The position numbers were made by a program, and so were the translations under genes. A DNA stretch of 46,855 bases from Candidatus Margulisiibacteriota bacterium (GTDB lineage: Bacteria > Margulisbacteria > WOR-1 > O2-12-FULL-45-9 > XYB2-FULL-48-7): the NCBI GenBank assembly GCA_041665245.1, contig JBAYJF010000001.1:1-46855 (forward strand), read 5' to 3'. This document shows, piece after piece, positions 1 to 46,855 of the stretch. Each line of letters starts with the position of its first letter. Positions within the stretch are counted from its first letter, which is position 1. The notes beneath the pieces were generated by a model. That model was not told the origin of the DNA. It saw nothing but the letters and a program-made list of their open reading frames with translations, and searched no databases.

Positions 1-46
1 AAATGACAAATTAAAAATGACAATTGCTAAAAAAAATAGTTTTATA

Positions 47-1339
47 TTAAGTGATTTTGCCATTTTGGGCAACAATTTTTCCGGCTACGATCGTAGTCAT
101 CACTTTGCCGGCAAGCTTCCATCCGGCAAATGGGGTGTTCCTGCTTTTTGAAGCAAATTTTGTAGGATCAACCGTCCATTCTGCGCTTGGATCAAAGATA
201 CAAAGATCCGCATCCGCACCGATCTTCAAAGTCCCCTTGTTTTTTAGCCCCAATATTTTTGCTGGATTATTCGAAAGCTTTGCGATGAGCTCGCCAAGGG
301 AAAGCTGTTTTGTTTTTACCAGTTTTGTTACGGCTAGTCCAAGCGCTGTTTCAAGTCCGACCATTCCACTGGATGCCAGATTAAATTCCACATTTTTTTC
401 TTCAATGTTATGCGGTGCATGGTCGGTGGCAATAACATCGATCGTCCCGTCCTTTAATCCTCGGATAACAGCCTTCAGGTCTTTTTCTGTCTTGAGCGGC
501 GGGTTAACTTTTGCATTGGTATCATAATTTCTGATCGCTTCTTCGGTTATTGAAAAATAATGCGGGCAAGTCTCGCAGGTTACCGGGATATTGTCTTTTT
601 TTGCCTGGCGCAGCAATTTAATCGAGCCTTCGGATGAAACATGCGCTATATGCACCCTTCCAAATTCCCTGGCCAGCATAATTTCCCGCGCGACCATGAT
701 CTCTTCGGAAATTGCCGGGATCGGAGGAAGGCCTATCGAAGTTGAAACAACTCCTTCGTTCGCGGATCCGCCTTTTGAAAGGCTGGTATCTTCGCAGTGC
801 GAAATGACCGTGACGCCAAATTGTTTTGCATATTCAACCGCCCGGCGCATAATGTCGGCGCGCATTACCGGATGCCCGTCATCCGAGAAAGCGATGGCCC
901 CATCTCTGAAACATTCGCCCATTTCAGAGATTTCTTCGCCTTTTAATCCTTTGGTGATCGCGGCGATCGGAAAAATATTTACGACCGCTTCCGTTTTGGC
1001 TTTTCCAAGAATATATTCAATGACCGCACCGTTGTCCGCGATCGGATCGGTATTCGCCATACAGCAGATCGACGTAAAACCGCCAAGGGCCGCGGCACGT
1101 GAGCCACTATAGATCGTTTCTTTGTCGGGCCGGCCGGGATCGCGCAAATGCGTGTGCATATCGATAAATCCGGAAGTTACGGCCAAGCCTTTCGCGTCAA
1201 TTACTTTATAATTTTTCGAAGCCGGGATCTTTTTCGCGATCTTTGCTATTTTACCGTTCACGATAAGGATGTCATAGTTCCCATCCATTTTTGTTGATGG
1301 ATCGACCACTTTTCCGTTTTTAATCAGCAATGAACTCAT
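47..1339 (-). CDS. pyrC: dihydroorotase
   Basis: The 430-aa ORF has amidohydrolase signatures (GFIDMHTHLRDPG and VIATDHAPH). Its length is typical of the DHOase family. Confidence 0.9.
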   Translation of the reverse strand: MSSLLIKNGKVVDPSTKMDGNYDILIVNGKIAKIAKKIPASKNYKVIDAKGLAVTSGFIDMHTHLRDPGRPDKETIYSGSRAAALGGFTSICCMANTDPIADNGAVIEYILGKAKTEAVVNIFPIAAITKGLKGEEISEMGECFRDGAIAFSDDGHPVMRADIMRRAVEYAKQFGVTVISHCEDTSLSKGGSANEGVVSTSIGLPPIPAISEEIMVAREIMLAREFGRVHIAHVSSEGSIKLLRQAKKDNIPVTCETCPHYFSITEEAIRNYDTNAKVNPPLKTEKDLKAVIRGLKDGTIDVIATDHAPHNIEEKNVEFNLASSGMVGLETALGLAVTKLVKTKQLSLGELIAKLSNNPAKILGLKNKGTLKIGADADLCIFDPSAEWTVDPTKFASKSRNTPFAGWKLAGKVMTTIVAGKIVAQNGKIT

Positions 1340-2143
1340 TTAAAATTTCATCCTCTTTTTTACATTTGAAATAATTTCTCTTATCCCGCTGACTCCCTTT
1401 TTATCACTTTCTTTGCCGCTTGTCGAACTATGTTTTTCGGGAGCCTTGATCACTTTAAGCGCAACGGTCGCGGCTCTTTGTTCGGCTTCTTTTTTATTGG
1501 CTCCCCGCCCGATCCCGTATCTTTTCCCTTTTATTTTAACCTCGACCCAAAAAACCCGCCTGTGCTCCGGCCCGGTCTCTTTAATGACCTTATAACGGGG
1601 TAATTCCCATTTCTTTTTTTGTACATATTCCTGCAAAGCCGACTTATAATCTCCGATATAGCCAGCTTGAGATACAAGTTCGATTTCGTCATTTAAGTTC
1701 CCGATTATCAGGTCCCTTACCTTCCCGAGTCCCGCATCCAGAAACACCGCTCCGATCAAAGCTTCGAAGGCATTGGCAACATTTGATTTTCTCTTCCGTC
1801 CGCCGCTTTTCTTCTCGTTCTGGCTAAGAAGAATAACCTCGCCCAGCCCCATTTTTTTGCCGATATTCCCCAGCGTTTCGTCGGAGATCACCGAGGCCCT
1901 TATTTTCGTAAGCGCTCCCTCGGCTAACTGGGGGAATTTATTATATATATATTCGGTAACAATGAGCTTCAAAACGGCATCGCCCAGGAATTCCATCCGC
2001 TCATTGTCCGGCAAGTTATTCTCGTGGCCGGAGGAGCTATGCGTCAGCGCCTGGTTGAGAAGGGTAATATTTTGAAAAGATATATTGAGATTTTGCTGGA
2101 GGGTTTCGAGCTCTTTTTCTCTCTCGGAGGAAAGCTGTATCAT
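1340..2143 (-). CDS. rnc: ribonuclease III
   Basis: It carries the RNase III signature (ERMEFLGDAVLKL) and a C-terminal dsRBD-like region (GPEHRRVFWVEV...GANKKEAEQRAA). A Lys/Ser-rich C-terminal tail of about 35 aa follows. Confidence 0.9.
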   Translation of the reverse strand: MIQLSSEREKELETLQQNLNISFQNITLLNQALTHSSSGHENNLPDNERMEFLGDAVLKLIVTEYIYNKFPQLAEGALTKIRASVISDETLGNIGKKMGLGEVILLSQNEKKSGGRKRKSNVANAFEALIGAVFLDAGLGKVRDLIIGNLNDEIELVSQAGYIGDYKSALQEYVQKKKWELPRYKVIKETGPEHRRVFWVEVKIKGKRYGIGRGANKKEAEQRAATVALKVIKAPEKHSSTSGKESDKKGVSGIREIISNVKKRMKF

Positions 2144-2171
2144 TGACTTTATATTTTACATTATATACAAT
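2143..2171 (+). promoter_or_regulatory. sigma-70-like promoter TTGACT-N17-TACAAT for the 2210-4377 operon
   Basis: TTGACT lies at 2143-2148 and TACAAT at 2166-2171, exactly 17 nt apart. They sit about 38 nt upstream of the ATG at 2210, which has a GAGGT Shine-Dalgarno (SD) sequence. Confidence 0.5.
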
Positions 2172-2209
2172 GAAAGTTCAAGGATCACGGGCATTATAGA
2201 GGTAAAATT

Positions 2210-3121
2210 ATGTCAGTACTTTCTCCGATCATGAGCTTTATCGTCGACAAGGAGGTCGGGTTCCCGATCCCTTCAGAAAAAGAAAAGGTCAATAAAGCTC
2301 TAAAGCGCTATCGCCAGATATATAAAGAGCATCCCAACCGCTCCGATATCGGCGAGATAATGTTCGGGATCGCCGACCTTTTGGTCGGTCGAAATGACCC
2401 CGGAGACTATGCCGAAGCGACCAAGACCTATGACCAGATCCTGCTTAAAAATCCTCCGGAATACCTGAAAGCCAGGGCGCTCATTGGGAAAGCCGAGCTA
2501 TTGATCGGGACCCCGGCAGAATTCGCAAATGCGATCACGCTTTGTGAAAAAGCAAGACAGATCCTGGGAAAAGACCTGTCGGATTTTTTCAGCGCAAAAA
2601 GCTTTGTCATTGAGGCTGAACTTCTTTTGGCCCGCCGGGAAAAGGGTGATTGGGCAAAAGCCGTCGAACTCATCAATCAAATTATCAAAGAAAAGAACGC
2701 CCATTGGTACTTCAGGGGCCGAGCTCTTTTATCAAAAGCTGAAATATTGTTTTACCGCGAACCGGGAGACCTTGGGACCGCCATTAAGCTTTCCGATCAG
2801 GCAATTAGAGAATTAAAATCCCGTCCGGACGATTATTTCTCTTGTAAAGGGAAAATATTAAGGGGCGAAATGCTTATCCGCCGGGAAAAAAGAGGCGATT
2901 TTGAAAAAGCGGAAAAAATTCTCTCTGAGGTCCTTAAATCCAAGTTCAATTATTCGGATTTGATCGCCAGAGCAAAACTCGACCTGGCGGATATCGTCTC
3001 CAACCCGAAAGCCGGAAAACTATTGCAGGAAGTCTCCGAGATGGAAGGGCTTGACCCTTATCTGGCCGAAAAAGCAAAACTGGTTTCAGAACATATTAAA
3101 GAAAGGCCGCGCAGAAAATAG
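2210..3121 (+). CDS. hypothetical protein, all-helical with TPR-like repeats
   Basis: The 303-aa ORF repeats a roughly 40-aa pattern (...A.LGKAELL..., ...RALLSKAEILF..., ...KGKILRGEMLI..., ARAKLDLADIV). Its stop lies 2 nt before the leuC start, so the two are probably co-transcribed. Confidence 0.5.
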   Translation: MSVLSPIMSFIVDKEVGFPIPSEKEKVNKALKRYRQIYKEHPNRSDIGEIMFGIADLLVGRNDPGDYAEATKTYDQILLKNPPEYLKARALIGKAELLIGTPAEFANAITLCEKARQILGKDLSDFFSAKSFVIEAELLLARREKGDWAKAVELINQIIKEKNAHWYFRGRALLSKAEILFYREPGDLGTAIKLSDQAIRELKSRPDDYFSCKGKILRGEMLIRREKRGDFEKAEKILSEVLKSKFNYSDLIARAKLDLADIVSNPKAGKLLQEVSEMEGLDPYLAEKAKLVSEHIKERPRRK

Positions 3122-3123
3122 CC

Positions 3124-4377
3124 ATGGGAAAGACTATCGCTGAAAAGATCCTCTCAAACCACTGCGGCCGCGATGCAAAGGCTGGCGATATCGTTATTGC
3201 CGATCTTGATTTTATGATCGGCCAGGACGGAACCTCCGGCGTAGCGATCGATTCCTTTCGTAAAATGGCCGCACCCAAAGTTGCCGATCCAAACAAAATT
3301 GCCATTATTATCGATCACAGCTCCCCTTCCCCAAATTCGGGCGTATCCGCGATCCACAAAAAGATCCGCGAATTCACGACCGAGCAAGGGATCAAACTCT
3401 ATGATATCGGCTGCGGCGTTTGCCACCAGCTCACTCCAGAGCAAGGCCATGTGGTTCCGGGAGATCTAGTGATCGGGGCCGACTCGCATACCTGTACTTA
3501 TGGCGCGATCAATGTATTTTCAACCGGAATTGGTTCGACCGACCTTGCCGCCGGAATGATCTCTGGAAAGCTCTGGTTCAAAGTTCCGGAAACGATCAAA
3601 ATAAATTTTAACGGATCGCTTCCTAAAGGAATTTTCTCAAAAGATTTGATCCTGGCCCTTATTGGAAAGATCGGCGCCGACGGTGCGACATACTTAGCGC
3701 TGGAGATCGGCGGACAAGCAATTGATGAGATGTCGGTCGATGCCCGCTTCACCATCTCGAACATGGCAATTGAGTGCGGCGCCAAAGCCGGCCTTATGCC
3801 AGCGGATAGTAAAGTTATGGAGTGGGTAAAGAAACATTCCAATAAAAAACCGAATCCTGTTCAAGCCGATAAAGATGCTATTTATAAGCAAGTAATTGAC
3901 ATTGATGTAACAAAACTAGAGCCGCAGATCGCCAAACCTCATACGGTAGACAATGTTGTTCCTCTTTCGCAAATTGGCAAAGTTTCCATTCAACAGGGAT
4001 TAATTGGAACTTGTACAAACGGGCGGCTGGAAGACTTTCAGATCGCGGCAAAGATCTTAAAAGGAAAAAAAGTTAATCAGAATTGCCGGTTGATCATTGC
4101 GCCTTCATCAAAACAAATTCTTATGGATATGATCAAAGATGGAACCTATCAGACGTTGCTTGAAGCTGGCGCGGTTGCCGTTACTCCTGGGTGTGGACCA
4201 TGCGTTGGCACGCACAACGGCGTTCCTTCCGACGGGGAAAATGTGATCTCAACTGCGAACAGAAACTTCAAGGGAAGAATGGGGAACGTTAATTCGTTTA
4301 TCTACTTAGGTTCGCCGGCTACCGTAGCAGCATCGATGCTGGAAGCCAAGATCGCTGATCCGAGGAAGTATTTGTAG
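3124..4377 (+). CDS. leuC: 3-isopropylmalate (or homoaconitate) dehydratase large subunit, short aconitase-family type
   Basis: The 417-aa ORF has aconitase-family motifs (GADSHTCTYGA, GTCTNGR, PGCGPCVG, NRNFKGRMG). Confidence 0.85.
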   Translation: MGKTIAEKILSNHCGRDAKAGDIVIADLDFMIGQDGTSGVAIDSFRKMAAPKVADPNKIAIIIDHSSPSPNSGVSAIHKKIREFTTEQGIKLYDIGCGVCHQLTPEQGHVVPGDLVIGADSHTCTYGAINVFSTGIGSTDLAAGMISGKLWFKVPETIKINFNGSLPKGIFSKDLILALIGKIGADGATYLALEIGGQAIDEMSVDARFTISNMAIECGAKAGLMPADSKVMEWVKKHSNKKPNPVQADKDAIYKQVIDIDVTKLEPQIAKPHTVDNVVPLSQIGKVSIQQGLIGTCTNGRLEDFQIAAKILKGKKVNQNCRLIIAPSSKQILMDMIKDGTYQTLLEAGAVAVTPGCGPCVGTHNGVPSDGENVISTANRNFKGRMGNVNSFIYLGSPATVAASMLEAKIADPRKYL

Positions 4378-4385
4378 ATACTATG

Positions 4386-4410
4386 TTGATATCGCAAATT
4401 GCGATATCAA
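4386..4410. repeat. perfect 12+1+12 palindrome TTGATATCGCAA-A-TTGCGATATCAA between convergent leuC and the 364-aa ORF
   Basis: Read directly from the sequence. The arms are exact reverse complements. It could be a bidirectional terminator stem or a binding site for a dimeric protein. No T-run follows it. Confidence 0.6.
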
Positions 4411-4461
4411 GATTTGCAACCGGTGACAAATTGGCCCTGGTTCAATTATTTTCTAATTTAA

Positions 4462-5556
4462 CTATTCGCCGTATACTTTTGCCTTTAATATAAGAACATT
4501 TTGCCTCGGGAAAAACTTTCGCACAGTCCACCTCTCCCCCCTGGAAAAAACCACCGTTTTCGAAAAAAAGTCATATTCTCTCCAAAACATAAAATCGGTA
4601 TCCCCAAATATCCTTACTAAGGCAAGTCTAACCGCCTCTTCCTCATTAACGTTCCCTATTGCGTAATAACTTCTGCTACTTGAATAATCATATTGCTTAT
4701 ATACATTCATCCCTTTTGCTAATCCAAGGTTAATAAGCTCAAGCCTTAGCGCCGTTTCTTTGTCTCCCGGAAATACTTCTGAATTGATAGAGACTATTCC
4801 TTTTTGCTCTTGATTGTTTTGTGCGTCTCGAATAAACATGCGCGTAATGAAACGTGATGCAAGGGTCAAAAGAATTCCTCCTCCGACAATTCCTAACAAA
4901 GGAGCAACAGTAGTTATCACAGCCGTTGCCCACAAGCACGCTGGCACAGCCACAGTACTTACCAACGATAAAAGCATAAAACCTGCTCCAAATTTATGCC
5001 CAAAGCTAAGTTTAAATGGCGGGATTTCTAATTTTGATTTTTCTGGAGCAACAACTGAGCTTTTTGGTGCGACGGCTGCAGCCAGTTCCGCTGGGACGAC
5101 TCTGCCTGCGCTTGCTGTTTGCGGACTTTTTGCGCTTCGTACTGGTTCGCCCTTTTGCTCACCTTTACCAAATTTACCTTCTTTCTTTTTTGCTTTAACT
5201 CCAAAATTCCCTTCTAGCTTAACCTTCCCCGCCAATGCCGGCCTTGCCGCAATGGCCGCCGCAAGATCTTCGCTTGTAAGGACGATCCCAACTAAAGCAC
5301 TTATCAATTCTCTGGCCGCTAAATCATCTGCCGGTCTGGAATCCCCTTCAATTCTAATTTGAGTGATCCCGATATTATGTAAAATTCCCAACCGTACACC
5401 TTTTTTCTCTTCCACTCCTTTGCTGCAATCTACTGTTCCCCGAAAACCGGCTAAGCCGCGCCCGATCCTATCCTGCGCCTGCAAAACCTGTTTTTTCCCT
5501 AAGTCGGCATTCCTTCTTATCCCTCTTGTTGTTACCGTTATCTGCACTCCAGCCAT
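4462..5556 (-). CDS. hypothetical membrane protein (orphan) with a central bilobed hydrophobic domain
   Basis: The 364-aa ORF has a strong SD (AAGGAGGA) 6 nt before the ATG. Residues about 189-237 form two adjacent hydrophobic helices (FGAGFMLLSLVSTVAVPACLWA / VAPLLGIVGGGILLTLASRFI). A Lys/Gly-rich linker spans residues about 111-145. I recognise no family motif. Confidence 0.6.
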   Translation of the reverse strand: MAGVQITVTTRGIRRNADLGKKQVLQAQDRIGRGLAGFRGTVDCSKGVEEKKGVRLGILHNIGITQIRIEGDSRPADDLAARELISALVGIVLTSEDLAAAIAARPALAGKVKLEGNFGVKAKKKEGKFGKGEQKGEPVRSAKSPQTASAGRVVPAELAAAVAPKSSVVAPEKSKLEIPPFKLSFGHKFGAGFMLLSLVSTVAVPACLWATAVITTVAPLLGIVGGGILLTLASRFITRMFIRDAQNNQEQKGIVSINSEVFPGDKETALRLELINLGLAKGMNVYKQYDYSSSRSYYAIGNVNEEEAVRLALVRIFGDTDFMFWREYDFFSKTVVFSRGERWTVRKFFPRQNVLILKAKVYGE

Positions 5557-5579
5557 TTCAAATCCTCCTTAATTAACAA

Positions 5580-5604
5580 AAACCCAGATTATTCATCTGG
5601 GTTT
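5580..5604 (-). terminator. terminator-like hairpin between the 887-aa and 364-aa ORFs, inside the predicted leader of the 364-aa ORF
   Basis: The minus strand reads AAACCCAGAT-GAATA-ATCTGGGTTT followed by TTG. That gives a 10-bp stem, a 5-nt loop and a U-tract. Confidence 0.55.
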
Positions 5605-5622
5605 AAACTAACCTCATAGCTT

Positions 5623-5652
5623 TTTATCTGTACATCCTAGGATAAATTTCAC
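5623..5652 (-). promoter_or_regulatory. GTGAAATT-N16-GATAAA promoter-like motif (sigma-28-like geometry) upstream of the 364-aa ORF
   Basis: On the minus strand, GTGAAATT occupies 5652-5645 and overlaps the TGA stop of the 887-aa ORF. After a 16-nt spacer, GATAAA occupies 5628-5623. The same architecture occurs at four other sites. Confidence 0.55.
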
Positions 5653-8312
5653 CCTTTCGGCCGCAGGGAATACCCTTCAGCGAGCAACTCCGCAACGGAA
5701 ATAAAGTCCGGCCGACGATAGGTTTCTTCCACATCAAATATTTCCACCCGTTGCGTAAAATCTCCCGCCCGCATTAATGTTTCATATCTTCCACGAACCC
5801 CCTTCTTGGTCGAACGCAATAACGCTTCCGGGTCGCGATATTTCCCTTTCGCTAGTGCGGCGCTTACTTCATCAACCAAAACTGTTCCTTCTCTGCCGAC
5901 AGAAAGAAGATCGTGCTGAGAATTTCTAAAATGAACCGGCAAAACATGTTCGCTCCCATCAGAAAAAGTTGTAATTATATAAATTCCATAACGAATAGAT
6001 AGTTCGCGCTGGTCACCCAGCATTGTTTTTTGGATCTGCGCTTTATTCGAGTGGTGACAGCCTGCTAACATTCGGCTCCCATCACCCATTAAAATCGGCT
6101 TAACCGGCAATCTGCAAAGCCTTCCTCTATATTGCCTTGCAGCAAATATTTCTTCTCGGGCGATCCCGCTTATTGATCTTTCTCTTTCCGTTATGTTTCC
6201 GGGCAGCTCCAGCGGGCCAAAATATCCCTTTTCCAGCCTAAAAAGCGGCAACCCCAAGATCCCCTTTGTTCGCAGAACATGGTCAAAACCTCTTACGAAA
6301 AGCTCAGCTGCAGTAAGGCCGGGCTTCCCGGTCTCTATTGGGCTTAATAATTCCGTACCACCATCTTGAGGCATAATAAGATAACCGGAATATCTTTGTG
6401 TTACTACTTTTGTACACAGGTACCGAGCTAATACGCCGGCAGTTAATTCAACCAACGCCTCCTCAAAAACACCTAGCGCTAATTCGTCCTCTCGAATCCC
6501 TTTTGTATCGATAATTTTTACGGCTGCTTTGTCTAGATCCACTAATAAATGGATCTCTTTTCCCGTAAACGTACCTTCCTCTGCCAGAGAGGCCGCAACT
6601 TCAAAAGTTTGGCTCTTTAAATGCCGAACAGTTATTGATCGGAGCGATCCGCGTAAAAAATCCCCACCGGCAAGCTGATATTTCACTGTGGTTTCAGCTA
6701 ACATGGAAGGAGCAAATAATAGATCGACCGTTTCCATAGACTTATGACGACGCTCCGAAATTTGATCGGCCACCGCCATTAAACCCTCTTCCGCACCCCG
6801 AACTAAATTCAAAAAGTAGCGAATGAATTCGACATTTAAATTTTCAACTTCGCGCCTTGCAAGCTCCAAAGCAAATTGATCGACCTGTTTATCAACTTCG
6901 CCCAATACTACTGCAGGCGATTTAACGGCTAACCCGCCTACCTTTCCGGCCAATCCAAAAGCAAGAGCCGATAATCCGCACAAAAGAAAATATCTTGATA
7001 ATAATATTTTATTTCCCTCAAATTTAGGAGGGTAAAGCTGCAGGTGTTTTATCGGCAACTCATAAAGCAGATACCCGTCTGCCCTTTTAATCGCGACTAA
7101 CATTGAAGCCGTATTTGGCCGACTGAAAATATTTACACGACCAGCCTCTGCCGAATGCTTGGCACTAAATTCAGCTGCATGCAAAAAACAGGCCGAACCG
7201 CTCAACCCCGCCTTTAGAAATACCCGATTGAGGGCTTCCACCGATTCTTTTATCTGTCGATCAAGAATAAGGGCTATCCGGGGGGCATCATCGGCAGACA
7301 ACCGCAAAACCGGCCCGCATTCGGTCAAGGAGGCCAAAGACAACCCGCTTTCATAAAACCGGCAAATTGCATCAAGAAAGGAAATGCGCAAAATTTCTAT
7401 TTCGGTATCAATTACTGTCGGCGCGCTCGCCGTTCTTTTATTTCCATTTCCCTCCAAGTGAGGCGCGACACCCTCTAAAACACCCTTTGCCGCATTTCTA
7501 TCCCCTTTCGCCGATAATTGCTCAAATTCTCGATAACTCCTTTGCATTGACAGCAGCCTTGCTGCTTTTTCATCAAGGGCAGCTCCCAAAATAAATCTAT
7601 CCAGAAGATCTAAAAATTCAAAGTGCGCCAGGCCGACAATTTTTGTATGAAAACATTCCTGGTCATCAGCAAAATTCCCTTTGTTTTCAACGACCAATTC
7701 TGCACACACCCTCATTTTTCCACGATCAAAAGTTGCCCCTCTCATTCTTTCATTTGCTCTGCCGCGAAACAGGACCTCTTCGGCAACTAAGCGCCTGCAC
7801 TCTAGATCAATGGACGTCAAACAAGCAATATCGCTGCCTAAGTCTATTAGCCTATTTGGAAAAGTTTTAAGCAGGCGGCTGCCAATAACAAAAACGCCGA
7901 TAAAATATCTCAAATCTCTATTGCCGGCAGGAGGAAAAGGTTTTACCTTTATAAACTCCTCATACCGACTCCTTATGGCTCTTCCGGTTTCCGGGCTAGC
8001 ATGCAAGGTTCTCTGAAGAGCATTTGCGGCATTTTGAAAATTATCGCTATCTGGCGCATCTCTTTCAATAACATACATGTAATGGTCCGCCGCAAAAGCG
8101 TGATTAGATTTCTTACGTGCAAGATCTGCCAAGGCAACATAACAACTATAAATTTCAGACGGCGCAACTTGCCCGGATCTTTCGATCTGCACAAGCAAAT
8201 TCTTAGCAACATGTAGATTTCCCGCGCGATGTGCTGTAGAAAAATCCGTCATTGTTGGCATTTTTTGTTGCCGAACCTCTCTTTTTCCCCACCGTACTCC
8301 ACTTGGTTTCAT
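5649..8312 (-). CDS. large hypothetical protein (orphan, 887 aa)
   Basis: This is a long uninterrupted ORF on the strand opposite the flanking leuC and leuD. I see no catalytic or nucleotide-binding motif. The composition looks richer in Ala/Arg/Leu/Gly than the neighbouring genes. The start is uncertain: the ATG at 8312 has no SD, and alternative ATGs lie at 8261 and 8252. Confidence 0.6.
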   Translation of the reverse strand: MKPSGVRWGKREVRQQKMPTMTDFSTAHRAGNLHVAKNLLVQIERSGQVAPSEIYSCYVALADLARKKSNHAFAADHYMYVIERDAPDSDNFQNAANALQRTLHASPETGRAIRSRYEEFIKVKPFPPAGNRDLRYFIGVFVIGSRLLKTFPNRLIDLGSDIACLTSIDLECRRLVAEEVLFRGRANERMRGATFDRGKMRVCAELVVENKGNFADDQECFHTKIVGLAHFEFLDLLDRFILGAALDEKAARLLSMQRSYREFEQLSAKGDRNAAKGVLEGVAPHLEGNGNKRTASAPTVIDTEIEILRISFLDAICRFYESGLSLASLTECGPVLRLSADDAPRIALILDRQIKESVEALNRVFLKAGLSGSACFLHAAEFSAKHSAEAGRVNIFSRPNTASMLVAIKRADGYLLYELPIKHLQLYPPKFEGNKILLSRYFLLCGLSALAFGLAGKVGGLAVKSPAVVLGEVDKQVDQFALELARREVENLNVEFIRYFLNLVRGAEEGLMAVADQISERRHKSMETVDLLFAPSMLAETTVKYQLAGGDFLRGSLRSITVRHLKSQTFEVAASLAEEGTFTGKEIHLLVDLDKAAVKIIDTKGIREDELALGVFEEALVELTAGVLARYLCTKVVTQRYSGYLIMPQDGGTELLSPIETGKPGLTAAELFVRGFDHVLRTKGILGLPLFRLEKGYFGPLELPGNITERERSISGIAREEIFAARQYRGRLCRLPVKPILMGDGSRMLAGCHHSNKAQIQKTMLGDQRELSIRYGIYIITTFSDGSEHVLPVHFRNSQHDLLSVGREGTVLVDEVSAALAKGKYRDPEALLRSTKKGVRGRYETLMRAGDFTQRVEIFDVEETYRRPDFISVAELLAEGYSLRPKG

Positions 8313-8317
8313 ATCCT

Positions 8318-8350
8318 AATATCATCGTCAATAGATCGGATTAATTTCAC
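8318..8350 (-). promoter_or_regulatory. GTGAAATT-N16-GATGAT(ATT) promoter-like motif upstream of the 887-aa ORF
   Basis: On the minus strand, GTGAAATT occupies 8350-8343. GATGAT follows at 8326-8321 (16-nt spacing), with an alternative GATATT at 8323-8318. Only 5-8 nt remain before the ATG at 8312, so the gene may be leaderless. Confidence 0.45.
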
Positions 8351-8366
8351 AGAATATGGCAAATCA

Positions 8367-8374
8367 TGTATAAT
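8367..8374 (+). promoter_or_regulatory. -10 box TGTATAAT placed 7 nt upstream of the leuD ATG (leaderless-type arrangement)
   Basis: TATAAT lies at 8369-8374 and the ATG at 8382. There is no SD between them. Confidence 0.45.
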
Positions 8375-8381
8375 AAATATC

Positions 8382-8885
8382 ATGAACCTAAACGGAAAAG
8401 CACGCCGGCTGCCTCAAAATGATGATATAAATACCGATTACGTCATCTCGGGACGCTATAAGTTCAAGATCCAGGACCCGGTTGAACTGGCGACCCATGT
8501 CATGGAAGACCTGGATCCCGGCTTTTTCAAAAGAGTTGAAAAAGGGGATTTTATGGTCGTTGGCCGCAATTTTGGCTGTGGATCATCGCGCGAACAAGCC
8601 CCGATGGCGATCAAATATGCCAATATTTCCGCGATCCTGGCCAAATCTTTTGCCCGCATCTTTTATCGCAATTGTTTCAACCTAGGGCTCTTAGCGATCG
8701 AATGCGACACTGACGGGATTGACGAAGGCGACCAGCTCGAAGTTGACCTGGACGGCGGCAAGATCATAAATAAAACAAAAAAGACGGAGATCAAGGTAGC
8801 GCCGCTTCCCAAAACTATGCAAACCCTTTTGGCCGACGGGGGGCTGATCGAACATTTCAAAAAGCATCATGGATTCAAAGTTTAG
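8382..8885 (+). CDS. leuD: 3-isopropylmalate dehydratase small subunit
   Basis: The protein from Met52 of the ORF track (MNLNGKARRL...) is 167 aa. It carries the small-subunit motif GRNFGCGSSREQAP. The 51 upstream codons of the ORF overlap the opposite-strand 887-aa gene and are not credible. Confidence 0.85.
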   Translation: MNLNGKARRLPQNDDINTDYVISGRYKFKIQDPVELATHVMEDLDPGFFKRVEKGDFMVVGRNFGCGSSREQAPMAIKYANISAILAKSFARIFYRNCFNLGLLAIECDTDGIDEGDQLEVDLDGGKIINKTKKTEIKVAPLPKTMQTLLADGGLIEHFKKHHGFKV

Positions 8886-9627
8886 CATCCGCGGTTTCAT
8901 TGAGACCTCTTTCCTCGACTGGGACGGAAAAATAACCTCGGTCATCTTTCTCCCCAACTGCAACCTAAACTGTTCCTATTGCAGCAATAGCGTTCTGGTC
9001 AATTATCCTGAAACCCTGCGAGAAATCGATTTTGAGCATATTAAAAGCTTCATTGTTGAGAGAAAAGATTTTATCGATGGGATCGTAATAACAGGAGGAG
9101 AGCCGACCATCCAACCGTGGCTTATCGACTTAATAAAAGAAATAAAAGCGCTCGGTTTTCTGATCAAACTCGATACAAACGGCATTAACCCCAAAGTCCT
9201 CTCCCAGCTCCTAAGCCCTGCCTGCCGGCAGGCAGGTCCGAACTCCGAACTCCCAACTCCCAACTCCCGACTTGTTGATTATATAGCTATGGATGTTAAA
9301 GCCCCGCTAAATGAAAAATACAAAGAAGTCTGCGGAACAGATGTAGACCTGAATGCCATACGGGAAAGCATTAAACTGCTGATAAATTCCGGGATCGAAC
9401 ATGAATTCAGGACAACCGTTGTTGCGGGCAGCCTGGATAATGAAGATATTAAAGAGATCGCAAAAAGCATTGTCGGAGCAAAAAAGTTTGCGCTCCAGCA
9501 ATTTGTTCCCCGGATCGCCGGGGATGAAAAGTTAAGAGAAACCATCCCCCACTCAAAAGAGAAACTGCAAGAAATGGCTAAAATCGCCAAGGAATATATC
9601 CCTAACACCATTGTGCGGGGGATCTGA
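8869..9627 (+). CDS. radical SAM activating enzyme (anaerobic ribonucleotide reductase activase-like)
   Basis: The N-terminal SFLDWDGKITSVIFLPNCNLNCSYCSN contains the CxxxCxxC cluster motif. GGEPT is also present. The ORF overlaps the leuD end by 17 nt. It carries an in-frame palindrome plus heptamer insertion at 9217-9270. Confidence 0.75.
   Translation: MDSKFSIRGFIETSFLDWDGKITSVIFLPNCNLNCSYCSNSVLVNYPETLREIDFEHIKSFIVERKDFIDGIVITGGEPTIQPWLIDLIKEIKALGFLIKLDTNGINPKVLSQLLSPACRQAGPNSELPTPNSRLVDYIAMDVKAPLNEKYKEVCGTDVDLNAIRESIKLLINSGIEHEFRTTVVAGSLDNEDIKEIAKSIVGAKKFALQQFVPRIAGDEKLRETIPHSKEKLQEMAKIAKEYIPNTIVRGI
9217..9236. repeat. copy 1 of the perfect 20-bp palindrome CCTGCCTGCCGGCAGGCAGG, inside a CDS
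   Basis: Exact 20-mer, identical to the copies at 25064-25083 and 29527-29546. Here it is translated in frame as PACRQAG. Confidence 0.9.
9238..9270. repeat. heptamer stutter block (CCGAACT x2, CCCAACT x2, CCCGA) abutting the palindrome
   Basis: Read directly from the sequence. It is translated in frame as PNSELPTPNSR within the radical SAM ORF. Confidence 0.8.
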
Positions 9628-9674
9628 CGCGGCCCTCACCCGGTTTATCATTAAAGTATACTTGACGTTAGCTG

Positions 9675-9750
9675 CCCTCTCCCAGGGGGAGAGGGAATGT
9701 TTGGTTAATTGTTTGTAACACGATACAACCCTTCTCCCTCTGGGAGAAGG
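9675..9750. repeat. two REP-like GC-rich hairpins in the 183-bp spacer
   Basis: Hairpin 1 is CCCTCTCCC-agg-GGGAGAGGG (9675-9695). Hairpin 2 is CCTTCTCCC-tct-GGGAGAAGG (9730-9750). Both have 9-bp stems and the two sequences are related. Confidence 0.7.
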
Positions 9751-9795
9751 TAGTTAACGAGAGGCCTTCTTCAAGAATAATCTGGATGAGGGCTG

Positions 9796-9804
9796 TGTTA
9801 TAAT
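9796..9804 (+). promoter_or_regulatory. extended -10 TGTTATAAT placed 6 nt upstream of the ATG at 9811 (leaderless-type)
   Basis: TG lies at 9796-9797, TATAAT at 9799-9804 and the ATG at 9811. There is no SD. Confidence 0.5.
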
Positions 9805-9810
9805 TACCTC

Positions 9811-10485
9811 ATGTTCTACGATCCAACATTTATATTACTGATCCCCGCTATGCTCCTGGCCATGTATGCCCAATTCAAGGTCAAGTCGACCTATGAAAAA
9901 TATTCGCAAGTAAATTCTTCAAAAGGGCTGACCGGCGCGGAGGCTGCCAGACAGATCCTGGATCAAAACAAAATGTCGAATGTCGGGATTGAATCGACCC
10001 CGGGAGAGCTGACCGACCACTACGACCCCAGAGACCAGAAGCTTTATCTCTCCCAAAATGTTTACGGCAGCCGCTCCGTCGCCGCGATCGGCGTCGCCGC
10101 GCATGAAGCAGGGCACGCCATTCAGGACGTTAAACTATATATGCCGCTTAAGATCAGAAATGGCTTGGTCCCGGTCACAAATCTTGGATCAACGCTCGCT
10201 TTCCCACTGTTTTTAGTTGGGATGTTTGCGAGTATGCCGATCTTTATGGATATTGGAATTATTTTATTCTCGATCGCGGTTGCCTTCTCGCTCGTAACCC
10301 TGCCGGTTGAATTTAATGCCAGCAAGCGCGCAATTGCGATCTTATCAAATGGGATGCTGACCGAGCAGGAAGTCCCGATGGCCAAAGCCGTTTTAAATGC
10401 TGCGGCCATGACCTATGTCGCCTCAACCGCCATGGCCGTCCTCAACCTGATCCGCCTCCTGGTCCTCCGCAACGAAAGGGATTAG
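9811..10485 (+). CDS. membrane zinc metallopeptidase (YugP-like, putative neutral zinc metallopeptidase family)
   Basis: The ORF contains HEAGHAIQ (HExxH), the family-typical LTDHYDP...LYLS segment, and N- and C-terminal transmembrane segments. Confidence 0.8.
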   Translation: MFYDPTFILLIPAMLLAMYAQFKVKSTYEKYSQVNSSKGLTGAEAARQILDQNKMSNVGIESTPGELTDHYDPRDQKLYLSQNVYGSRSVAAIGVAAHEAGHAIQDVKLYMPLKIRNGLVPVTNLGSTLAFPLFLVGMFASMPIFMDIGIILFSIAVAFSLVTLPVEFNASKRAIAILSNGMLTEQEVPMAKAVLNAAAMTYVASTAMAVLNLIRLLVLRNERD

Positions 10486-11393
10486 TGAAACCAATAATCA
10501 TCCTCGGCTCAACCGCCGTTGGAAAAACCAAGCTTGCCATCGAACTCGCAAAAAAGATCGACGGAGAAATAATCTCCGCTGATTCCATGCAGGTCTATCG
10601 CGGTATGGATATCGGAACAGCAAAGCCAACCATAGAAGAACGCCAGGGAATTCCCCATCATCTGATCGATGTCCGCAACCCGGATGAGGAGTGGACCGTC
10701 TCTGACTTCGTCAAAGAAACAAAAAAGCTGGAAAGAGAGATCGTTGCAAGAGGAAAAACGCCTATCATCGTCGGGGGAACGGGGTTGTATTTGCGGGCGC
10801 TGCTCGAAGGCTTTGTTTTTCCAAAAAAGCCGGAAGACAAAGACTTGAGGGGAAAACTTGAGCTCGAAACCACCCCTATTCTCTATTCTCGATTGTCTAC
10901 TGTCGATTCACTTGCCTCCACAAAGATCCATCCTAATGATAAAAAAAGAATTGTACGAGCACTGGAGGTTTTCGAGCTGACTGGGAAAAAGATCTCAGAG
11001 TTACAAGAGAATAGACAGTGGACAGTAGACAGTAGAAAATTGGATCATTCTATTATCGGCCTTAACCTTGCCAGCGAAGCCCTCTACCCTCGCATAAACG
11101 CCCGCGTCGATACAATGATCGAAAAAGGATTGATCGACGAAGTAAAAGGGCTTTTGGCCAAGGGATATTCAAAAGAGCTTCGGTCATTCCAAGCGCTCGG
11201 CTATAAAGAAGCGGTCGAATATCTCGAAGGACGATGGAAGAAAGACAAGATGATCGAAGAACTAAAAAAACGGACCCGCAACTTCGCCCGCCGGCAGATG
11301 ACCTGGTTTAGACGGTTCAAGGATGTTAAGTGGTTCGAGGGCGTTGACAACAAGGCCATAATCGAGCTATATTTAAGTCATGCCAAGAACTAG
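10485..11393 (+). CDS. miaA: tRNA dimethylallyltransferase
   Basis: It has a P-loop (GSTAVGKT), the motifs SADSMQVYRGMDIGTAKP and IHPNDKKRIVRALEV, and collinearity with known MiaA. Confidence 0.9.
   Translation: MKPIIILGSTAVGKTKLAIELAKKIDGEIISADSMQVYRGMDIGTAKPTIEERQGIPHHLIDVRNPDEEWTVSDFVKETKKLEREIVARGKTPIIVGGTGLYLRALLEGFVFPKKPEDKDLRGKLELETTPILYSRLSTVDSLASTKIHPNDKKRIVRALEVFELTGKKISELQENRQWTVDSRKLDHSIIGLNLASEALYPRINARVDTMIEKGLIDEVKGLLAKGYSKELRSFQALGYKEAVEYLEGRWKKDKMIEELKKRTRNFARRQMTWFRRFKDVKWFEGVDNKAIIELYLSHAKN
10876..10910. repeat. pyrimidine-rich heptamer stutter block (5 x 7 nt) inside miaA
   Basis: The five units are CTATTCT CTATTCT CGATTGT CTACTGT CGATTCA. Confidence 0.7.
11007..11041. 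repeat. purine-rich heptamer stutter block (5 x 7 nt) inside miaA, containing words complementary to 10876-10910
   Basis: The five units are GAGAATA GACAGTG GACAGTA GACAGTA GAAAATT. AGAATAG and GACAGTAG are reverse complements of words in the first block. Confidence 0.7.
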
Positions 11394-11454
11394 ACAACAA
11401 GAAATTACCCGAAGACGGAAGGTCAAAAAAGAGGCTCTCCGCAAAAAGGGTAGA

Positions 11455-12663
11455 CTAAGAAAAAGCGCGCGTTAGTTTAACTACGGTTTCCACATGGTCC
11501 GTCTGCGGGAACATATCTATCGGCTGAACTGCGTCGATCTTATAACTATTTTGAATTAACGCCTTCAGATCGCGCGCAAGGGTCTTTGGATTACAGGATA
11601 CATAGATAATTCTTCGCGGCGCAACCTTGATCACCGCCCTCAGTGCCTTCTCGGAACAGCCGGCTCTAGGCGGATCAAGAATAATCACATCGGCTTTTTT
11701 CGGCAGATCCTTCTCAATTTGACCCAAAACCATTTGAATATTGTAGAGCTTATTCAAAAGAATATTTTCCTGTGCATCTTTTACCGCAGAAGCCACTTCC
11801 TCCACCCCTATTATTTGTTTTGCCTTGTCCGAGAGAAATAATGCGATCGGACTTATCCCGGCATAGGCATCAATGACCAGCTCTTCGCCGGTTAGATCGG
11901 CATATTTTTTAACTAGTTTGTAAAGAAGCTTGGCTTGAACAGGATTTACCTGAAAAAACGAATGAAGCCCGATCCGAAATTTAAATCCCCCAACCATTTC
12001 CATAAAAAAGCTTGATCCTAAAAGCTTCGTGTCTTTTTCACCCAAAATTACGTTATCTTTATAAACATTGGCGTTTTGGATGATCCCAACAATTCGCCGC
12101 TTTTCATCAAATTCAGGATAATTTTTCTGGCGCCCTACCTGACGGTGCATTAGCCGCTCCTGCTTCTTGATCTCGTTCGCCAGAGTAAAGCTGGCCGGCA
12201 TACCTTTAGCATTAATAACGATCCCCAGGAGCATCTCCTTCGTTATAAAACTGCTTCTGCCGATGAAATGGCGCACAAGCCCCTTTCCAGAAACTTCGTC
12301 GTAAGCCGTAAGCCCGCGGTCCTCAATAATTTTGAGCGAGATCTTGGCGATCTCGGTCAAAAATGGATCTTGAATATAGCACTCTTTAATGCTGACAACC
12401 TCATGGGTTCCCTTCTTAAAATAACCCATAATGAGCTGGCCATTCTGGCTGCGGATCGGGAACTGCACTTTGTTGCGATAAAACCACGGATTTGACATCC
12501 CCCAGGTACTATTTACCTGAATTCCTTCGACCCCATTTTCAGAAAATGCGCGTTCAACCGCCTGTCTCTTTAGAACAAGCTGTTCATCATAAGGGACATC
12601 CTGCAGCTGGCACCCGCCGCATACCCCGAAATACGGGCATCTTGGTTTAATCTGGTCATTCAT
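11455..12663 (-). CDS. RNA (uracil-5-)-methyltransferase, RlmD/TrmA family
   Basis: The N-terminal Cys cluster is CPYFGVCGGCQLQD. A SAM-methyltransferase core (DAYAGIS, ILDPPRAG) and the conserved C-terminal YVSCNP...D..PQT.H.E pattern are present. There is no N-terminal TRAM domain. Confidence 0.85.
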   Translation of the reverse strand: MNDQIKPRCPYFGVCGGCQLQDVPYDEQLVLKRQAVERAFSENGVEGIQVNSTWGMSNPWFYRNKVQFPIRSQNGQLIMGYFKKGTHEVVSIKECYIQDPFLTEIAKISLKIIEDRGLTAYDEVSGKGLVRHFIGRSSFITKEMLLGIVINAKGMPASFTLANEIKKQERLMHRQVGRQKNYPEFDEKRRIVGIIQNANVYKDNVILGEKDTKLLGSSFFMEMVGGFKFRIGLHSFFQVNPVQAKLLYKLVKKYADLTGEELVIDAYAGISPIALFLSDKAKQIIGVEEVASAVKDAQENILLNKLYNIQMVLGQIEKDLPKKADVIILDPPRAGCSEKALRAVIKVAPRRIIYVSCNPKTLARDLKALIQNSYKIDAVQPIDMFPQTDHVETVVKLTRAFS

Positions 12664-12696
12664 ATATATCTATGATATCATATTTTTGGCTATATT

Positions 12697-13368
12697 ATGG
12701 AAAACCTAGGTAAAAGGATCGAGTTCCATTCCCACTCTATTTTCAGCGATGGAGCATTACTCCCCGCCGGACTTGTTCGCGAGGCTGAAATTAGGGATCA
12801 TATGGCGCTGACTATCTCCGACCACGTTGACGCTTCAAATATTGATGAAACTATCAAGTCCCTGGTCCGCTTTGAGAAAGAAACGCGAGGAAAAAGCCCG
12901 GTCACCTTTATTGTCGGGGCAGAAATAAGCTATGTTGTCCCTTCCCAGATATTAACCTACGCCAAAAAAGCAAAAAAGCTCGGCGCTAAAATAATTATCG
13001 TGCATGGAGAGTCAACTTCTGAAGAAGTTTATCCGGGGACCAACCATGAGGCAGTTTCCGCCAAAGATATCGTAAATATCCTCGCTCATCCGGGAAATAT
13101 TGCAGAGGAAGACGTTATTCTGGCTGCAAAAAACGGGATCTATCTTGAATTATCGGCCAAACATGGGCACAAAGACGGCAACAAACACGTTGCAAAACTC
13201 GCTTTGCAATATGGAGCAAAAATGCTGGTAGATACCGACGCCCATGATGAAAAGGGGTTAATTACCCAGGAACAAGCCTTTCAAATCGCTAAAGATGCAG
13301 GATTATCGGATACTGATGCGGTTAGGACCGTTCGAGATAATCCAATTGAGCTGCTTAAGAAAATCTAA
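12697..13368 (+). CDS. PHP-domain phosphoesterase (possible histidinol phosphatase)
   Basis: The ORF has the HSHSIFSDG PHP motif plus later His/Asp metal ligands (HGE, DTDAHD). It is convergent with hisD and overlaps it by 14 nt. Confidence 0.6.
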   Translation: MENLGKRIEFHSHSIFSDGALLPAGLVREAEIRDHMALTISDHVDASNIDETIKSLVRFEKETRGKSPVTFIVGAEISYVVPSQILTYAKKAKKLGAKIIIVHGESTSEEVYPGTNHEAVSAKDIVNILAHPGNIAEEDVILAAKNGIYLELSAKHGHKDGNKHVAKLALQYGAKMLVDTDAHDEKGLITQEQAFQIAKDAGLSDTDAVRTVRDNPIELLKKI

Positions 13369-14623
13369 CATCGACCGATCTGGCATGTGCATCCAGCCCT
13401 TCGATCTCCGCAAGAAGTTTTATATCTTTCCAGACATTCTTTAATGCCGGTTTTGTGTAGCCGATAATGCTCTGGTGTTTTACAAAGTCGTAAACCCCCA
13501 GCGGAGAAGAAAATCGGGCCGTCCCGCCGGTCGGCAAAACATGGCTTGGTCCGGCAATATAGTCGCCGACCGCAACCGGGGAATGCGGGCCCAAAAAAAT
13601 CGCCCCGGCATTTTTAATTTTACCGAGAACCCTCTGCGGCGCGCCAACCTCAAGCTCAAGATGCTCCGGCGCGATCTGGTTCGCGATTTCAACCGCGTGG
13701 TTAACCGTATCAACCTTAATTAAAACGATCTCCGCCTGTTCGATAATGTTTTTTCTTGATAGATTCTCCATCTGTTTTCGAATTTCAACTTCGGTCTCCT
13801 TGATCAATTTTTCTGATGTCGTGACCAGGACCGAGATCGAAGACGGATCGTGTTCCGCCTGCGCCAAAAGATCGGCCGCCACAAATTCCGGGTCTGCATC
13901 AACATCGGCAATAATTAATACATCCGATGGGCCGGCCAAGCTTTCTATTCCAACCACTCCAAAAACCTCTTTTTTTGCCAGGGTCACATAAATATTACCG
14001 GGCCCTACGATCTTATCCACTTTTGGAACAGTTTCAGTCCCATATGCCATGGCAGCGATCGCCTGCGCCCCGCCGGCATTTACTATTTTTGTGACACCCA
14101 CTTCATTTGCGGCAACAAGAACATATGGGCTTATCGGCGGAGGAGTAGAAATTACAATATCTTTTACGCCTGCAACAGTTGCAGGAATAACATTCATTAA
14201 AACCGATGACGGATAGCGCGCGCGTCCACCCGGAACATAGACCCCCACCGTTTCAAGCGGGATCAGCCGCTGGCCCAAGACGACATCAAGGGGAAGAGTT
14301 TCAAACCATTCATCAACTTTTTGTTTTTTGTGGTATGAAGTAATATTCTGGATCGCTTTTGTAAGCGAATCCAAAAAACCGTCCTGGATCCCTTTGTAGG
14401 CTTCTTTTATCTCCTCCGCCGAAACCATGATCCCCTTGGGAGAAAGGGATGCATTATCAAATTTTTTAGCATATTCGATAAGCGCCTTATCCCCTTTTTC
14501 CCGAACATTATTTATTATCGCTTTTACAGCTGATTCTTCCGGATTATTCCCGGTAAAAGCCTTTTTTTGTACGATCCGGTTCACTTCGGCTTCAATATTT
14601 TCGCTCTGCACGATCTTAAGCAT
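13355..14623 (-). CDS. hisD: histidinol dehydrogenase
   Basis: HisD motifs are present (GGAQAIAAMAYGT, AGPSDVLIIAD, QAEHD, PEHLEL). I prefer the start at Met20 of the ORF (14623), which forms an ATGCTTAA overlap with the stop of the upstream gene. The ATG at 14680 cannot be excluded. Confidence 0.88.
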   Translation of the reverse strand: MLKIVQSENIEAEVNRIVQKKAFTGNNPEESAVKAIINNVREKGDKALIEYAKKFDNASLSPKGIMVSAEEIKEAYKGIQDGFLDSLTKAIQNITSYHKKQKVDEWFETLPLDVVLGQRLIPLETVGVYVPGGRARYPSSVLMNVIPATVAGVKDIVISTPPPISPYVLVAANEVGVTKIVNAGGAQAIAAMAYGTETVPKVDKIVGPGNIYVTLAKKEVFGVVGIESLAGPSDVLIIADVDADPEFVAADLLAQAEHDPSSISVLVTTSEKLIKETEVEIRKQMENLSRKNIIEQAEIVLIKVDTVNHAVEIANQIAPEHLELEVGAPQRVLGKIKNAGAIFLGPHSPVAVGDYIAGPSHVLPTGGTARFSSPLGVYDFVKHQSIIGYTKPALKNVWKDIKLLAEIEGLDAHARSVDVRFS

Positions 14624-15704
14624 TAATAATAGATCCTTTCCCGATAACTGAATTATCCGCCAAAACAACCCCTTCGCCAATTCGTGAATAATCGCCGATC
14701 TCGCAATTTCTGCCGATTATACAGCCATTCATCACAACATGTCTTCCCACTTTGGTCCCCTCCCAAATTATCACCCTCTCCAAGACCGATCCTTCGCCAA
14801 CATAAACTTTTTCTCCAATAGTTGAATAATCTTTTATTCTAACGTCCCGGTCGATCGCCGCGCTTTCTCCAATAATAGCCGGCCCGAGTATTTTTGCAGT
14901 CTTACTGACCTTTGCTCGATCCCCGATCCAGTTTTTTTTATCTATACGCATCCCTTTTAATCTTACGGAAACTTCATTCCGCATGATCGCTTCATGTGCT
15001 TCCATGTATTGTCCCGGCTTTCCGATATCCATCCAATATCTATCCGAAATATAGGCAAACATCGCCTCGCCTCTTTCAAGGAGCGATGGAAAAAGCTCGC
15101 GCTCAAACGAATAGATCGTACCGCGAGGGACCTTTTTGAAAATTGCCGGATCTAAAACATAGATCCCGGAATTTATCGTATTGGCAGAACCAAATTCTGC
15201 CGAACAGGTATTTACCTGCTCCCAACTCGGCTTTTCAAGGAACATGCTGATCCGCCCATCCTTGTCAGATATGATCAAGCCATAGGCCGTTGGATCCTCA
15301 ACCCTTGTCAGCGTCAAAGTCGCTTTCGATTTTTTTCGTTTATGATAATCAACGATCTGGGAAATATTAATATCCGTTAAAATATCCCCATTAAAAACCA
15401 CCAGCGGCTCTTTATCAAAATATTCTTCCGCATTCTTTACGGCCCCGGCGGTCCCAAGAGGGGTCTCTTCAATAGAATAATAAAGTTTTACTCCCAAGCT
15501 TTTCCCATCACCAAGCACATTTCTTATACTATCCTGCATGTAATGCAGATTTAAGATTATCTCTTTAATGCCATGCTGCTTGAGCAGTTCGATCTGGTGA
15601 AGGATAAATGGGCGGTTAGCGACCGGGACGATCGGCTTCGGCGTATTATAGGTCAGCGGGTGGAGCCTCGTCCCTAGTCCGCCGGCAATAATGACCGCCT
15701 TCAA
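14616..15704 (-). CDS. NDP-sugar pyrophosphorylase (mannose-1-phosphate guanylyltransferase-like) with a C-terminal left-handed beta-helix
   Basis: The N-terminal nucleotidyltransferase motif is MKAVIIAGGLGTRLHPLT..PKP. Hexapeptide repeats occupy the C-terminus. Confidence 0.8.
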   Translation of the reverse strand: MKAVIIAGGLGTRLHPLTYNTPKPIVPVANRPFILHQIELLKQHGIKEIILNLHYMQDSIRNVLGDGKSLGVKLYYSIEETPLGTAGAVKNAEEYFDKEPLVVFNGDILTDINISQIVDYHKRKKSKATLTLTRVEDPTAYGLIISDKDGRISMFLEKPSWEQVNTCSAEFGSANTINSGIYVLDPAIFKKVPRGTIYSFERELFPSLLERGEAMFAYISDRYWMDIGKPGQYMEAHEAIMRNEVSVRLKGMRIDKKNWIGDRAKVSKTAKILGPAIIGESAAIDRDVRIKDYSTIGEKVYVGEGSVLERVIIWEGTKVGRHVVMNGCIIGRNCEIGDYSRIGEGVVLADNSVIGKGSIINA

Positions 15705-16780
15705 CGGGACATTTCCTTTTTGAGTCTGATTATCGGATCGATCCGGCTAGGATCGACTTCTTTGAGCAAAGCCGAATAAACGCTCAAAAAATCCGCAAAA
15801 AGAACCAAAGACATAGCTTTTGCAAACATCCCCCGCCCTTGAGAAAAGATCTCATTTACTCCGCCGATCGAGCTGCTGATGATCGATTTTGTAATTTCGA
15901 TCCTTTTTTTGATCCGTTCGCCGTCCAAACTATCTCGTAAAATTATCAGGGAAAAATTATGTTCTCCTCTTTTAAGAGCAGCAAAATTTACAATATCATT
16001 ATGGTTGAGTTCCGGAAAAGCACAATTAAGCGCCGTTATCTTTCCGTTTTCGTTAAATTGGTCTTTAAAGCGCAAAGCCGCGGAGTTTGTGGTCCCGACC
16101 GATCCAAAGATTATCGGCGTTTTTCCGGCAAGCTTCTTGGCTAATTGCTTTACCGGGTTTGTTCGCAGAGGATTCTGAGAATTATATTCGTTTTTAAGAT
16201 CTTTTAGCAATGCGATCGCTTCTTTTATTTCTTGCGGCAAGCTCGGATAAAACCCTAATTTCTCAAATATCCGGAATAGCGGCACCAGTATAAATGGAAG
16301 CGCGGCTCTTGGCTGAAAGCCTCCTGGTATGACAAATAGCGGGTATTTGTTTTTTTCTGCGATCTCTTTGAGCTTGCCGCCGGACGTTATGCAGGCGATT
16401 TTTGCTTTTTTCTTTTCCGCTTCTTTTAATAGCGTTAACACCTCTTCCGTGTCACCCGAATAAGAGGTCGCTATAAACAAGGTCGAGGGATCAACATAGG
16501 CCGGCAAAAGATAGCCGCGGCATACGTTTATCGGCACGGAACATTTTAGCGTCAACAATTCAGCCGCAATATCGCCCGCGATCGCCGAACCACCCATCCC
16601 CGCAATAACAATATTTCCGATCTTTCCGACTTTCTTAAAAGGGATCACGGGAATAATCTTTTCAATTTCCGCCAGCATTTCCGGCGTCCTTTCGACAACG
16701 CCCAGCATGCCGGCCATATCGATCCGGCATATTTGGTCTAGTTCATCAAGAAGCTCTTTAGCCACCGTTTCTTTCTCCAA
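15701..16780 (-). CDS. bifunctional phosphoglucose/phosphomannose isomerase (SIS domain)
   Basis: There are two SIS-like halves and the motif GMGGSAIAGD. The size fits the family, and the adjacent sugar-nucleotide gene supports the call. Confidence 0.7.
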   Translation of the reverse strand: MEKETVAKELLDELDQICRIDMAGMLGVVERTPEMLAEIEKIIPVIPFKKVGKIGNIVIAGMGGSAIAGDIAAELLTLKCSVPINVCRGYLLPAYVDPSTLFIATSYSGDTEEVLTLLKEAEKKKAKIACITSGGKLKEIAEKNKYPLFVIPGGFQPRAALPFILVPLFRIFEKLGFYPSLPQEIKEAIALLKDLKNEYNSQNPLRTNPVKQLAKKLAGKTPIIFGSVGTTNSAALRFKDQFNENGKITALNCAFPELNHNDIVNFAALKRGEHNFSLIILRDSLDGERIKKRIEITKSIISSSIGGVNEIFSQGRGMFAKAMSLVLFADFLSVYSALLKEVDPSRIDPIIRLKKEMSR

Positions 16781-17951
16781 TTTTTTCTTTTAAGATCTGG
16801 ATCGCTTTTTGCATTTGAATATCTTTTTTCTCGTCCGGTATTTCATCGACCGACATATCCGACTCGGCTTCTTTTGTCGGAAGCATAACAACGACTTCAG
16901 GGGAGATCCCCTTTTTCGTGATATCTTCCCCGTCGGGGGTTAAATATTTTGCAATAGTAAGAAGGATCGCCGACCCGTCATTTAACTGCCTGACGTTTTG
17001 AACGGAAGCTTTTCCGTAGGAATGCGAACCAACCAAAGTAGCGACTTTATTGTCTCGTAGCGCACCGGCAAGGATCTCCGAGGCTGACGCGGATGTTTCA
17101 TTGATCAGCATCACGACCGGCTTGGTCCAGATCACCCTTCCGGTTGAATCGAGCTTTTCCTTTCTCCCTTCCCGATCGATCGTCTGCACAATGTTCCCCT
17201 CTTTGATGAACATGCTCCCGATCTCGATCGCATTTTGCAAAAGGCCGCCGCCGTTCCCGCGAACATCAATAATTATTCCGTCCACATCTTTATAAGCGCT
17301 CAGAGCTTTCTCGAATTCTTTTGCAGCAGATAAGTTTTCAAAAGTATTTAGTTTAATGTAGCCGATGTTCTCCCCGATCTTTTTCATGACCAGGCTTTTG
17401 ACGACGATCTTTGCTCTTGGTATCTCAAAGGTCCGTGCATCTTTCCATCCCTGACGAAAGACATCGACTTTAACTAGCGTCCCTCGGGGTCCGCGAATAA
17501 GACTGACCGCCTCTTCAAGCGCCATATCTTTGGTCTCTTTTCCTTCAATTTTCACGATAGCGTCGCCGCCTTTTAAGCCGGCGCTTTTCGCAGGAGTTCC
17601 GTCGATCGCAGAGATCACTTTCAGTTGCTTATCTTTTAAGCCTATATAAATGCCGATCCCGGAATAAGACCCTCCCATTCTGACCCGCATCTCTTTATAC
17701 GCCTTTGGTTCCATAAATCGGGTATATGGATCATCGAGCGCATCCAGCAATCCTCTTATCGAGCCGTATACTAGTTTTTGGTCGTCCAATTTTTTCGATA
17801 CATATTCATTTTTTACAAGTTCAAGCGCCTGCAAATATGTTTCAAGCTTGCTTTCCAGCTCGCCCTGGGCAATTACTTTCCCGACGGAAAAAGCCGAAAC
17901 CGCCACGACCAAGACCAAAAACCCGACCTTAAGCCTTAAATTATTCTTCAT
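16758..17951 (-). CDS. ctpA: carboxyl-terminal processing protease (S41)
   Basis: The ORF has a signal or anchor peptide, a PDZ region (GSPAKSAGLKGGD-like: GTPAKSAGLKGGDAIVKIEG), and an S41 core (DVRGNGGG, SASASEILAGAL). Confidence 0.85.
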   Translation of the reverse strand: MKNNLRLKVGFLVLVVAVSAFSVGKVIAQGELESKLETYLQALELVKNEYVSKKLDDQKLVYGSIRGLLDALDDPYTRFMEPKAYKEMRVRMGGSYSGIGIYIGLKDKQLKVISAIDGTPAKSAGLKGGDAIVKIEGKETKDMALEEAVSLIRGPRGTLVKVDVFRQGWKDARTFEIPRAKIVVKSLVMKKIGENIGYIKLNTFENLSAAKEFEKALSAYKDVDGIIIDVRGNGGGLLQNAIEIGSMFIKEGNIVQTIDREGRKEKLDSTGRVIWTKPVVMLINETSASASEILAGALRDNKVATLVGSHSYGKASVQNVRQLNDGSAILLTIAKYLTPDGEDITKKGISPEVVVMLPTKEAESDMSVDEIPDEKKDIQMQKAIQILKEKIGERNGG

Positions 17952-17971
17952 TAAAATCCCCTTTTTTATTT

Positions 17972-19084
17972 TTACGGCAAATAAGGCATCGGATTAACCA
18001 CGGTGCCATTTTTTCTAACTTCAAAATGAAGATGCGGACCGGTTGAATTCCCGGTGCTCCCTTCCAATCCTATTGATTGTCCTTTCGAAACAACTGCTCC
18101 GACACCCGCGATCAGCCTGGACATGTGCCCGTAAACAGTTGCGATCCCTTTTCCATGATCGATGACGATAGCTTTTCCATATCCATCCCACCAGCCGGAA
18201 AAGATAACTTCACCGGAATCAGCCGCTAGGATCGGTGTCCCATGCGTCGTTGCAATATCAACTCCGGTATGGCGATGTCCGCGCCCATATCGCCGATAAA
18301 CGCCATAGCGTGAAGTAATTCTACCCCTTAACGGCCAAATCATCAACCCAGAGCCCTTTGCATATATGCCCGCCTGCGTGCGCTGGGCCATTTTCTTCTG
18401 GATCAACACTTCTAATTCTTTGGAGCTCCTTTCGAGCTCCTCAATTTTTGCTTCCTGCTCCAACTCCATCTTGGTCAGATCCTTGAAGATCATTTTCTTT
18501 TCCGCCGCCTGCTGGGAGATCTTATCTTTTTGCTGGGCGATCACCCCGGCAAGTTCTTTTATTTCGCTATTTTTTTCCGCTAAGATCTTTTTTTCGGTTT
18601 TTGCTTCCATCAGATCCGATTTTACTCCCTGGATCACACTTGTATCCTGGGAAATGATCTTCTCAAAATAATACAGCCTGCTTAAAAAGTCCGACATTGA
18701 GCGCGCGGCAAAGACCAGGTCAAGATAATTTACCCCGCCGCTTTTATATGCTTCTCGGATCCTTCTCTCTAATACCGTCGATTTTTTATTCAGATCAACT
18801 TCGGTTTTCTGGAGCTCTACGACCAAGGTCCCTATCTTAGCCTGGTTATCGGTTATCTTTTCCTTTGCCCGATTCAACTTCTTATTTGCACTCCGTAATT
18901 GGACGTTGATCGAAGCCAGCTTCCCTAGGACTTCTTGTTTTCTATTCCTGGTTTTTTCGAGCTCCGCCTTGTTCCTGAGGAGCTCTTTCTGAATTATTTT
19001 AAACTTAGCCGCAGGATCAAGCTCCTGGGCACAAAGAGGCGAACAGGCGGCAACAATAGCCAATATGATCAGGAGGAATTTCAT
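17972..19084 (-). CDS. M23 peptidase with a long N-terminal coiled coil (EnvC-like murein hydrolase activator)
   Basis: I place the start at MKFLLIILAIVAACSPLCA, a signal peptide. The longer ORF start at 19177 would overlap uvrC. The C-terminal M23 motifs are HTGVDI and GPHLHFEV. Confidence 0.8.
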   Translation of the reverse strand: MKFLLIILAIVAACSPLCAQELDPAAKFKIIQKELLRNKAELEKTRNRKQEVLGKLASINVQLRSANKKLNRAKEKITDNQAKIGTLVVELQKTEVDLNKKSTVLERRIREAYKSGGVNYLDLVFAARSMSDFLSRLYYFEKIISQDTSVIQGVKSDLMEAKTEKKILAEKNSEIKELAGVIAQQKDKISQQAAEKKMIFKDLTKMELEQEAKIEELERSSKELEVLIQKKMAQRTQAGIYAKGSGLMIWPLRGRITSRYGVYRRYGRGHRHTGVDIATTHGTPILAADSGEVIFSGWWDGYGKAIVIDHGKGIATVYGHMSRLIAGVGAVVSKGQSIGLEGSTGNSTGPHLHFEVRKNGTVVNPMPYLP

Positions 19085-19112
19085 GTAAAAAAATTTTAGC
19101 ACATATCCCAAA

Positions 19113-20375
19113 CTAGTTGAAGAGGCCTTTGAGCCTTTTAGCACGATGAAACGTGATCGCAAACCGGTGCGCCTCATTTCGTATCCTCTGCAGCAGTTTT
19201 ATTGCCAGCGACTGAATGGGGAGCAAAAGCGGGGCTCTTTCATCCGAGAAATAGATCGTTTCTTCTTTCTTCGCCAGACCGATCAAAGTTTTTGGTTTAT
19301 AGCCTGTCTCTTCCAAGGCCTTTTTAGCCGCAGATACTTGCCCTGCGCCGCCATCAACCATTACGAGATCAGGATACGATAGCTCTTTTGACAATGCACC
19401 TCCATAACGCCGCTTTATCACCTCATAAATGGCCATCACATCGTTTGGTTTTCCATGCAAACCGTAGATATTAAATTTCCGATATTCGGCCTTAAGCGGG
19501 GTACCGCCGACAAATACGACCATCGACGCGACAATATTACTTCCCTGAATGTTTGAAATATCAAAGCATTCGATTCTTTGCGGAAGCTCTTCCATTTTGA
19601 GTGCAGTTTTTATTGCTTCCAAGTTCTCGTGAGATTGGATCCCCGGGGCATTGATCAAGCTTTCGCGGCCTTCGATCATTTTTTCAAGTTTTTTGATCCG
19701 ATCCCTGAAATAGGCCGCCTTTTCATAATCCTGCTTATCTGACGCCCTTTTCATTTCCAAATTAAGCTCTTTTAACGCCGGCGTTAATTTCCCCCTTATC
19801 AATAAAACGATCCCTTTCACATACTGTTTATACTCCGTAGGCGTAATATTGCCTGCGCACGGACCGCTGCAAGCCCCGATCCGATAGAACAAGCAGGGCT
19901 GCTCCCGCTTTCTTAATGGGGACTCTTTACACCACCTGATCGGAAATAGTTTTTTTACCAAACGAATAATTTCTTTGACCATCGCACCCTGAAAACGGCC
20001 AAAATAAATCGCCCCATCCTTTTCTTTTCTGCGGGAAATTAATAATCGCGGCCATTGTTCTTTGGTTAATTTAAGATATGGGTAATTTTTATCGTCTCGA
20101 AGCAGAATGTTGTAGCGGGGCATATACTTTTTTATCAGATCGTTTTCAAGCGTTAACGCATCCAACTCGGAGGCAGTAAGGATAAAATCAATATCCCGGA
20201 TCCGGCTGATAAGAATACTGGTTTTAATATCTAAATTTGGCTTGAAATATGAGGAAACTCTTTTGCGGAGCGATTTGGCTTTACCGATATAGATGACAGT
20301 ACCGATCCGGTCTTTAAAAAAATAAACCCCCGGCTTATTCGGCAGTTGCTTTAGCTTCTCTTCTAGAGAGATCAC
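19113..20375 (-). CDS. uvrC: excinuclease ABC subunit C, compact form lacking the C-terminal (HhH)2 domain
   Basis: The ORF has a GIY-YIG domain (PGVYFFKD...IYIGKAKSLRKRV), a Cys motif (CLFYRIGACSGPCAG), a UVR motif (DYEKAAYFRDRIKKLE) and an endonuclease domain (IECFDISN...MVDGGAGQ). It ends at 420 aa, right after the FHR segment. Confidence 0.8.
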   Translation of the reverse strand: MISLEEKLKQLPNKPGVYFFKDRIGTVIYIGKAKSLRKRVSSYFKPNLDIKTSILISRIRDIDFILTASELDALTLENDLIKKYMPRYNILLRDDKNYPYLKLTKEQWPRLLISRRKEKDGAIYFGRFQGAMVKEIIRLVKKLFPIRWCKESPLRKREQPCLFYRIGACSGPCAGNITPTEYKQYVKGIVLLIRGKLTPALKELNLEMKRASDKQDYEKAAYFRDRIKKLEKMIEGRESLINAPGIQSHENLEAIKTALKMEELPQRIECFDISNIQGSNIVASMVVFVGGTPLKAEYRKFNIYGLHGKPNDVMAIYEVIKRRYGGALSKELSYPDLVMVDGGAGQVSAAKKALEETGYKPKTLIGLAKKEETIYFSDERAPLLLPIQSLAIKLLQRIRNEAHRFAITFHRAKRLKGLFN

Positions 20376-20379
20376 TTCT

Positions 20380-20805
20380 TTATTTAACGGTTATCTTAAG
20401 CTTTACGTCCGCTTTAATGCTTTGGTAAAGCGTAACTAAAACCGAGTATTCGCCAAGAAACTTGATCGGCGCCCGAATGGTAACTTTTCTTTTGTCGATT
20501 TCGATCCCGGAAGAGCTTTTTATCTCTTTCACAACATCCAAGGTCGTGACCGATCCGAAAAGCTTGCCGCCCTCGCCCGCTTCCATCGGAATAGTAAGTT
20601 CAAGCTGGCCTAGTTTTTCAGCAATAGCCATTAACTCCGCTTTCTTCTTTTCAACGATCGCCTGTTTCTTCTCTTTTCTCTTTTCTACCTGGACAAGCGA
20701 GCTTTTAGTTGCAAGGACCGCCAATTTTTTTGGAAAAAGGTAGTTTCTGGCGTAACCGTCCGCTACGTTTTCAACTCTATCGTCTTCTAAATAAATTATT
20801 TTCAT
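20380..20805 (-). CDS. rplI: 50S ribosomal protein L9
   Basis: The N-terminus MKIIYLEDDRVENVADGYARNYLFPKKLA is typical of L9. The position after rpsR supports the call. Confidence 0.9.
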   Translation of the reverse strand: MKIIYLEDDRVENVADGYARNYLFPKKLAVLATKSSLVQVEKRKEKKQAIVEKKKAELMAIAEKLGQLELTIPMEAGEGGKLFGSVTTLDVVKEIKSSSGIEIDKRKVTIRAPIKFLGEYSVLVTLYQSIKADVKLKITVK

Positions 20806-20806
20806 A

Positions 20807-21061
20807 TTAATCTACCACGTACGGCGCAAGCCCAAGCTGGCGCGCTCTTTTGACCGCATTTGCAACTCTTCGCTGATGGATAGCGCAACATCCCGACATT
20901 CTTCTCGGGGCGATCTTTCCTCTATCCGTAACAAATTTACGGACAAATCCGATATCTTTATAATCCAATTCTTTTTTGTCCGCGCAGAATACGCACGGCC
21001 GTCTTTTCTTCTTTTTATACTGCTGAGGCTTCGTTTTTGGTTTTCTTGATTCCCTTGCCAT
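20807..21061 (-). CDS. rpsR: 30S ribosomal protein S18
   Basis: The 84-aa protein starts at MARESRK, with a GGGGG SD upstream. It has the CVFC...DYKD...L.KF....GKI.PRR..G motif. Confidence 0.9.
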   Translation of the reverse strand: MARESRKPKTKPQQYKKKKRRPCVFCADKKELDYKDIGFVRKFVTDRGKIAPRRMSGCCAIHQRRVANAVKRARQLGLAPYVVD

Positions 21062-21071
21062 TATTTCCCCC

Positions 21072-21482
21072 TTAAAAAGGAATTTCATCAACCGGAGCTT
21101 CTTTTATTTCCGCAGGCACCTCTTTTGCCGTTTCGGAGCTTCTCCGGTCAGATTTTTTTCCCAACATCTGCATATTATCCATCACAACTTCAACCATCGT
21201 CCGTTTTTGGCCATCGCGCCCGACAAAACTATTTACGCGAAGGGTCCCTTCGAGGGCGATCGGGTCGCCTTTTTTAATATATTCTCCGCAAATTTCAGCC
21301 AGCCTTCGCCAGCCGACAACATTTATGAAATCAACATCCTGCCCGCCCGCTTCCGCCTTCTCGTCTTTTTTCTTCATCCGGTTGACCGCAACCGCAAATC
21401 TTACGACCGGCACGCCCGATGGCGTATATCTTAGCTCCGGATCGCGAGCCAAATTGCCGATTAAAAATACTTTGTTATACAT
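21072..21482 (-). CDS. ssb: single-stranded DNA-binding protein, paralog 2
   Basis: I place the start at MYNKVFLIGNLARDPELRYT, the OB-fold N-terminus. The acidic C-terminal tip is VDEIPF. The longer ORF overlaps the upstream ssb gene. Confidence 0.85.
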   Translation of the reverse strand: MYNKVFLIGNLARDPELRYTPSGVPVVRFAVAVNRMKKKDEKAEAGGQDVDFINVVGWRRLAEICGEYIKKGDPIALEGTLRVNSFVGRDGQKRTMVEVVMDNMQMLGKKSDRRSSETAKEVPAEIKEAPVDEIPF

Positions 21483-21486
21483 ATGT

Positions 21487-21888
21487 TTAAAAGGGGAGAT
21501 CCCCGGCCAATTCCGAGTCATCAACCACTTCTTCGGACGAAAACATCGCGCCGCCATCCTTAACATGCGCTTTTTCAAGCGGAAGGACATTCCTGGCAAC
21601 GACTTCAACGACCCATTTTCGCTGTCCGCTCTGATCTTCGTAGGTCCTGTTTTGGATCCTTCCGTCGACCAGCGCCATTTGACCCTTTGAAAGCAACTTC
21701 CCGCAAGACTCGGCAACTTTTTGCCAAGCTACAATATCAATAAAATCGGTCCCGGTATTCATACCTTCGGTTGCCGGACGATTGACCGCTAACCGAAACT
21801 TTGCGACCGGTACGCCATCAACAGTAACCCTTGCCTCGGGGCTGTCTGTCAGCCTGCCGATAAGGATTATCCTATTTAGGCTCGCCAA
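21487..21888 (-). CDS. ssb: single-stranded DNA-binding protein, paralog 1
   Basis: The OB fold begins MASLNRIILIGRLTDSPEARVT. The C-terminal tip is GDLPF. Confidence 0.85.
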   Translation of the reverse strand: MASLNRIILIGRLTDSPEARVTVDGVPVAKFRLAVNRPATEGMNTGTDFIDIVAWQKVAESCGKLLSKGQMALVDGRIQNRTYEDQSGQRKWVVEVVARNVLPLEKAHVKDGGAMFSSEEVVDDSELAGDLPF

Positions 21889-22267
21889 TGGGCTCTCCCT
21901 TGATCTCGTCCACTTTGACAGCCTCCATCGGCTTCCCTGCTATATCTTTTTTCTCCGGTACCGGCACTTCAAAAACAACTGCATTGGAGAAGAAATAACG
22001 GGTAACGCTTTCTGTCACTTTTAGAAAAGCGCGTAATTGCGCAGGAACGGCTGGATCACTTTGAAATCGGATCAGGATATAAACGCCAGTGGTCATTCTT
22101 TTTGCCTTTTTAACGATCGAATTGAGGCGTTTCATTCCCCACTTATCAACTCCGTCAATGGCACCGCCAAGGCTTTTAATTTTTTCTTCAATGCGCGCAG
22201 TCTGCTGGCTAACCCTTTCTTCGCCCAGCGCCGGATCAAACAACAAGATCAATTCATATGCTTTCAA
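21872..22267 (-). CDS. rpsF: 30S ribosomal protein S6
   Basis: The S6-like N-terminus (L)KAYELILLFDP begins at a TTG preceded by GGAGGAG with 6-nt spacing. The upstream part of the ORF track has no S6 similarity. A C-terminal acidic/Pro extension is present. Confidence 0.8.
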   Translation of the reverse strand: MKAYELILLFDPALGEERVSQQTARIEEKIKSLGGAIDGVDKWGMKRLNSIVKKAKRMTTGVYILIRFQSDPAVPAQLRAFLKVTESVTRYFFSNAVVFEVPVPEKKDIAGKPMEAVKVDEIKGEPIGEPK

Positions 22268-22431
22268 GACTAACTCCTCCAACCGCCATATAATACAGGC
22301 AGGTCTAGCGTCCCGGAAGTGTTTATTATAGCATATACCCCTTTTCTCGTAAATAGTGAACCCCAAAATGAACCTTTTTCGTGCTTTAGGTTGTCTAAAG
22401 TACTATAATATAGTGCAAGGAGATAACAACC

Positions 22432-23361
22432 ATGAAAACAAAATTAGCAACGCTTCTAGCAATGACCGCCATGCTAGCCTCCTTTTGTTCTGCTCCGGCA
22501 ATGTCTGCCGAACGAACACTAAATATGGTAAGCGGCATCGGTGTCGGCTATAACTATTTATTCCCCAAAGATTCCCAGATCAAAGATTATTATAACGGCG
22601 GGCTCACATTGAAAGCTTTCATGGAGTTAAGGGCCGAAAGCGGGCTTGCCCTCTCCGGCGATATCGGACTCTATACGGAAGGGAACCGGAGCAGCCTCGC
22701 ACCCGCAAAAACCGAATTATCAATTGTTCCTATAACCGCCTCGGTTGCTTATCATCTCTTTAAAGATGGCGCCATTTCCCCTTATTTTGGAGGAGGAATA
22801 GGATTATATTATATAAATGAATTCGATCCCGATTTTAATTATCTAAAAACGACAAAATTCGGCAAACATATTTTTGTCGGAACCGACATGCGGTTTTCGG
22901 CTGACTCGCTGCTTAGAGCGGAGCTGCGTCAAAGCTTTGTTGACCCGGTAAATTCACAATTTTATTACCAGGGAAATTTTGGCGGCCTATCGGCCATAGT
23001 TTCGGTTGCGATCGATTGGCCAATATTGGGTCCCGAAGTTGAGTTAACCCCCGAAGAGAGAGTTCTCGCACGAAAACAAAGGTTGCTTGAAACGGAAATT
23101 CAAGCGCGCGAAAACCATTTGCATGACCTGGAAAGACATTATCAGCGCCAGCATGAATGGAACACAAACGATTATCGGCTCTGGGGGAGCCCGCAGCTGC
23201 TGCAAAATCAGCTCACCCAGACCCAGGAACAAATTGATGCAGATAAAGCCAAGGCGGAAGAGCTAAAAAAAGAACAGGAGCTAAAACGCCAGCAATATAT
23301 TGATCAGAAAGAAAAACTTAGGCAGGAAAAGAAGGAAACGGTTTTAAATAAGGGGACTTAA
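22432..23361 (+). CDS. outer-membrane beta-barrel protein with a C-terminal coiled-coil tail
   Basis: The ORF has an AGGAG SD, a signal peptide (MKTKLATLLAMTAMLASFCSAPAMSA) and alternating beta-strand patterns with Gly/Tyr girdles (GGGIGLYY). The last ~100 aa are rich in Glu, Lys and Gln. Confidence 0.6.
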   Translation: MKTKLATLLAMTAMLASFCSAPAMSAERTLNMVSGIGVGYNYLFPKDSQIKDYYNGGLTLKAFMELRAESGLALSGDIGLYTEGNRSSLAPAKTELSIVPITASVAYHLFKDGAISPYFGGGIGLYYINEFDPDFNYLKTTKFGKHIFVGTDMRFSADSLLRAELRQSFVDPVNSQFYYQGNFGGLSAIVSVAIDWPILGPEVELTPEERVLARKQRLLETEIQARENHLHDLERHYQRQHEWNTNDYRLWGSPQLLQNQLTQTQEQIDADKAKAEELKKEQELKRQQYIDQKEKLRQEKKETVLNKGT

Positions 23362-24944
23362 GCAGGGGTATCAAAAAACTCGATCGTGGGATTATTCTCT
23401 GCAAAGTAACTAAGTGACCAGTCGGTTGAAAATAAAAGGACCCGGCGGCTCTGATCGTCGGTCGCAAGCGCTGCGCCTCCCGGCAAACGCGGCACAATTT
23501 CTTCCGAGCTCTGAGTTGATTTGATCCACTTTAATAGCTTCCACTGCATTATTTCCAATCGCGGCTCGGCTTTATATTCATCTTTGAGCCGATACTGCAA
23601 AACCTCGAACTGCAGCGGGCCGACCGCGCCAAGCAATGGGGTGTTTTCTACGGAGCCATGGACAGAAAATGACTGAACAATATCTTCCGCTAACAAATGT
23701 TCCAGTCCTTTACGAAAACGCTTATAGGTCGAGGGGACAGAGTTGTGTAAATAGGCAAAACATTCCGGAGCAAAGCGGGGGATCTCGTCAAAGACGATCT
23801 TTTCATCAACACTGATCGTGTCTCCGATGCGAAAATCAAATTTTGTAACAAAACCAATGATGTCTCCGGGATATGCAACGTTAACCACGTCCCGGTCGCG
23901 GCCAAAAAGATTATACGAGTCTGAAAGGACGACCTCTTTGCCGGTGCGCGCATGATAAGCCTTCATGTCGCGAAAAAATTCTCCCGAACAGACCCGGGCA
24001 AAAACGATCCGATCGCGATGCTGGGGATTCATATTCGTCTGGACCTTAAAAACAAAAGCGGAAAAAGGCTGATCCAGGGCGACAAGGCCAAGTTTAGTTT
24101 TTCTGGCGGTCGGCTCGGCCGAATAACTCAAAAAACCTTTTAAGAGGAGCTCAACGCCAAAATTATTGGCGGCGCTGCCAAAGAAAACCGGCGTTGTCTC
24201 TCCCCGAAGAACAGCATCCATATTCAAGCCTCCATGGGCCCCGTCGAGCATCTCAAGCTCTTCCACGACTTCCCGGTATATCTGTTCGGGGAGAATATTT
24301 TTTACCTGGGGATCGGTCAGGTCATGAACTGAGACAGGCGCTTTATAGGTTCCACCCGGCAGACGCTCAAAAAGACAAACCTCTTTTTTCAAGCGGTCAT
24401 AGATCCCTTTAAAATCTACACCATTACCGAGAGGCCAGTTTACCGGAAATGCGTGCAGGTTAAGGACTTTTTCCAGCTGGTCGATCAGCTCCAGGGGCGA
24501 TTTAGCCGGCCGGTCCAGCTTGTTCATAAAAGTAAAGATGGGAATGCCGCGCTTGCGGCAGATCTCAAAGAGTTTGCGGGTCTGACTTTCTATCCCCTTG
24601 CTGGCATCGATCACCATGATCACGGCATCGACAGCCATTAAAACGCGATAGGTATCTTCCGAAAAATCCTTATGGCCGGGGGTATCGAGCAAGTTTAGGC
24701 GAAAGTTTTCGTAATCGAATTGCAATACAGTCGAAGAGATAGAGATGCCGCGTTTTTTTTCCAGCTCCATCCAGTCGGAAGCGGTCTCACGCTGTTTCTT
24801 TTTTGCCGTCACCGATCCGGCCAGATTGATCGCTCCGCCGTAAAGCAACAACTTTTCGGTCAAAGTTGTTTTGCCGGCATCCGGATGCGAAATAATGGCA
24901 AAGGTACGCCGGCGCGCGGCTTCTTTTTTTACGCGGTCATTCAT
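23358..24944 (-). CDS. prfC: peptide chain release factor 3
   Basis: The translational GTPase motifs AIISHPDAGKTT, DTPGH and NKLD are present. The length and collinearity match RF3. Confidence 0.9.
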   Translation of the reverse strand: MNDRVKKEAARRRTFAIISHPDAGKTTLTEKLLLYGGAINLAGSVTAKKKQRETASDWMELEKKRGISISSTVLQFDYENFRLNLLDTPGHKDFSEDTYRVLMAVDAVIMVIDASKGIESQTRKLFEICRKRGIPIFTFMNKLDRPAKSPLELIDQLEKVLNLHAFPVNWPLGNGVDFKGIYDRLKKEVCLFERLPGGTYKAPVSVHDLTDPQVKNILPEQIYREVVEELEMLDGAHGGLNMDAVLRGETTPVFFGSAANNFGVELLLKGFLSYSAEPTARKTKLGLVALDQPFSAFVFKVQTNMNPQHRDRIVFARVCSGEFFRDMKAYHARTGKEVVLSDSYNLFGRDRDVVNVAYPGDIIGFVTKFDFRIGDTISVDEKIVFDEIPRFAPECFAYLHNSVPSTYKRFRKGLEHLLAEDIVQSFSVHGSVENTPLLGAVGPLQFEVLQYRLKDEYKAEPRLEIMQWKLLKWIKSTQSSEEIVPRLPGGAALATDDQSRRVLLFSTDWSLSYFAENNPTIEFFDTPA

Positions 24945-24964
24945 ATTGGTAAGTATATAATAAA

Positions 24965-25036
24965 TAGCCCCACAGGGAATCGAACCCTGGTTCTTAGCTT
25001 GAAAAGCTAGTGTCCTAACCCCTAGACGATGGGGCC
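24965..25036 (-). tRNA. tRNA-Glu (anticodon UUC)
   Basis: The minus strand reads GGCCCCATCGTCTAGGGGTTAGGACACTAGCTTTTCAAGCTAAGAACCAGGGTTCGATTCCCTGTGGGGCTA. It has a 7-bp acceptor stem, an anticodon stem CTAGC/GCTAG with loop TTTTCAA, and a GGTTCGATTCC T-arm. CCA is not encoded. Confidence 0.85.
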
Positions 25037-25061
25037 CCGCTCACTTCGTTCGCAAATGACC

Positions 25062-25085
25062 AACCTGCCTGCCGGCAGGCAGGTT
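25062..25085. repeat. copy 2 of the palindrome (24 bp here: AA-CCTGCCTGCCGGCAGGCAGG-TT), upstream of tRNA-Glu
   Basis: The exact 20-mer lies at 25064-25083. It is flanked by AAATGACAA-like stutter words, which also occur at 1-9 and 15-23. Confidence 0.9.
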
Positions 25086-25153
25086 ACAAATGCCAAATGA
25101 CAAACTATCGAGGCAATTATTAAGTATATCAAATTATGGGTAGAAGGGGCAAG

Positions 25154-25795
25154 TTAGCCCTGCGTAGATAATACCTTCTCGATCGTGGAGTAGCCCTTCC
25201 CCTGCAGAACTTCGATCATATGCATCCAAACTTGATGCGTGATCTCAACATCCGCCATGGCGCGATGCAGGGTCGGCGTCGGGACCTTAAAATGGTCCGC
25301 GACCGTCATTAATTTATAATTAACCAATCCGTGTATGAATTTTCTTGAAAGCTTTAGCGTGCAAAGCGCCCTATTATTTACTTCCTTGTTGGCCGCCAGT
25401 TTTACATGATTTTTTAGAAAGCCAAGATCAAAATCGGCATTGTGCGCCACTAGCGTCGTGTCGCCCACGAACTGCACAAACTCTTCCAAGACAAGATTCT
25501 TATCGTCGCCGTCATCGACCATATCTTGAGAGATACCGGTCAACCGTTCGATCTCTTTCGGTATCGGTTTGTGAATATTAATTAAATGATGGAACGAATC
25601 AAGGATCTCATCCCCTTTTATCTTAAGCGCGGCAACCTCGATTATCTCGTTTTGGATCGGATCAAGGCCCGTTGTTTCGGTGTCTACAATTATGTAGGTT
25701 TCTTTTTTCAGCCCGGCTTCGCACTCTTTTGCGCGACGCAAAAGCGGGTATTTCTCGACTAATTTTTTGTATTCTTCTGTTTCGGTAAAATTCAT
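25154..25795 (-). CDS. DnaQ-family 3'-5' exonuclease (DNA polymerase III epsilon-like)
   Basis: Exo motifs are present: IVDTETTGLDP (ExoI), AHNADFDLGFL (ExoII) and HRAMADVE (ExoIII). The ORF overlaps the helicase gene end by 4 nt. Confidence 0.8.
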   Translation of the reverse strand: MNFTETEEYKKLVEKYPLLRRAKECEAGLKKETYIIVDTETTGLDPIQNEIIEVAALKIKGDEILDSFHHLINIHKPIPKEIERLTGISQDMVDDGDDKNLVLEEFVQFVGDTTLVAHNADFDLGFLKNHVKLAANKEVNNRALCTLKLSRKFIHGLVNYKLMTVADHFKVPTPTLHRAMADVEITHQVWMHMIEVLQGKGYSTIEKVLSTQG

Positions 25796-27906
25796 TTGAA
25801 TAGATCCTTGATGTCGATCGCTTCAAAACTATCGCGCCCGGAAAGCTTGACCTCGCGGAATTGACTAATATCCGTCGGGGCTTCTTCCTCATAAACCGGT
25901 CCGCTGTTATCCGCGGGATCAAAAGATTCTTTTACATCCCACTTTTCAAAAAGAAAGGAAGGGAGTTCTTCCAGATAACGCGAAGGGGTCATCAAGATCT
26001 CGCCTTCGTAACTTGAGTAGACAATAGGATATGTTAGATAGAGCTCGTCTTTTGCCCGCGTTACCGCGACATAAAAAAGCCGCCGCTCTTCTTCCAGCTC
26101 CTCTTCTTTTTTAAAACTTAGATATGACGGAAATTTACCTTCCGCCAGCCAAACAACAAAGACCGCCTTCCATTCCAGCCCCTTAGCCTGATGAATAGTC
26201 GTGAGAACACACGCTTCTTTCTCTTTTCCGTTCTCGCCTTCAACTCTTTCCGCTTCCAAGCCTGAGACAAGGGCCAGCGAGCTCAATAATTCTTCCAGAT
26301 CCTTATATTGCGTTGAATAACTTCCTAACTGCTCAAGGTCTTCAAGCCTTTCTTTAAAATTTGGATATTGCGCTTTTAAATAATCCGCGTATTCCGATTG
26401 GCAGGCTAACTTGATCATTTCCGAAGGTGAATTAATTTTTTCCAGCATCCCCAACAACAAGGCCTGCAGCCGCTTAAAACTCCGCTCCCCGCCGGACGGA
26501 ACCTTGTCTACAATTTTGTCGCTTGTGATCTCCTTGATCGGATCTTCCGCCGCTTTGATCTGGCGAATAATTTTTTCAGCGGTCTTCGGGCCGACTTTCG
26601 GAATGATCTTTAAAATGCGCCCCCACGCGATCTCATCTCTTTTATTATGAAAAACTTTCAAGTAGGCCAAAATATCTTTAATGTGGGCTTCTTCAAAAAA
26701 CTTTATCCCCGATCGGATCTCAAAAGGGATCCCCCGCTTGGTCAGCTCCATCTGCACTTCCATTGATTGATAATGCGAGCGGTAAAGGACCGCCATTTCG
26801 TTTAAAGACATCCCTTCTTCGCGCAACTCCAGCATTCTTTGCGCAACAAAGGCCGCCTGGGCATGGACATTGATCAAAGGAACAACTGCCGGCTTTTGCC
26901 CGCTCTCTCTTTTGCTCTTAAGATTCTTTTCAAAGCGCTCTTTTGCCAGAATGATCGTCGTATTGGCGATCCCTAGGATCTCCGGGGTTGAGCGATGGTT
27001 CGTTTCGATCTTAAAAGTTTTTGCATCCGGATAAACTTTTGGAAAATCGATGATATTTTTAAATTTTGCTCCCCGGAAGCTGTAGATCGATTGGCTGTCG
27101 TCTCCCACTACCATGAGATTGCGATGGGTGGCCGCCAATTTATTGATTATTTTAGCTTGCAGAGAATTTGTATCCTGATATTCATCTACCATTATATGCA
27201 AGAATTTATTTCCATATCTTTCCGTAATATCCGGGTTCTCTTCCAGGAGTTTTAGCCAGTTATGCAGAAGATCATCAAAGTCCATCAGGTTTTGGGTCTG
27301 TTTTTTCTCTTTATATTTTTTTGCGACAAACTCGATCTCCGCCGTTAGCGGTTCATGTTGGGCATAATCGTAGGCGATCACATCCACAATGTTTCTTTCG
27401 GTATTATGGCTCATGCTGATAACATCCAAGATATGGTCCCCTTTGGGAAAGCGGCGCTCTTTAGTATCAATATTAGCTTCGACAACACAGGAGTCGAGCA
27501 GCTCTTTCGAGTCGGCGCGGTCAATAATTGTAAAATTCTGGTCATAGCCGACAAGCTTGGCGTGTTTTCTTAAAAGAATATTCCCAACATGGTGGTAAGT
27601 TCCGCCCCAGATCCCTTTGACATCTTTTTTCAGGAGCATTTCAACGCGTGAAACCATCTCTTTGGCCGCTTTGTTGGTAAAAGTTACCAGAAGGATACGA
27701 TCCAGCGGAACACCGGACTCAACCAGATAAGCAACACGATAGGTGACCGTGCGCGTCTTCCCGGATCCGGCGCCGGCAATGACCAGCATTGGTCCGCCGG
27801 GACTGGCAACGACCGGGTATTGCTCATCGGTCAGCTCATCCTGATAATTGATGCGAAAATTATTCCCCGCACCAAGCGTGTTTTTAAGAATATATTTTTG
27901 GCTCAT
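25792..27906 (-). CDS. ATP-dependent DNA helicase, UvrD/PcrA family
   Basis: Superfamily 1 helicase motifs are present (AGAGSGKT, VDEYQDTN, VGDDSQSIYSFRGA, TIHQAKGLEW, YVAVTRAK). Confidence 0.9.
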   Translation of the reverse strand: MSQKYILKNTLGAGNNFRINYQDELTDEQYPVVASPGGPMLVIAGAGSGKTRTVTYRVAYLVESGVPLDRILLVTFTNKAAKEMVSRVEMLLKKDVKGIWGGTYHHVGNILLRKHAKLVGYDQNFTIIDRADSKELLDSCVVEANIDTKERRFPKGDHILDVISMSHNTERNIVDVIAYDYAQHEPLTAEIEFVAKKYKEKKQTQNLMDFDDLLHNWLKLLEENPDITERYGNKFLHIMVDEYQDTNSLQAKIINKLAATHRNLMVVGDDSQSIYSFRGAKFKNIIDFPKVYPDAKTFKIETNHRSTPEILGIANTTIILAKERFEKNLKSKRESGQKPAVVPLINVHAQAAFVAQRMLELREEGMSLNEMAVLYRSHYQSMEVQMELTKRGIPFEIRSGIKFFEEAHIKDILAYLKVFHNKRDEIAWGRILKIIPKVGPKTAEKIIRQIKAAEDPIKEITSDKIVDKVPSGGERSFKRLQALLLGMLEKINSPSEMIKLACQSEYADYLKAQYPNFKERLEDLEQLGSYSTQYKDLEELLSSLALVSGLEAERVEGENGKEKEACVLTTIHQAKGLEWKAVFVVWLAEGKFPSYLSFKKEEELEEERRLFYVAVTRAKDELYLTYPIVYSSYEGEILMTPSRYLEELPSFLFEKWDVKESFDPADNSGPVYEEEAPTDISQFREVKLSGRDSFEAIDIKDLFK

Positions 27907-27925
27907 TTTAACCTAAACGAGGAGT

Positions 27926-28363
27926 TTAGCCTTCGTCTTTCGTTTTGAAGAATTTTTTCTCGGTCCAACGGAGCACTTGCAAGGTTATCAATGTGATGAT
28001 CGTTCCTGATACTGCGGGGACATACATTCCCGCGCCCGCCGCAACACCGATCGCCGCTGTGATCCAAATAGAGGCTGCCGTTGTCATCCCGCGCACGGAA
28101 GAGCCCCCCTGCATTATGCAGCCGGCACCCAGAAAGCCGATGCCGGTAACGATCCCTGAGGCAATTCTCCCTGGATCAGCCGCTCCAGATTTTAACATCA
28201 TCTGTTCTGATATGACCATAAAAAGGGCGGAGCCGACCGCTACTAGAACATGGGTACGAAGCCCGGCAACCTTTCCTTCCCTCTCTCTGGGCAAACCGAT
28301 CAGGATCCCAAGGAAAAAGGCGACCAATAAATTTACGATCGAAGTAATATCAAGTTCATTCAT
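27926..28363 (-). CDS. MgtC/SapB family membrane protein
   Basis: The 145-aa ORF has 4-5 transmembrane segments and the family-typical GLRTHVLVAVGSALF and GIGFLGAG motifs. Confidence 0.8.
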   Translation of the reverse strand: MNELDITSIVNLLVAFFLGILIGLPREREGKVAGLRTHVLVAVGSALFMVISEQMMLKSGAADPGRIASGIVTGIGFLGAGCIMQGGSSVRGMTTAASIWITAAIGVAAGAGMYVPAVSGTIITLITLQVLRWTEKKFFKTKDEG

Positions 28364-28377
28364 GGGATTTTATTATA

Positions 28378-29463
28378 CTAGACATTAAAGCGGATGACAA
28401 TTATATCGCCATCCTGGACAACGTAGCTTTTACCTTCGGTGTGGAGAAGCCCGCGTTCTCTGGCTTTGGCGTATGAAGCGCAGGCGATCATGTCCGGATA
28501 ATGGATAACTTCGGCGGCGATGAAACCTTTTTCCATATCCGAGTGGATCTTCCCCGCCGCCTCCGGCGCGGTCATCCCTTTTTGGATCGTCCAGGCGTGA
28601 GATTCTTTTTCACCGGCGGTAAAAAAAGTAATTAAATTTAAAAGTTCGTAGCCGGAATGGATCAGCCGATTTAGCGTTGATTCTTTTATTCCCATTTCGG
28701 TTAAATAAGCCTTTGCGTCTTCGTCCGATAATTCTGCGATCTCTGACTCGAGCTTCGATGATATTGCTATGACCTTTGAACCTTCTTTTTTTGCGATCTC
28801 TTCTACGATCGCAACTTCAGCGGCGCTGCCGGTCTCGTCCACATTGGCAACATACAAAACCGGTTTAGAGGTTAAAAGCATATAGCCCTTGATCGCCAGC
28901 TTCTCTTCCTCCGTGAGAGGAATACTTCGGACCGGAACCCCTTTTTCAAGCCCGTCTTTGAGCTTTTGCAAAACTTCGAATTCTTTAAGCAAGGCTTTGT
29001 CGCCCGAGCGGGCTTTGGGCCTTGTGGCATCGAGCCGTTTTTCTACCTGGACAAGGTCGGCAAGGTTAAGTTCAAGGTTTATCGTTTCAATATCACTTTT
29101 CGGATCAACTTTTCCGGCGACATGAATGATCTCATCGCTTTGAAAACAACGGACAACGTGGGCGATGGCATCGACTTCGCGAATGTGGGACAAAAATTTA
29201 TTACCGAGCCCCTCGCCTTTTGCGGCTCCCTTTACTAGCCCAGCGATATCGTAGAACTCAATATAAGTTGGAACGGTTTTTTTAGAAGAAAATAATTTTG
29301 TTAGTTCAAGCAATCTTTCGTCGGGGACTTCCACGGTTCCAATGTTGGGGTCGATCGTGCAAAAGGGATAGTTGGAAACGTTCGCCTTCGCCCGCGAGAG
29401 GGCGTTGAAAAGGCTTGATTTTCCTACGTTTGGCAGGCCTACGATCCCAAGTGATAGTCCCAT
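28378..29463 (-). CDS. ychF: ribosome-binding ATPase YchF
   Basis: The N-terminus [17 protein letters not shown], the DIAGLVKGA motif and a C-terminal TGS-like domain are present. A TATAAT box lies 9 nt upstream of the ATG on the minus strand (29478-29473). Confidence 0.9.
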
Positions 29464-29487
29464 GTTATTTTCATTATATAGGATTAA

Positions 29488-29517
29488 GTGAAATTTTCAT
29501 AATTTGAAACTGATATT
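29488..29517 (+). promoter_or_regulatory. GTGAAATT-N16-GATATT promoter-like motif upstream of the 523-aa ORF
   Basis: GTGAAATT lies at 29488-29495 and GATATT at 29512-29517. A structured leader of about 85 nt follows. Confidence 0.55.
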
Positions 29518-29526
29518 AATGTAGGG

Positions 29527-29546
29527 CCTGCCTGCCGGCAGGCAGG
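29527..29546. repeat. copy 3 of the 20-bp palindrome, in the leader of the 523-aa ORF
   Basis: Exact 20-mer CCTGCCTGCCGGCAGGCAGG. Confidence 0.9.
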
Positions 29547-29565
29547 CAAGGGCTCGTCCCTTGCC
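29545..29565 (+). other. second GC-rich leader hairpin GGCAAGGG-ctcgt-CCCTTGCC followed by a T-rich tract
   Basis: It has an 8-bp stem and a 5-nt loop. GGCTTATTTC lies downstream. It shares two bases with the palindrome. Confidence 0.6.
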
Positions 29566-29603
29566 GGCTTATTTCAAGATTAAAAACGAAAGGGGAAATT
29601 AAA

Positions 29604-31175
29604 ATGAGCAGCATTTCAGGAACGGCCCCGGTTATCAGAAAAGTTACCATCAGAGGAACAGACCAGATCGGCGCAAGAAGGAGAATGACCGATCAGGCCG
29701 CAAAAGAATATTTAGGAAGCAAAAGATACGGGGTATTAAAGACCGATGTTGCCAGAGTAATTCGGGGAACAGACAGCTGGAAAGCTTTTTTTATAAATCC
29801 TCTCGATGAAGTGCTTTTCCCTAAAGAAAACATCGACTCACTAATAAGTGTAGCCGGCTTAGATGTTCAGACTGAATCCGCCTTTAGGGCGTTGATCAAA
29901 CAAGATCATCCTGGAGCAATAGTAGAAACGACTGATGGACGACTTGTTGCTCTTCGTTTGGATGATTTTGAAGGGGTTGCGCTAACCCCGACCATTGACC
30001 CCACAAGCAACATGCAAACTTTTGTTTCAGGCCCCGTGCTAGAAAGAGCTGAAAGAAGGCTATCAGAAATCATTGGGACAGAGGAAACAAATCCAGGCAG
30101 GGTCACCGTTGCACATAACGCTTTGCCAAATTGGGATACAATTAGATTTGCGTTAACCCCAACAGATTCCATGGTAATAACTCAGGCAGCAGCCGGTGAG
30201 CCCTGGCCCGCATTTAAAGTGGTTCCTTTTCAACATTTAAAAATATCCCTTTCAGCTTCGGCTTTGAATTATGGGCAGCAACTATTTGAGGGAATGAAGG
30301 CTCAGAGGACCAAGGATGGAAGGGTTGTTCTCTTTAGGCCGCTTGATAACGCCAGAAGAATGAAAGGCGGCGCGGAAAGGATCCTCTTAAATCCTGTTCC
30401 GGAAGAATATTTCCTTGCAGCCGTAACCGCCGCCGTCCGAGCAAATGAACGCTGGATCCCGCCATATGGCAAGGGAGCGCTATACATAAGACCGGTCCTA
30501 ATTGGTGATGGGGGAGTTGTTGGTATAAATCCTGGGCCGCAAGATACCTTTGGTATTCTTTGTACTCCGGTTGGGCCATATTTCCAGGGAGGAATGAAAG
30601 CCATTTCATTGCTTGTTCCGGAAGATTATCATCGCTCTGCCCCTGGGAATCTGGGTTATATTAAGGCCGGCGGGAACTATACCGCAGGAATGATGCTTGC
30701 CCGGGATGCGCATGCCGCGGGTTTTGCCGAAATTCTATATCTTGATGCGATTAAGAATTTGTATCCTGATGAGGTTGGGGCCGCGAATTTCATCCTTGTT
30801 TATAAACACAAAAACGGGGATCGCACTATTTTTACCCCGCCTCTTGAGAATGGAACCATTTTACCGGGGGTCACAAGAAGAAGTTGGATCCAAATAGCAA
30901 GAGACGCCGGGATCGAGGTTATTGAAAAGATCCCCACCATTAACAGAATTATGAAGGACGAAAGATTTGTTGAAGCCGGCTGCTCGGGAACGGCGGCGGT
31001 TATCTCCCCTATTGGTAAAATCCAATATAAAGGCGCAACAAGAGAATTTGGAGATGGATTAACTCCGGGCTCTGTCATGCGAATGCTTCATGGTAGATTA
31101 ACAGCGATTCAATTGCTGGAAGCTCCAGATATCTATGGCTGGGTACATGAAGTCAATATGCGATCCATAGCTTAG
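29604..31175 (+). CDS. branched-chain amino acid aminotransferase (fold-type IV) fused to an unknown ~175-aa N-terminal region
   Basis: From about residue 180 the protein is collinear with long-form BCATs (FALTPTDSMV, LNYGQQLFEGMKA, LFRP..N..R, YIRP, and the PLP lysine context GYIKAGGNYTAG). Residues 1-175 have no motif I recognise. An AAGGGG SD is present. Confidence 0.75.
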   Translation: MSSISGTAPVIRKVTIRGTDQIGARRRMTDQAAKEYLGSKRYGVLKTDVARVIRGTDSWKAFFINPLDEVLFPKENIDSLISVAGLDVQTESAFRALIKQDHPGAIVETTDGRLVALRLDDFEGVALTPTIDPTSNMQTFVSGPVLERAERRLSEIIGTEETNPGRVTVAHNALPNWDTIRFALTPTDSMVITQAAAGEPWPAFKVVPFQHLKISLSASALNYGQQLFEGMKAQRTKDGRVVLFRPLDNARRMKGGAERILLNPVPEEYFLAAVTAAVRANERWIPPYGKGALYIRPVLIGDGGVVGINPGPQDTFGILCTPVGPYFQGGMKAISLLVPEDYHRSAPGNLGYIKAGGNYTAGMMLARDAHAAGFAEILYLDAIKNLYPDEVGAANFILVYKHKNGDRTIFTPPLENGTILPGVTRRSWIQIARDAGIEVIEKIPTINRIMKDERFVEAGCSGTAAVISPIGKIQYKGATREFGDGLTPGSVMRMLHGRLTAIQLLEAPDIYGWVHEVNMRSIA

Positions 31176-31193
31176 CTATTTTTATTGCTTTGT

Positions 31194-31227
31194 AAAAAGG
31201 CCCGGGGGACGTTCTTCGGGCCTTTTT
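31194..31227 (+). terminator. rho-independent terminator after the 523-aa ORF
   Basis: The sequence is AAAAAGGCCCG-(12 nt)-CGGGCCTTTTT. The T-tract abuts the next GTGAAATT box. Confidence 0.7.
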
Positions 31228-31228
31228 A

Positions 31229-31258
31229 GTGAAATTTTTCATTTTACCTTCCGATAAC
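31229..31258 (+). promoter_or_regulatory. GTGAAATT-N16-(CC)GATAAC promoter-like motif, 7 nt upstream of the ATG of the 722-aa ORF (leaderless arrangement)
   Basis: GTGAAATT lies at 31229-31236, CCGATAAC at 31251-31258 and the ATG at 31266. There is no SD. Confidence 0.6.
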
Positions 31259-31265
31259 TATTCGT

Positions 31266-33434
31266 ATGAATAGAACAAGCCCAGCGCCTGCAACAGGGCG
31301 ACCACAAAGACCAAGAAGAACGGCCCCAACTGTTCAATATCAGCTTATTTGTCACAACCTCCCCTTGTCACCAAGACAGGCCGGCCGTGTTATCGAGGCC
31401 CTAACACAAACTGGGCGCAATGGTGGGCTGGAAAGTCTGCGCGCAACGGAAATTGTAGCTTTTAAAGCCGCCGGAGGGAACGACGCCGACCTGCAAGTTC
31501 CAGGCGAATGCCGAGGAAAACTCCTTAATCTACTTGAAGGACAGGAAAGAGCAGTATATATATCATTTTTGCTCCGTTTTGCGGCCGCGCATATGGTCGC
31601 CGAACAATATAGCGACGCAAGAGACACTTATGGCGCAATATTAATACCCTGCCGAGACAACGTTCCCGCCAAAATTGGGCAAAAAGCCGCTATAATTGCA
31701 AAATCGCTTTTACCGGCTGCAAAGCCGATCTTGGCTCTCTTTTCCGCATATACCGAAACCCTCGCCTCGCCAGAAGGCCTGGACTGGAAAGAGGCGGCTT
31801 TCAATGCAGCAATATCCGCAATCGTAGAATCATCCGCAAACCCTCAAATAGACGGGGAAACTTTATTTATAAAACTGGCCCCTCTTTTCAATTTTCCTGA
31901 ATCGGCTCCGGCAGAAGTAAATTCGGCTGCCGATTTCTATTGCAAAGCCGTCAGCTTAACTCTTCGCGGATTGCTGGATGCAAGCGTTCCGGCAACCGCA
32001 ATCGTTCACGCCTTCGGAAGACCAATTATCGAAGAACTTGAAATGGCGCTGGCATCAGACGGCAATGAACACGTTTTATTTCCGCTCCGCCTATCTCTTA
32101 TGATCGCGGTTCTTCTTCATGAAAAGAGCCTTCCTTTCGATAAAATTGAAGAAGCCATTCGTCCTTTTGGCGAACCGGTTGTTCAGGCTGCATTGGAATC
32201 CGAGATATTTTTTCTTGCCGGCGCAAAAATACGCACAGGGATCGAGATGGCGCCTCCACGAATTGAAGTTGTCCCCCTCCCGCTCGATGCCGCAGAAGCC
32301 GCAGTTGGCCTTGTTTTAGATCTCGCCGCCGGAACAAGGGATATCAAAGAAAATCCCCGTACAACAGCACAAGAATTTTATGCTCTTTACCTACAAGCAG
32401 AAGAAGTCCATAAGGAAGAAATTGGCGCAACACTAGCAGAAACGGCGGTTACATGTGCAAACGAACAGCCCGAAAAAATAAAAGAACTCATCTTATTCTT
32501 AAACACTCTTTTAGATAAACATGACGAAAAATTAACCCCTCATTTAAATAGAGGGACGATCGCCATGCTCTTGTCTCCGTCCATAAAAAGAAAGCTTGTT
32601 GCTTCTGCATCTGAACTATGGCAAAAGGTTAAAATCGCGGGAGAAAAAGCCGGGCAGGAACTGCTCGCGCTACCACCTTCCATCCCTAAATCAGCGTCAA
32701 AGGGAATTCGCACGCAAAAGAGCACCGCCCCGCAAATCCCTATCGCCGAAGAATATTTAGCCTTAGAAGGAATTTCTGCTGATGACATCCTTTTTATTGA
32801 TTTTTTCTTCACCCGCTTCGCTACTTTTCCGATCGTCCAGGCAATGTTTGGGGAAATAGAGGCAACTATTTTTTGTGATCCATATTCTACAACCGACCGC
32901 TTTTATGCAACGATCCTCCATACATCAAAAGGGAGCGAAAAAGCGCTCCGCCAATTTGCAACGCTGCTAAAAAAAACCGACGGGCTTCCATACACAAGAA
33001 TTGAAGCAACGCTCAAACTAGCTGACAATAAATTGGTTGATCTGGCCTTTCAAGTCGCCCCTCCGTTGGCACCCATCATCACGCAAACCAACATTACTTT
33101 ATTTAGGATCCAATCTTTTTATGCCTGGGCTCACATTTTATCCAAAAGAATAGAAGCCTATATCCAAAAACCTCACGACTATAAGGCCACGGCACATTCA
33201 TTGATCTGCACTTTTAGTTTCTGCGCGGCAAAAGTTCCGATGCTGGCGGACAATATCCCAAAGAATCACCCTTTCTCATATTATGCCGGCCATGTAAAAG
33301 ATTTTGTGCTAACGCAAACATTACCCCGCTACGGAGAATTGATCAGAGGGGGAAACAGCGCCGTAAAAGCAGCAGTCGCTGCCGCAAAGGAGACCTTGTC
33401 GGCAGGCAAGGGTTTCACTCTCTATAAAGAATAA
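31266..33434 (+). CDS. large hypothetical protein (orphan, 722 aa), predicted mostly alpha-helical
   Basis: This is a long ORF with a Pro/Arg/Thr-rich N-terminus (MNRTSPAPATGRPQRPRRTAPT) and an Ala/Leu-rich body. I recognise no enzymatic motif. Confidence 0.6.
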   Translation: MNRTSPAPATGRPQRPRRTAPTVQYQLICHNLPLSPRQAGRVIEALTQTGRNGGLESLRATEIVAFKAAGGNDADLQVPGECRGKLLNLLEGQERAVYISFLLRFAAAHMVAEQYSDARDTYGAILIPCRDNVPAKIGQKAAIIAKSLLPAAKPILALFSAYTETLASPEGLDWKEAAFNAAISAIVESSANPQIDGETLFIKLAPLFNFPESAPAEVNSAADFYCKAVSLTLRGLLDASVPATAIVHAFGRPIIEELEMALASDGNEHVLFPLRLSLMIAVLLHEKSLPFDKIEEAIRPFGEPVVQAALESEIFFLAGAKIRTGIEMAPPRIEVVPLPLDAAEAAVGLVLDLAAGTRDIKENPRTTAQEFYALYLQAEEVHKEEIGATLAETAVTCANEQPEKIKELILFLNTLLDKHDEKLTPHLNRGTIAMLLSPSIKRKLVASASELWQKVKIAGEKAGQELLALPPSIPKSASKGIRTQKSTAPQIPIAEEYLALEGISADDILFIDFFFTRFATFPIVQAMFGEIEATIFCDPYSTTDRFYATILHTSKGSEKALRQFATLLKKTDGLPYTRIEATLKLADNKLVDLAFQVAPPLAPIITQTNITLFRIQSFYAWAHILSKRIEAYIQKPHDYKATAHSLICTFSFCAAKVPMLADNIPKNHPFSYYAGHVKDFVLTQTLPRYGELIRGGNSAVKAAVAAAKETLSAGKGFTLYKE

Positions 33435-33453
33435 TTATCTTTTCTCCAAATTT

Positions 33454-34290
33454 TTAGACAACCTTCAAACTAATATCCAGCGCCTTGGCTGAATGCGTAA
33501 GCGCCCCAACGGAGATATAATCCACCCCGGTTTTAGCAACATTTGCGATATTATCCAAATTGATCCCGCCGGAGGCTTCTGTTTCAATCCCCGCCGCTTT
33601 GCACAACTTAACCGCTTCGCGCATTGTTTTAACATCCATATTATCAAGTAATATTCTTTTCACTTTTAACCCGATCGCTTCTTTAACTTCTTCTAAATTC
33701 TTCGTCTCAACTTCTATCCCTACTGATCCTTTCTTTTCCCTTCTCATCCTTTCTATCCCCTCCCCAATCCCTCCCGCAACTTTAATATGATTATCTTTGA
33801 TCAATATTGCATCATACAATCCCATTCGATGGTTCGTCCCTCCACCCATTTTCACCGCGTATTTTTCAAGCTCCCGCATTCCGGGAACTGTTTTTCTGGT
33901 ATCAAGAACTATGGCCCTATGCCCCTTTGACCCTTTGACCCTATCAACGTATTTCCGCGTCAGTGTGGCTATCCCCGATAAATGCTGGAGAAAATTAAGT
34001 GCTACCCGCTCGCCAGTAATTATGGTGCTTGCCGCGCCAAAGACTGTCCCAAATATTTCCCCTTTTTTAACTTCGTCCCCATCTTTCTTTTTAGAAATAA
34101 CTTTTATTTTTTTGTCCAACTGAAGAAAAACCTGTTTTGCAATATCCAGCCCAGCCAAAACCCCATCTTCCTTCGCGATAAACACCGCCTGTGCTTTTAT
34201 TTTTTTAGGTACAATCGCGCTCGTCGTAATATCCCCTTTGCCAACGTCTTCTCTTAGAGCATCTTGAATTATTTTAATATATGTTTTCAT
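33454..34290 (-). CDS. nadC: nicotinate-nucleotide pyrophosphorylase (quinolinate phosphoribosyltransferase)
   Basis: The LDTRKT.PG.R and GG..NHR motifs and the C-terminal SVGALTHS are present. An 8-mer stutter (CCCTTTGA x2, flanked by CCCTAT) lies at 33915-33944. Confidence 0.9.
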   Translation of the reverse strand: MKTYIKIIQDALREDVGKGDITTSAIVPKKIKAQAVFIAKEDGVLAGLDIAKQVFLQLDKKIKVISKKKDGDEVKKGEIFGTVFGAASTIITGERVALNFLQHLSGIATLTRKYVDRVKGSKGHRAIVLDTRKTVPGMRELEKYAVKMGGGTNHRMGLYDAILIKDNHIKVAGGIGEGIERMRREKKGSVGIEVETKNLEEVKEAIGLKVKRILLDNMDVKTMREAVKLCKAAGIETEASGGINLDNIANVAKTGVDYISVGALTHSAKALDISLKVV

Positions 34291-35087
34291 TTCAACACAA
34301 ATATTATCACGTAATAATACATGAGCGGAGCCGTCAAAATAAACGAATCGATCCGATCAAGAATGCCGCCATGCCCAGGAATTAAATTTGAAGAATCCTT
34401 TGCCCCCGCATCCCTCTTTATCAAGGATTCGATCAGGTCAGAGATCTGGCCGAACACCCCGATCAAACAGCCTAAAACCAGCGCATGATAAATCTCAAGC
34501 TCGGCTGTACGGCTAAAAATTGCCGCCGCGATAAGACAAACAACAAAACCTGCGACCGCACCTTCCCACGTTTTCTTTGGAGAGATGGAAGGGAAAAATA
34601 GTGTTTTGCCAAAATATTTTCCGAATAAAAAAGCCACAATATCCATCGCCCAAACCGTAAATAGAAGAAAGAAAAGGTAGCCCCCATGCTCGGTTAAACT
34701 TCGAATAAAGATCAGGTAGCTGCAAAACCAACCGACATAAATGATCCCAAGAAGCGTTACCGCGATATCGACAATGGTATCTTTTTCTCTTTTAAGAAAA
34801 ATTCCTGCTATAAGAGCGCCTGTTGCCGCAAGTGTTAATATCGCGGAATGGGCCGGCTCCCAATCCCTTTTCAAAGCATAAGAAGCAAAAATAATTAGAA
34901 AAGCGGTAATAATATTCCCGACATAATAGGCAGGGAAAAGACCTTTCTTCATCATTAAATTATAAAACTCATTTACCGCAAAGAGCGCCAGGAATAAGAT
35001 CAGAAAAAGAAAGGGCATTCCGCCAAAATAGACGCATAAGAGGATGATCGGAACACCGACAAGCATCGAAAAGCCGCGTGCGAGCAT
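34287..35087 (-). CDS. cdsA: phosphatidate cytidylyltransferase
   Basis: This is a multi-pass membrane protein with the C-terminal CTP-transferase signature SLIKRDAGAKDSSNLIPGHGGILDRIDS. Confidence 0.88.
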   Translation of the reverse strand: MLARGFSMLVGVPIILLCVYFGGMPFLFLILFLALFAVNEFYNLMMKKGLFPAYYVGNIITAFLIIFASYALKRDWEPAHSAILTLAATGALIAGIFLKREKDTIVDIAVTLLGIIYVGWFCSYLIFIRSLTEHGGYLFFLLFTVWAMDIVAFLFGKYFGKTLFFPSISPKKTWEGAVAGFVVCLIAAAIFSRTAELEIYHALVLGCLIGVFGQISDLIESLIKRDAGAKDSSNLIPGHGGILDRIDSFILTAPLMYYYVIIFVLK

Positions 35088-35090
35088 AAT

Positions 35091-35792
35091 TTATCCTTTT
35101 ACTTTACCGAACCGCCGCTCCCTTTTTTGGTACGCTTCAACGGCTTCGATCAATTGCTTCTTCCTAAAATCCGGCCAAAGGGTCTGTGTAATATAAATTT
35201 CCGCATATGCGATCTGCCACAACAAAAAGTTCGAGACCCGCATCTCGTTAGCGGTCCTGATCAGCAGGTCTGGATCGGGCAAGTCTCTTGTATATAAATA
35301 TTTATTAACCGTTTCTTCATTAATTCGCTCATTCGGCAATTCGTCATTCGTCATTTCTTTGAACGCATCAACGATCTCGGCCCGTCCGCCATAATTAACC
35401 AAGACGCTTAAAGTAATTTTCTTGTTTTCTGCTGTCAGCTCCATTGCGGCATTCATTTTTTTACGCAGATCGGCCGGGAACTTATTTAAGCGGCCCAGGA
35501 ACTGCAGCTTAACGCCGCTTTTGTTTAATTCTTCCAGCTCGCGCTCGATCATCCGAGAAAAAAGGCCCATCAGAAAAGAGACCTCCCCTTTCGGCCTCGC
35601 CCAGTTCTCCGTGGAAAACGCATAAACAGTGAGGTATTTTACGCCCAATTCGGCACAAGTTTTGAGGACAACGCGAACAGATTCGGCGCCTTCTTTATGG
35701 CCGGCTATACGCGGAAGAAATCTTTTTTTTGCCCAACGGCCATTCCCATCCATTATTACTGCAATATGTTGAGGAATATTATTATTAATCAT
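35091..35792 (-). CDS. uppS: undecaprenyl pyrophosphate synthase
   Basis: The motifs HIAVIMDGNGRWA, YAFSTENW.RP, and RTANEMRVSNFLLWQ.AY.E are present. Confidence 0.9.
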   Translation of the reverse strand: MINNNIPQHIAVIMDGNGRWAKKRFLPRIAGHKEGAESVRVVLKTCAELGVKYLTVYAFSTENWARPKGEVSFLMGLFSRMIERELEELNKSGVKLQFLGRLNKFPADLRKKMNAAMELTAENKKITLSVLVNYGGRAEIVDAFKEMTNDELPNERINEETVNKYLYTRDLPDPDLLIRTANEMRVSNFLLWQIAYAEIYITQTLWPDFRKKQLIEAVEAYQKRERRFGKVKG

Positions 35793-35920
35793 TATATATA
35801 AATACTAAACTCTAAATTCTAAATACTAAACAATATAAAATTACCAAATCCTAAATATTTAGACTTTAGTATTTTGAATTTGTTTAGAATTTAGAGTTTC
35901 GGATTTAGAGTTTATCACAC
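35793..35920. repeat. 128-bp AT-rich composite inverted repeat filling the uppS-frr spacer
   Basis: The left arm AAACTCTAAATTCTAAA(TACT)AAACAA pairs with the right arm TTGTTTAGAATTTAGAGTTT. The central palindrome is CTAAATATTTAG. The element is built from CTAAA/TTTAG words. Confidence 0.7.
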
Positions 35921-36472
35921 CTAGACTTCCAGGATTTCTTTTTCTTTGGATAAAATGAGCTTGTCCGCATCAGCGCAGTATTTATCGGTTAATTCCTGCA
36001 TCTTCTTGTCTTTTGTTTTCTCTTCGTCTTCGGTGATCGTTTTTTCCTGTTTCTGTTTTTTCAGGAGGTCGATCGCCTCCCGCCTGGCATTGCGGATCGA
36101 AACTTTTGCGTCTTCTGCTTCTTTTTTTATCCCTTTTACAAGATCTTTGCGCCGCTCTTCCGATAATTCTGGAAGAAGAAGCCGGATCACGCCCCCTTCA
36201 TTTTTTGGGGTCATCCCCAGGTTAGACGCATTGATCGCTTTTTCTATGCTTTGGCTTGCGCTTTTGTCAAAAGGGGTGATCAGCAGCTGGCGAGCCTCCG
36301 GAGTAGAAACCTGCGCGATCTGCTTAAGGGGTACGGTCGATCCATAATATTCTACATGGACCTGATCAAGCAATGCGGGACTTGCCCTTCCGGTCCTGAC
36401 CGAGGCCAGGTGCTTACGCAAAGCATCGATTGCTTTTTGCATCTTTATCTCGGTATCTTTTATAACGTCCAT
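35921..36472 (-). CDS. frr: ribosome recycling factor
   Basis: The 183-aa ORF has typical RRF sequence (GRASPALLD.V.VEYYG...L.Q.A.......L.I.P.D). It sits in the conserved pyrH-frr-uppS-cdsA order. Confidence 0.9.
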   Translation of the reverse strand: MDVIKDTEIKMQKAIDALRKHLASVRTGRASPALLDQVHVEYYGSTVPLKQIAQVSTPEARQLLITPFDKSASQSIEKAINASNLGMTPKNEGGVIRLLLPELSEERRKDLVKGIKKEAEDAKVSIRNARREAIDLLKKQKQEKTITEDEEKTKDKKMQELTDKYCADADKLILSKEKEILEV

Positions 36473-36481
36473 GTTTTCCTC

Positions 36482-37204
36482 CTACTCTTCAACTTTTACC
36501 AGGGTCCCGACATCTTTGCCTTGGACCGCTTTTTTTACGTTGCCGCTTTTTGTCAGATCAAGGACAATGATCGGGATCTTATTTTCCATACATAAGGACG
36601 CGGCAGTCGTATCAAGGACCCGCAGTCTTTTTTGGATCATTTCCATATGGGTAATGACCTTAAATCTTTTCGCGTTCGGATTTTTTACCGGATCCGTATC
36701 ATATACTCCGTCAACTTTTGTCGCCTTGATGATCACATCGACATCCAGTTCGGCGGCCCGCAGGGCCGCGGTCGTATCGGTTGAAAAGTATGGGTTCCCT
36801 GTCCCTGCGGCAAGAATGATCACCCGCCCCTTTTCCATATGGCGAATTGCGCGTCTCCGGATAAAGGGCTCCGCGATCGCTTTCATTTCAATTGCAGTTT
36901 GTACTCTGGAAGGAACCCCGGCTTTTTCAAGGGCATCTTGCAGCGCCAAAGAGTTCATCACTGTTGCCAGCATTCCCATATAATCGGCGGTCGCTCGATC
37001 GATCCCGCTTATCGCGCCGGCAACTCCGCGGAAAATATTTCCACCCCCGACAACGATCGCAACATCCGCCCCAAGTTTTTTTACCGATTTAATTTCGCGG
37101 GCAACAACCCCAAGCACATTAAGGTCTATGCCGTATTTTTGCTGGCCGCCAAATACTTCACCCGACAATTTTAAGAGGATTCGTTTATATGTAGGCCTTC
37201 CCAT
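36482..37204 (-). CDS. pyrH: uridylate kinase
   Basis: The motifs [21 protein letters not shown] and [15 protein letters not shown] are present. Confidence 0.9.
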
Positions 37205-37212
37205 GTTGGATT

Positions 37213-37276
37213 AAATTATAACATATCTTTCGGGATTGGGGATTCGGGAATTTGGGATTCAATTATGTTATAATTT
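37213..37276. promoter_or_regulatory. symmetric divergent promoter module: a 12-bp perfect inverted repeat places a TGTTATAAT box in each direction, flanking a heptamer stutter
   Basis: The arms are AAATTATAACAT (37213-37224) and ATGTTATAATTT (37265-37276). On the minus strand TATAAT is 10 nt from the pyrH ATG (37204). On the plus strand TATAAT (37269-37274) is 9 nt from the ATG at 37284. CGGGATT-like units occupy 37231-37260. Confidence 0.55.
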
Positions 37277-37283
37277 CTCCACT

Positions 37284-38327
37284 ATGGCAATGTTATTCCC
37301 ATATCTTGAGTTGGCCGCTTCTTTATTTATCCTGCTCCTTGCCTTTGAGATAATGACCGTCCATTTTGACAATAAATTGGAAAAATTCTTTGCCTTTTAT
37401 GCTCTGGTAGCCTTCTTTGCTGCGATCCTTACCTACTCCTACCGGATCGCTTTTACACTTGAGATCGCCAGAGACATTAATCGAATTAGCGCCTGCCTGC
37501 TCGCTTTTACTTTTGCTCTTTTTTCCCAGTTCGCGGTCTATTTCACTAAAAACGAATCGCTCCTAAACAATCGGATAAAGCTGGCTCTTTTTTATCTCCC
37601 GCCCGCAATAATCTCCTGCTTATTTTTATTTACAGATTCCATGTACTTGCGCTATGAAATTCAAAACATCGGGATCGTCAGCACCCCTGCTCCCCTTTAT
37701 TTGTTGTTTGCGCTTGAAACCGCCTTTTATTGCGGTCTTGGGATCGTCTTGCTTCTTAAATATTCAAACGTAACAAAAAAGAATCTGGAACGGCAGCAGG
37801 CGCTGATCATTGCGATCGGCTCGCTAATTCCCCTTTCGATCGGGATCCTGCTCGATCAGTTGATCCCCGTATTTTTTGGGATCAGGCTTACGCCGCCCAC
37901 GGTAGTTTTTGATATCGCTTTCATGAATTTATTTATTTATCTGGCGATGCGCAACTACAGCCTGTTTTCCCTCTCTCCCGCAAAAGCCGCACAAACCATT
38001 ATCGAAACCATGCCCAATTCGCTTATCGTTACCGATCTTGACGGATGTATATTGTTTATTAACGACGAAGCAAGAAGTCTTTTTCATGACGCAAAACATG
38101 CGGTTGAATGCAAACCGATAAGCGCTTTATTTAAAGATAAAAAGAAATTTGATCAGCTCTATAAAGAAGTGGTCGAAAGAAAGGAAGTTGTAGAGCGCTT
38201 CGAAGCCGAGCTAATAGACCCTCTGGGAGAAAAGATCCCCGCCTTGATAAACGCCAAGATCGTCCGCCAAAAAAACTTCGGCGAGCTGATTGGGATCGTT
38301 TTTATTATTCGGGACGTTAGGGGATAA
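37284..38327 (+). CDS. membrane protein with a multi-pass N-terminal domain and a C-terminal PAS-like domain, with no output domain
   Basis: I place the start at MAMLFPYLELAAS. About 7 hydrophobic helices are followed by a PAS-like segment (IIETMPNSLIVTDLDGCILFINDEA...GIVFIIRDV). The ORF ends right after the PAS segment. Confidence 0.55.
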   Translation: MAMLFPYLELAASLFILLLAFEIMTVHFDNKLEKFFAFYALVAFFAAILTYSYRIAFTLEIARDINRISACLLAFTFALFSQFAVYFTKNESLLNNRIKLALFYLPPAIISCLFLFTDSMYLRYEIQNIGIVSTPAPLYLLFALETAFYCGLGIVLLLKYSNVTKKNLERQQALIIAIGSLIPLSIGILLDQLIPVFFGIRLTPPTVVFDIAFMNLFIYLAMRNYSLFSLSPAKAAQTIIETMPNSLIVTDLDGCILFINDEARSLFHDAKHAVECKPISALFKDKKKFDQLYKEVVERKEVVERFEAELIDPLGEKIPALINAKIVRQKNFGELIGIVFIIRDVRG

Positions 38328-38333
38328 GGCCCT

Positions 38334-39947
38334 TTACCCCATCAACTTTTCATAAATCTGCGCCATATACTGCTGGGCAACTCTTTGGGGAGTATATTCG
38401 TTTTGCGCCCGCTCCATTGCAGCCATTCTCATTCCCATAAAGAGCTGGGGTTCTGTCTTTAATTTTCTCGCCAATGCGACCAATCCATTCCAAAAGATAT
38501 TATTTTCTTCAATGGCTCTTGCAGGGTCGCCATTCAAAACGCTCCCAAATGCCATCCCATAATTATGGGCGGTTAGATTTCGGGTCCCCAAGACAGTCTC
38601 CCACTCTTTTTCTTGCGCTGCCCAATATTGAGCGCTGCCAAGAATATCCCGGAGGCCGCCAACTTCATTTGCCAGAAGCAGAGGCCCTTGCGCCTGCAGC
38701 GTCATAGCAAATAGCCCGCAAGGTTCAAACATTGACGGCATTAGCCCGATCTGGGCCCACTTTAAGCCGTCTTCAAACCTTTCTTGAGAAAACGGATAAT
38801 ATGATAAGGGCATTTTTCTATCCTTGCCAAGCGCCTCAAGCCGTTCTTGCGTTTTTTTGTCACCATCTGCAATGACCCGTATATCAAGCAACTGTTGCTC
38901 GCCTAAGGCGGACAAGACCCCCTGAATCGCTGGAAGCCCGTTCAATAAGTAATCGTATCCCTTTTGGGGATCAAGCCGGTTCGCCATTAAAACCCTGACC
39001 GGGCCAGACGGGCCTTCAATTGATTTTGCTACCTTGGAAGGAAGCAAGCCGTTTAATATCCCGATCACATCTCTGCGGCCTAAAATATCTCCATAACTTC
39101 GGACCGGGCCGTACGAAAAGCCGGTGCTCCCTATCTCTCTCGCATAAGTGGGCGAAACAGTAGTTAGTTTTTTGGACGCGATCATTGCCAGCGCTAACAG
39201 GTCGGCCGTTCCTCCCCGTGTCGCCCTATCAGGCAAGCTCAACTGGAGCGAAGCTAATACGCTCGCGTCGGCGATCGTAGTATAGGCAGGGTTGTGGATC
39301 GTAAAGGCCGTTGGGATCCCGGCACCATTCACCAAAAATGTCGCTAAACCGGTCAAATGATCATTCCCATGGAAAATGATCCTCTCTCCGGCATTTGCGG
39401 CGGCATTTAATTTTTGTGCAATTTGTGCCAAAGCCAGATTAAAAACCAGCATTGCTTCGGTCATCTTCCCGCCCTTGTATATCCCTCCCTCGCATTCCCC
39501 CTCCGGCGCAGTTAATTTAGTACTTATTTCGGAGGTTCTATTGCCGTAAACATCAAAGGCAAAATAATGGGGTTCAGACACTTTTCTTATGCTTATCGTT
39601 GGGAGGCCTAATTCATCTCTTGCCGCTATGGCAACCAACTTTACCTCCACATCTTTTCCCGGCACTTTTATGCTAAGCTCCATATCGCCGGCATCGCTCC
39701 TGGAATTGTCGTATTCATAACTGGCTCCGGAATATGGATTGACACTTACCGCACTGACCCCTTCTTTCGTTAAGCCAAGGTGAAGAGCCCCGATAGCTTG
39801 CCCAAATCCCCACCGATGCGGCGGAATATCATTTCTATATCTTCTTCCTTCCGTCGGTGTAGGCTCGTGCCCCGCCAATAAAACGACCGGCCTTCTTACA
39901 TTCCCTTTTCTGTGCGCAAAAACCGCGTCTACTACTCGATTTACCAT
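38334..39947 (-). CDS. divergent glycogen/starch-synthase-like glycosyltransferase (GT5-like, GT-B fold)
   Basis: GlgA-like collinear motifs are present: HGNDHLTGL (compare H.HDW..G), FTIHNPAY, TVSPTYAREI and EPCGLFAMTLQAQGP....EVGGLRD. The canonical N-terminal KTGGL loop is replaced and interrupted (HEPTPTEGRRYRNDIPPHRWGFGQAIGAL). A strong SD (TAGGAGGA) is present. Confidence 0.7.
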   Translation of the reverse strand: MVNRVVDAVFAHRKGNVRRPVVLLAGHEPTPTEGRRYRNDIPPHRWGFGQAIGALHLGLTKEGVSAVSVNPYSGASYEYDNSRSDAGDMELSIKVPGKDVEVKLVAIAARDELGLPTISIRKVSEPHYFAFDVYGNRTSEISTKLTAPEGECEGGIYKGGKMTEAMLVFNLALAQIAQKLNAAANAGERIIFHGNDHLTGLATFLVNGAGIPTAFTIHNPAYTTIADASVLASLQLSLPDRATRGGTADLLALAMIASKKLTTVSPTYAREIGSTGFSYGPVRSYGDILGRRDVIGILNGLLPSKVAKSIEGPSGPVRVLMANRLDPQKGYDYLLNGLPAIQGVLSALGEQQLLDIRVIADGDKKTQERLEALGKDRKMPLSYYPFSQERFEDGLKWAQIGLMPSMFEPCGLFAMTLQAQGPLLLANEVGGLRDILGSAQYWAAQEKEWETVLGTRNLTAHNYGMAFGSVLNGDPARAIEENNIFWNGLVALARKLKTEPQLFMGMRMAAMERAQNEYTPQRVAQQYMAQIYEKLMG

Positions 39948-39967
39948 TAAATTATCCTCCTAAAATA

Positions 39968-39991
39968 AAAACCCGAAATTCTCCGGGTTTT
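39968..39991 (-). other. terminator-like leader hairpin upstream of the GT5-like ORF
   Basis: The minus strand reads AAAACCCG-gagaattt-CGGGTTTT followed by T. It lies between the promoter-like motif and the SD. No minus-strand gene lies upstream for it to terminate. Confidence 0.55.
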
Positions 39992-40015
39992 AAAAACCTC
40001 ATTAACTTACACTTT

Positions 40016-40045
40016 CTTATCGGGCCGGCTTTTTCATAATTTCAC
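40016..40045 (-). promoter_or_regulatory. GTGAAATT-N16-(CCC)GATAAG promoter-like motif upstream of the GT5-like ORF
   Basis: On the minus strand, GTGAAATT occupies 40045-40038 and CCGATAAG occupies 40023-40016. Confidence 0.6.
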
Positions 40046-40129
40046 CCAATTTTATTTATTGGGCTGAAACGTTGTTTTTCCTCTCTAAATGCGATAAAAT
40101 TAAGGAGGAGAAAAGGCTTTCTTCTATTT

Positions 40130-41950
40130 ATGCACCCAACAACTTATTCCAAACAATATGATGTAATTGTTATCGGCGCCGGCCATGCCGGGATCGAAGC
40201 GGCGCTGGCGGCCGCACGGCTTGGTTGCCAGACATTAATACTAACCATGAATGTTGACACCGTCGCCCTCATGGCATGCAATCCTGCCATCGGCGGACCG
40301 GCTAAAAGTCAATTAGTTAGCGAAATTGACGCGCTCGGCGGACAAATGGGGGTTACGACCGATCTCACCTATCTTCAAATGAAAGTTTTGAATACAAATA
40401 AGGGCCCGGCCGTTCAGTCCCTCCGCGCACAGTCGGACCGTAATCAGTATCATGTGACGATGAAAAAAGTCCTTGAGGAACAGGAAAATCTCGACATTAA
40501 ACAAGGCGAGGTAGTGGAACTCCTTATAGAGGGAATAGAAGGGAATAGAAAGGAAGAGAAAGGATTAGAAAGGATTAGGGGAATAAAAACAAGATTAAAT
40601 ACACTCTATCTAGGAAAAGCTGTTGTTGTAACTGCAGGAACCTTCATGAACGGCATTATTCACATTGGAATGGAACATCAGGAAGCTGGAAGAATGGGAG
40701 AATTTCCATCGAAAAGTTTATCTGAGTCGCTTAGCACCCTGGGGTTACAGCTAGGCCGACTTAAAACCGGGACACCAGCAAGATTAAACAAAAAATCGAT
40801 CGATTTCTCTAAAATGTCTCCTCAGCCCGGAGATATTCCACCTAAGATGTTTTCTTTCACGTGGGAGTATAACCAATACGCCGATTCTTCCTCATCCCTC
40901 CCAATCCTTACTAACCCTTCCTTATCCCTACCCCAAATCCCTTGTCATCTGACTTGGACCAACGAGAGGGCACATGCGATCATTCGTGCAAATCTCGATC
41001 GTTCACCCCTCTTCCAGGGGAAAATAAAAGGGGTCGGCCCTCGCTATTGCCCTTCCATTGAGGATAAGGTTGTCCGTTTTCCGGAAAAAATTTCTCACCA
41101 ATGTTTTATCGAGCCAACTGGACGAGAAACGAACGAGATGTATGCACAAGGGATGTCGACCTCACTTCCGGAAGATGTGCAAATAGCATTTTTAAGGACC
41201 ATGCCTGGGCTCGAAAACGTGGACGTTATCCGCCCTGGCTATGCGGTTGAATATGACTATGTCCTCCCTTCTCAGCTAAATTATTCGCTTGAAACAAAAT
41301 TGGTCGCAGGCCTCTACTGCGCCGGCCAGATCAATGGGACCTCTGGCTATGAAGAGGCCGGGGCTCAAGGCCTTGTCGCAGGAATGAATGCCGCCCTTAA
41401 AATAAAAGACAAAGAACCCTTGATCTTGAGGCGCGATGACAGCTATATCGGAACGCTCATCGACGACCTGATCACCAAAGAGATCCTGGAACCGTATCGG
41501 ATGCTGACCTCAAGGTCAGAATACAGATTGCTGCTCCGCCAGGACAATGCCGACTTGAGGTTGACGGAAAAAGGATATCGCTGCGGGCTTATTTCCGAAA
41601 AAAGATACCAAGCTTTCCTGAAAAAAAGAGAGGCCGTCAAGAACGGGGAAAACATATCGGCAGAAGTCACCCGGCAAATAGAAATCACTCAAAAATATGC
41701 CGGCTACATCAAAAGACAGCTTGAACAGATCGAGCGTTTTAAGAAGCTGGAAAACAAACTTATTCCCGGAAGCCTTGATTTTGCTTCCCTACATGGGTTA
41801 TCCAGCGAGGCGCGATTAAAATTAAACAAACTTATGCCCAGTTCGATCGGACAGGCCGGAAGGATCGCCGGGGTATCTCCCGCCGACATAACCGTCCTCC
41901 TGATCCATCTTGAATCCCATAGACGAAAAAATAGCCCTATGCTAGAATAA
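40130..41950 (+). CDS. mnmG: tRNA uridine 5-carboxymethylaminomethyl modification enzyme MnmG (GidA)
   Basis: The motifs [54 protein letters not shown] and EPYRM.TSR.EYRL are present. Two low-complexity insertions are seen relative to E. coli MnmG as I recall it. Confidence 0.9.
40531..40580. repeat. purine-rich decamer stutter (5 x 10 nt) inserted in frame in mnmG
   Basis: The five units are GGGAATAGAA GGGAATAGAA AGGAAGAGAA AGGATTAGAA AGGATTAGGG. The block encodes [17 protein letters not shown]. Confidence 0.8.
40884..40943. repeat. pyrimidine-rich low-complexity block inserted in frame in mnmG, complementary in composition to 40531-40580
   Basis: The sequence is ATTCTTCCTCATCCCTCCCAATCCTTACTAACCCTTCCTTATCCCTACCCCAAATCCC. 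It encodes [19 protein letters not shown], about 16 aa more than the E. coli protein has at this position. Confidence 0.7.
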
Positions 41951-41973
41951 ATGCGAAAAGGGGGGTGAAATAA

Positions 41974-42429
41974 ATGAAAAAGGTATTATTATTGTTGTTA
42001 GCGCTTGTCTTCGCGGCAGGAATTTCCCACGCAGCCAATCTTTCCGGCATCGGCTACATTGAAGTCCAAAAAGTTTTCAAGGAATTTAAAGAGACCGCCA
42101 AAGCCCAAAGCGACCTCGCAAAGCAGGAAGAAAGCTTTAAAAAAGAATTCGAAGAGAGCCAGAAAAAGCTGGAAACAGCCGAAAAGGAAGGAAAGAAAAA
42201 AGAAGAGCTGGAAAAAATGCGCAAAGAGCTTGAAACAAAGCTTTCTCCAAAAAGAGACGAGCTTTTAAAAATGAATGAACAGCTCACCGGAAAGATCCAG
42301 ACCAAGATCCTTGCAGCTGTTAAGACCGTCTCCAAAAAAGTCGGGATCGATATTGTTCTCGATAAACAGGTTTTAATCGTCGGGGGAATGGACTTGACCG
42401 ATATGGTTATCTCCGAATTAAATAAGTAG
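41974..42429 (+). CDS. skp: periplasmic chaperone Skp (OmpH family)
   Basis: The ORF has a signal peptide (MKKVLLLLLALVFAAGISHA), a coiled-coil Lys/Glu-rich core and a GGGGGTG SD. Its position directly before lpxD is conserved. Confidence 0.75.
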   Translation: MKKVLLLLLALVFAAGISHAANLSGIGYIEVQKVFKEFKETAKAQSDLAKQEESFKKEFEESQKKLETAEKEGKKKEELEKMRKELETKLSPKRDELLKMNEQLTGKIQTKILAAVKTVSKKVGIDIVLDKQVLIVGGMDLTDMVISELNK

Positions 42430-42431
42430 GC

Positions 42432-43346
42432 GTGAAACTAAAGAAAATTGCAGAACTTGTTACGGGTGAAATTGTCGGCAGCCCCGAAACATCAGTGAAA
42501 AGAGTCGCAACCATAGAAGAGGCCGGAGAACTAGATATGGTCTTCGTTCTTGAAGACAAATATTTAGCTCCGGCTCTTCAATCAAAAGCCTCCGTTCTGG
42601 TCACCGCATCTCCGCAAAAAAGCAAAGCCAAGACTTTTCTGGTAGTAAAAAATCCTCGCCTGGCCATGGCAAAGATCCTCCCTCTTTTCCATCCCAAAAA
42701 GAATTCTTTTGGGATCCACCGCAGCGCGATCGTTTCCCCGACGGCAAAAATAGGGAAGAACGTGACCATCCACCCGTTTGTCAGCGTTGGGGCGCATTGC
42801 GAAATTGGGGACGAAACAGTTATCTATCCTTCCGTTACTATTTATGACAACGTCAAGATCGGCAAGCGCGTTGTGATCCATGCCGGCGCCCGCGTCGGCG
42901 TCGATGGTTACGGCTTCGTATGGGACAAAGGCTCTTATGTAAAAATTCCGCAGATCGGCTCTGTAATGATCGAAGATGATGTCGAAATTTTTGCCAATGT
43001 TTGCATCTCCCGAGGAACGATCGGGGCAACAAAGATCGGCAAAGGAACAAAGATCGATAGCCTGACCCATGTCGCCCATAATTGCGTTTTAGGCGCGCAT
43101 TGCGCCGTGACCGCCCTCGTCGGGTTCGCCGGATCGGTAACCTTAAAAGATCACGTCTCTGTGGGAGGAATGGCCGGGTTCAACGGTCACATCACGGTCG
43201 GCGAAAATTCCGTGATTTTGGCCAAGTCCGGGGTCACCAAAGATATCCCCGCAAATTCAATTGTATCCGGGTTTCCTGCCCAGGAGCATGCCAAAGAGAT
43301 GAAACACCAAGCTTCGCTAAAAAGACTTGTAAAAAAAACTAAATGA
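42432..43346 (+). CDS. lpxD: UDP-3-O-acylglucosamine N-acyltransferase
   Basis: The ORF has a GTG start, left-handed beta-helix hexapeptide repeats and an LpxD-type N-terminal domain. The skp-lpxD synteny supports the call. Confidence 0.85.
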   Translation: MKLKKIAELVTGEIVGSPETSVKRVATIEEAGELDMVFVLEDKYLAPALQSKASVLVTASPQKSKAKTFLVVKNPRLAMAKILPLFHPKKNSFGIHRSAIVSPTAKIGKNVTIHPFVSVGAHCEIGDETVIYPSVTIYDNVKIGKRVVIHAGARVGVDGYGFVWDKGSYVKIPQIGSVMIEDDVEIFANVCISRGTIGATKIGKGTKIDSLTHVAHNCVLGAHCAVTALVGFAGSVTLKDHVSVGGMAGFNGHITVGENSVILAKSGVTKDIPANSIVSGFPAQEHAKEMKHQASLKRLVKKTK

Positions 43347-44470
43347 GGATCGCATTTTTTTGCGATTCGTATAAACCTTTTCTCTCCGGCGTAACGAACA
43401 CCGTCAGCATCCTGACCAAAGAGCTAAGAAAGCTTGGACACACCGTCTATATTATCGCTCCAGGTTATCCTGGCCAGGAGGAAAACGAACAAGATGTTTT
43501 TCGCCTCCCCTCCATCCCTACCCGCTATCCGAATTTTAGATTGGGGATACCAATAATTAAAAAGATCCCTGACATTGACCTTGTCCACTGCCACTCCCCT
43601 TTTCAGATCGGATTAATGGGAAAGCTTACCGCCAGAAAAAGAAAAATACCTCTTGTTTATACCTTTCACACATTTTTTACCCGCTATGTCCATCATGGGG
43701 CCCTGATCCCGCCGGCAATTGCAAAGATCGGGATCGTAGCCTACGTCAGAGCATTTTCCAATTCCGCGGATAAAGTGATCACGCCAACAAAGATGGCGAT
43801 GCGCGTATTGAAAAAATGGAAGGCGGCCCCATCAATCGAAGTGATCCCATCAGGAGTAGACTTTTCTGATTTTCCGGAAAACAGGGAAGAAACAAAACTG
43901 CTTCTTCGGAAGCAATATAATATTCCGATCTCGGCAAAGGTCCTGGTCTGTGTCTGCCGGCTGTCGAAAGAAAAAAACATCCAATTTATCCTGGATGCTT
44001 TTAATAAAACATCGGCCGATCAATTGGTCCTTGTCGGTGGAGGGCCGCTTCTTGAAAAACTACAAAATACAAATCACAAATTACATAGCAAAATTATCAT
44101 TGTTGGGAATGTCCCTTATCCTGAGGTGCTTAAATATTACTTAATTGGTGACATTTTTGTTTATTCTTCATTGACCGAAACACAAGGGATGGTGATCGCG
44201 GAAGCAAAGCATGCCGGCCTGCCGGCCGTTGCGCTATATTCCGGCGCGCTTGCGGATTCTGTTCGCTCCGGCATTGACGGCTACCTTGTGCCGCGAAACA
44301 TGGAAGCATTTTCTACCCACATAAACCGCCTTCTTTCAGAGAATGATCTGCGAGCCAAAATGGCACTTGCCGCCCTGGAAGATGCTAAAGACAGGTTTTC
44401 CTCATCATCGGTTGCAAAGCGTCATGAAAGTGTTTATAATTTTCTCATCAAAAACAAAAAAGCGAGGTAA
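43343..44470 (+). CDS. GT4-family glycosyltransferase
   Basis: The GT-B architecture is supported by an N-terminal MRIAFFCDSYKP..SGV segment and a C-terminal E(X7)E-type region (SSLTETQGMVIAEAKHAGLPAV). The ORF overlaps the lpxD stop by 4 nt. Confidence 0.8.
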   Translation: MRIAFFCDSYKPFLSGVTNTVSILTKELRKLGHTVYIIAPGYPGQEENEQDVFRLPSIPTRYPNFRLGIPIIKKIPDIDLVHCHSPFQIGLMGKLTARKRKIPLVYTFHTFFTRYVHHGALIPPAIAKIGIVAYVRAFSNSADKVITPTKMAMRVLKKWKAAPSIEVIPSGVDFSDFPENREETKLLLRKQYNIPISAKVLVCVCRLSKEKNIQFILDAFNKTSADQLVLVGGGPLLEKLQNTNHKLHSKIIIVGNVPYPEVLKYYLIGDIFVYSSLTETQGMVIAEAKHAGLPAVALYSGALADSVRSGIDGYLVPRNMEAFSTHINRLLSENDLRAKMALAALEDAKDRFSSSSVAKRHESVYNFLIKNKKAR

Positions 44471-44474
44471 GTAT

Positions 44475-45191
44475 ATGAAGACTCGTTTAAATTATTTTTT
44501 ATTCCTGTTTTCATTCGTAATTTCCCCGGCGTTGGCTTATCCAAATGTTTTTCCTTCGCCCTGCCTTAATGGATCGACCGGACTTATTCGGATCCCCGAC
44601 GCAAGCGTTGTCCCTTACAAAAACTTTAATTTCGGCGCTGATATGGGAACAACTTTTATTTCCGGAAGCGCAACCTCCGAGACGGCAATTAACTACAAGA
44701 TGAATTTGGGCGCTTTTCACGGGCTTGAACTTGGCATCGTGGGCGGAACGGAACAAAACTCCGGCAAGATGCGCGAAGGCGTTTTTGTGAACATGAAGCT
44801 CTCGCTTGCCTCCGGCGAAGAAACCTACCCGCTGCTCCTGGCGCTTGGCGTTGAAAATCTTTTCTCTTACACTAAAACCGATGTCTATATGGTCGCTACA
44901 AAATATTTTAAACAGGGGCCTAAGGCAACTTTTGGCTTCATGGCAGATTTTCCGAACAATAAATTTCGGCCGATGGGGATCGCCGGGATCGAACTGCCTA
45001 CCAGCGAAAATTTATTTATCGACGCCGACATGATGGCAGGAGAGACCCTCTTTCAGGTTAATGCCGGAATAAAGCTATATATAACACCCATATTTTCGGT
45101 CAATCTTTATGGGATAAATATTCTTGACACTCCGCAGGCAAAAGACGGTCGATTGGCATATGCGGGCTTCAGTTGGGCAAATCCATTCTAA
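44475..45191 (+). CDS. putative outer-membrane beta-barrel protein
   Basis: I place the start at MKTRLNYFLFLFSFVISPALA, a signal peptide preceded by a GAGG SD. Amphipathic strands alternate, and the protein ends in a C-terminal Phe (WANPF). The longer ORF start overlaps the GT4 gene. Confidence 0.5.
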   Translation: MKTRLNYFLFLFSFVISPALAYPNVFPSPCLNGSTGLIRIPDASVVPYKNFNFGADMGTTFISGSATSETAINYKMNLGAFHGLELGIVGGTEQNSGKMREGVFVNMKLSLASGEETYPLLLALGVENLFSYTKTDVYMVATKYFKQGPKATFGFMADFPNNKFRPMGIAGIELPTSENLFIDADMMAGETLFQVNAGIKLYITPIFSVNLYGINILDTPQAKDGRLAYAGFSWANPF

Positions 45192-45209
45192 TATATTTAG
45201 GAGGCACAA

Positions 45210-45863
45210 ATGAAAAATTTAATTGCTTTGCTGTTATCTGCCGCGTTTTTGATTTCCGCCGCTTCTGCAGAAGTTTTAATTACCGCCAATCCGCTTAAAC
45301 AGGGTAAATGGGGGATACTTGGCGCCTATTTATCTGATTCTAATCTAGCGGGAGGAGCAACGGCAACTTCCCCGGGCCTCTATGTCGGCTACGGCTTAAC
45401 AAATAATCTTGACCTATTCTTCACGGCCGGCCAATCAACTTTTGGAAATATCGGCATTGTCCCTTCAAAAACAACCGGCTATGGACTTTCCTTAAAGTAT
45501 GGTTTATTTGAAGAAAGCGCAAGCATGCCGGTTTCGGTTGCCCTGGGTGTCGGCAGCAAACTTTTAACAAATGATCTCAATAACGGCGCAGTATTAACAG
45601 GCGGCAACCAAGTCCTGGCCGGGGTAATCGTTAGCAAAATGATGATCCCCTTTGTTCCGTACACCGGATTGACCTACCGCGGAACGACTTTTAATGGGGC
45701 ATCAACCCAAGTTCAAACAGACTTGACCATAGGCACCGCGATCGCCTGGTCCATGCAGGGGGCCGTCTATTTGGAATACACCTTGCAATCTATTACTCCA
45801 AATGGCGCAGCAAATTATACCGCCAACCAGATCGGCCTTGGCGTCGGTTATAAACTAAACTAA
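45210..45863 (+). CDS. putative outer-membrane beta-barrel protein
   Basis: The ORF has an AGGAGG SD and a signal peptide (MKNLIALLLSAAFLISAASA). Its pattern is rich in Gly, Thr and Tyr, typical of strands. Confidence 0.5.
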   Translation: MKNLIALLLSAAFLISAASAEVLITANPLKQGKWGILGAYLSDSNLAGGATATSPGLYVGYGLTNNLDLFFTAGQSTFGNIGIVPSKTTGYGLSLKYGLFEESASMPVSVALGVGSKLLTNDLNNGAVLTGGNQVLAGVIVSKMMIPFVPYTGLTYRGTTFNGASTQVQTDLTIGTAIAWSMQGAVYLEYTLQSITPNGAANYTANQIGLGVGYKLN

Positions 45864-45885
45864 TCGCTGACTGGCATTCTTTATT

Positions 45886-45917
45886 AAGGCTCCCGATCAG
45901 ATCGGGGGCCTTTTTTT
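45886..45917 (+). terminator. rho-independent terminator
   Basis: The stem AAGGCTCCCGATC / GATCGGGGGCCTT is followed by TTTTT. Confidence 0.7.
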
Positions 45918-45918
45918 A

Positions 45919-45927
45919 TGTTATAAT
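45919..45927 (+). promoter_or_regulatory. extended -10 TGTTATAAT placed 6 nt upstream of the hisC ATG (leaderless-type)
   Basis: TG lies at 45919-45920, TATAAT at 45922-45927 and the ATG at 45934. Confidence 0.5.
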
Positions 45928-45933
45928 TTCAGC

Positions 45934-46855
45934 ATGAACGAAGTCCAGGCAAGAAAAGATATTAGTGAAATAAAAGATTATATCCCCGGAAAAACACCAA
46001 AAGAACCCGGGACAATAAAGCTTTCATCGAATGAAAATCCTTTTGGCCCATCGCCAAAAGCCTTGCTCGCCATTTCAAAAGAAGTTAAAAGCCTTCAGAC
46101 CTATCCGGACCAGAAATCGATCGCTCTGCGCCAAGCGCTTTCCAAAAGCTTGGGGATCGAGGCGGATTGCCTGCTTTGCGGGAATGGATCGGACGAAATA
46201 ATGCAAATTATCGCATCGACCTATTTTAATCCCGGCGACGAAGTAATAATTTCAAACAATAGTTTCAGCATATACGAGCTGGTTTCCCGCCTTTTTGGAG
46301 CTAAGCTTGTTTTCGTTTCGCTCAAGGAAAATGAATTGGACCTATCCGCAATAGCCAAAGCCGTTACAGAAAAAACAAAGGCGATCTTTCTAACCGCACC
46401 TAACAACCCGACCGGAACCGTCTTTAAGCGCGAAGCTTTTTATGCTCTGGTCAAAAAAACCGCAGGAAAAACATTGCTGATCGTCGATGAAGCCTATGTT
46501 GATTTTATGGAAGACAAAGCCTACCCCGACATGCTCGATGAGATCAAAATGGGCCGCAACGTTATTGTCCTGCGCACTTTTTCAAAATACTACGGCCTGG
46601 CCGGGATCAGGCTCGGTTATTGCGCCGCGAAAAAAGAGATCATCGCTCCAATGTATAAGACAAAAATGCCATTCAACGTTAATCGCCTCGCGCAGGCCGC
46701 CGCCATTGCGGCGCTTGGAGACAAGGCCTTCCTCAAGAACACTTACCGCAATAACCTGGAAGGAAAAAAATATTTATATGCCGAACTGGACAAGCTGGGG
46801 CTGGAATATAAAAAGACCGAAGCCAATTTTATTTTTATTACTTTGAAACAGCCGG
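45934..46855 (+). CDS. hisC: histidinol-phosphate aminotransferase (3' partial, runs off the window)
   Basis: This ORF is not in the supplied track because no stop is reached. My translation begins MNEVQARKDISEIKDYIPGK...KLSSNENPFGPSP and includes NPTG, DEAY and the PLP-lysine context RTFSKYYGLAGIRLGY. Confidence 0.85.
   Translation, partial: MNEVQARKDISEIKDYIPGKTPKEPGTIKLSSNENPFGPSPKALLAISKEVKSLQTYPDQKSIALRQALSKSLGIEADCLLCGNGSDEIMQIIASTYFNPGDEVIISNNSFSIYELVSRLFGAKLVFVSLKENELDLSAIAKAVTEKTKAIFLTAPNNPTGTVFKREAFYALVKKTAGKTLLIVDEAYVDFMEDKAYPDMLDEIKMGRNVIVLRTFSKYYGLAGIRLGYCAAKKEIIAPMYKTKMPFNVNRLAQAAAIAALGDKAFLKNTYRNNLEGKKYLYAELDKLGLEYKKTEANFIFITLKQP

Follow-up and report, generated by a model that had tools for sequence, protein, structure and literature searches.

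A lineage-specific two-gene insertion at the leuC-leuD overlap in an uncultivated relative of Saganbacteria

Introduction

The enzymes of the LeuCD/HacAB type are heterodimeric dehydratases of the aconitase family, composed of a large and a small subunit. Here, we analyzed a 46,855-nt stretch of DNA (the window) from an uncultivated relative of Saganbacteria (WOR-1, Margulisiibacteriota), in which the pair of genes coding for such subunits is split. Among the closest described processes is the disruption of an operon by gene insertion, with acquisition of a promoter by the distal gene. The locus resembles it in that an ATGA-coupled pair, with the leuD Shine-Dalgarno site inside leuC, was broken, and the distal leuD gained a promoter-like site of its own. 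It differs in that neither an IS element nor an integron, a transposon or a phage takes part, and in that one junction was broken repeatedly in one clade, with unrelated cargoes. The rescue also differs, since at three split loci it would rely on a -10 box at a distance of 7-9 nt from the start codon, which implies a leaderless mRNA.

Two other known systems are relevant to the inserted genes. The TPR/alpha-solenoid scaffolds are exemplified by PilF, YrrB, LapB and NlpI. The promoters of sigma-28 (FliA/SigD/WhiG) have the form TAAA-N15-GCCGATAA, and their consensus was given as GCCGATAA at positions -15 to -8 and TCTAAAG at positions -36 to -30 (PMC12784957).

Results and Discussion

Organization of the locus

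The first-pass annotation described a two-gene insert on the opposite strand between leuC and leuD. The coordinates of its ORFs were confirmed exactly. The locus contains the following features:

2143-2171, plus strand: sigma-70-like promoter upstream of the TPR-leuC operon, TTGACT-17-TACAAT (10/12 matches; context only)
3124-4377, plus strand: leuC-like large subunit of a LeuCD/HacAB-type dehydratase (Aconitase Pfam, E=9e-97)
4386-4410, no strand assigned: perfect palindrome of 25 nt, located where leuC and orf364 converge (folds into an 11-bp hairpin on both strands, no U-tract)
4462-5556, minus strand: orf364, 364 aa (ORF call)
5563-5570, minus strand: Shine-Dalgarno site of orf364, AAGGAGGA, spaced 6 nt from the ATG (sequence read)
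5580-5604, minus strand: intrinsic-terminator-like hairpin in the orf887/orf364 gap, 10-bp stem followed by UUUUUGUU
5623-5652, minus strand: predicted sigma-28-like promoter of orf364, GTGAAATT-N13-ACAGATAA, with a predicted start at ~5616; it overlaps the orf887 stop codon
5649-8312, minus strand: orf887, 887 aa (ORF call; family found by exhaustive HMMER search)
8322-8350, minus strand: predicted sigma-28-like promoter of orf887, GTGAAATT-N13-GACGATGA, with a predicted start at ~8314
8346-8374, plus strand: sigma-70-like promoter of leuD, TTCACA-17-TATAAT (11/12 matches; TATAAT at 8369-8374)
8382-8885, plus strand: leuD-like small subunit of a LeuCD/HacAB-type dehydratase (small-subunit subfamily model above cut-off)

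Like the known LeuCD/HacAB enzymes, both subunits passed the respective subfamily models; the large one reached 563 bits with NF001614 (cut-off 385). They differ from these enzymes in missing the LeuC and LeuD equivalog cut-offs (499 for the large subunit with the LEU2 equivalog, cut-off 611) and in not reaching the HacA/B equivalog models. In addition, neither leuA nor leuB was found near the pair. The names leuC and leuD are therefore family-level labels, and the substrate may be isopropylmalate, homoaconitate or another compound. The leuD gene is intact, and its product is 76-82% identical to those of close relatives.

The leuC-leuD junction in related genomes

In six close relatives (L002, L004, L005, L083, L085 and L088), the insert is absent, and leuC and leuD overlap by ATGA within the sequence TTATGA. 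The flanking genes follow the same order (DHOase, RNase III, TPR, leuC ... leuD, (radical SAM), Zn-peptidase, miaA) in L002 and L083, and part of this order is kept in L004, L084 and L085. The overlap in the six relatives and the preserved synteny indicate a clean insertion. This comparison showed that the 4.0-kb segment (~4378-8381) is a genuine lineage-specific insertion, located exactly at the ancestral ATGA overlap.

It had been stated previously that leuC and leuD are nearly always adjacent. Across phyla this is the case, with a gap of at most 300 nt in 120 of 153 informative loci, but not in the Saganbacteria clade, where the pair is split in 8 of 14 loci and the cargo differs. The comparison revealed that the junction is a recurrent breakpoint within this clade. 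LeuC of the window is 85% identical to that of the relatives, and the closest one by this measure is L082 (86%). A neighbour-joining tree of LeuC has the split loci interspersed with the intact loci; L002 and L082 are grouped together, and L083/L004 are placed between the window and L084. The insert is most likely a rearrangement of an ordinary kind from within the lineage, at a frequently breaking junction, and not foreign DNA.

Promoters of the insert

It was noticed earlier that the insert brings its own signals, described as a GTGAAATT motif. Both copies belong to a promoter class of the form TGAAATT-N13-GCCGATAW, and the sequence GTGAAATTWATCC has exactly two occurrences, at 5640-5652 and 8338-8350 of the minus strand. 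The same motif class was found at three other places in the window:

29488-29516, plus strand: predicted sigma-28-like promoter of a 523-aa gene (N-terminus of no known type fused to aminotransferase class IV)
31229-31257, plus strand: predicted sigma-28-like promoter of a 722-aa gene without a Pfam match, 36 nt upstream of its ATG
40017-40045, minus strand: predicted sigma-28-like promoter of a 537-aa GT5/GT1 glycosyltransferase

The window contains 6 copies of the core TGAAATT-N16-GAT (0.44 expected), a number reached in 0 of 100 shuffles. In the loci of the clade (323 kb), GAT was located at exactly +16 in 26 of 118 TGAAATT sites, compared with 0-7 (mostly 1-4) at other offsets. These 26 sites gave the -10 logo G18 C14 C17 G A T A23. 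In the loci of other phyla (2.0 Mb), GAT was found at +16 in 6 of 382 sites, which is the chance rate. The motif also precedes members of the orf887 family in L162, L164, L165, L171 and L172, at an equal distance, as well as other lineage-specific genes. Taken as a pattern in sequence, these results show TGAAATT-N13-GCCGATAW to be a real and conserved class of predicted promoters of this lineage.

The geometry of (G/T)AAA, 15 nt and an octamer is that of sigma-28 promoters, and the clade logo GCCGATAW matches the published consensus (PMC12784957). From this geometry we infer that the promoters may be read by a sigma-28-type factor; no sigma-28 gene was seen. In contrast to known sigma-28 promoters, the -35 box is TGAAATT instead of TCTAAAG or TAAAGTTT, and the downstream genes seen here are neither flagellar nor chemotactic. 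The distance between the predicted transcription start and the start codon is 0-12 nt in most cases, which would give leaderless mRNAs or short leaders. Furthermore, the -10 octamers of the two insert promoters (GACGATGA and ACAGATAA) match GCCGATAA only partly and fit it less well than the class consensus does. The predicted start of orf887 lies 2 nt before its ATG at 8312, so its mRNA is predicted to be leaderless. The promoter of orf364 is located upstream of the terminator-like hairpin (5580-5604), an arrangement that does not fit easily with a simple promoter model.

Proteins encoded by the insert

Both inserted genes were originally described as orphans of no recognizable family. For orf887, this agrees with the lack of matches in Pfam, NCBIfam, PADLOC and PHROGs. 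When searched exhaustively with HMMER (E <= 1e-3), however, the protein proved to have a family of 28 cluster representatives, consisting of the protein itself and 27 others. The protein is 32% identical to P0003 and 26% identical to P0004, both over the full length. No orthologue was identified in close relatives, and the nearest family member is the one with 32% identity. Nearly all members have 840-900 aa, and all those with a name come from WOR-1 bacteria or a Candidatus Margulisbacteria bacterium. By homology, orf887 is shown to belong to an uncharacterized family of ~870-aa proteins that appears restricted to WOR-1/Margulisbacteria, as far as its members are named.

In almost every genome, the genes of this family are found in another inter-operon slot, surrounded by housekeeping genes of the phylum. 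The slots are rpe|ribD or rpe|relA in L164, L168, L170 and L171, gidA|pyrH for P0019, queC|purA in L165, and dapF|PTPS in L172. The members examined there are solitary, lack an orf364-like partner and are co-directional with the housekeeping genes; in L170, the gene overlaps relA by 4 nt. One member, P0023, carries a fused NOV_C (DUF3883) domain. The invariant residues of the family are L, G, Q, T and P, which do not look catalytic.

The predicted structure of orf887 (867-aa model) begins with a TPR-like alpha-solenoid (~residues 1-350). Its middle domains are of mixed alpha/beta type, and ~200 aa at the C-terminus form a conserved domain. Roughly the N-terminal third thus resembles the TPR/alpha-solenoid scaffolds in its predicted stacked helical hairpins. 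The sequence-profile hits to TPR were weak, no Pfam TPR model reached its threshold on the protein itself, and Foldseek gave E >= 0.017 and a target-normalised TM-score of <=0.52 (YrrB). In contrast to these scaffolds, the other ~500 residues, including the conserved C-terminal domain, had no whole-chain match among solved or viral predicted structures.

In the case of orf364, the earlier description as an orphan was correct. A word-index search of 5.8 billion clusters returned only the protein itself, and searches of PHROGs, PADLOC, phage, plasmid and viral sequences gave no homologue or match. The protein has an Ala/Lys/Gly-rich N-terminal half, two transmembrane helices predicted from hydropathy (~residues 189-238), and a C-terminal domain of ~125 aa. 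It is an ORFan and a predicted membrane protein. Our guess is that orf887 and orf364 are a scaffold protein and its membrane partner, which are co-regulated.

Expression of leuD

The TATAAT box reported 7 nt from the leuD ATG in a divergent spacer of 69 nt (8313-8381) is present and forms part of the 11/12 sigma-70-like site. Because 7 nt separate the end of the -10 box from the ATG, the leuD mRNA is predicted to be leaderless. The -35 box overlaps that of the divergent orf887 promoter. The scan of the region gave 11 sigma-70-like sites against 11.4 from shuffles, so their number is at the chance level. Among other split loci, leuD is preceded by TGTATAAT 7 nt upstream of the start in L084 and by TGTTATAAT 9 nt upstream in L090. 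The recurrence of TATAAT boxes 7-9 nt before the ATG of split leuD genes suggests a leaderless rescue.

Composition of the insert

The richness in Ala, Arg, Gly and Leu, previously judged by eye, proved real when computed. The fraction of these residues is 0.382 and 0.365 in the insert ORFs and 0.20-0.38 in the other 39 ORFs; the value of 0.382 is the highest, and two other ORFs reach 0.378 and 0.376. The overall GC content (0.454 and 0.444) is host-like (0.45). In contrast, GC3 (0.393 and 0.374) is the lowest in the window, and the insert is its least typical 4-kb segment by tetranucleotide usage (r = 0.90 vs. median 0.94). These two deviations are compatible with a donor elsewhere in the phylum or with a class of genes of low expression. 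In agreement with the first-pass annotation, the called genes had no Pfam hit to an integrase or transposase domain, the nearest tRNA is at 24965, and the insert has no convincing direct repeats. Inverted repeats were also absent. Searches of phage and plasmid records, IMG/VR, PHROGs and PADLOC gave no match to the insert, and no recombination mechanism is visible.

Origin of the insert

We consider it reasonably probable that a segment native to the lineage was inserted at the leuC/leuD overlap with two genes under lineage promoters, and that leuD was rescued. A lineage-typical promoter class and a phylum-restricted orf887 family indicate the native origin. The segment of ~4.0 kb would have entered precisely at the ATGA overlap of the LeuCD/HacAB-type pair, presumably by intragenomic relocation or exchange within the phylum. 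The leuC stop would have been rebuilt from TTA TGA to TTG TAG, followed by a hairpin. The insertion would have cost leuD its translational coupling and the Shine-Dalgarno site formerly in the 3' end of leuC; leuD would now most likely depend on a sigma-70-type promoter of its own and have a leaderless mRNA. The orf887 gene would be transcribed without a leader from its lineage-class promoter, and orf364 would use its strong Shine-Dalgarno site.

A single ancient split in an ancestor common to the window and L084, and perhaps also to L082 and L003, with the promoter region beside leuD retained and the intervening genes replaced later, seems unlikely to us. The window and L084 have a common layout (leuC, minus-strand ORFan(s), sigma-28-like promoter) and the same TGTATAAT exactly 7 nt before leuD ATGAACC, with a spacer of 64-69 nt, and L082, with its LeuC identity of 86%, also carries a minus-strand gene right after leuC. 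However, this history requires that the relatives with an intact ATGA lie outside the group or that the LeuC tree, on which split and intact loci are intermixed, is wrong. Exact restoration of the overlap is implausible, the cargoes are unrelated, and the common elements are short consensus boxes that may have converged, as a similar box exists in the distant L090. We give very little credence to a chimeric assembly at both junctions. The contig comes from a metagenome assembly of one sample only (ENA ERZ27249449, k141_712397, 59 kb), but a chimera needs two misjoins placed precisely at the stop of leuC and at the start of leuD, with intact genes and collinear synteny on both sides. Moreover, contig genes 25-35 kb away have the promoter class of the insert, and relatives show analogous splits.

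The foreign acquisition implied earlier, as an island brought from outside the phylum by a mobile element of no known type, is highly improbable. It would account for the atypical composition, the low GC3 and the Ala/Arg/Gly/Leu-rich proteins, and AAGTATTTGTAG (4366-4377) and AAATATCATGAA (8375-8386) could be a weak, imperfect target repeat when compared with the ancestral AAATATTTATGA. Against it stand the host-like GC, the clade-specific promoter class, the family members known by name from this phylum only and located among its housekeeping genes, the absence of mobility genes and of hits in mobile-element collections, and other window genes with the same compositional signature and promoter class. 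An accessory conflict module (a novel defence or toxin-immunity pair) in a cassette-accepting neighbourhood appears rather improbable. Defence systems commonly combine a large protein and a small membrane protein, as in orf887/orf364. By sequence inspection, the adjoining TPR|leuC slot of relatives holds toxin-antitoxin-like pairs (nucleotidyltransferase and HEPN-like in L083, Phd/YoeB-like in L005), and the NOV_C fusion of P0023 would also fit. This is opposed by the lack of PADLOC, Pfam or PHROG matches, by the solitary genes beside housekeeping genes elsewhere, and by the non-catalytic look of the invariant residues.

Palindrome next to leuC

The perfect 25-bp palindrome reported at 4386-4410 is present. 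It is unique in the window and across all 169 loci compared, and no shuffle contained it. It is probably an RNA end hairpin or a bidirectional terminator, and less probably an operator.

The leuC-leuD junction and the inserted genes

The ORF map of the window placed two minus-strand genes between leuC and leuD, in the layout and at the coordinates described by the first-pass annotation:

3124-4377, plus strand, leuC: aconitase-family large subunit, 417 aa
4462-5556, minus strand, orf364: ORF of 364 aa
5649-8312, minus strand, orf887: ORF of 887 aa
8382-8885, plus strand, leuD: small subunit, 167 aa

The flanking pair was compared with Pfam and NCBIfam models. The large subunit scored 563 bits against NF001614 (cut-off 385) and 528 bits against TIGR02086 (cut-off 410), which are aconitase catalytic-domain subfamily models, and the small (swivel-domain) subunit scored 177.7 bits against the subfamily model TIGR02087 (cut-off 109). 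By these models, the pair is assigned to the LeuCD/HacAB-type dehydratase subfamilies. Because the cut-offs of the LeuC and LeuD equivalog models were missed (TIGR02083, 499 bits against 611; TIGR02084, 171 bits against 246), leuC and leuD are used here as family-level labels.

The window is part of a 59-kb ENA metagenome contig. Its LeuC shares 85% identity with that of candidate division WOR-1 RIFOXYB2_FULL_45_9 and 81-82% with those of Saganbacteria/Margulisiibacteriota MAGs. In the intact relatives (loci L002, L004, L005, L083, L085, and L088), leuC and leuD overlap in the sequence AAATATTTATGAA, and the Shine-Dalgarno sequence of leuD, GAGGAA, lies inside the 3′ end of leuC. The order dihydroorotase, RNase III, TPR protein, leuC is kept on one side, and the order leuD, (radical SAM), Zn-peptidase, miaA on the other. 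Since the two genes overlap in the relatives and the flanking order is conserved, the window carries a clean insertion of ~4.0 kb at the ATGA junction. The stop codon of leuC was rebuilt there, from TTA TGA to TTG TAG. When the junction was compared with 160 leuC loci from other genomes and metagenomes, a relative of neither inserted ORF was found. An assembly chimera is judged unlikely because leuC and leuD are each intact, the flanking gene order is collinear to the left and to the right, and the insert shares its promoter class with distant genes of the contig.

Recurrent separation of leuC and leuD

In all phyla sampled, leuD was located within 300 nt of leuC in 120 of the 153 informative loci. 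The Saganbacteria clade had a split pair in 8 of 14 loci, each split differently. The following genes were found after leuC:

Window: orf364 and orf887
L003, 11257-12354: tRNA methyltransferase, with no leuD within 10 kb
L082: bestrophin-like membrane protein, minus strand
L084: ORFan of 198 aa
L086, 5438-6352, and L087, 11232-15096: radA and clpC
L089 and L090: secreted protein or carB, with leuD 6 kb away in L090

In several genomes of the clade (L003, L086, and L087), the stretch of up to 10 kb that follows leuC contained no leuD. In a neighbour-joining tree of LeuC, the split loci were interspersed with intact loci. Several independent events are the simplest reading, a single-gene tree being weak evidence. 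The ORFan of L084 was also considered as a remnant of orf887 or orf364 and was rejected after comparison.

The TATAAT box reported in the first pass at 7 nt from the leuD start codon is present, as part of TTCACA-17-TATAAT at 8346-8374. This sigma-70-like site has 11 of 12 matches; it was judged by position and not by enrichment because such sites are no more numerous in the scanned region than chance would give. The split leuD genes of the window, L084, and L090 are preceded by (TG)TATAAT ending 7, 7, and 9 nt before the ATG, respectively, and no Shine-Dalgarno sequence was found before any of the three. Leaderless leuD transcripts are therefore predicted, with a 5′ end near 8381-8382 in the window. 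After the loss of coupling, one -10 box in the right place would offer leuD a short evolutionary way back to expression. The window and L084 both have TGTATAAT-N7-ATGAACC before and at leuD, a similarity that may have arisen by convergence or from one split common to both.

A split leuCD pair is in itself a routine event of genome evolution. Taken as a natural series of operon breaks, these loci present a coupled junction broken repeatedly, with the distal gene apparently rescued by a -10 box 7-9 nt from the ATG. Operons could break up and be repaired along this route, which is simple and can be tested.

The orf887 protein family

The first-pass annotation had treated the 887-aa ORF as an orphan, which did not hold. 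An exhaustive HMMER search of 1.84 billion representatives revealed a family of about 870 aa comprising 28 proteins at E ≤ 1e-3, including the query's own. Two members match nearly the whole query: P0003 (32% identity, E = 3e-101, query residues 43-885) and P0004 (26% identity, E = 3e-47, query residues 47-887). About 20 more proteins of 840-900 aa are similar to orf887 chiefly over the C-terminal ~200 residues. The alignment of this part displays the motifs RLPVR, APWER..PLRE.QQ.LLGD, YGLYI.TTFSDG, G.FRDP..LLKGT, and TT..RP. Q741, T761, Q834, and P848 (numbering of the family protein P0001) are invariant, and none of the invariants in the alignment looks catalytic. All named NCBI accessions of the family (four, for three representatives) belong to WOR-1 or Candidatus Margulisbacteria.

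Scans of orf887 and orf364 against Pfam, NCBIfam, PADLOC, and PHROGs gave nothing usable, and among the anti-phage component models of PADLOC-DB v2, no family was found for either at E ≤ 1. A word-index homologue search returned the query alone for orf887, orf364, and even the family profile A1, a result which therefore reflects the limited sensitivity of the tool. No orf887 relatives were found in JGI metagenome contigs and IMG/VR, and tblastn of orf887 against plasmid records gave no match. The sole Pfam domain seen among the 28 members is a C-terminal NOV_C (DUF3883) in P0023 (1143 aa), at residues 984-1070 (E = 4e-16).

The structure of orf887 was modelled with AlphaFold2. The pLDDT was 38.7 from the single sequence and 81.8 with an alignment of 22 sequences. 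The model consists of an N-terminal alpha-solenoid (approximately residues 1-350), two small beta-sheets with very long helices between them, another mixed region, and a C-terminal alpha/beta domain. In whole-chain Foldseek searches of PDB and BFVD, only the N-terminal part was matched, exclusively by TPR proteins and weakly (E ≥ 0.017). These matches agree with those of the family profile against PDB, where designed consensus TPR proteins were matched at positions 25-90. None of the Pfam TPR models matches the single orf887 sequence. A phylum-restricted family of about 870 aa with no Pfam model has a confident predicted fold (pLDDT 82 from only 22 sequences), most of which appears to match nothing solved.

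The public gene call begins orf887 at an internal methionine at 8252, giving 867 aa, and the alternative start at 8312 gives 887 aa. We favour a leaderless 887-aa gene starting at 8312 because the promoter geometry, as in L171 and L172, would put the transcription start at ~8314, 2 nt before the ATG. Promoter geometry likewise suggests that the true start of P0003 in L162 is the downstream MVRYSP methionine.

The family members stand alone among housekeeping genes, and the slot differs between genomes:

L164, L168, L170, and L171: rpe and ribD or relA, downstream of pknB-PASTA
Genome of P0019: gidA and pyrH, in a neighbourhood syntenic with 33-43 kb of the window
L165: queC and purA
L172: dapF and a PTPS gene
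L162: adjoining a hydrolase-methyltransferase pair

In L170, the family gene overlaps relA by 4 nt. No orf364 homologue was found in any orf887-family locus examined. This behaviour fits a lineage-specific gene that changes position, not a foreign island.

The gidA-pyrH slot holds a 1237-aa family member in the P0019 genome; in the window, the same slot holds a 7TM-PAS sensor fragment (37236-38327, plus strand) and a GT5 glycosyltransferase with a sigma-28-like promoter (38334-39947, minus strand). Large hypothetical proteins of 864-879 aa without a Pfam match are encoded near family members in L164 (12068-14662, minus strand) and L168 (12003-14642, minus strand), each with a 211-228-aa gene upstream. 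They were considered as paralogues of the orf887 family, and hmmsearch gave no detectable relationship.

orf364 and the signals inside the insert

The orf364 product has two predicted transmembrane helices at approximately residues 189-238, and the gene has a strong Shine-Dalgarno sequence, AAGGAGGA, located 6 nt before the ATG. No relatives of orf364 were found in IMG/VR, in phage records (tblastn), or by sequence search of PDB. A hairpin at 5580-5604, between orf887 and orf364, has 10 pairs, with TTGTTAATTA after the stem-closing TTT. Its GC-containing stem and U-tract are those of an intrinsic (factor-independent) terminator, and the hairpin can be called terminator-like by sequence. The sigma-28-like promoter of orf364 is upstream of it (predicted start ~5616), which would place the hairpin in the orf364 leader, perhaps as an attenuator; the folding of this leader gave z = -3.4.

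Further signals listed in the first pass were also found. The perfect 25-bp palindrome at 4386-4410 is unique in the window and in 169 loci and forms an 11-bp hairpin on either strand. The motif GTGAAATTWATCC has exactly two copies in the window, both on the minus strand (5640-5652 and 8338-8350). In an Rfam scan, tRNA was the sole match at the gathering threshold, and a snoRNA match in the insert was due to chance.

A sigma-28-like promoter class

Neither GTGAAATT alone (6 observed against 2.9 expected) nor GTGAAATTWATCC with mismatches was significant as a signal; significance came from the bipartite pattern only. The window has six copies of TGAAATT-N16-GAT where 0.44 are expected, and none of 100 shuffles reached six. 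Five of the six sites are correctly oriented ahead of gene starts, namely those of orf887, orf364, a 523-aa aminotransferase-IV fusion, a 722-aa protein without a Pfam match, and the GT5 glycosyltransferase. The sixth exact copy (46229-46254, minus strand), near the right end of the window, has no ORF of at least 90 aa behind it and could drive a small ORF or RNA. ATTATACA, upstream of the -35 box, was considered as a shared cassette end and rejected as inconsistent across instances.

The pattern was then counted in 323 kb of Saganbacteria/Margulisbacteria loci. GAT followed exactly 16 nt after TGAAATT in 26 of 118 cases, and any other offset gave 0-7, mostly 1-4. The logo around GAT in these 26 sites reads G(18) C(14) C(17) G A T A(23) W. 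Among 382 TGAAATT copies in loci of other phyla (2.0 Mb), 6 had GAT at 16 nt, which is the chance rate. The motif was found upstream of orf887-family members in L162, L164, L165, L171, and L172; L168 and L170 have near-matches. It is retained although those proteins share only 20-30% identity. On the minus strand of relatives, the same class precedes the 198-aa ORFan that separates leuC from leuD in L084, a formylglycine-generating-enzyme (FGE-sulfatase)-like protein in L083, and a 471-aa ORF in L004, all of them lineage-specific fillers of variable slots in the syntenic block. In most cases, 34-47 nt separate the start codon from the first T of the motif, and transcription is predicted to start at +35; therefore, many of the mRNAs are predicted to be leaderless or to have leaders of 12 nt or less.

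The geometry (G/T)AAA-N15-GCCGATAW resembles that of sigma-28/FliA promoters. For fliC of P. aeruginosa, GCCGATAA is located at -15 to -8 and TCTAAAG at -36 to -30 (PMC12784957). Where sigma-28 promoters have the -10 octamer GCCGATAA, the consensus in the clade loci is GCCGATAW, and the two insert promoters read GACGATGA and ACAGATAA (5-6/8). The sigma-28 spacing, with the -35 element TAAA(G) 15 nt before the octamer, is exact in all instances, as GAAA-N15-octamer. The -35 element itself differs, being TGAAATT in the clade class and TCTAAAG in sigma-28 promoters. Unlike the sigma-28 (FliA/SigD/WhiG) regulon of late flagellar, chemotaxis, or motility genes, no downstream gene of this class is flagellar: these genes encode ORFans, LacI-type regulators (by sequence inspection), a RelA-like HD protein, a metallophosphatase, a glycosyltransferase, and the aminotransferase fusion. 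No sigma-factor gene was found among the called genes of the 59-kb contig.

This is a conserved alternative promoter class of sigma-28 geometry, defined for an uncultivated phylum from sequence alone. The class serves as a marker of lineage-specific genes and a predictor of leaderless transcripts, which is useful for start-codon and regulon annotation in MAGs.

Composition and origin of the insert

The GC content of the insert (0.44-0.45) is that of the host. The GC3 values of the two inserted ORFs are the lowest in the window (0.393 and 0.374), and their A+R+G+L contents (0.382 and 0.365) rank first and third of 41 ORFs, so that the computed values bear out the Ala/Arg/Gly/Leu richness that had been an impression by eye. 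No other 4-kb segment is as atypical in tetranucleotide usage as the insert (r = 0.90; median, 0.94), and the second least typical region is 28-34 kb, which contains other genes with the same promoter class. Two genes there resemble the insert in low GC3 (0.405 and 0.414), high A+R+G+L (0.35), and the sigma-28-like promoter:

29604-31175, plus strand: 523-aa protein, N-terminal 225 aa without assignment fused to aminotransferase class IV; promoter at 29488-29516
31266-33434, plus strand: 722-aa protein without a Pfam match; promoter at 31229-31257

The compositional bias appears to mark a gene class within this genome rather than an alien segment.

In line with the first-pass annotation, which had seen no integrase, transposase, tRNA, or direct repeat, Pfam hits included no transposase, integrase, or recombinase domain in the insert or the other called genes of the contig, the only tRNA of the window is at 24965, and no terminal inverted or direct repeat pair is present at the insert ends. 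As to a possible target-site duplication, both flanks keep a degenerate, imperfectly matching copy of the ancestral AAATATTTATGA (4366-4377 and 8375-8386), and no equivalent was seen in L084.

The first-pass annotation had framed this region as an insertion of orphan genes, with a foreign origin implied. Its description is accurate and the insertion is real; the framing is only partly right, as orf887 belongs to a family of the phylum and the promoters of both inserted genes, of sigma-28 geometry, are typical of the lineage. The explanation that fits best is that a phylum-specific gene was relocated within the lineage, along with an ORFan membrane gene, to a gene junction prone to breakage in this clade. 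We also favour, with low confidence, that orf887 and orf364 are a co-regulated scaffold and its membrane partner.

A wider reading, which we consider rather improbable, is that the phylum has relocating, self-contained gene units with sigma-28 promoters. Such a unit may consist of the promoter TGAAATT-N13-GCCGATAW followed, leaderless, by a fast-evolving, Ala/Arg/Gly/Leu-rich, lineage-specific single ORF. The units would shift between inter-operon slots, and even into coupled pairs, without a recognisable mobility gene; the ATGA of leuC-leuD would be a preferred landing or breakage site; and hosts would make good the damage by evolving a -10 box for leaderless expression of the distal gene. 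Under this view, orf887 as a TPR scaffold and orf364 as a membrane anchor would be partners co-regulated in a non-flagellar alternative-sigma programme. More useful than the split itself are by-products of the analysis: the promoter class, the repeated breakage of the pair with its predicted leaderless rescue, and the uncharacterised protein family.

Other variable slots of the syntenic block

The syntenic block as a whole takes up small accessory cassettes between its conserved genes. The radical SAM gene 3′ of leuD (8869-9627, plus strand) overlaps the leuD end by 17 nt. The radical SAM gene is also found in L004, L083, and L084; it is missing in L002, which has a 141-aa membrane protein in this slot instead. 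This variation is further evidence of gene-by-gene turnover in the block. Between the TPR gene and leuC, sequence inspection revealed toxin-antitoxin-like pairs in L083 (9223-9994; nucleotidyltransferase and HEPN-like) and L005 (9478-9980; Phd/YoeB-like), and L003 carries a YajQ-like gene on the opposite strand.

Follow-up and report, generated by a model that had tools for sequence, protein, structure and literature searches.

Sigma factors of the sigma-28 class (FliA/SigD/WhiG) have known non-flagellar uses, among them the late genes of Chlamydia (hctB) and WhiG in Streptomyces. The consensus of sigma-28 promoters has been given as TAAAGTTT-n11-GCCGATAA (PMC2859248) and as TAAA-N15-GCCGAWAA-N4-start (PMC2532724). 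At the E. coli aer promoter, a T1-to-C change lowers activity about tenfold (PMC2859248). Group 4 (ECF) sigma factors have AAC in the −35 and CGT in the −10 as hallmarks and are usually autoregulated; the sigma-W/V type of B. subtilis combines a −35 region of tGAAACnTTTt with a −10 region of CGTA or CGAC (PMC5758882). Margulisbacteria are listed among the clades with FlgV, and FlgV is reported to be co-conserved with sigma-28. Margulisbacteria and Saganbacteria are uncultivated sister lineages of Cyanobacteria, and to our knowledge nothing is known about the control of transcription in either of them. Here we describe a bipartite element in a window of 46,855 nt, part of a 59-kb contig from a Margulisbacteria metagenome, and compare it with these promoter classes.

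Results

A bipartite motif with a fixed spacer precedes five genes

We observed six copies of GTGAAATT in the window, at the coordinates and on the strands that an earlier note on this DNA had given (Table 1). The 8-mer alone was not significant (6 observed vs 2.9 expected; at least 6 in 8/100 shuffles), and the chance count of "once or twice" in the earlier note was slightly low. For GTGAAATT-N16-GAT, 5 occurrences were observed vs 0.06 expected, and 0/100 shuffles reached 5. All five of these sites were present with the identical spacing previously described, and inspection bore out that the copy inside lpxD has no downstream GATA box. Intergenic DNA amounts to 2119 nt, or 4.5% of the window, and contains 5/5 of the bipartite sites; for the intergenic placement of 5/6 copies of the 8-mer, a binomial estimate gave ~1e-6. 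Each of the five sites is oriented toward a start codon. An unbiased 8-mer count over the 33 intergenic segments of the window returned AATTTCAC as the joint top 8-mer.

Table 1. Motif sites, neighbouring elements and downstream genes in the window
Feature	Position	Strand	Remark
Site 1, −35-like GTGAAATT	8343..8350	−	pattern match
Site 1, −10-like box cGATGAT	8321..8326	−	8 nt before ATG at 8312; leaderless geometry
orf887	5649..8312	−	small Margulisbacteria family, TPR-containing
Site 2, −35-like GTGAAATT	5645..5652	−	its TGA doubles as the orf887 stop codon
Site 2, −10-like box aGATAAA	5623..5628	−	pattern match
Terminator-like hairpin and T run	5580..5604	−	between site 2 and the orf364 RBS
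orf364	4462..5556	−	two adjacent hydrophobic segments at ~aa 190-245
Site 3, −35-like GTGAAATT	29488..29495	+	pattern match
Site 3, −10-like box tGATATT	29512..29517	+	pattern match
ilvE leader	29527..29565	+	palindrome copy, then terminator-like hairpin
ilvE (523-aa ORF)	29604..31175	+	branched-chain aminotransferase, lineage-conserved N-terminal extension
Hairpin and T run	31199..31227	+	immediately 3' of ilvE; ends 1 nt before site 4; read from sequence
Site 4, −35-like GTGAAATT	31229..31236	+	pattern match
Site 4, −10-like box cCGATAAC	31253..31258	+	7 nt before ATG at 31266; leaderless geometry
orf722	31266..33434	+	Ala/Leu-rich; looks helical from sequence
Site 5, −35-like GTGAAATT	40038..40045	−	pattern match
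Site 5, −10-like box cCGATAAG	40016..40021	−	identical box at the Saganbacteria orthologue
glgA-like leader hairpin and T run, terminator-like	39968..39991	−	fold analysis
glgA-like gene (537-aa ORF)	38334..39947	−	divergent GT5 glycogen/starch-synthase-like
Sixth GTGAAATT	42466..42473	+	inside lpxD, no GAT box; background occurrence, not a site

The five downstream genes had been called orphans. This description fits orf364 and orf722, for which a family match was sought and none was found. It does not fit the two genes for enzymes, ilvE and the glgA-like gene, nor does it fit orf887, which belongs to a family of 28 representatives and has an N-terminal TPR superhelix followed by further domains without a PDB match. 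At the position of orf722, the nadC-ilvE interval, the relative L082 holds a 507-aa TPR protein, likewise with the motif. The hairpin downstream of ilvE is taken, on its sequence, to be the ilvE terminator.

The motif is conserved in related genomes

We collected 27 motif sites across 10 genomes, and the form of the motif across relatives was sTGAAATT-N16-(C)GATA. It was found upstream of the ilvE orthologues in 4/4 relatives (L082, L085, L087, L088), upstream of 5/5 other members of the orf887 family examined (L085, L173, L175, L176, L177) and upstream of the glgA-like orthologue in L179, a Saganbacteria genome with 59.5% GC. In both L090 and L177 the motif lay upstream of two paired small ORFs (67 aa and 72 aa). 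Other targets in relatives were TPR/orphan proteins, a RelA/SpoT-like protein, a Ser/Thr kinase, a nagB-like gene and a sugar transferase, and motif frequency in DNA of the lineage was about one site per 8-12 kb. Orthologous loci kept the motif in nine other genomes, a check that the earlier note had proposed. Its claim of a dispersed regulon apart from the housekeeping promoter type is supported and strengthened by our data.

The motif was concentrated in the lineage. In 187 kb of Margulisbacteria DNA we counted 22 occurrences of TGAAATT-N16-GAWA (117/Mb), vs 12 (5/Mb) in the unrelated control DNA of 2.27 Mb; a PWM built from 11 sites had 0 matches in 2.27 Mb of unrelated DNA. Only the 16-nt spacer was enriched: spacers of 14, 15, 17 and 18 nt gave Margulisbacteria counts of 0, 1, 1 and 2. 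Across the 27-site matrix, T, G, A, A, A and T were invariant, in part because most related sites were retrieved with patterns requiring TGAAAT. A one-mismatch search returned only three plausible extra sites, each variant at base 7. The box read C (13 sites), C (20), G (27), A (27), T (22), A (26), then A/T, then A (17), and the spacer from the 8-mer to GA was 16 nt in 27/27 matrix sites. One extra candidate with a 15-nt spacer, in L179, lies outside the matrix.

The GATA box is placed like a −10 element

Housekeeping genes of the window have (TGn)TATAAT with no clear −35, and the ATG follows after 6-10 nt, so that these genes appear to be leaderless. We observed the GATA box 5-8 nt before the ATG at five sites (window orf887, window orf722, L082 orf248, L082 TPR507 and L176), and at these sites the start codon was never closer than 5 nt after the hexamer. 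The housekeeping −10 stands at this distance as well, so that the box has the behaviour expected of a −10 element. The last hexamer position was T in only 6/27 sites, unlike the sigma-A −10, which has T at −7. The combination that marks a primary sigma promoter (TATAAT, A at −11, T at −7 and a flexible spacer of 16-18 nt) was not what we found.

These observations bear on whether the primary sigma factor could read the sites by itself, as a −35-dependent subclass in which nTGAAA is a variant of TTGACA, the spacer is 18 nt and GATAnn is the −10. Such a subclass would account for the identity of nTGAAA with TTGACA at 4/6 positions, and a consensus scan does give ATGAAA-16-TATAAT at the ychF promoter. 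We regard it as highly improbable, given that the TT following TGAAA is likewise invariant, the spacer length is constant, the −10 has a conserved C ahead of GA and no −7 T, and the motif precedes none of the ribosomal or other core genes in ~200 kb.

Help from a transcription factor, bound to GTGAAATT at −35 while the primary sigma reads a weak GATAAT-like −10, would suit a heptamer that is invariant and more operator-like than a typical −35, as well as some of the boxes (GATAAT, GATATT), which have a single mismatch to TATAAT. Two sites also overlap sigma-A promoters of divergent genes: the −35-like element of site 1 overlaps the −35 of the leuD sigma-A-type promoter (TTCACA, 8346-8351, opposite strand), and that of site 3 overlaps the −35/spacer of the ychF promoter (ATGAAA-16-TATAAT, 29500-29473, minus strand). 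The alignment speaks against this arrangement, which we consider very unlikely. In the 27 sites the 8-mer had no dyad or repeat partner, and the spacer columns were near background. The conserved −10 was C-G-A-T-A, with T at the equivalent of the essential −7 T in 6/27, and the spacer was exactly 16 nt with zero tolerance. Promoters of the sigma-A type in this genome are also quite unlike the motif (TGnTATAAT, no clear −35).

We infer that the five sites are probably promoters for one alternative sigma-70-family sigma factor of this Margulisbacteria bacterium. In the proposed promoter, sTGAAATT(t) would be the −35 element and (C)CGATA(a/t), exactly 16 nt downstream, the −10 element, and transcription would start a few bases past the GATA box. 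The predicted mRNAs of orf887 and orf722 would be leaderless or nearly so; leaders of ~60-80 nt are predicted at orf364, ilvE and the glgA-like gene. The element itself is conserved in Margulisbacteria and Saganbacteria, with ilvE, the glgA-like enzyme, the orf887 TPR family and small ORFs as its putative targets.

Three of the predicted leaders contain hairpins

In three of the window sites, the putative promoter and its gene are separated by a terminator-like hairpin, an odd arrangement for a simple promoter. These canonical hairpins with T runs lie 20-50 nt past the box, at 5604-5580, 29545-29565 and 39991-39968, with fold z-scores of −3.6, −3.3 and −1.75, respectively. They would be expected if the unit at the long-leader sites were a short RNA gene or attenuator (promoter, ~50 nt, terminator), not simply an ORF promoter. 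This is exceedingly improbable in our judgement: the hairpins were not kept in orthologous leaders, and there is no room for an RNA element at sites 1 and 4, nor at several of the relatives' sites. The ilvE hairpin is adjoined by one copy (29527-29546) of a dispersed 20-nt palindrome, CCTGCCTGCCGGCAGGCAGG. There was no Rfam match to the leaders, the sole Rfam covariance-model match in the whole window being tRNA-Glu. The hairpin at site 2 may also be the orf887 terminator.

Discussion

The likeness to sigma-28 promoters lies in the −10 and the spacing. Both promoter types are bipartite with octamer-sized elements, and the −10 core of the motif, CCGATA(A/T), is essentially that of the sigma-28 −10 (GCCGATAA, core CGA). 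In the earlier note GAAA was aligned with TAAA, and at sites 4 and 5 the resulting distance to nCCGATAA was N15; this alignment is correct. GAAATTtt aligned with TAAAGTTT gives exactly N11 to nCCGATAa, and the two spacings are equal (TAAA-N15-GCCGATAA corresponds to octamer-N11-octamer). AAA and TT(T) of the −35 are retained, and the distance to the predicted leaderless start codons would fit a start ~4-5 nt past the −10 octamer. The sigma-28/FliA-like geometry that had been claimed is supported. The −35 departs from TAAAGTTT at two invariant positions, with G for T1 and T for G5; the motif also has an extra invariant T before the G. An E. coli-type sigma-28 probably would not read this −35, because the T1-to-C change costs most of the activity in E. 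coli. A factor whose region 4.2 has changed could do so.

The targets also differ from those of a classical late flagellar regulon. Flagellar or chemotaxis domains were found in 0/27 downstream genes, and at the frequency observed the regulon is apparently much larger. The sigma-28 class nevertheless accommodates such targets, because it has known non-flagellar regulons. A search proposed earlier, for sigma-28, flgM and flagellar genes, returned none in the 59-kb contig or the relatives' loci, and no sigma factor gene of any kind was found in the contig and the relatives' pieces of up to ~22 kb. We give about even chances that the cognate factor of the predicted promoters is a FliA/WhiG-clade sigma.

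ECF promoters are the other class with a comparable layout. If the motif is read as TGAAAT-N16-CGA, it comes close to the sigma-W/V type of B. subtilis, with a short, very stringent −35 followed by a T-rich stretch, a strict spacing and a −10 starting CG. Against this, all 27 sites have AAT in place of the hallmark AAC, and the −10 is CGA(T/A)A, not CGT; the autoregulatory CGAC of sigma-X is the only similar ECF −10. In the limited sequence covered, 0/27 sites precede a sigma/anti-sigma operon, and the downstream genes, where domains were recorded, have no sigma-factor Pfam domains. The motif frequency implies well over a hundred promoters, which we judge large for an ECF factor. An ECF sigma is thus an unlikely reader of these sites.

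A broader proposal is that a sigma-28-derived factor with changed −35 specificity, uncoupled from flagella, runs a phylum-wide, state-specific programme in Margulisbacteria and Saganbacteria. We hold this to be quite unlikely. The members of such a programme would be fast-evolving TPR/orphan proteins and enzymes with lineage-specific N-terminal extensions (IlvE, possibly GlgA), and they would have their own codon usage (low GC3). By analogy with the late genes and secreted GlgA of Chlamydia, their products may be exported or belong to a resting or host-associated stage. The earlier note's suggestion of secreted or late-stage products is speculation, drawn only from likeness to Campylobacter and Chlamydia.

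Through the motif, a probable second class of promoters in Margulisbacteria and Saganbacteria can be approached from sequence, and a simple scan allows the full regulon to be predicted for each genome in the lineage. Dozens of proteins without a known function, among them the orf887 TPR family and the extended IlvE, can be placed together in one putative co-regulated set. If a candidate sigma factor is matched to the promoter, the change of −35 specificity in the sigma-28 branch could be studied. Read from sequence, our data also show a heavy reliance of the Margulisbacteria lineage on predicted leaderless mRNAs, which bears on gene calling and on promoter-prediction tools. For this phylum, the promoter lists that such tools give are incomplete (bioRxiv 10.64898/2026.09.23.753901).

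Promoters of the cyanobacterial group 3 sigma factor SigF (TAGGC at −32, GGTAA at −12), from the same wider part of the tree, are likewise recognised stringently by a non-primary sigma factor (PMC2532724). Their elements have no sequence resemblance to the motif. Chlamydia hctB and Streptomyces WhiG provide an analogy only, in which stage-specific genes unrelated to flagella would be under a promoter of the sigma-28 type. The motif loci differ from both in showing no sign of a developmental cycle, host association or secretion; they resemble them in that the targets include lineage-specific proteins and a glycogen-synthase-like enzyme.

The motif is specific in sequence, spacing and position

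The earlier note had described an 8-mer, GTGAAATT, followed after 16 nt by GAT. We found six copies of the 8-mer in the window, each exactly where it had been reported, and confirmed the 16-nt gap to GAT at five of them. These five sites precede, in order, orf887, orf364, ilvE, orf722 and a glgA-like gene (sites 1-5; the three orf genes are named by length in amino acids). The 8-mer by itself was expected 2.9 times, and at least six copies were reached in 8 of 100 shuffles of the window. The bipartite pattern was observed five times versus 0.06 expected, a count reached in 0 of 100 shuffles. Intergenic DNA made up 4.5% of the window (2119 nt, 33 segments) and contained five of the six 8-mer copies, all oriented toward the next start codon. 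When all intergenic 8-mers were counted with no prior choice, AATTTCAC tied for rank 1, which shows that the motif was not cherry-picked.

We observed TGAAATT-N16-GAWA 22 times in 187 kb of lineage DNA, whereas 2.27 Mb of unrelated DNA had 12 occurrences. Spacers of 14, 15, 17 and 18 nt gave 0, 1, 1 and 2 occurrences, which is background, and allowing one mismatch in TGAAATT added just three plausible sites, all differing at the seventh base. A matrix derived from 11 sites, the first to be collected, had zero matches in this unrelated control DNA. This control included loci from homology scans: a genome-collection scan with the glgA-like protein returned only distant Clostridia-type glgA loci (~27% identical), and most hits of a metagenome scan with an IlvE alignment were marine ilvE genes that lack the N-terminal extension described below.

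The motif is kept in related genomes

We regard conservation in other genomes as the decisive evidence. The motif was kept at orthologous loci, as the earlier note had proposed to check: it was upstream of ilvE in 4/4 distinct relatives (Margulisbacteria-lineage loci L082, L085, L087 and L088) and upstream of orf887-family genes in 5/5 other loci examined (L085, L173, L175, L176 and L177). A Saganbacteria genome (59.5% GC) carried GTGAAATT-N16-cGATAAG before its glgA-like orthologue, with the same GATA box (the −10-like half) as in the window. Next to NAD kinase, the motif preceded two small ORFs in the window's contig and again the orthologous pair in L177.

Further targets were TPR proteins (507 and 1026 aa), orphans of 248, 326/346 and 497 aa, an operon in which a methyltransferase-like ORF (228 aa) is joined by an 879-aa orphan, a nagB-like gene, and genes for a RelA/SpoT-like HD_4 protein, a Ser/Thr kinase and a sugar transferase. 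In total, we collected 27 motif sites from 10 genomes.

Positions of promoters, leader elements and genes (window coordinates unless a locus is named)
Feature	Position	Description
Motif site	L090 20380	Elsewhere on the window's contig; GTGAAATC-N16-cGATATA before 67-aa + 72-aa ORFs adjoining NAD kinase
Motif site	L092 13643	Elsewhere on the window's contig; CTGAAATT-N16-cGATAAT before Ser/Thr kinase gene
(TGn)TATAAT	8369-8374	leuD
(TGn)TATAAT	29473-29478	ychF
(TGn)TATAAT	9811	Upstream of Zn-peptidase gene
(TGn)TATAAT	28363	Upstream of mgtC
(TGn)TATAAT	37204	Upstream of pyrH
(TGn)TATAAT	about 45934	Upstream of aminotransferase gene
Overlap with sigma-A promoter	8343-8374	Divergent leuD
Overlap with sigma-A promoter	29473-29500	Divergent ychF
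Divergent pair	L082 9923/9940
Divergent pair	L177 9950/9958
Divergent pair	L173 3616/3647
Leader hairpin	5580-5604	orf364
Leader hairpin	29545-29565	ilvE
Leader hairpin	39968-39991	glgA-like gene
20-nt palindrome	9217-9236	nrdG ORF
20-nt palindrome	25064-25083	Upstream of tRNA-Glu
20-nt palindrome	29527-29546	ilvE leader
Imperfect palindrome	35798-35915	frr-uppS gap
leuC	3124-4377
orf887 + orf364	4462-8312	Opposite strand to leuC/leuD; low-GC3 motif genes
orf364 region	4462-5556	Hydrophobic segments and low-complexity flanks
leuD	8382-8885
Low-GC3 motif genes	29604-33434
IlvE N-terminal extension	29604-30110	aa 1-170

The sites resemble promoters of an alternative sigma factor

Housekeeping genes carried (TGn)TATAAT at 6-10 nt upstream of their start codons and no Shine-Dalgarno sequence. 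With TATAAT at this distance, their mRNAs would be largely leaderless, and much of the genome appears to be expressed in this way. At several motif sites, the distance from GATA box to ATG was the same (8 nt for orf887 and 7 nt for orf722 in the window; 8 nt for orf248 and 5 nt for TPR507 in L082; 7 nt in L176), which argues that the box stands in place of the −10 element. The conserved bases of the box were C-G-A-T-A, and the equivalent of the essential −7 T was T at only 6/27 sites. Read from its bases, the GATA box is not a sigma-A −10.

The spacer was constant across the 27 sites, the motif lacked any dyad symmetry hinting at an operator, and an Rfam search returned no RNA family. A CodY-like or palindromic operator in the T-rich spacer was dropped because this reading did not hold consistently from site to site. 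The simplest reading would be one alternative sigma-70-family factor that touches both elements, and we consider it very probable that the sites are alternative-sigma promoters.

In the window, these promoters overlapped the sigma-A promoters of divergent leuD and ychF, and relatives carried back-to-back divergent pairs 8-31 nt apart (Table). Two holoenzymes could compete for the same DNA at such overlaps.

The leaders of orf364, ilvE and the glgA-like gene each contain, between box and RBS, a terminator-like hairpin followed by a T run. These hairpins could act as attenuators or 5' stabilisers, or belong to short RNAs, and were not kept in orthologous leaders. At site 2, where the 8-mer overlaps the stop codon of orf887, the hairpin may serve as the terminator of orf887. 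The idea that sites 2 and 5 have a leader RNA in common, made up of ATGAGGTT and a hairpin, was dropped since orthologues did not conserve it. Separately, a perfect 20-nt palindrome, CCTGCCTGCCGGCAGGCAGG, occurred in three copies and looks like a dispersed REP-like element; its ilvE-leader copy adjoins the ilvE hairpin with a 2-nt overlap. The frr-uppS gap holds a 118-nt AT-rich imperfect palindrome (64-nt arms, 78% complementary).

Motif genes are mostly uncharacterised and differ in codon composition

Besides the five motif genes, the window carries housekeeping genes: pyrC, rnc, leuC/leuD, nrdG, miaA, hisD, uvrC, uvrD, the S6-SSB-L9 genes, prfC, ychF, frr, pyrH, uppS, cdsA, nadC, mnmG, ompH and lpxD. 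The five motif genes had been described as orphans, which is not true of all of them. orf887, orf364 and orf722 had no family in Pfam, NCBIfam, PADLOC or PHROGs; the other two belong to enzyme families. Pfam and NCBIfam searches identified the 523-aa ilvE product as a branched-chain aminotransferase (NF009897, E = 1.5e-102, aa 170-517) with an N-terminal extension, and the 537-aa glgA-like product as a divergent GT5 glycogen-synthase-like protein. Defence and phage families were absent from PADLOC searches of all five proteins and PHROGs searches of four (without IlvE); on these results, we rejected a mobile, defence or phage origin.

A word-indexed homology search with orf887 recovered the query alone. 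Finding the family took an exhaustive HMMER search, which yielded 28 representatives in 1.84 billion proteins, mostly of 840-900 aa. By profile and AlphaFold model (pLDDT 80.5), orf887 has a TPR superhelix at its N-terminus. Foldseek matched the model to PDB TPR structures over the N-terminal third only, none significantly (best E = 0.037), and found no PDB counterpart for its further domains. For orf722, orf364 and the glgA-like protein, tblastn/blastp found no homologue in the related loci then collected. The orf887-orf364 pair splits leuC and leuD, which are normally adjacent. At ~aa 190-245, orf364 has two neighbouring hydrophobic segments with a short loop between them and low-complexity Lys/Ala/Pro-rich flanks. 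This putative bilobed membrane hairpin may resemble that of chlamydial Inc proteins.

The window lies on ENA contig ERZ27249449 k141_712397 (59,198 bp). The nearest IlvE proteins with the same N-terminal extension were annotated Candidatus Margulisbacteria, and their loci were syntenic with the window. Across Margulisbacteria the extension is conserved (motif RLDDF..L.PSLHP..QTFV.GPVLERAE); Pfam gave no match to it, and AlphaFold modelled it with only moderate confidence. In the window's copy there is an additional insert of ~70 aa.

GC3 was lower in four of the five motif genes (0.375-0.414) than in the other 37 genes (0.50 ± 0.037; Mann-Whitney p = 2e-4), with the shift toward A/T-ending codons. 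In L082, L085 and L087, too, ilvE had the lowest GC3 of the genes. Whole-gene GC did not differ (0.465 vs 0.460) and was dropped as an indicator of foreign origin.

Comparison with known sigma factor promoters

The sigma-28 consensus is TAAAGTTT-n11-GCCGATAA (PMC2859248), or TAAA-N15-GCCGAWAA-N4-start in another notation (PMC2532724). When GAAATTtt was aligned on TAAAGTTT, exactly N11 preceded a −10 of nCCGATAa. The sigma-28 geometry proposed in the earlier note was therefore correct, and it extends to all 27 sites.

Chances are about even that the cognate factor belongs to the FliA/WhiG clade. We found no sigma, flgM or flagellar genes in the window's contig or the related loci examined, and no flagellar genes among the targets of the 27 sites. 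One paper lists Margulisbacteria among clades with FlgV, which is reported to be co-conserved with flagella and sigma-28, and this makes a FliA-type gene in the lineage plausible. An ECF factor seems an improbable source of the motif: ECF promoters share its stringent −35, T tract and fixed spacer, but their AAC and CGT hallmarks are missing, and, in the sequence examined, no sigma/anti-sigma operon lies downstream of any of the 27 sites. Cyanobacterial SigF promoters show no sequence relationship to the motif.

Our searches of the literature for the motif and for Margulisbacteria promoters, including sigma factors, flagella and the 8-mer, returned no prior description. Conservation of the motif spans a candidate phylum-level lineage, and the regulon linked to it is large and non-flagellar, with mostly uncharacterised proteins; the motif is useful and testable, not a new principle. 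Its −10 and spacing are like those of sigma-28 promoters. The sigma-28 −35, however, has T1 and G5 where the motif has an invariant G and T, and the motif has an additional invariant T before the G. Mutation of T1 cripples an E. coli sigma-28 promoter (PMC2859248), so the cognate factor would need an altered −35 specificity. In kind, the motif is a sigma-70-family alternative promoter that combines a sigma-28-like −10 and spacing with a distinct −35.

Follow-up and report, generated by a model that had tools for sequence, protein, structure and literature searches.

An N-terminally extended class II branched-chain aminotransferase with a conserved sigma-28-like promoter motif in Saganbacteria (WOR-1)

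Introduction

Branched-chain aminotransferases (BCATs) are among the best-studied PLP enzymes. Canonical class II BCATs are about 340-370 aa long, and we know of no accessory N-terminal domain of the kind described below on any BCAT. Promoters of the sigma-28 type (FliA/SigD/WhiG) have the consensus TAAA-N15-GCCGATAA, and in Campylobacter and Yersinia the flagellar apparatus exports sigma-28-dependent non-flagellar proteins. Our literature search turned up no work on extended BCATs and none on saganbacterial flagella.

Here, we describe a BCAT gene from Candidatus Margulisiibacteriota bacterium (Saganbacteria/WOR-1), an uncultivated organism from groundwater with an assembly of 1.38 Mb. The gene lies in a stretch of 46,855 nucleotides, referred to below as the window. 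In contrast to canonical class II BCATs, the protein is 523 aa long and its residues 1 to ~157 fall outside the family profile; it is therefore filed as a family variant.

Results

We found that the ORF is a real gene, and that it is a modestly novel variant of a well-known enzyme family, in which a class II BCAT carries an extra N-terminal module. The features of the locus are collected in Table 1.

Table 1. Features of the extended BCAT locus (positions are those of the window)
Feature	Position	Strand	Basis or remark
Promoter-like bipartite motif: GTGAAATT (29488-29495), 15-nt spacer, TGATAT (29511-29516)	29488..29516	+	Motif over-representation; conserved box in orthologues
Leader hairpin 1, a copy of the dispersed perfect palindrome CCTGCCTGCCGGCAGGCAGG (REP-like)	29526..29547	+	30 copies in the 1.38-Mb assembly, 3 in the window
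Leader hairpin 2, GGCAAGGG-CTCGT-CCCTTGCC, then GGCTTATTTC; resembles a weak terminator	29545..29565	+	Folding
Shine-Dalgarno-like AAGGGGA	29590..29596	+	7 nt 5' of the ATG; kept in close relative L022
CDS, N-terminally extended class II BCAT, 523 aa	29604..31175	+	ORF, profile and structure-model matches
Conserved strand segment at the N-terminus, residues 9-23, VIRKVTIRGTDQIG; opens the added module	29628..29672	+	Conserved M..VxRVxVxG..xG; predicted strand 11-17, pLDDT 89
Insert of ~70 residues (residues ~29-100), helical at low confidence, carries the second IRGTD	29688..29903	+	pLDDT 39-57
Conserved module core, residues 101-157, three predicted strands and a helix	29904..30074	+	Conservation; structure model
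Class II BCAT catalytic body, residues 170-517	30111..31154	+	NCBIfam profile, structure model; PLP lysine K354 = codon 30663-30665
Intrinsic terminator: 16-bp stem, 4-nt loop, U5 tail	31193..31228	+	-23.5 kcal/mol, z = -3.6

Residues ~170-517 form a true class II (long-form) BCAT with a fold-type IV PLP domain. The NCBIfam equivalog NF009897 matches residues 170-517 at profile positions 13-357 of 358 (343 bits against a cut-off of 307), the equivalog TIGR01123 scores 293.8 bits (cut-off 250.05), and Pfam Aminotran_4 (PF01063), the only Pfam match in the full protein, covers residues 226-473 with 86.6 bits (cut-off 28.5). In a sequence search of the PDB, the IlvE enzymes from S. mutans, Pseudomonas, D. 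radiodurans and mycobacteria matched with E-values between 1e-65 and 1e-69, and the AF2 model of the full protein (pLDDT 78.5) retrieves 3dtf, 4dqn and 6jif in Foldseek with E ~1e-35 and target TM-scores of 0.84-0.92. The initial annotation had recognised a long-form fold-type IV BCAT from about residue 180 with its lysine context intact; the equivalog scores bear this out, and GYIKAGGNY with K354 is found at residues 351-359.

In an alignment of 32 extended and canonical sequences, K354, R245, Y294, R296, Y326, Y359, E390, G462 and A464 are invariant, and F228 and T463 are near-invariant (>=90%). The Schiff-base lysine and the PLP and substrate motifs FEGxK, FRP, YxRP, GPYF, KxxGNY, EExGxxN, TILPGxTR and GTAA are all present; the roles of these residues are assumed by analogy with the hBCATm and E. 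coli IlvE structures. Judged from the intact motifs, the enzyme is probably catalytically competent, and its substrates would be the usual branched-chain amino acids (Leu/Ile/Val:2-oxoglutarate). This copy sits on a long branch (1.44), is fast-evolving and departs from the consensus at 18 near-invariant positions, e.g. K328Q, F459G, Y496H and P216L; its specificity or activity may have drifted from that of canonical BCATs.

The part of the protein with no counterpart in canonical enzymes is about 155-170 residues long, close to the ~175 residues first proposed. Residues 1 to ~157 are, by their pattern of conservation, a genuine translated extension and not the product of a mis-called start. 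The long start, its ribosome-binding site and the motif M..VxRVxVxG are kept in every orthologue (14 genomes of the same class). The comparison with a 92%-identical relative (P0122/L022) gave pN/pS values of 0.17 for residues 1-152 and of 0.20 for the insert. Among the in-frame internal ATG, GTG and TTG codons, we found none with a ribosome-binding site. A mis-called start had been expected to reveal itself by an internal start backed by such a site and by an upstream part that homologues do not conserve, and we observed the opposite on both counts.

The core of the module has the motif RLDDFxGVxLxPsLxPxxxxQTFVxGPVLERAERvL, and in the full-length model its elements are strands 104-109, 113-117 and 137-140 and a helix at 144-156 (pLDDT 82-92). 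Upstream of these, residues 11-20 are modelled with a mean pLDDT of 89, residues 11-17 as a strand. The ~70-residue insert is present only in this genome and its closest relative (P0122/L022), and the other members are without it. The fold of the module and its packing are predictions; modelled alone, the module reaches a pLDDT of 72.5. A Foldseek search with the isolated module gave no fold match (best E = 1.1 in the PDB and 0.54 in BFVD), and Pfam gave no match at E <= 5 for 13 N-terminal modules. A profile of the module against PDB sequences returned one chance match (E = 0.35), a word-index search with residues 1-172 returned nothing at E <= 0.01, and a scan of metagenome contigs with the N-terminal protein found no relative. 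The module shows no detectable origin by internal duplication of the BCAT fold; in hhalign against the canonical BCAT profile it matched only a 14-residue overlap, IDWDxLxF.

The initial annotation had also pointed to an internal repeat-like motif. Both segments exist, KVTIRGTDQIG at residues 13-23 and RVIRGTDSW at residues 51-59, but the repeat itself is marginal: the sole aligned repeat is the pentapeptide IRGTD, with a local alignment score reached by 89 of 2000 shuffles. An origin of the insert by internal duplication is not supported (p ~0.045), only IRGTD / GGAACAGAC being held in common.

When we searched 1.84e9 (1.84 billion) representatives with the N-terminal profile, we found 14 proteins, and every credible one is the N-terminus of a BCAT-like protein or a fragment of one. 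Matches to Ig_7 and PD40 repeat proteins (P0126, P0130, P0133) reflect score accumulation over repeats and were discarded. The candidates for stand-alone N-module genes were discarded too: P0122 is cut off by the end of its contig, P0129 is a full-length gene with a frameshift, and P0121 lies on a 647-nt contig. Within the phylum, 14 of the 15 class II BCATs in the window's class are extended, whereas all 19 in other classes are canonical, so the fusion is confined to one class. By this distribution, the extension is a synapomorphy of the Margulisbacteria class containing WOR-1/Saganbacteria and is absent from proteins of other kinds. A second, canonical ilvE is present in the same genome (type I, 304 aa, contig C49), and type I IlvE is also found in 10/10 other checked genomes that have the extended BCAT.

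The gene stands alone. It was first described as having its own promoter motif, shared with a set of orphan genes, and its own terminator, and as being expressed apart from amino-acid biosynthesis genes; both elements are in place on either side of a monocistronic unit (Table 1). The order pyrH-frr-uppS-cdsA-nadC, BCAT, uvrD is common to two further genomes. The genomic context gave no link to a pathway, and we found no conserved neighbour except a Cys/Met-type gene in genome G001.

The window has 4 matches to the motif GTGAAATT-N14-18-GATAW, where 0.08 would be expected, and the genome has 23. The other genes that the motif precedes are mostly lineage-specific orphans, or else divergent enzymes whose N-terminal regions have no match. 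In all of the 12 orthologue upstream regions there is exactly one (T/A)GAAATT box (0.028 TGAAATT expected per 150 nt), followed in 11/12 by a 15-nt spacer and then nGAtAa; the -10 variants in orthologues are GGATAA, CGATAA, CGAAA and AGATAA. This copy has CTGATAT, unlike the CCGATAA of other sites, and is degenerate, matching only GATA.

A 238-aa sigma-factor ORF on contig C31, conserved in the class, has FliA_WhiG as its best match (139.4 bits, under the cut-off of 189.6). It adjoins flgI within a basal-body cluster, fliI-fliH-fliF-flgB-flgC-flgI-flgH-flgA-flgG-flgF, in which FlgI was named by an NCBIfam match and the remaining genes are those that we take to be flagellar from reading the ORFs. 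Flagellin_N was found neither here nor in 6 relatives of 91-98% completeness (one Pfam model, six frames). These observations are consistent with the conserved box being read by a FliA/WhiG-like sigma factor. In the search of sequencing runs, only groundwater and soil DNA runs carry the gene's sequence, and no RNA runs do.

The leader folds as two GC-rich hairpins (-35.1 kcal/mol, z = -2.5). Both hairpins of the initial annotation are thus present, but hairpin 1 is a generic dispersed palindrome and is not specific to this gene. Rfam found nothing on the leader, and the contigs of three runs were fragmentary pieces of low depth that do not resolve it.

Discussion

Taken together, these data point to an explanation that we consider probable as a whole: a competent class II BCAT, the second paralogue in its genome, with a lineage-restricted N-terminal module and a conserved sigma-28-like promoter. 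The product would be a branched-chain amino-acid:2-oxoglutarate aminotransferase working beside the housekeeping type I IlvE. Its accessory module, of about 85-100 conserved residues, would have arisen once in the WOR-1/Saganbacteria-containing class of Margulisbacteria. The module is predicted to be a small sheet, in which the strand at the extreme N-terminus joins the three later ones, and the helix after it would connect to the N-terminus of the canonical BCAT. Between strands 1 and 2, a loop of variable length would have grown to ~70 residues in this genome. The gene would be transcribed alone from a TGAAATT-N15-nGATAa promoter with the geometry of sigma-28 (FliA/WhiG). As this sigma-28-like promoter is conserved and the gene is monocistronic, production of the enzyme would belong to an alternative-sigma programme, apart from that of the ilv/leu genes. 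The module may be packed against the catalytic body and serve as a structural, oligomerisation or regulatory/partner-binding appendage.

It is unlikely that the enzyme has changed its job, with the module forming part of a new substrate or partner site and a donor such as methionine/KMTB, 2-oxobutyrate, or a carrier-bound or peptide substrate. The constant presence of type I IlvE beside the extended BCAT would fit such a change, as would the long branch of this copy and its changes at near-invariant positions. A divergent PLP enzyme of Cys/Met metabolism has the same promoter motif in this genome; in G001, its orthologue (57% identical) is encoded 22 nt upstream of the extended BCAT. However, that enzyme and the extended BCAT occur together in only 2/5 of the genomes that have it, which leaves a functional link between the two weak and set aside here, and no other neighbour is conserved. 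The scores exceed the equivalog cut-offs, and the catalytic and pocket motifs are all shared with canonical class II BCATs. The non-standard substrate suggested in the initial annotation is thus not supported, although this copy evolves fast.

A ligand-sensing regulatory module, giving ACT-like allosteric tuning by amino acids or a nucleotide signal, is quite unlikely. A compact, conserved beta/alpha module N-terminal to a metabolic enzyme, expressed in an alternative-sigma programme, would suit this role. However, the predicted topology is beta, long loop, beta-beta, beta, alpha, whereas that of ACT is beta-alpha-beta-beta-alpha-beta; the profile and fold searches of the module, down to Pfam at E = 5 for 13 members, returned no relative, and we recognised no conserved ligand-type motif. 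We regard as quite improbable, too, a broader scheme in which a sigma-28-like regulon has been repurposed in a lineage with a basal-body cluster and a FliA-like sigma factor but without detectable flagellin, with the extended BCAT as a conserved member and its new-fold module as either an export or docking handle for a flagellar-type apparatus or a sensor that gates the enzyme.

That the N-terminal region holds a flagellar-type export signal, the aminotransferase being secreted or moonlighting, is very unlikely. The lineage keeps a basal-body cluster with the sigma-28-like factor gene inside it and has no detectable flagellin, the promoter is conserved, and the remaining genes with the motif are orphans or else divergent enzymes whose N-termini have no match, all of which would fit such export. 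On the other side, the model shows the conserved N-terminal segment as an ordered strand within a folded module rather than as a disordered signal, an extracellular role for a PLP enzyme is not obvious, secretion of the enzyme is itself a proposal, and the absence of flagellin comes from a six-frame search with one Pfam model. By inspection, residues 1-40 (MSSISGTAPVIRKVTIRGTDQIGARRRMTDQAAKEYLGSK) have no hydrophobic signal peptide or Tat-type motif, and residues 11-17 are modelled as a strand; the exported enzyme that had been suggested is not supported either.

It is extremely improbable that the real protein is a ~350-aa BCAT whose upstream 150-170 codons are an untranslated leader or a fused pseudogene: NCBI annotates the G142 orthologue as 373 aa (OGC19924.1) and relative L041 has the N-module and the BCAT called as two genes, but other callers give 480 aa for the former, the split in the latter is a frameshift in a poly-A run, and the conservation, pN/pS and start-site results given above all argue against it. 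This is an annotation problem, in that certain public records drop the extension.

Our preferred reading, a second-paralogue BCAT with an added module and a sigma-28-like promoter, matters in two ways. First, a module of ~100 residues, without relatives in sequence or fold, became fixed long ago on the class II BCAT of a single class, and its combination with a normal IlvE and an alternative-sigma promoter makes a testable case of a housekeeping enzyme that may have been recruited into a lineage-specific regulatory programme. Second, there is modest practical value: the module is a target for determining the structure of a possibly new small fold, and the extended BCAT gene could be a marker for defining a Saganbacteria sigma-28-like regulon.

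Like REP-type elements, the GC-rich palindrome of the leader is dispersed, with 30 copies in the genome, but at 20 nt it is much shorter, and it is perfect and loopless. Compared with sigma-28 promoters, the motif is likewise bipartite, with GAAA within GTGAAATT, a 15-nt spacer and a (C)CGATAA-like -10; in contrast, its -35 is an extended (G)TGAAATT and the BCAT copy has CTGATAT, and the targets are orphans and divergent enzymes, not the flagellin and chemotaxis genes of sigma-28 regulons. Compared with canonical class II IlvE (4DQN of S. mutans, 6JIF of Pseudomonas sp. UW4, 3UYY of D. radiodurans and 3DTF of M. smegmatis), the body is 33-41% identical, whereas the ~155 extra N-terminal residues, with their conserved module and the ~70-residue insert, are missing from all of the solved and canonical enzymes; in the genomes checked, the extended BCAT is always a paralogue next to a type I IlvE.

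Catalytic body and distribution of the extended BCAT

In the reading that we consider fairly probable, the extended BCAT is an active class II branched-chain aminotransferase that would be produced under an alternative-sigma programme, with a class-specific accessory module that would pack onto the catalytic enzyme in a structural, oligomerisation or partner/regulatory role. Residues 226-473 match the Pfam Aminotran_4 domain, and the protein exceeds the cut-offs of two NCBIfam class II BCAT equivalogs (NF009897, 343 bits versus 307, with residues 170-517 covering profile positions 13-357 of 358; TIGR01123, 293.8 bits versus 250). The closest PDB sequences are the bacterial IlvE entries 4DQN, 6JIF, 3UYY and 3DTF (E = 1e-65 to 1e-69), whose alignments begin at residue 160-200; from the starts of the PDB and profile alignments, about 155-170 residues have no counterpart in canonical long-form BCATs. 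The PLP lysine in GYIKAGGNY is K354, as numbered in the initial annotation. In a 32-sequence alignment (14 extended BCATs, 18 canonical ones), K354, R245, Y294, R296, Y326, Y359, E390, G462 and A464 are invariant and F228 and T463 nearly so; we take the conserved motifs to be the PLP- and substrate-binding motifs of E. coli IlvE and human BCATm. An AlphaFold2 model built on a 32-sequence alignment (pLDDT 78.5, pTM 0.77) can be overlaid on solved BCAT structures (target TM-scores 0.84-0.92). By its sequence, the window's enzyme is fast-evolving: its terminal branch in the tree is 1.44 substitutions per site, and at 18 sites where the other sequences are conserved to 90% or more it has a different residue (e.g. 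K328Q, F459G, Y496H and P216L). We read it as an active enzyme, with some room for specificity drift. Two other members, P0127 (511 aa) and P0128 (523 aa), carry an extra insertion of ~60 residues in the catalytic domain, just ahead of the EVIYLD motif.

Class II BCATs above the cut-off are present in 34 of the 146 genomes of the phylum. Fifteen of these belong to the window's class, 14 being extended (open frames 445-551) and one, on a 2.5-kb contig, canonical; the 19 found in other classes all have the canonical form (open frames 313-427). In a tree of the catalytic part, one branch divides the extended from the sampled canonical sequences (SH-aLRT 97); the type I enzyme used as root is very distant, and this rooting is unreliable. 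The genome does hold the second, canonical ilvE that the initial annotation had raised, a 304-aa type I enzyme on contig C49 (TIGR01122, 332 bits versus a cut-off of 245.55), and a type I enzyme of ~300 aa is present in all 10 other checked genomes carrying an extended BCAT. The BCAT gene lies between a pyrH-frr-uppS-cdsA-nadC block and uvrD not only in the window's genome but also in G005 and G143, the latter from a different family of the class; this shared position marks it as an old vertical resident.

In G001, a genome of the same family as the window's, the extended BCAT is preceded at a distance of 22 nt, in the same orientation, by a 441-aa PLP enzyme of Cys/Met metabolism, which is 57% identical to a gene on contig C30 of the window's genome that has the same promoter motif as the BCAT. 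This adjacency and shared motif hint weakly at chemistry on methionine or 2-oxobutyrate and would fit an altered substrate or partner site; however, both genes are found together in only 2 of 5 genomes, and we consider this alternative unlikely.

The N-terminal module

Within the extension, the confidently modelled pieces are strands at residues 11-17, 104-109, 113-117 and 137-140 and a helix at 144-156 (block means 82-92). Residues ~40-100 have pLDDT values of 39-57 and fall inside an insert of ~70 residues (~29-100) that is limited to the window's genome and the close relative P0122. In other members, the loop at this position is either shorter or longer, and thus the insert is a length-variable loop between strands 1 and 2. 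The internal repeat proposed earlier shrinks to IRGTD (GGAACAGAC in DNA), with a score matched by 89 of 2000 shuffles, and we therefore did not accept internal duplication as the origin of the insert.

A profile HMM of the module gave 14 matches among 1.84 billion representative proteins. Every credible one is either the N-terminus of a BCAT-like protein of 438-642 aa or a fragment of a gene of this kind; three matches to Ig_7 or PD40 repeat proteins were discarded because their scores accumulated over multiple repeats. Pfam gave no match for 13 module members even at E = 5, a PDB profile search with the module gave one chance match only, and Foldseek gave no match for a stand-alone model (pLDDT 72.5) of the module from an orthologue that lacks the insert (best E = 1.1 in PDB and 0.54 in BFVD). 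With hhalign, the module aligns to the canonical BCAT profile only at the shared IDWDxLxF junction, so an origin by internal duplication of the BCAT is not detectable. That the module, for which these searches returned no relative outside BCAT-like proteins, is a ligand-sensing regulatory domain appears improbable. A role as a handle for export through a flagellar-type apparatus is more doubtful still. By inspection, the extension has neither a signal peptide nor a Tat-type motif, which speaks against the earlier suggestion of an exported enzyme.

The accessory module is translated and conserved, as judged from comparison of orthologues. In a search of 5.8 billion proteins, the closest full-length relatives are 430-450-aa proteins of Margulisbacteria MAGs whose N-termini align. 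The N-terminal profile matches 11 of the 146 genomes of the phylum, all 11 in the window's class, and three further genomes of the class encode class II BCATs whose frames are long and whose N-termini have diverged further. All orthologues start at an ATG with a good ribosome-binding site (in the window, AAGGGGA 7 nt 5' of the ATG), begin M..VxRVxVxG..xG, and share a second block, RLDDFxGVxLxPsLxPxxxxQTFVxGPVLERAERvL (residues 117-153 of the window's BCAT). No usable ribosome-binding site was found at in-frame internal ATG, GTG or TTG codons at residues 28-221. In comparison with L022, a relative that comes from another sample and is 92% identical, pN/pS is 0.17 for codons 1-152 and, for the insert, 0.20. 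Because the long start is conserved, an internal site is absent and pN/pS is low, the extension is genuine, and a mis-called start, the refutation named in the initial annotation, is very improbable. For the orthologue of the WOR-1 genome G142, NCBI gives 373 aa from an internal Met (OGC19924.1, OGC10043.1) and other gene callers give 480 aa including the module, indicating that the extension is under-annotated in public databases. In locus L041, from a relative that shares the divergent ychF neighbour, gene calling splits the N-module from the BCAT body as two genes. What separates them is a frameshift within a poly-A stretch, which reflects a sequencing error or else a pseudogene, and two boxes of the GTGAAATT type precede the pair.

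Coordinates of the extended BCAT gene and related features
Feature	Location	Strand	Remarks
Extended BCAT, 523 aa	window 29604-31175	+	ORF
ychF	window 28378-29463		inserted between uvrD and BCAT, versus nadC-BCAT-uvrD order in G005 and G143
722-aa orphan	window 31266-33434		inserted between BCAT and nadC; own GTGAAATT-N15-CCGATAA promoter-like motif
Further GTGAAATT-type sites	window 5624-5652, 31229-31257, 40017-40045
Example sites elsewhere in genome	C30:5422-6756, C41, C74, C80, C93, C108		23 in the genome, window included
CCTGCCTGCCGGCAGGCAGG copies	window 9218-9235, 25065-25082, 29528-29545		27 more on other contigs
Flagellar basal-body cluster with FliA/WhiG-like sigma gene	own genome, C31, ~1-9700		L019 covers part of it
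Cys/Met PLP enzyme and extended BCAT of G001	G001:C26, 6248-9080 (L026)
G142 orthologue	G142:C56, 1501-2940 (L014)		P0123 cluster
Split relative	L041, 3001-4382
Motif-preceded genes			Cys/Met-PLP-like, 445 aa; GGDEF, 521 aa; GH77-like, 561 aa; PGM-like, 847 aa; Shikimate_DH-like-domain protein, 818 aa; GT5-like, 537 aa

Promoter-like box, leader and sigma factor

We found a promoter-like box that is conserved together with the extended-BCAT gene, which is new. Each of 12 orthologues examined has exactly one (T/A)GAAATT in its upstream region, 47-115 nt 5' of the ATG (chance expectation of TGAAATT in 150 nt, 0.028), followed by a 15-nt spacer in 11 of 12 and then nGAtAa in all 12; a 13th, in G024, has the same box. 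The pattern GTGAAATT-N14-18-GATAW has 4 occurrences in the window, where 0.08 would be expected, and 23 in the whole genome. Most genes preceded by GTGAAATT-N15-CGATAA are orphans or divergent enzymes, often with N-terminal extensions. A strong predicted terminator 3' of the gene makes it monocistronic; the earlier claim of its own promoter motif and terminator holds. Both GC hairpins of the 87-nt leader fold in prediction, as had been noted; however, the first is one copy of a perfect GC-rich palindrome, CCTGCCTGCCGGCAGGCAGG (30 copies in the 1.38-Mb genome, 18-nt core, at most one mismatch), and is a REP-like element rather than a gene-specific signal. Rfam gave no match in this leader.

Among the products of the genome is a 238-aa sigma factor that has FliA/WhiG as its top-scoring family, at 139 bits against a cut-off of 189.6 that it does not reach; it is conserved at 59-82% identity across 57 genomes of the class. 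Its gene adjoins flgI (named by NCBIfam match), in a cluster in which the remaining ORFs were read as fliI-fliH-fliF-fliE-flgC-flgB and flgH-flgA-flgG-flgF. A search for Flagellin_N gave no match in the window's genome, nor did it in six relatives that are 91-98% complete. The cluster may be a filament-less flagellar relic with a sigma-28-like regulon driving orphan genes.

Taken together, these data confirm what the initial annotation observed, a BCAT fused to an unfamiliar N-terminal region, and support its interpretation in part. Sigma-28 promoters have the consensus TAAA-N15-GCCGATAA; the extended-BCAT box is alike in geometry, but its –10 element in the window is only CTGATAT. The gene joins a known kind of enzyme to a rare, class-restricted domain addition that lacks fold matches, behind a conserved, predicted alternative promoter.
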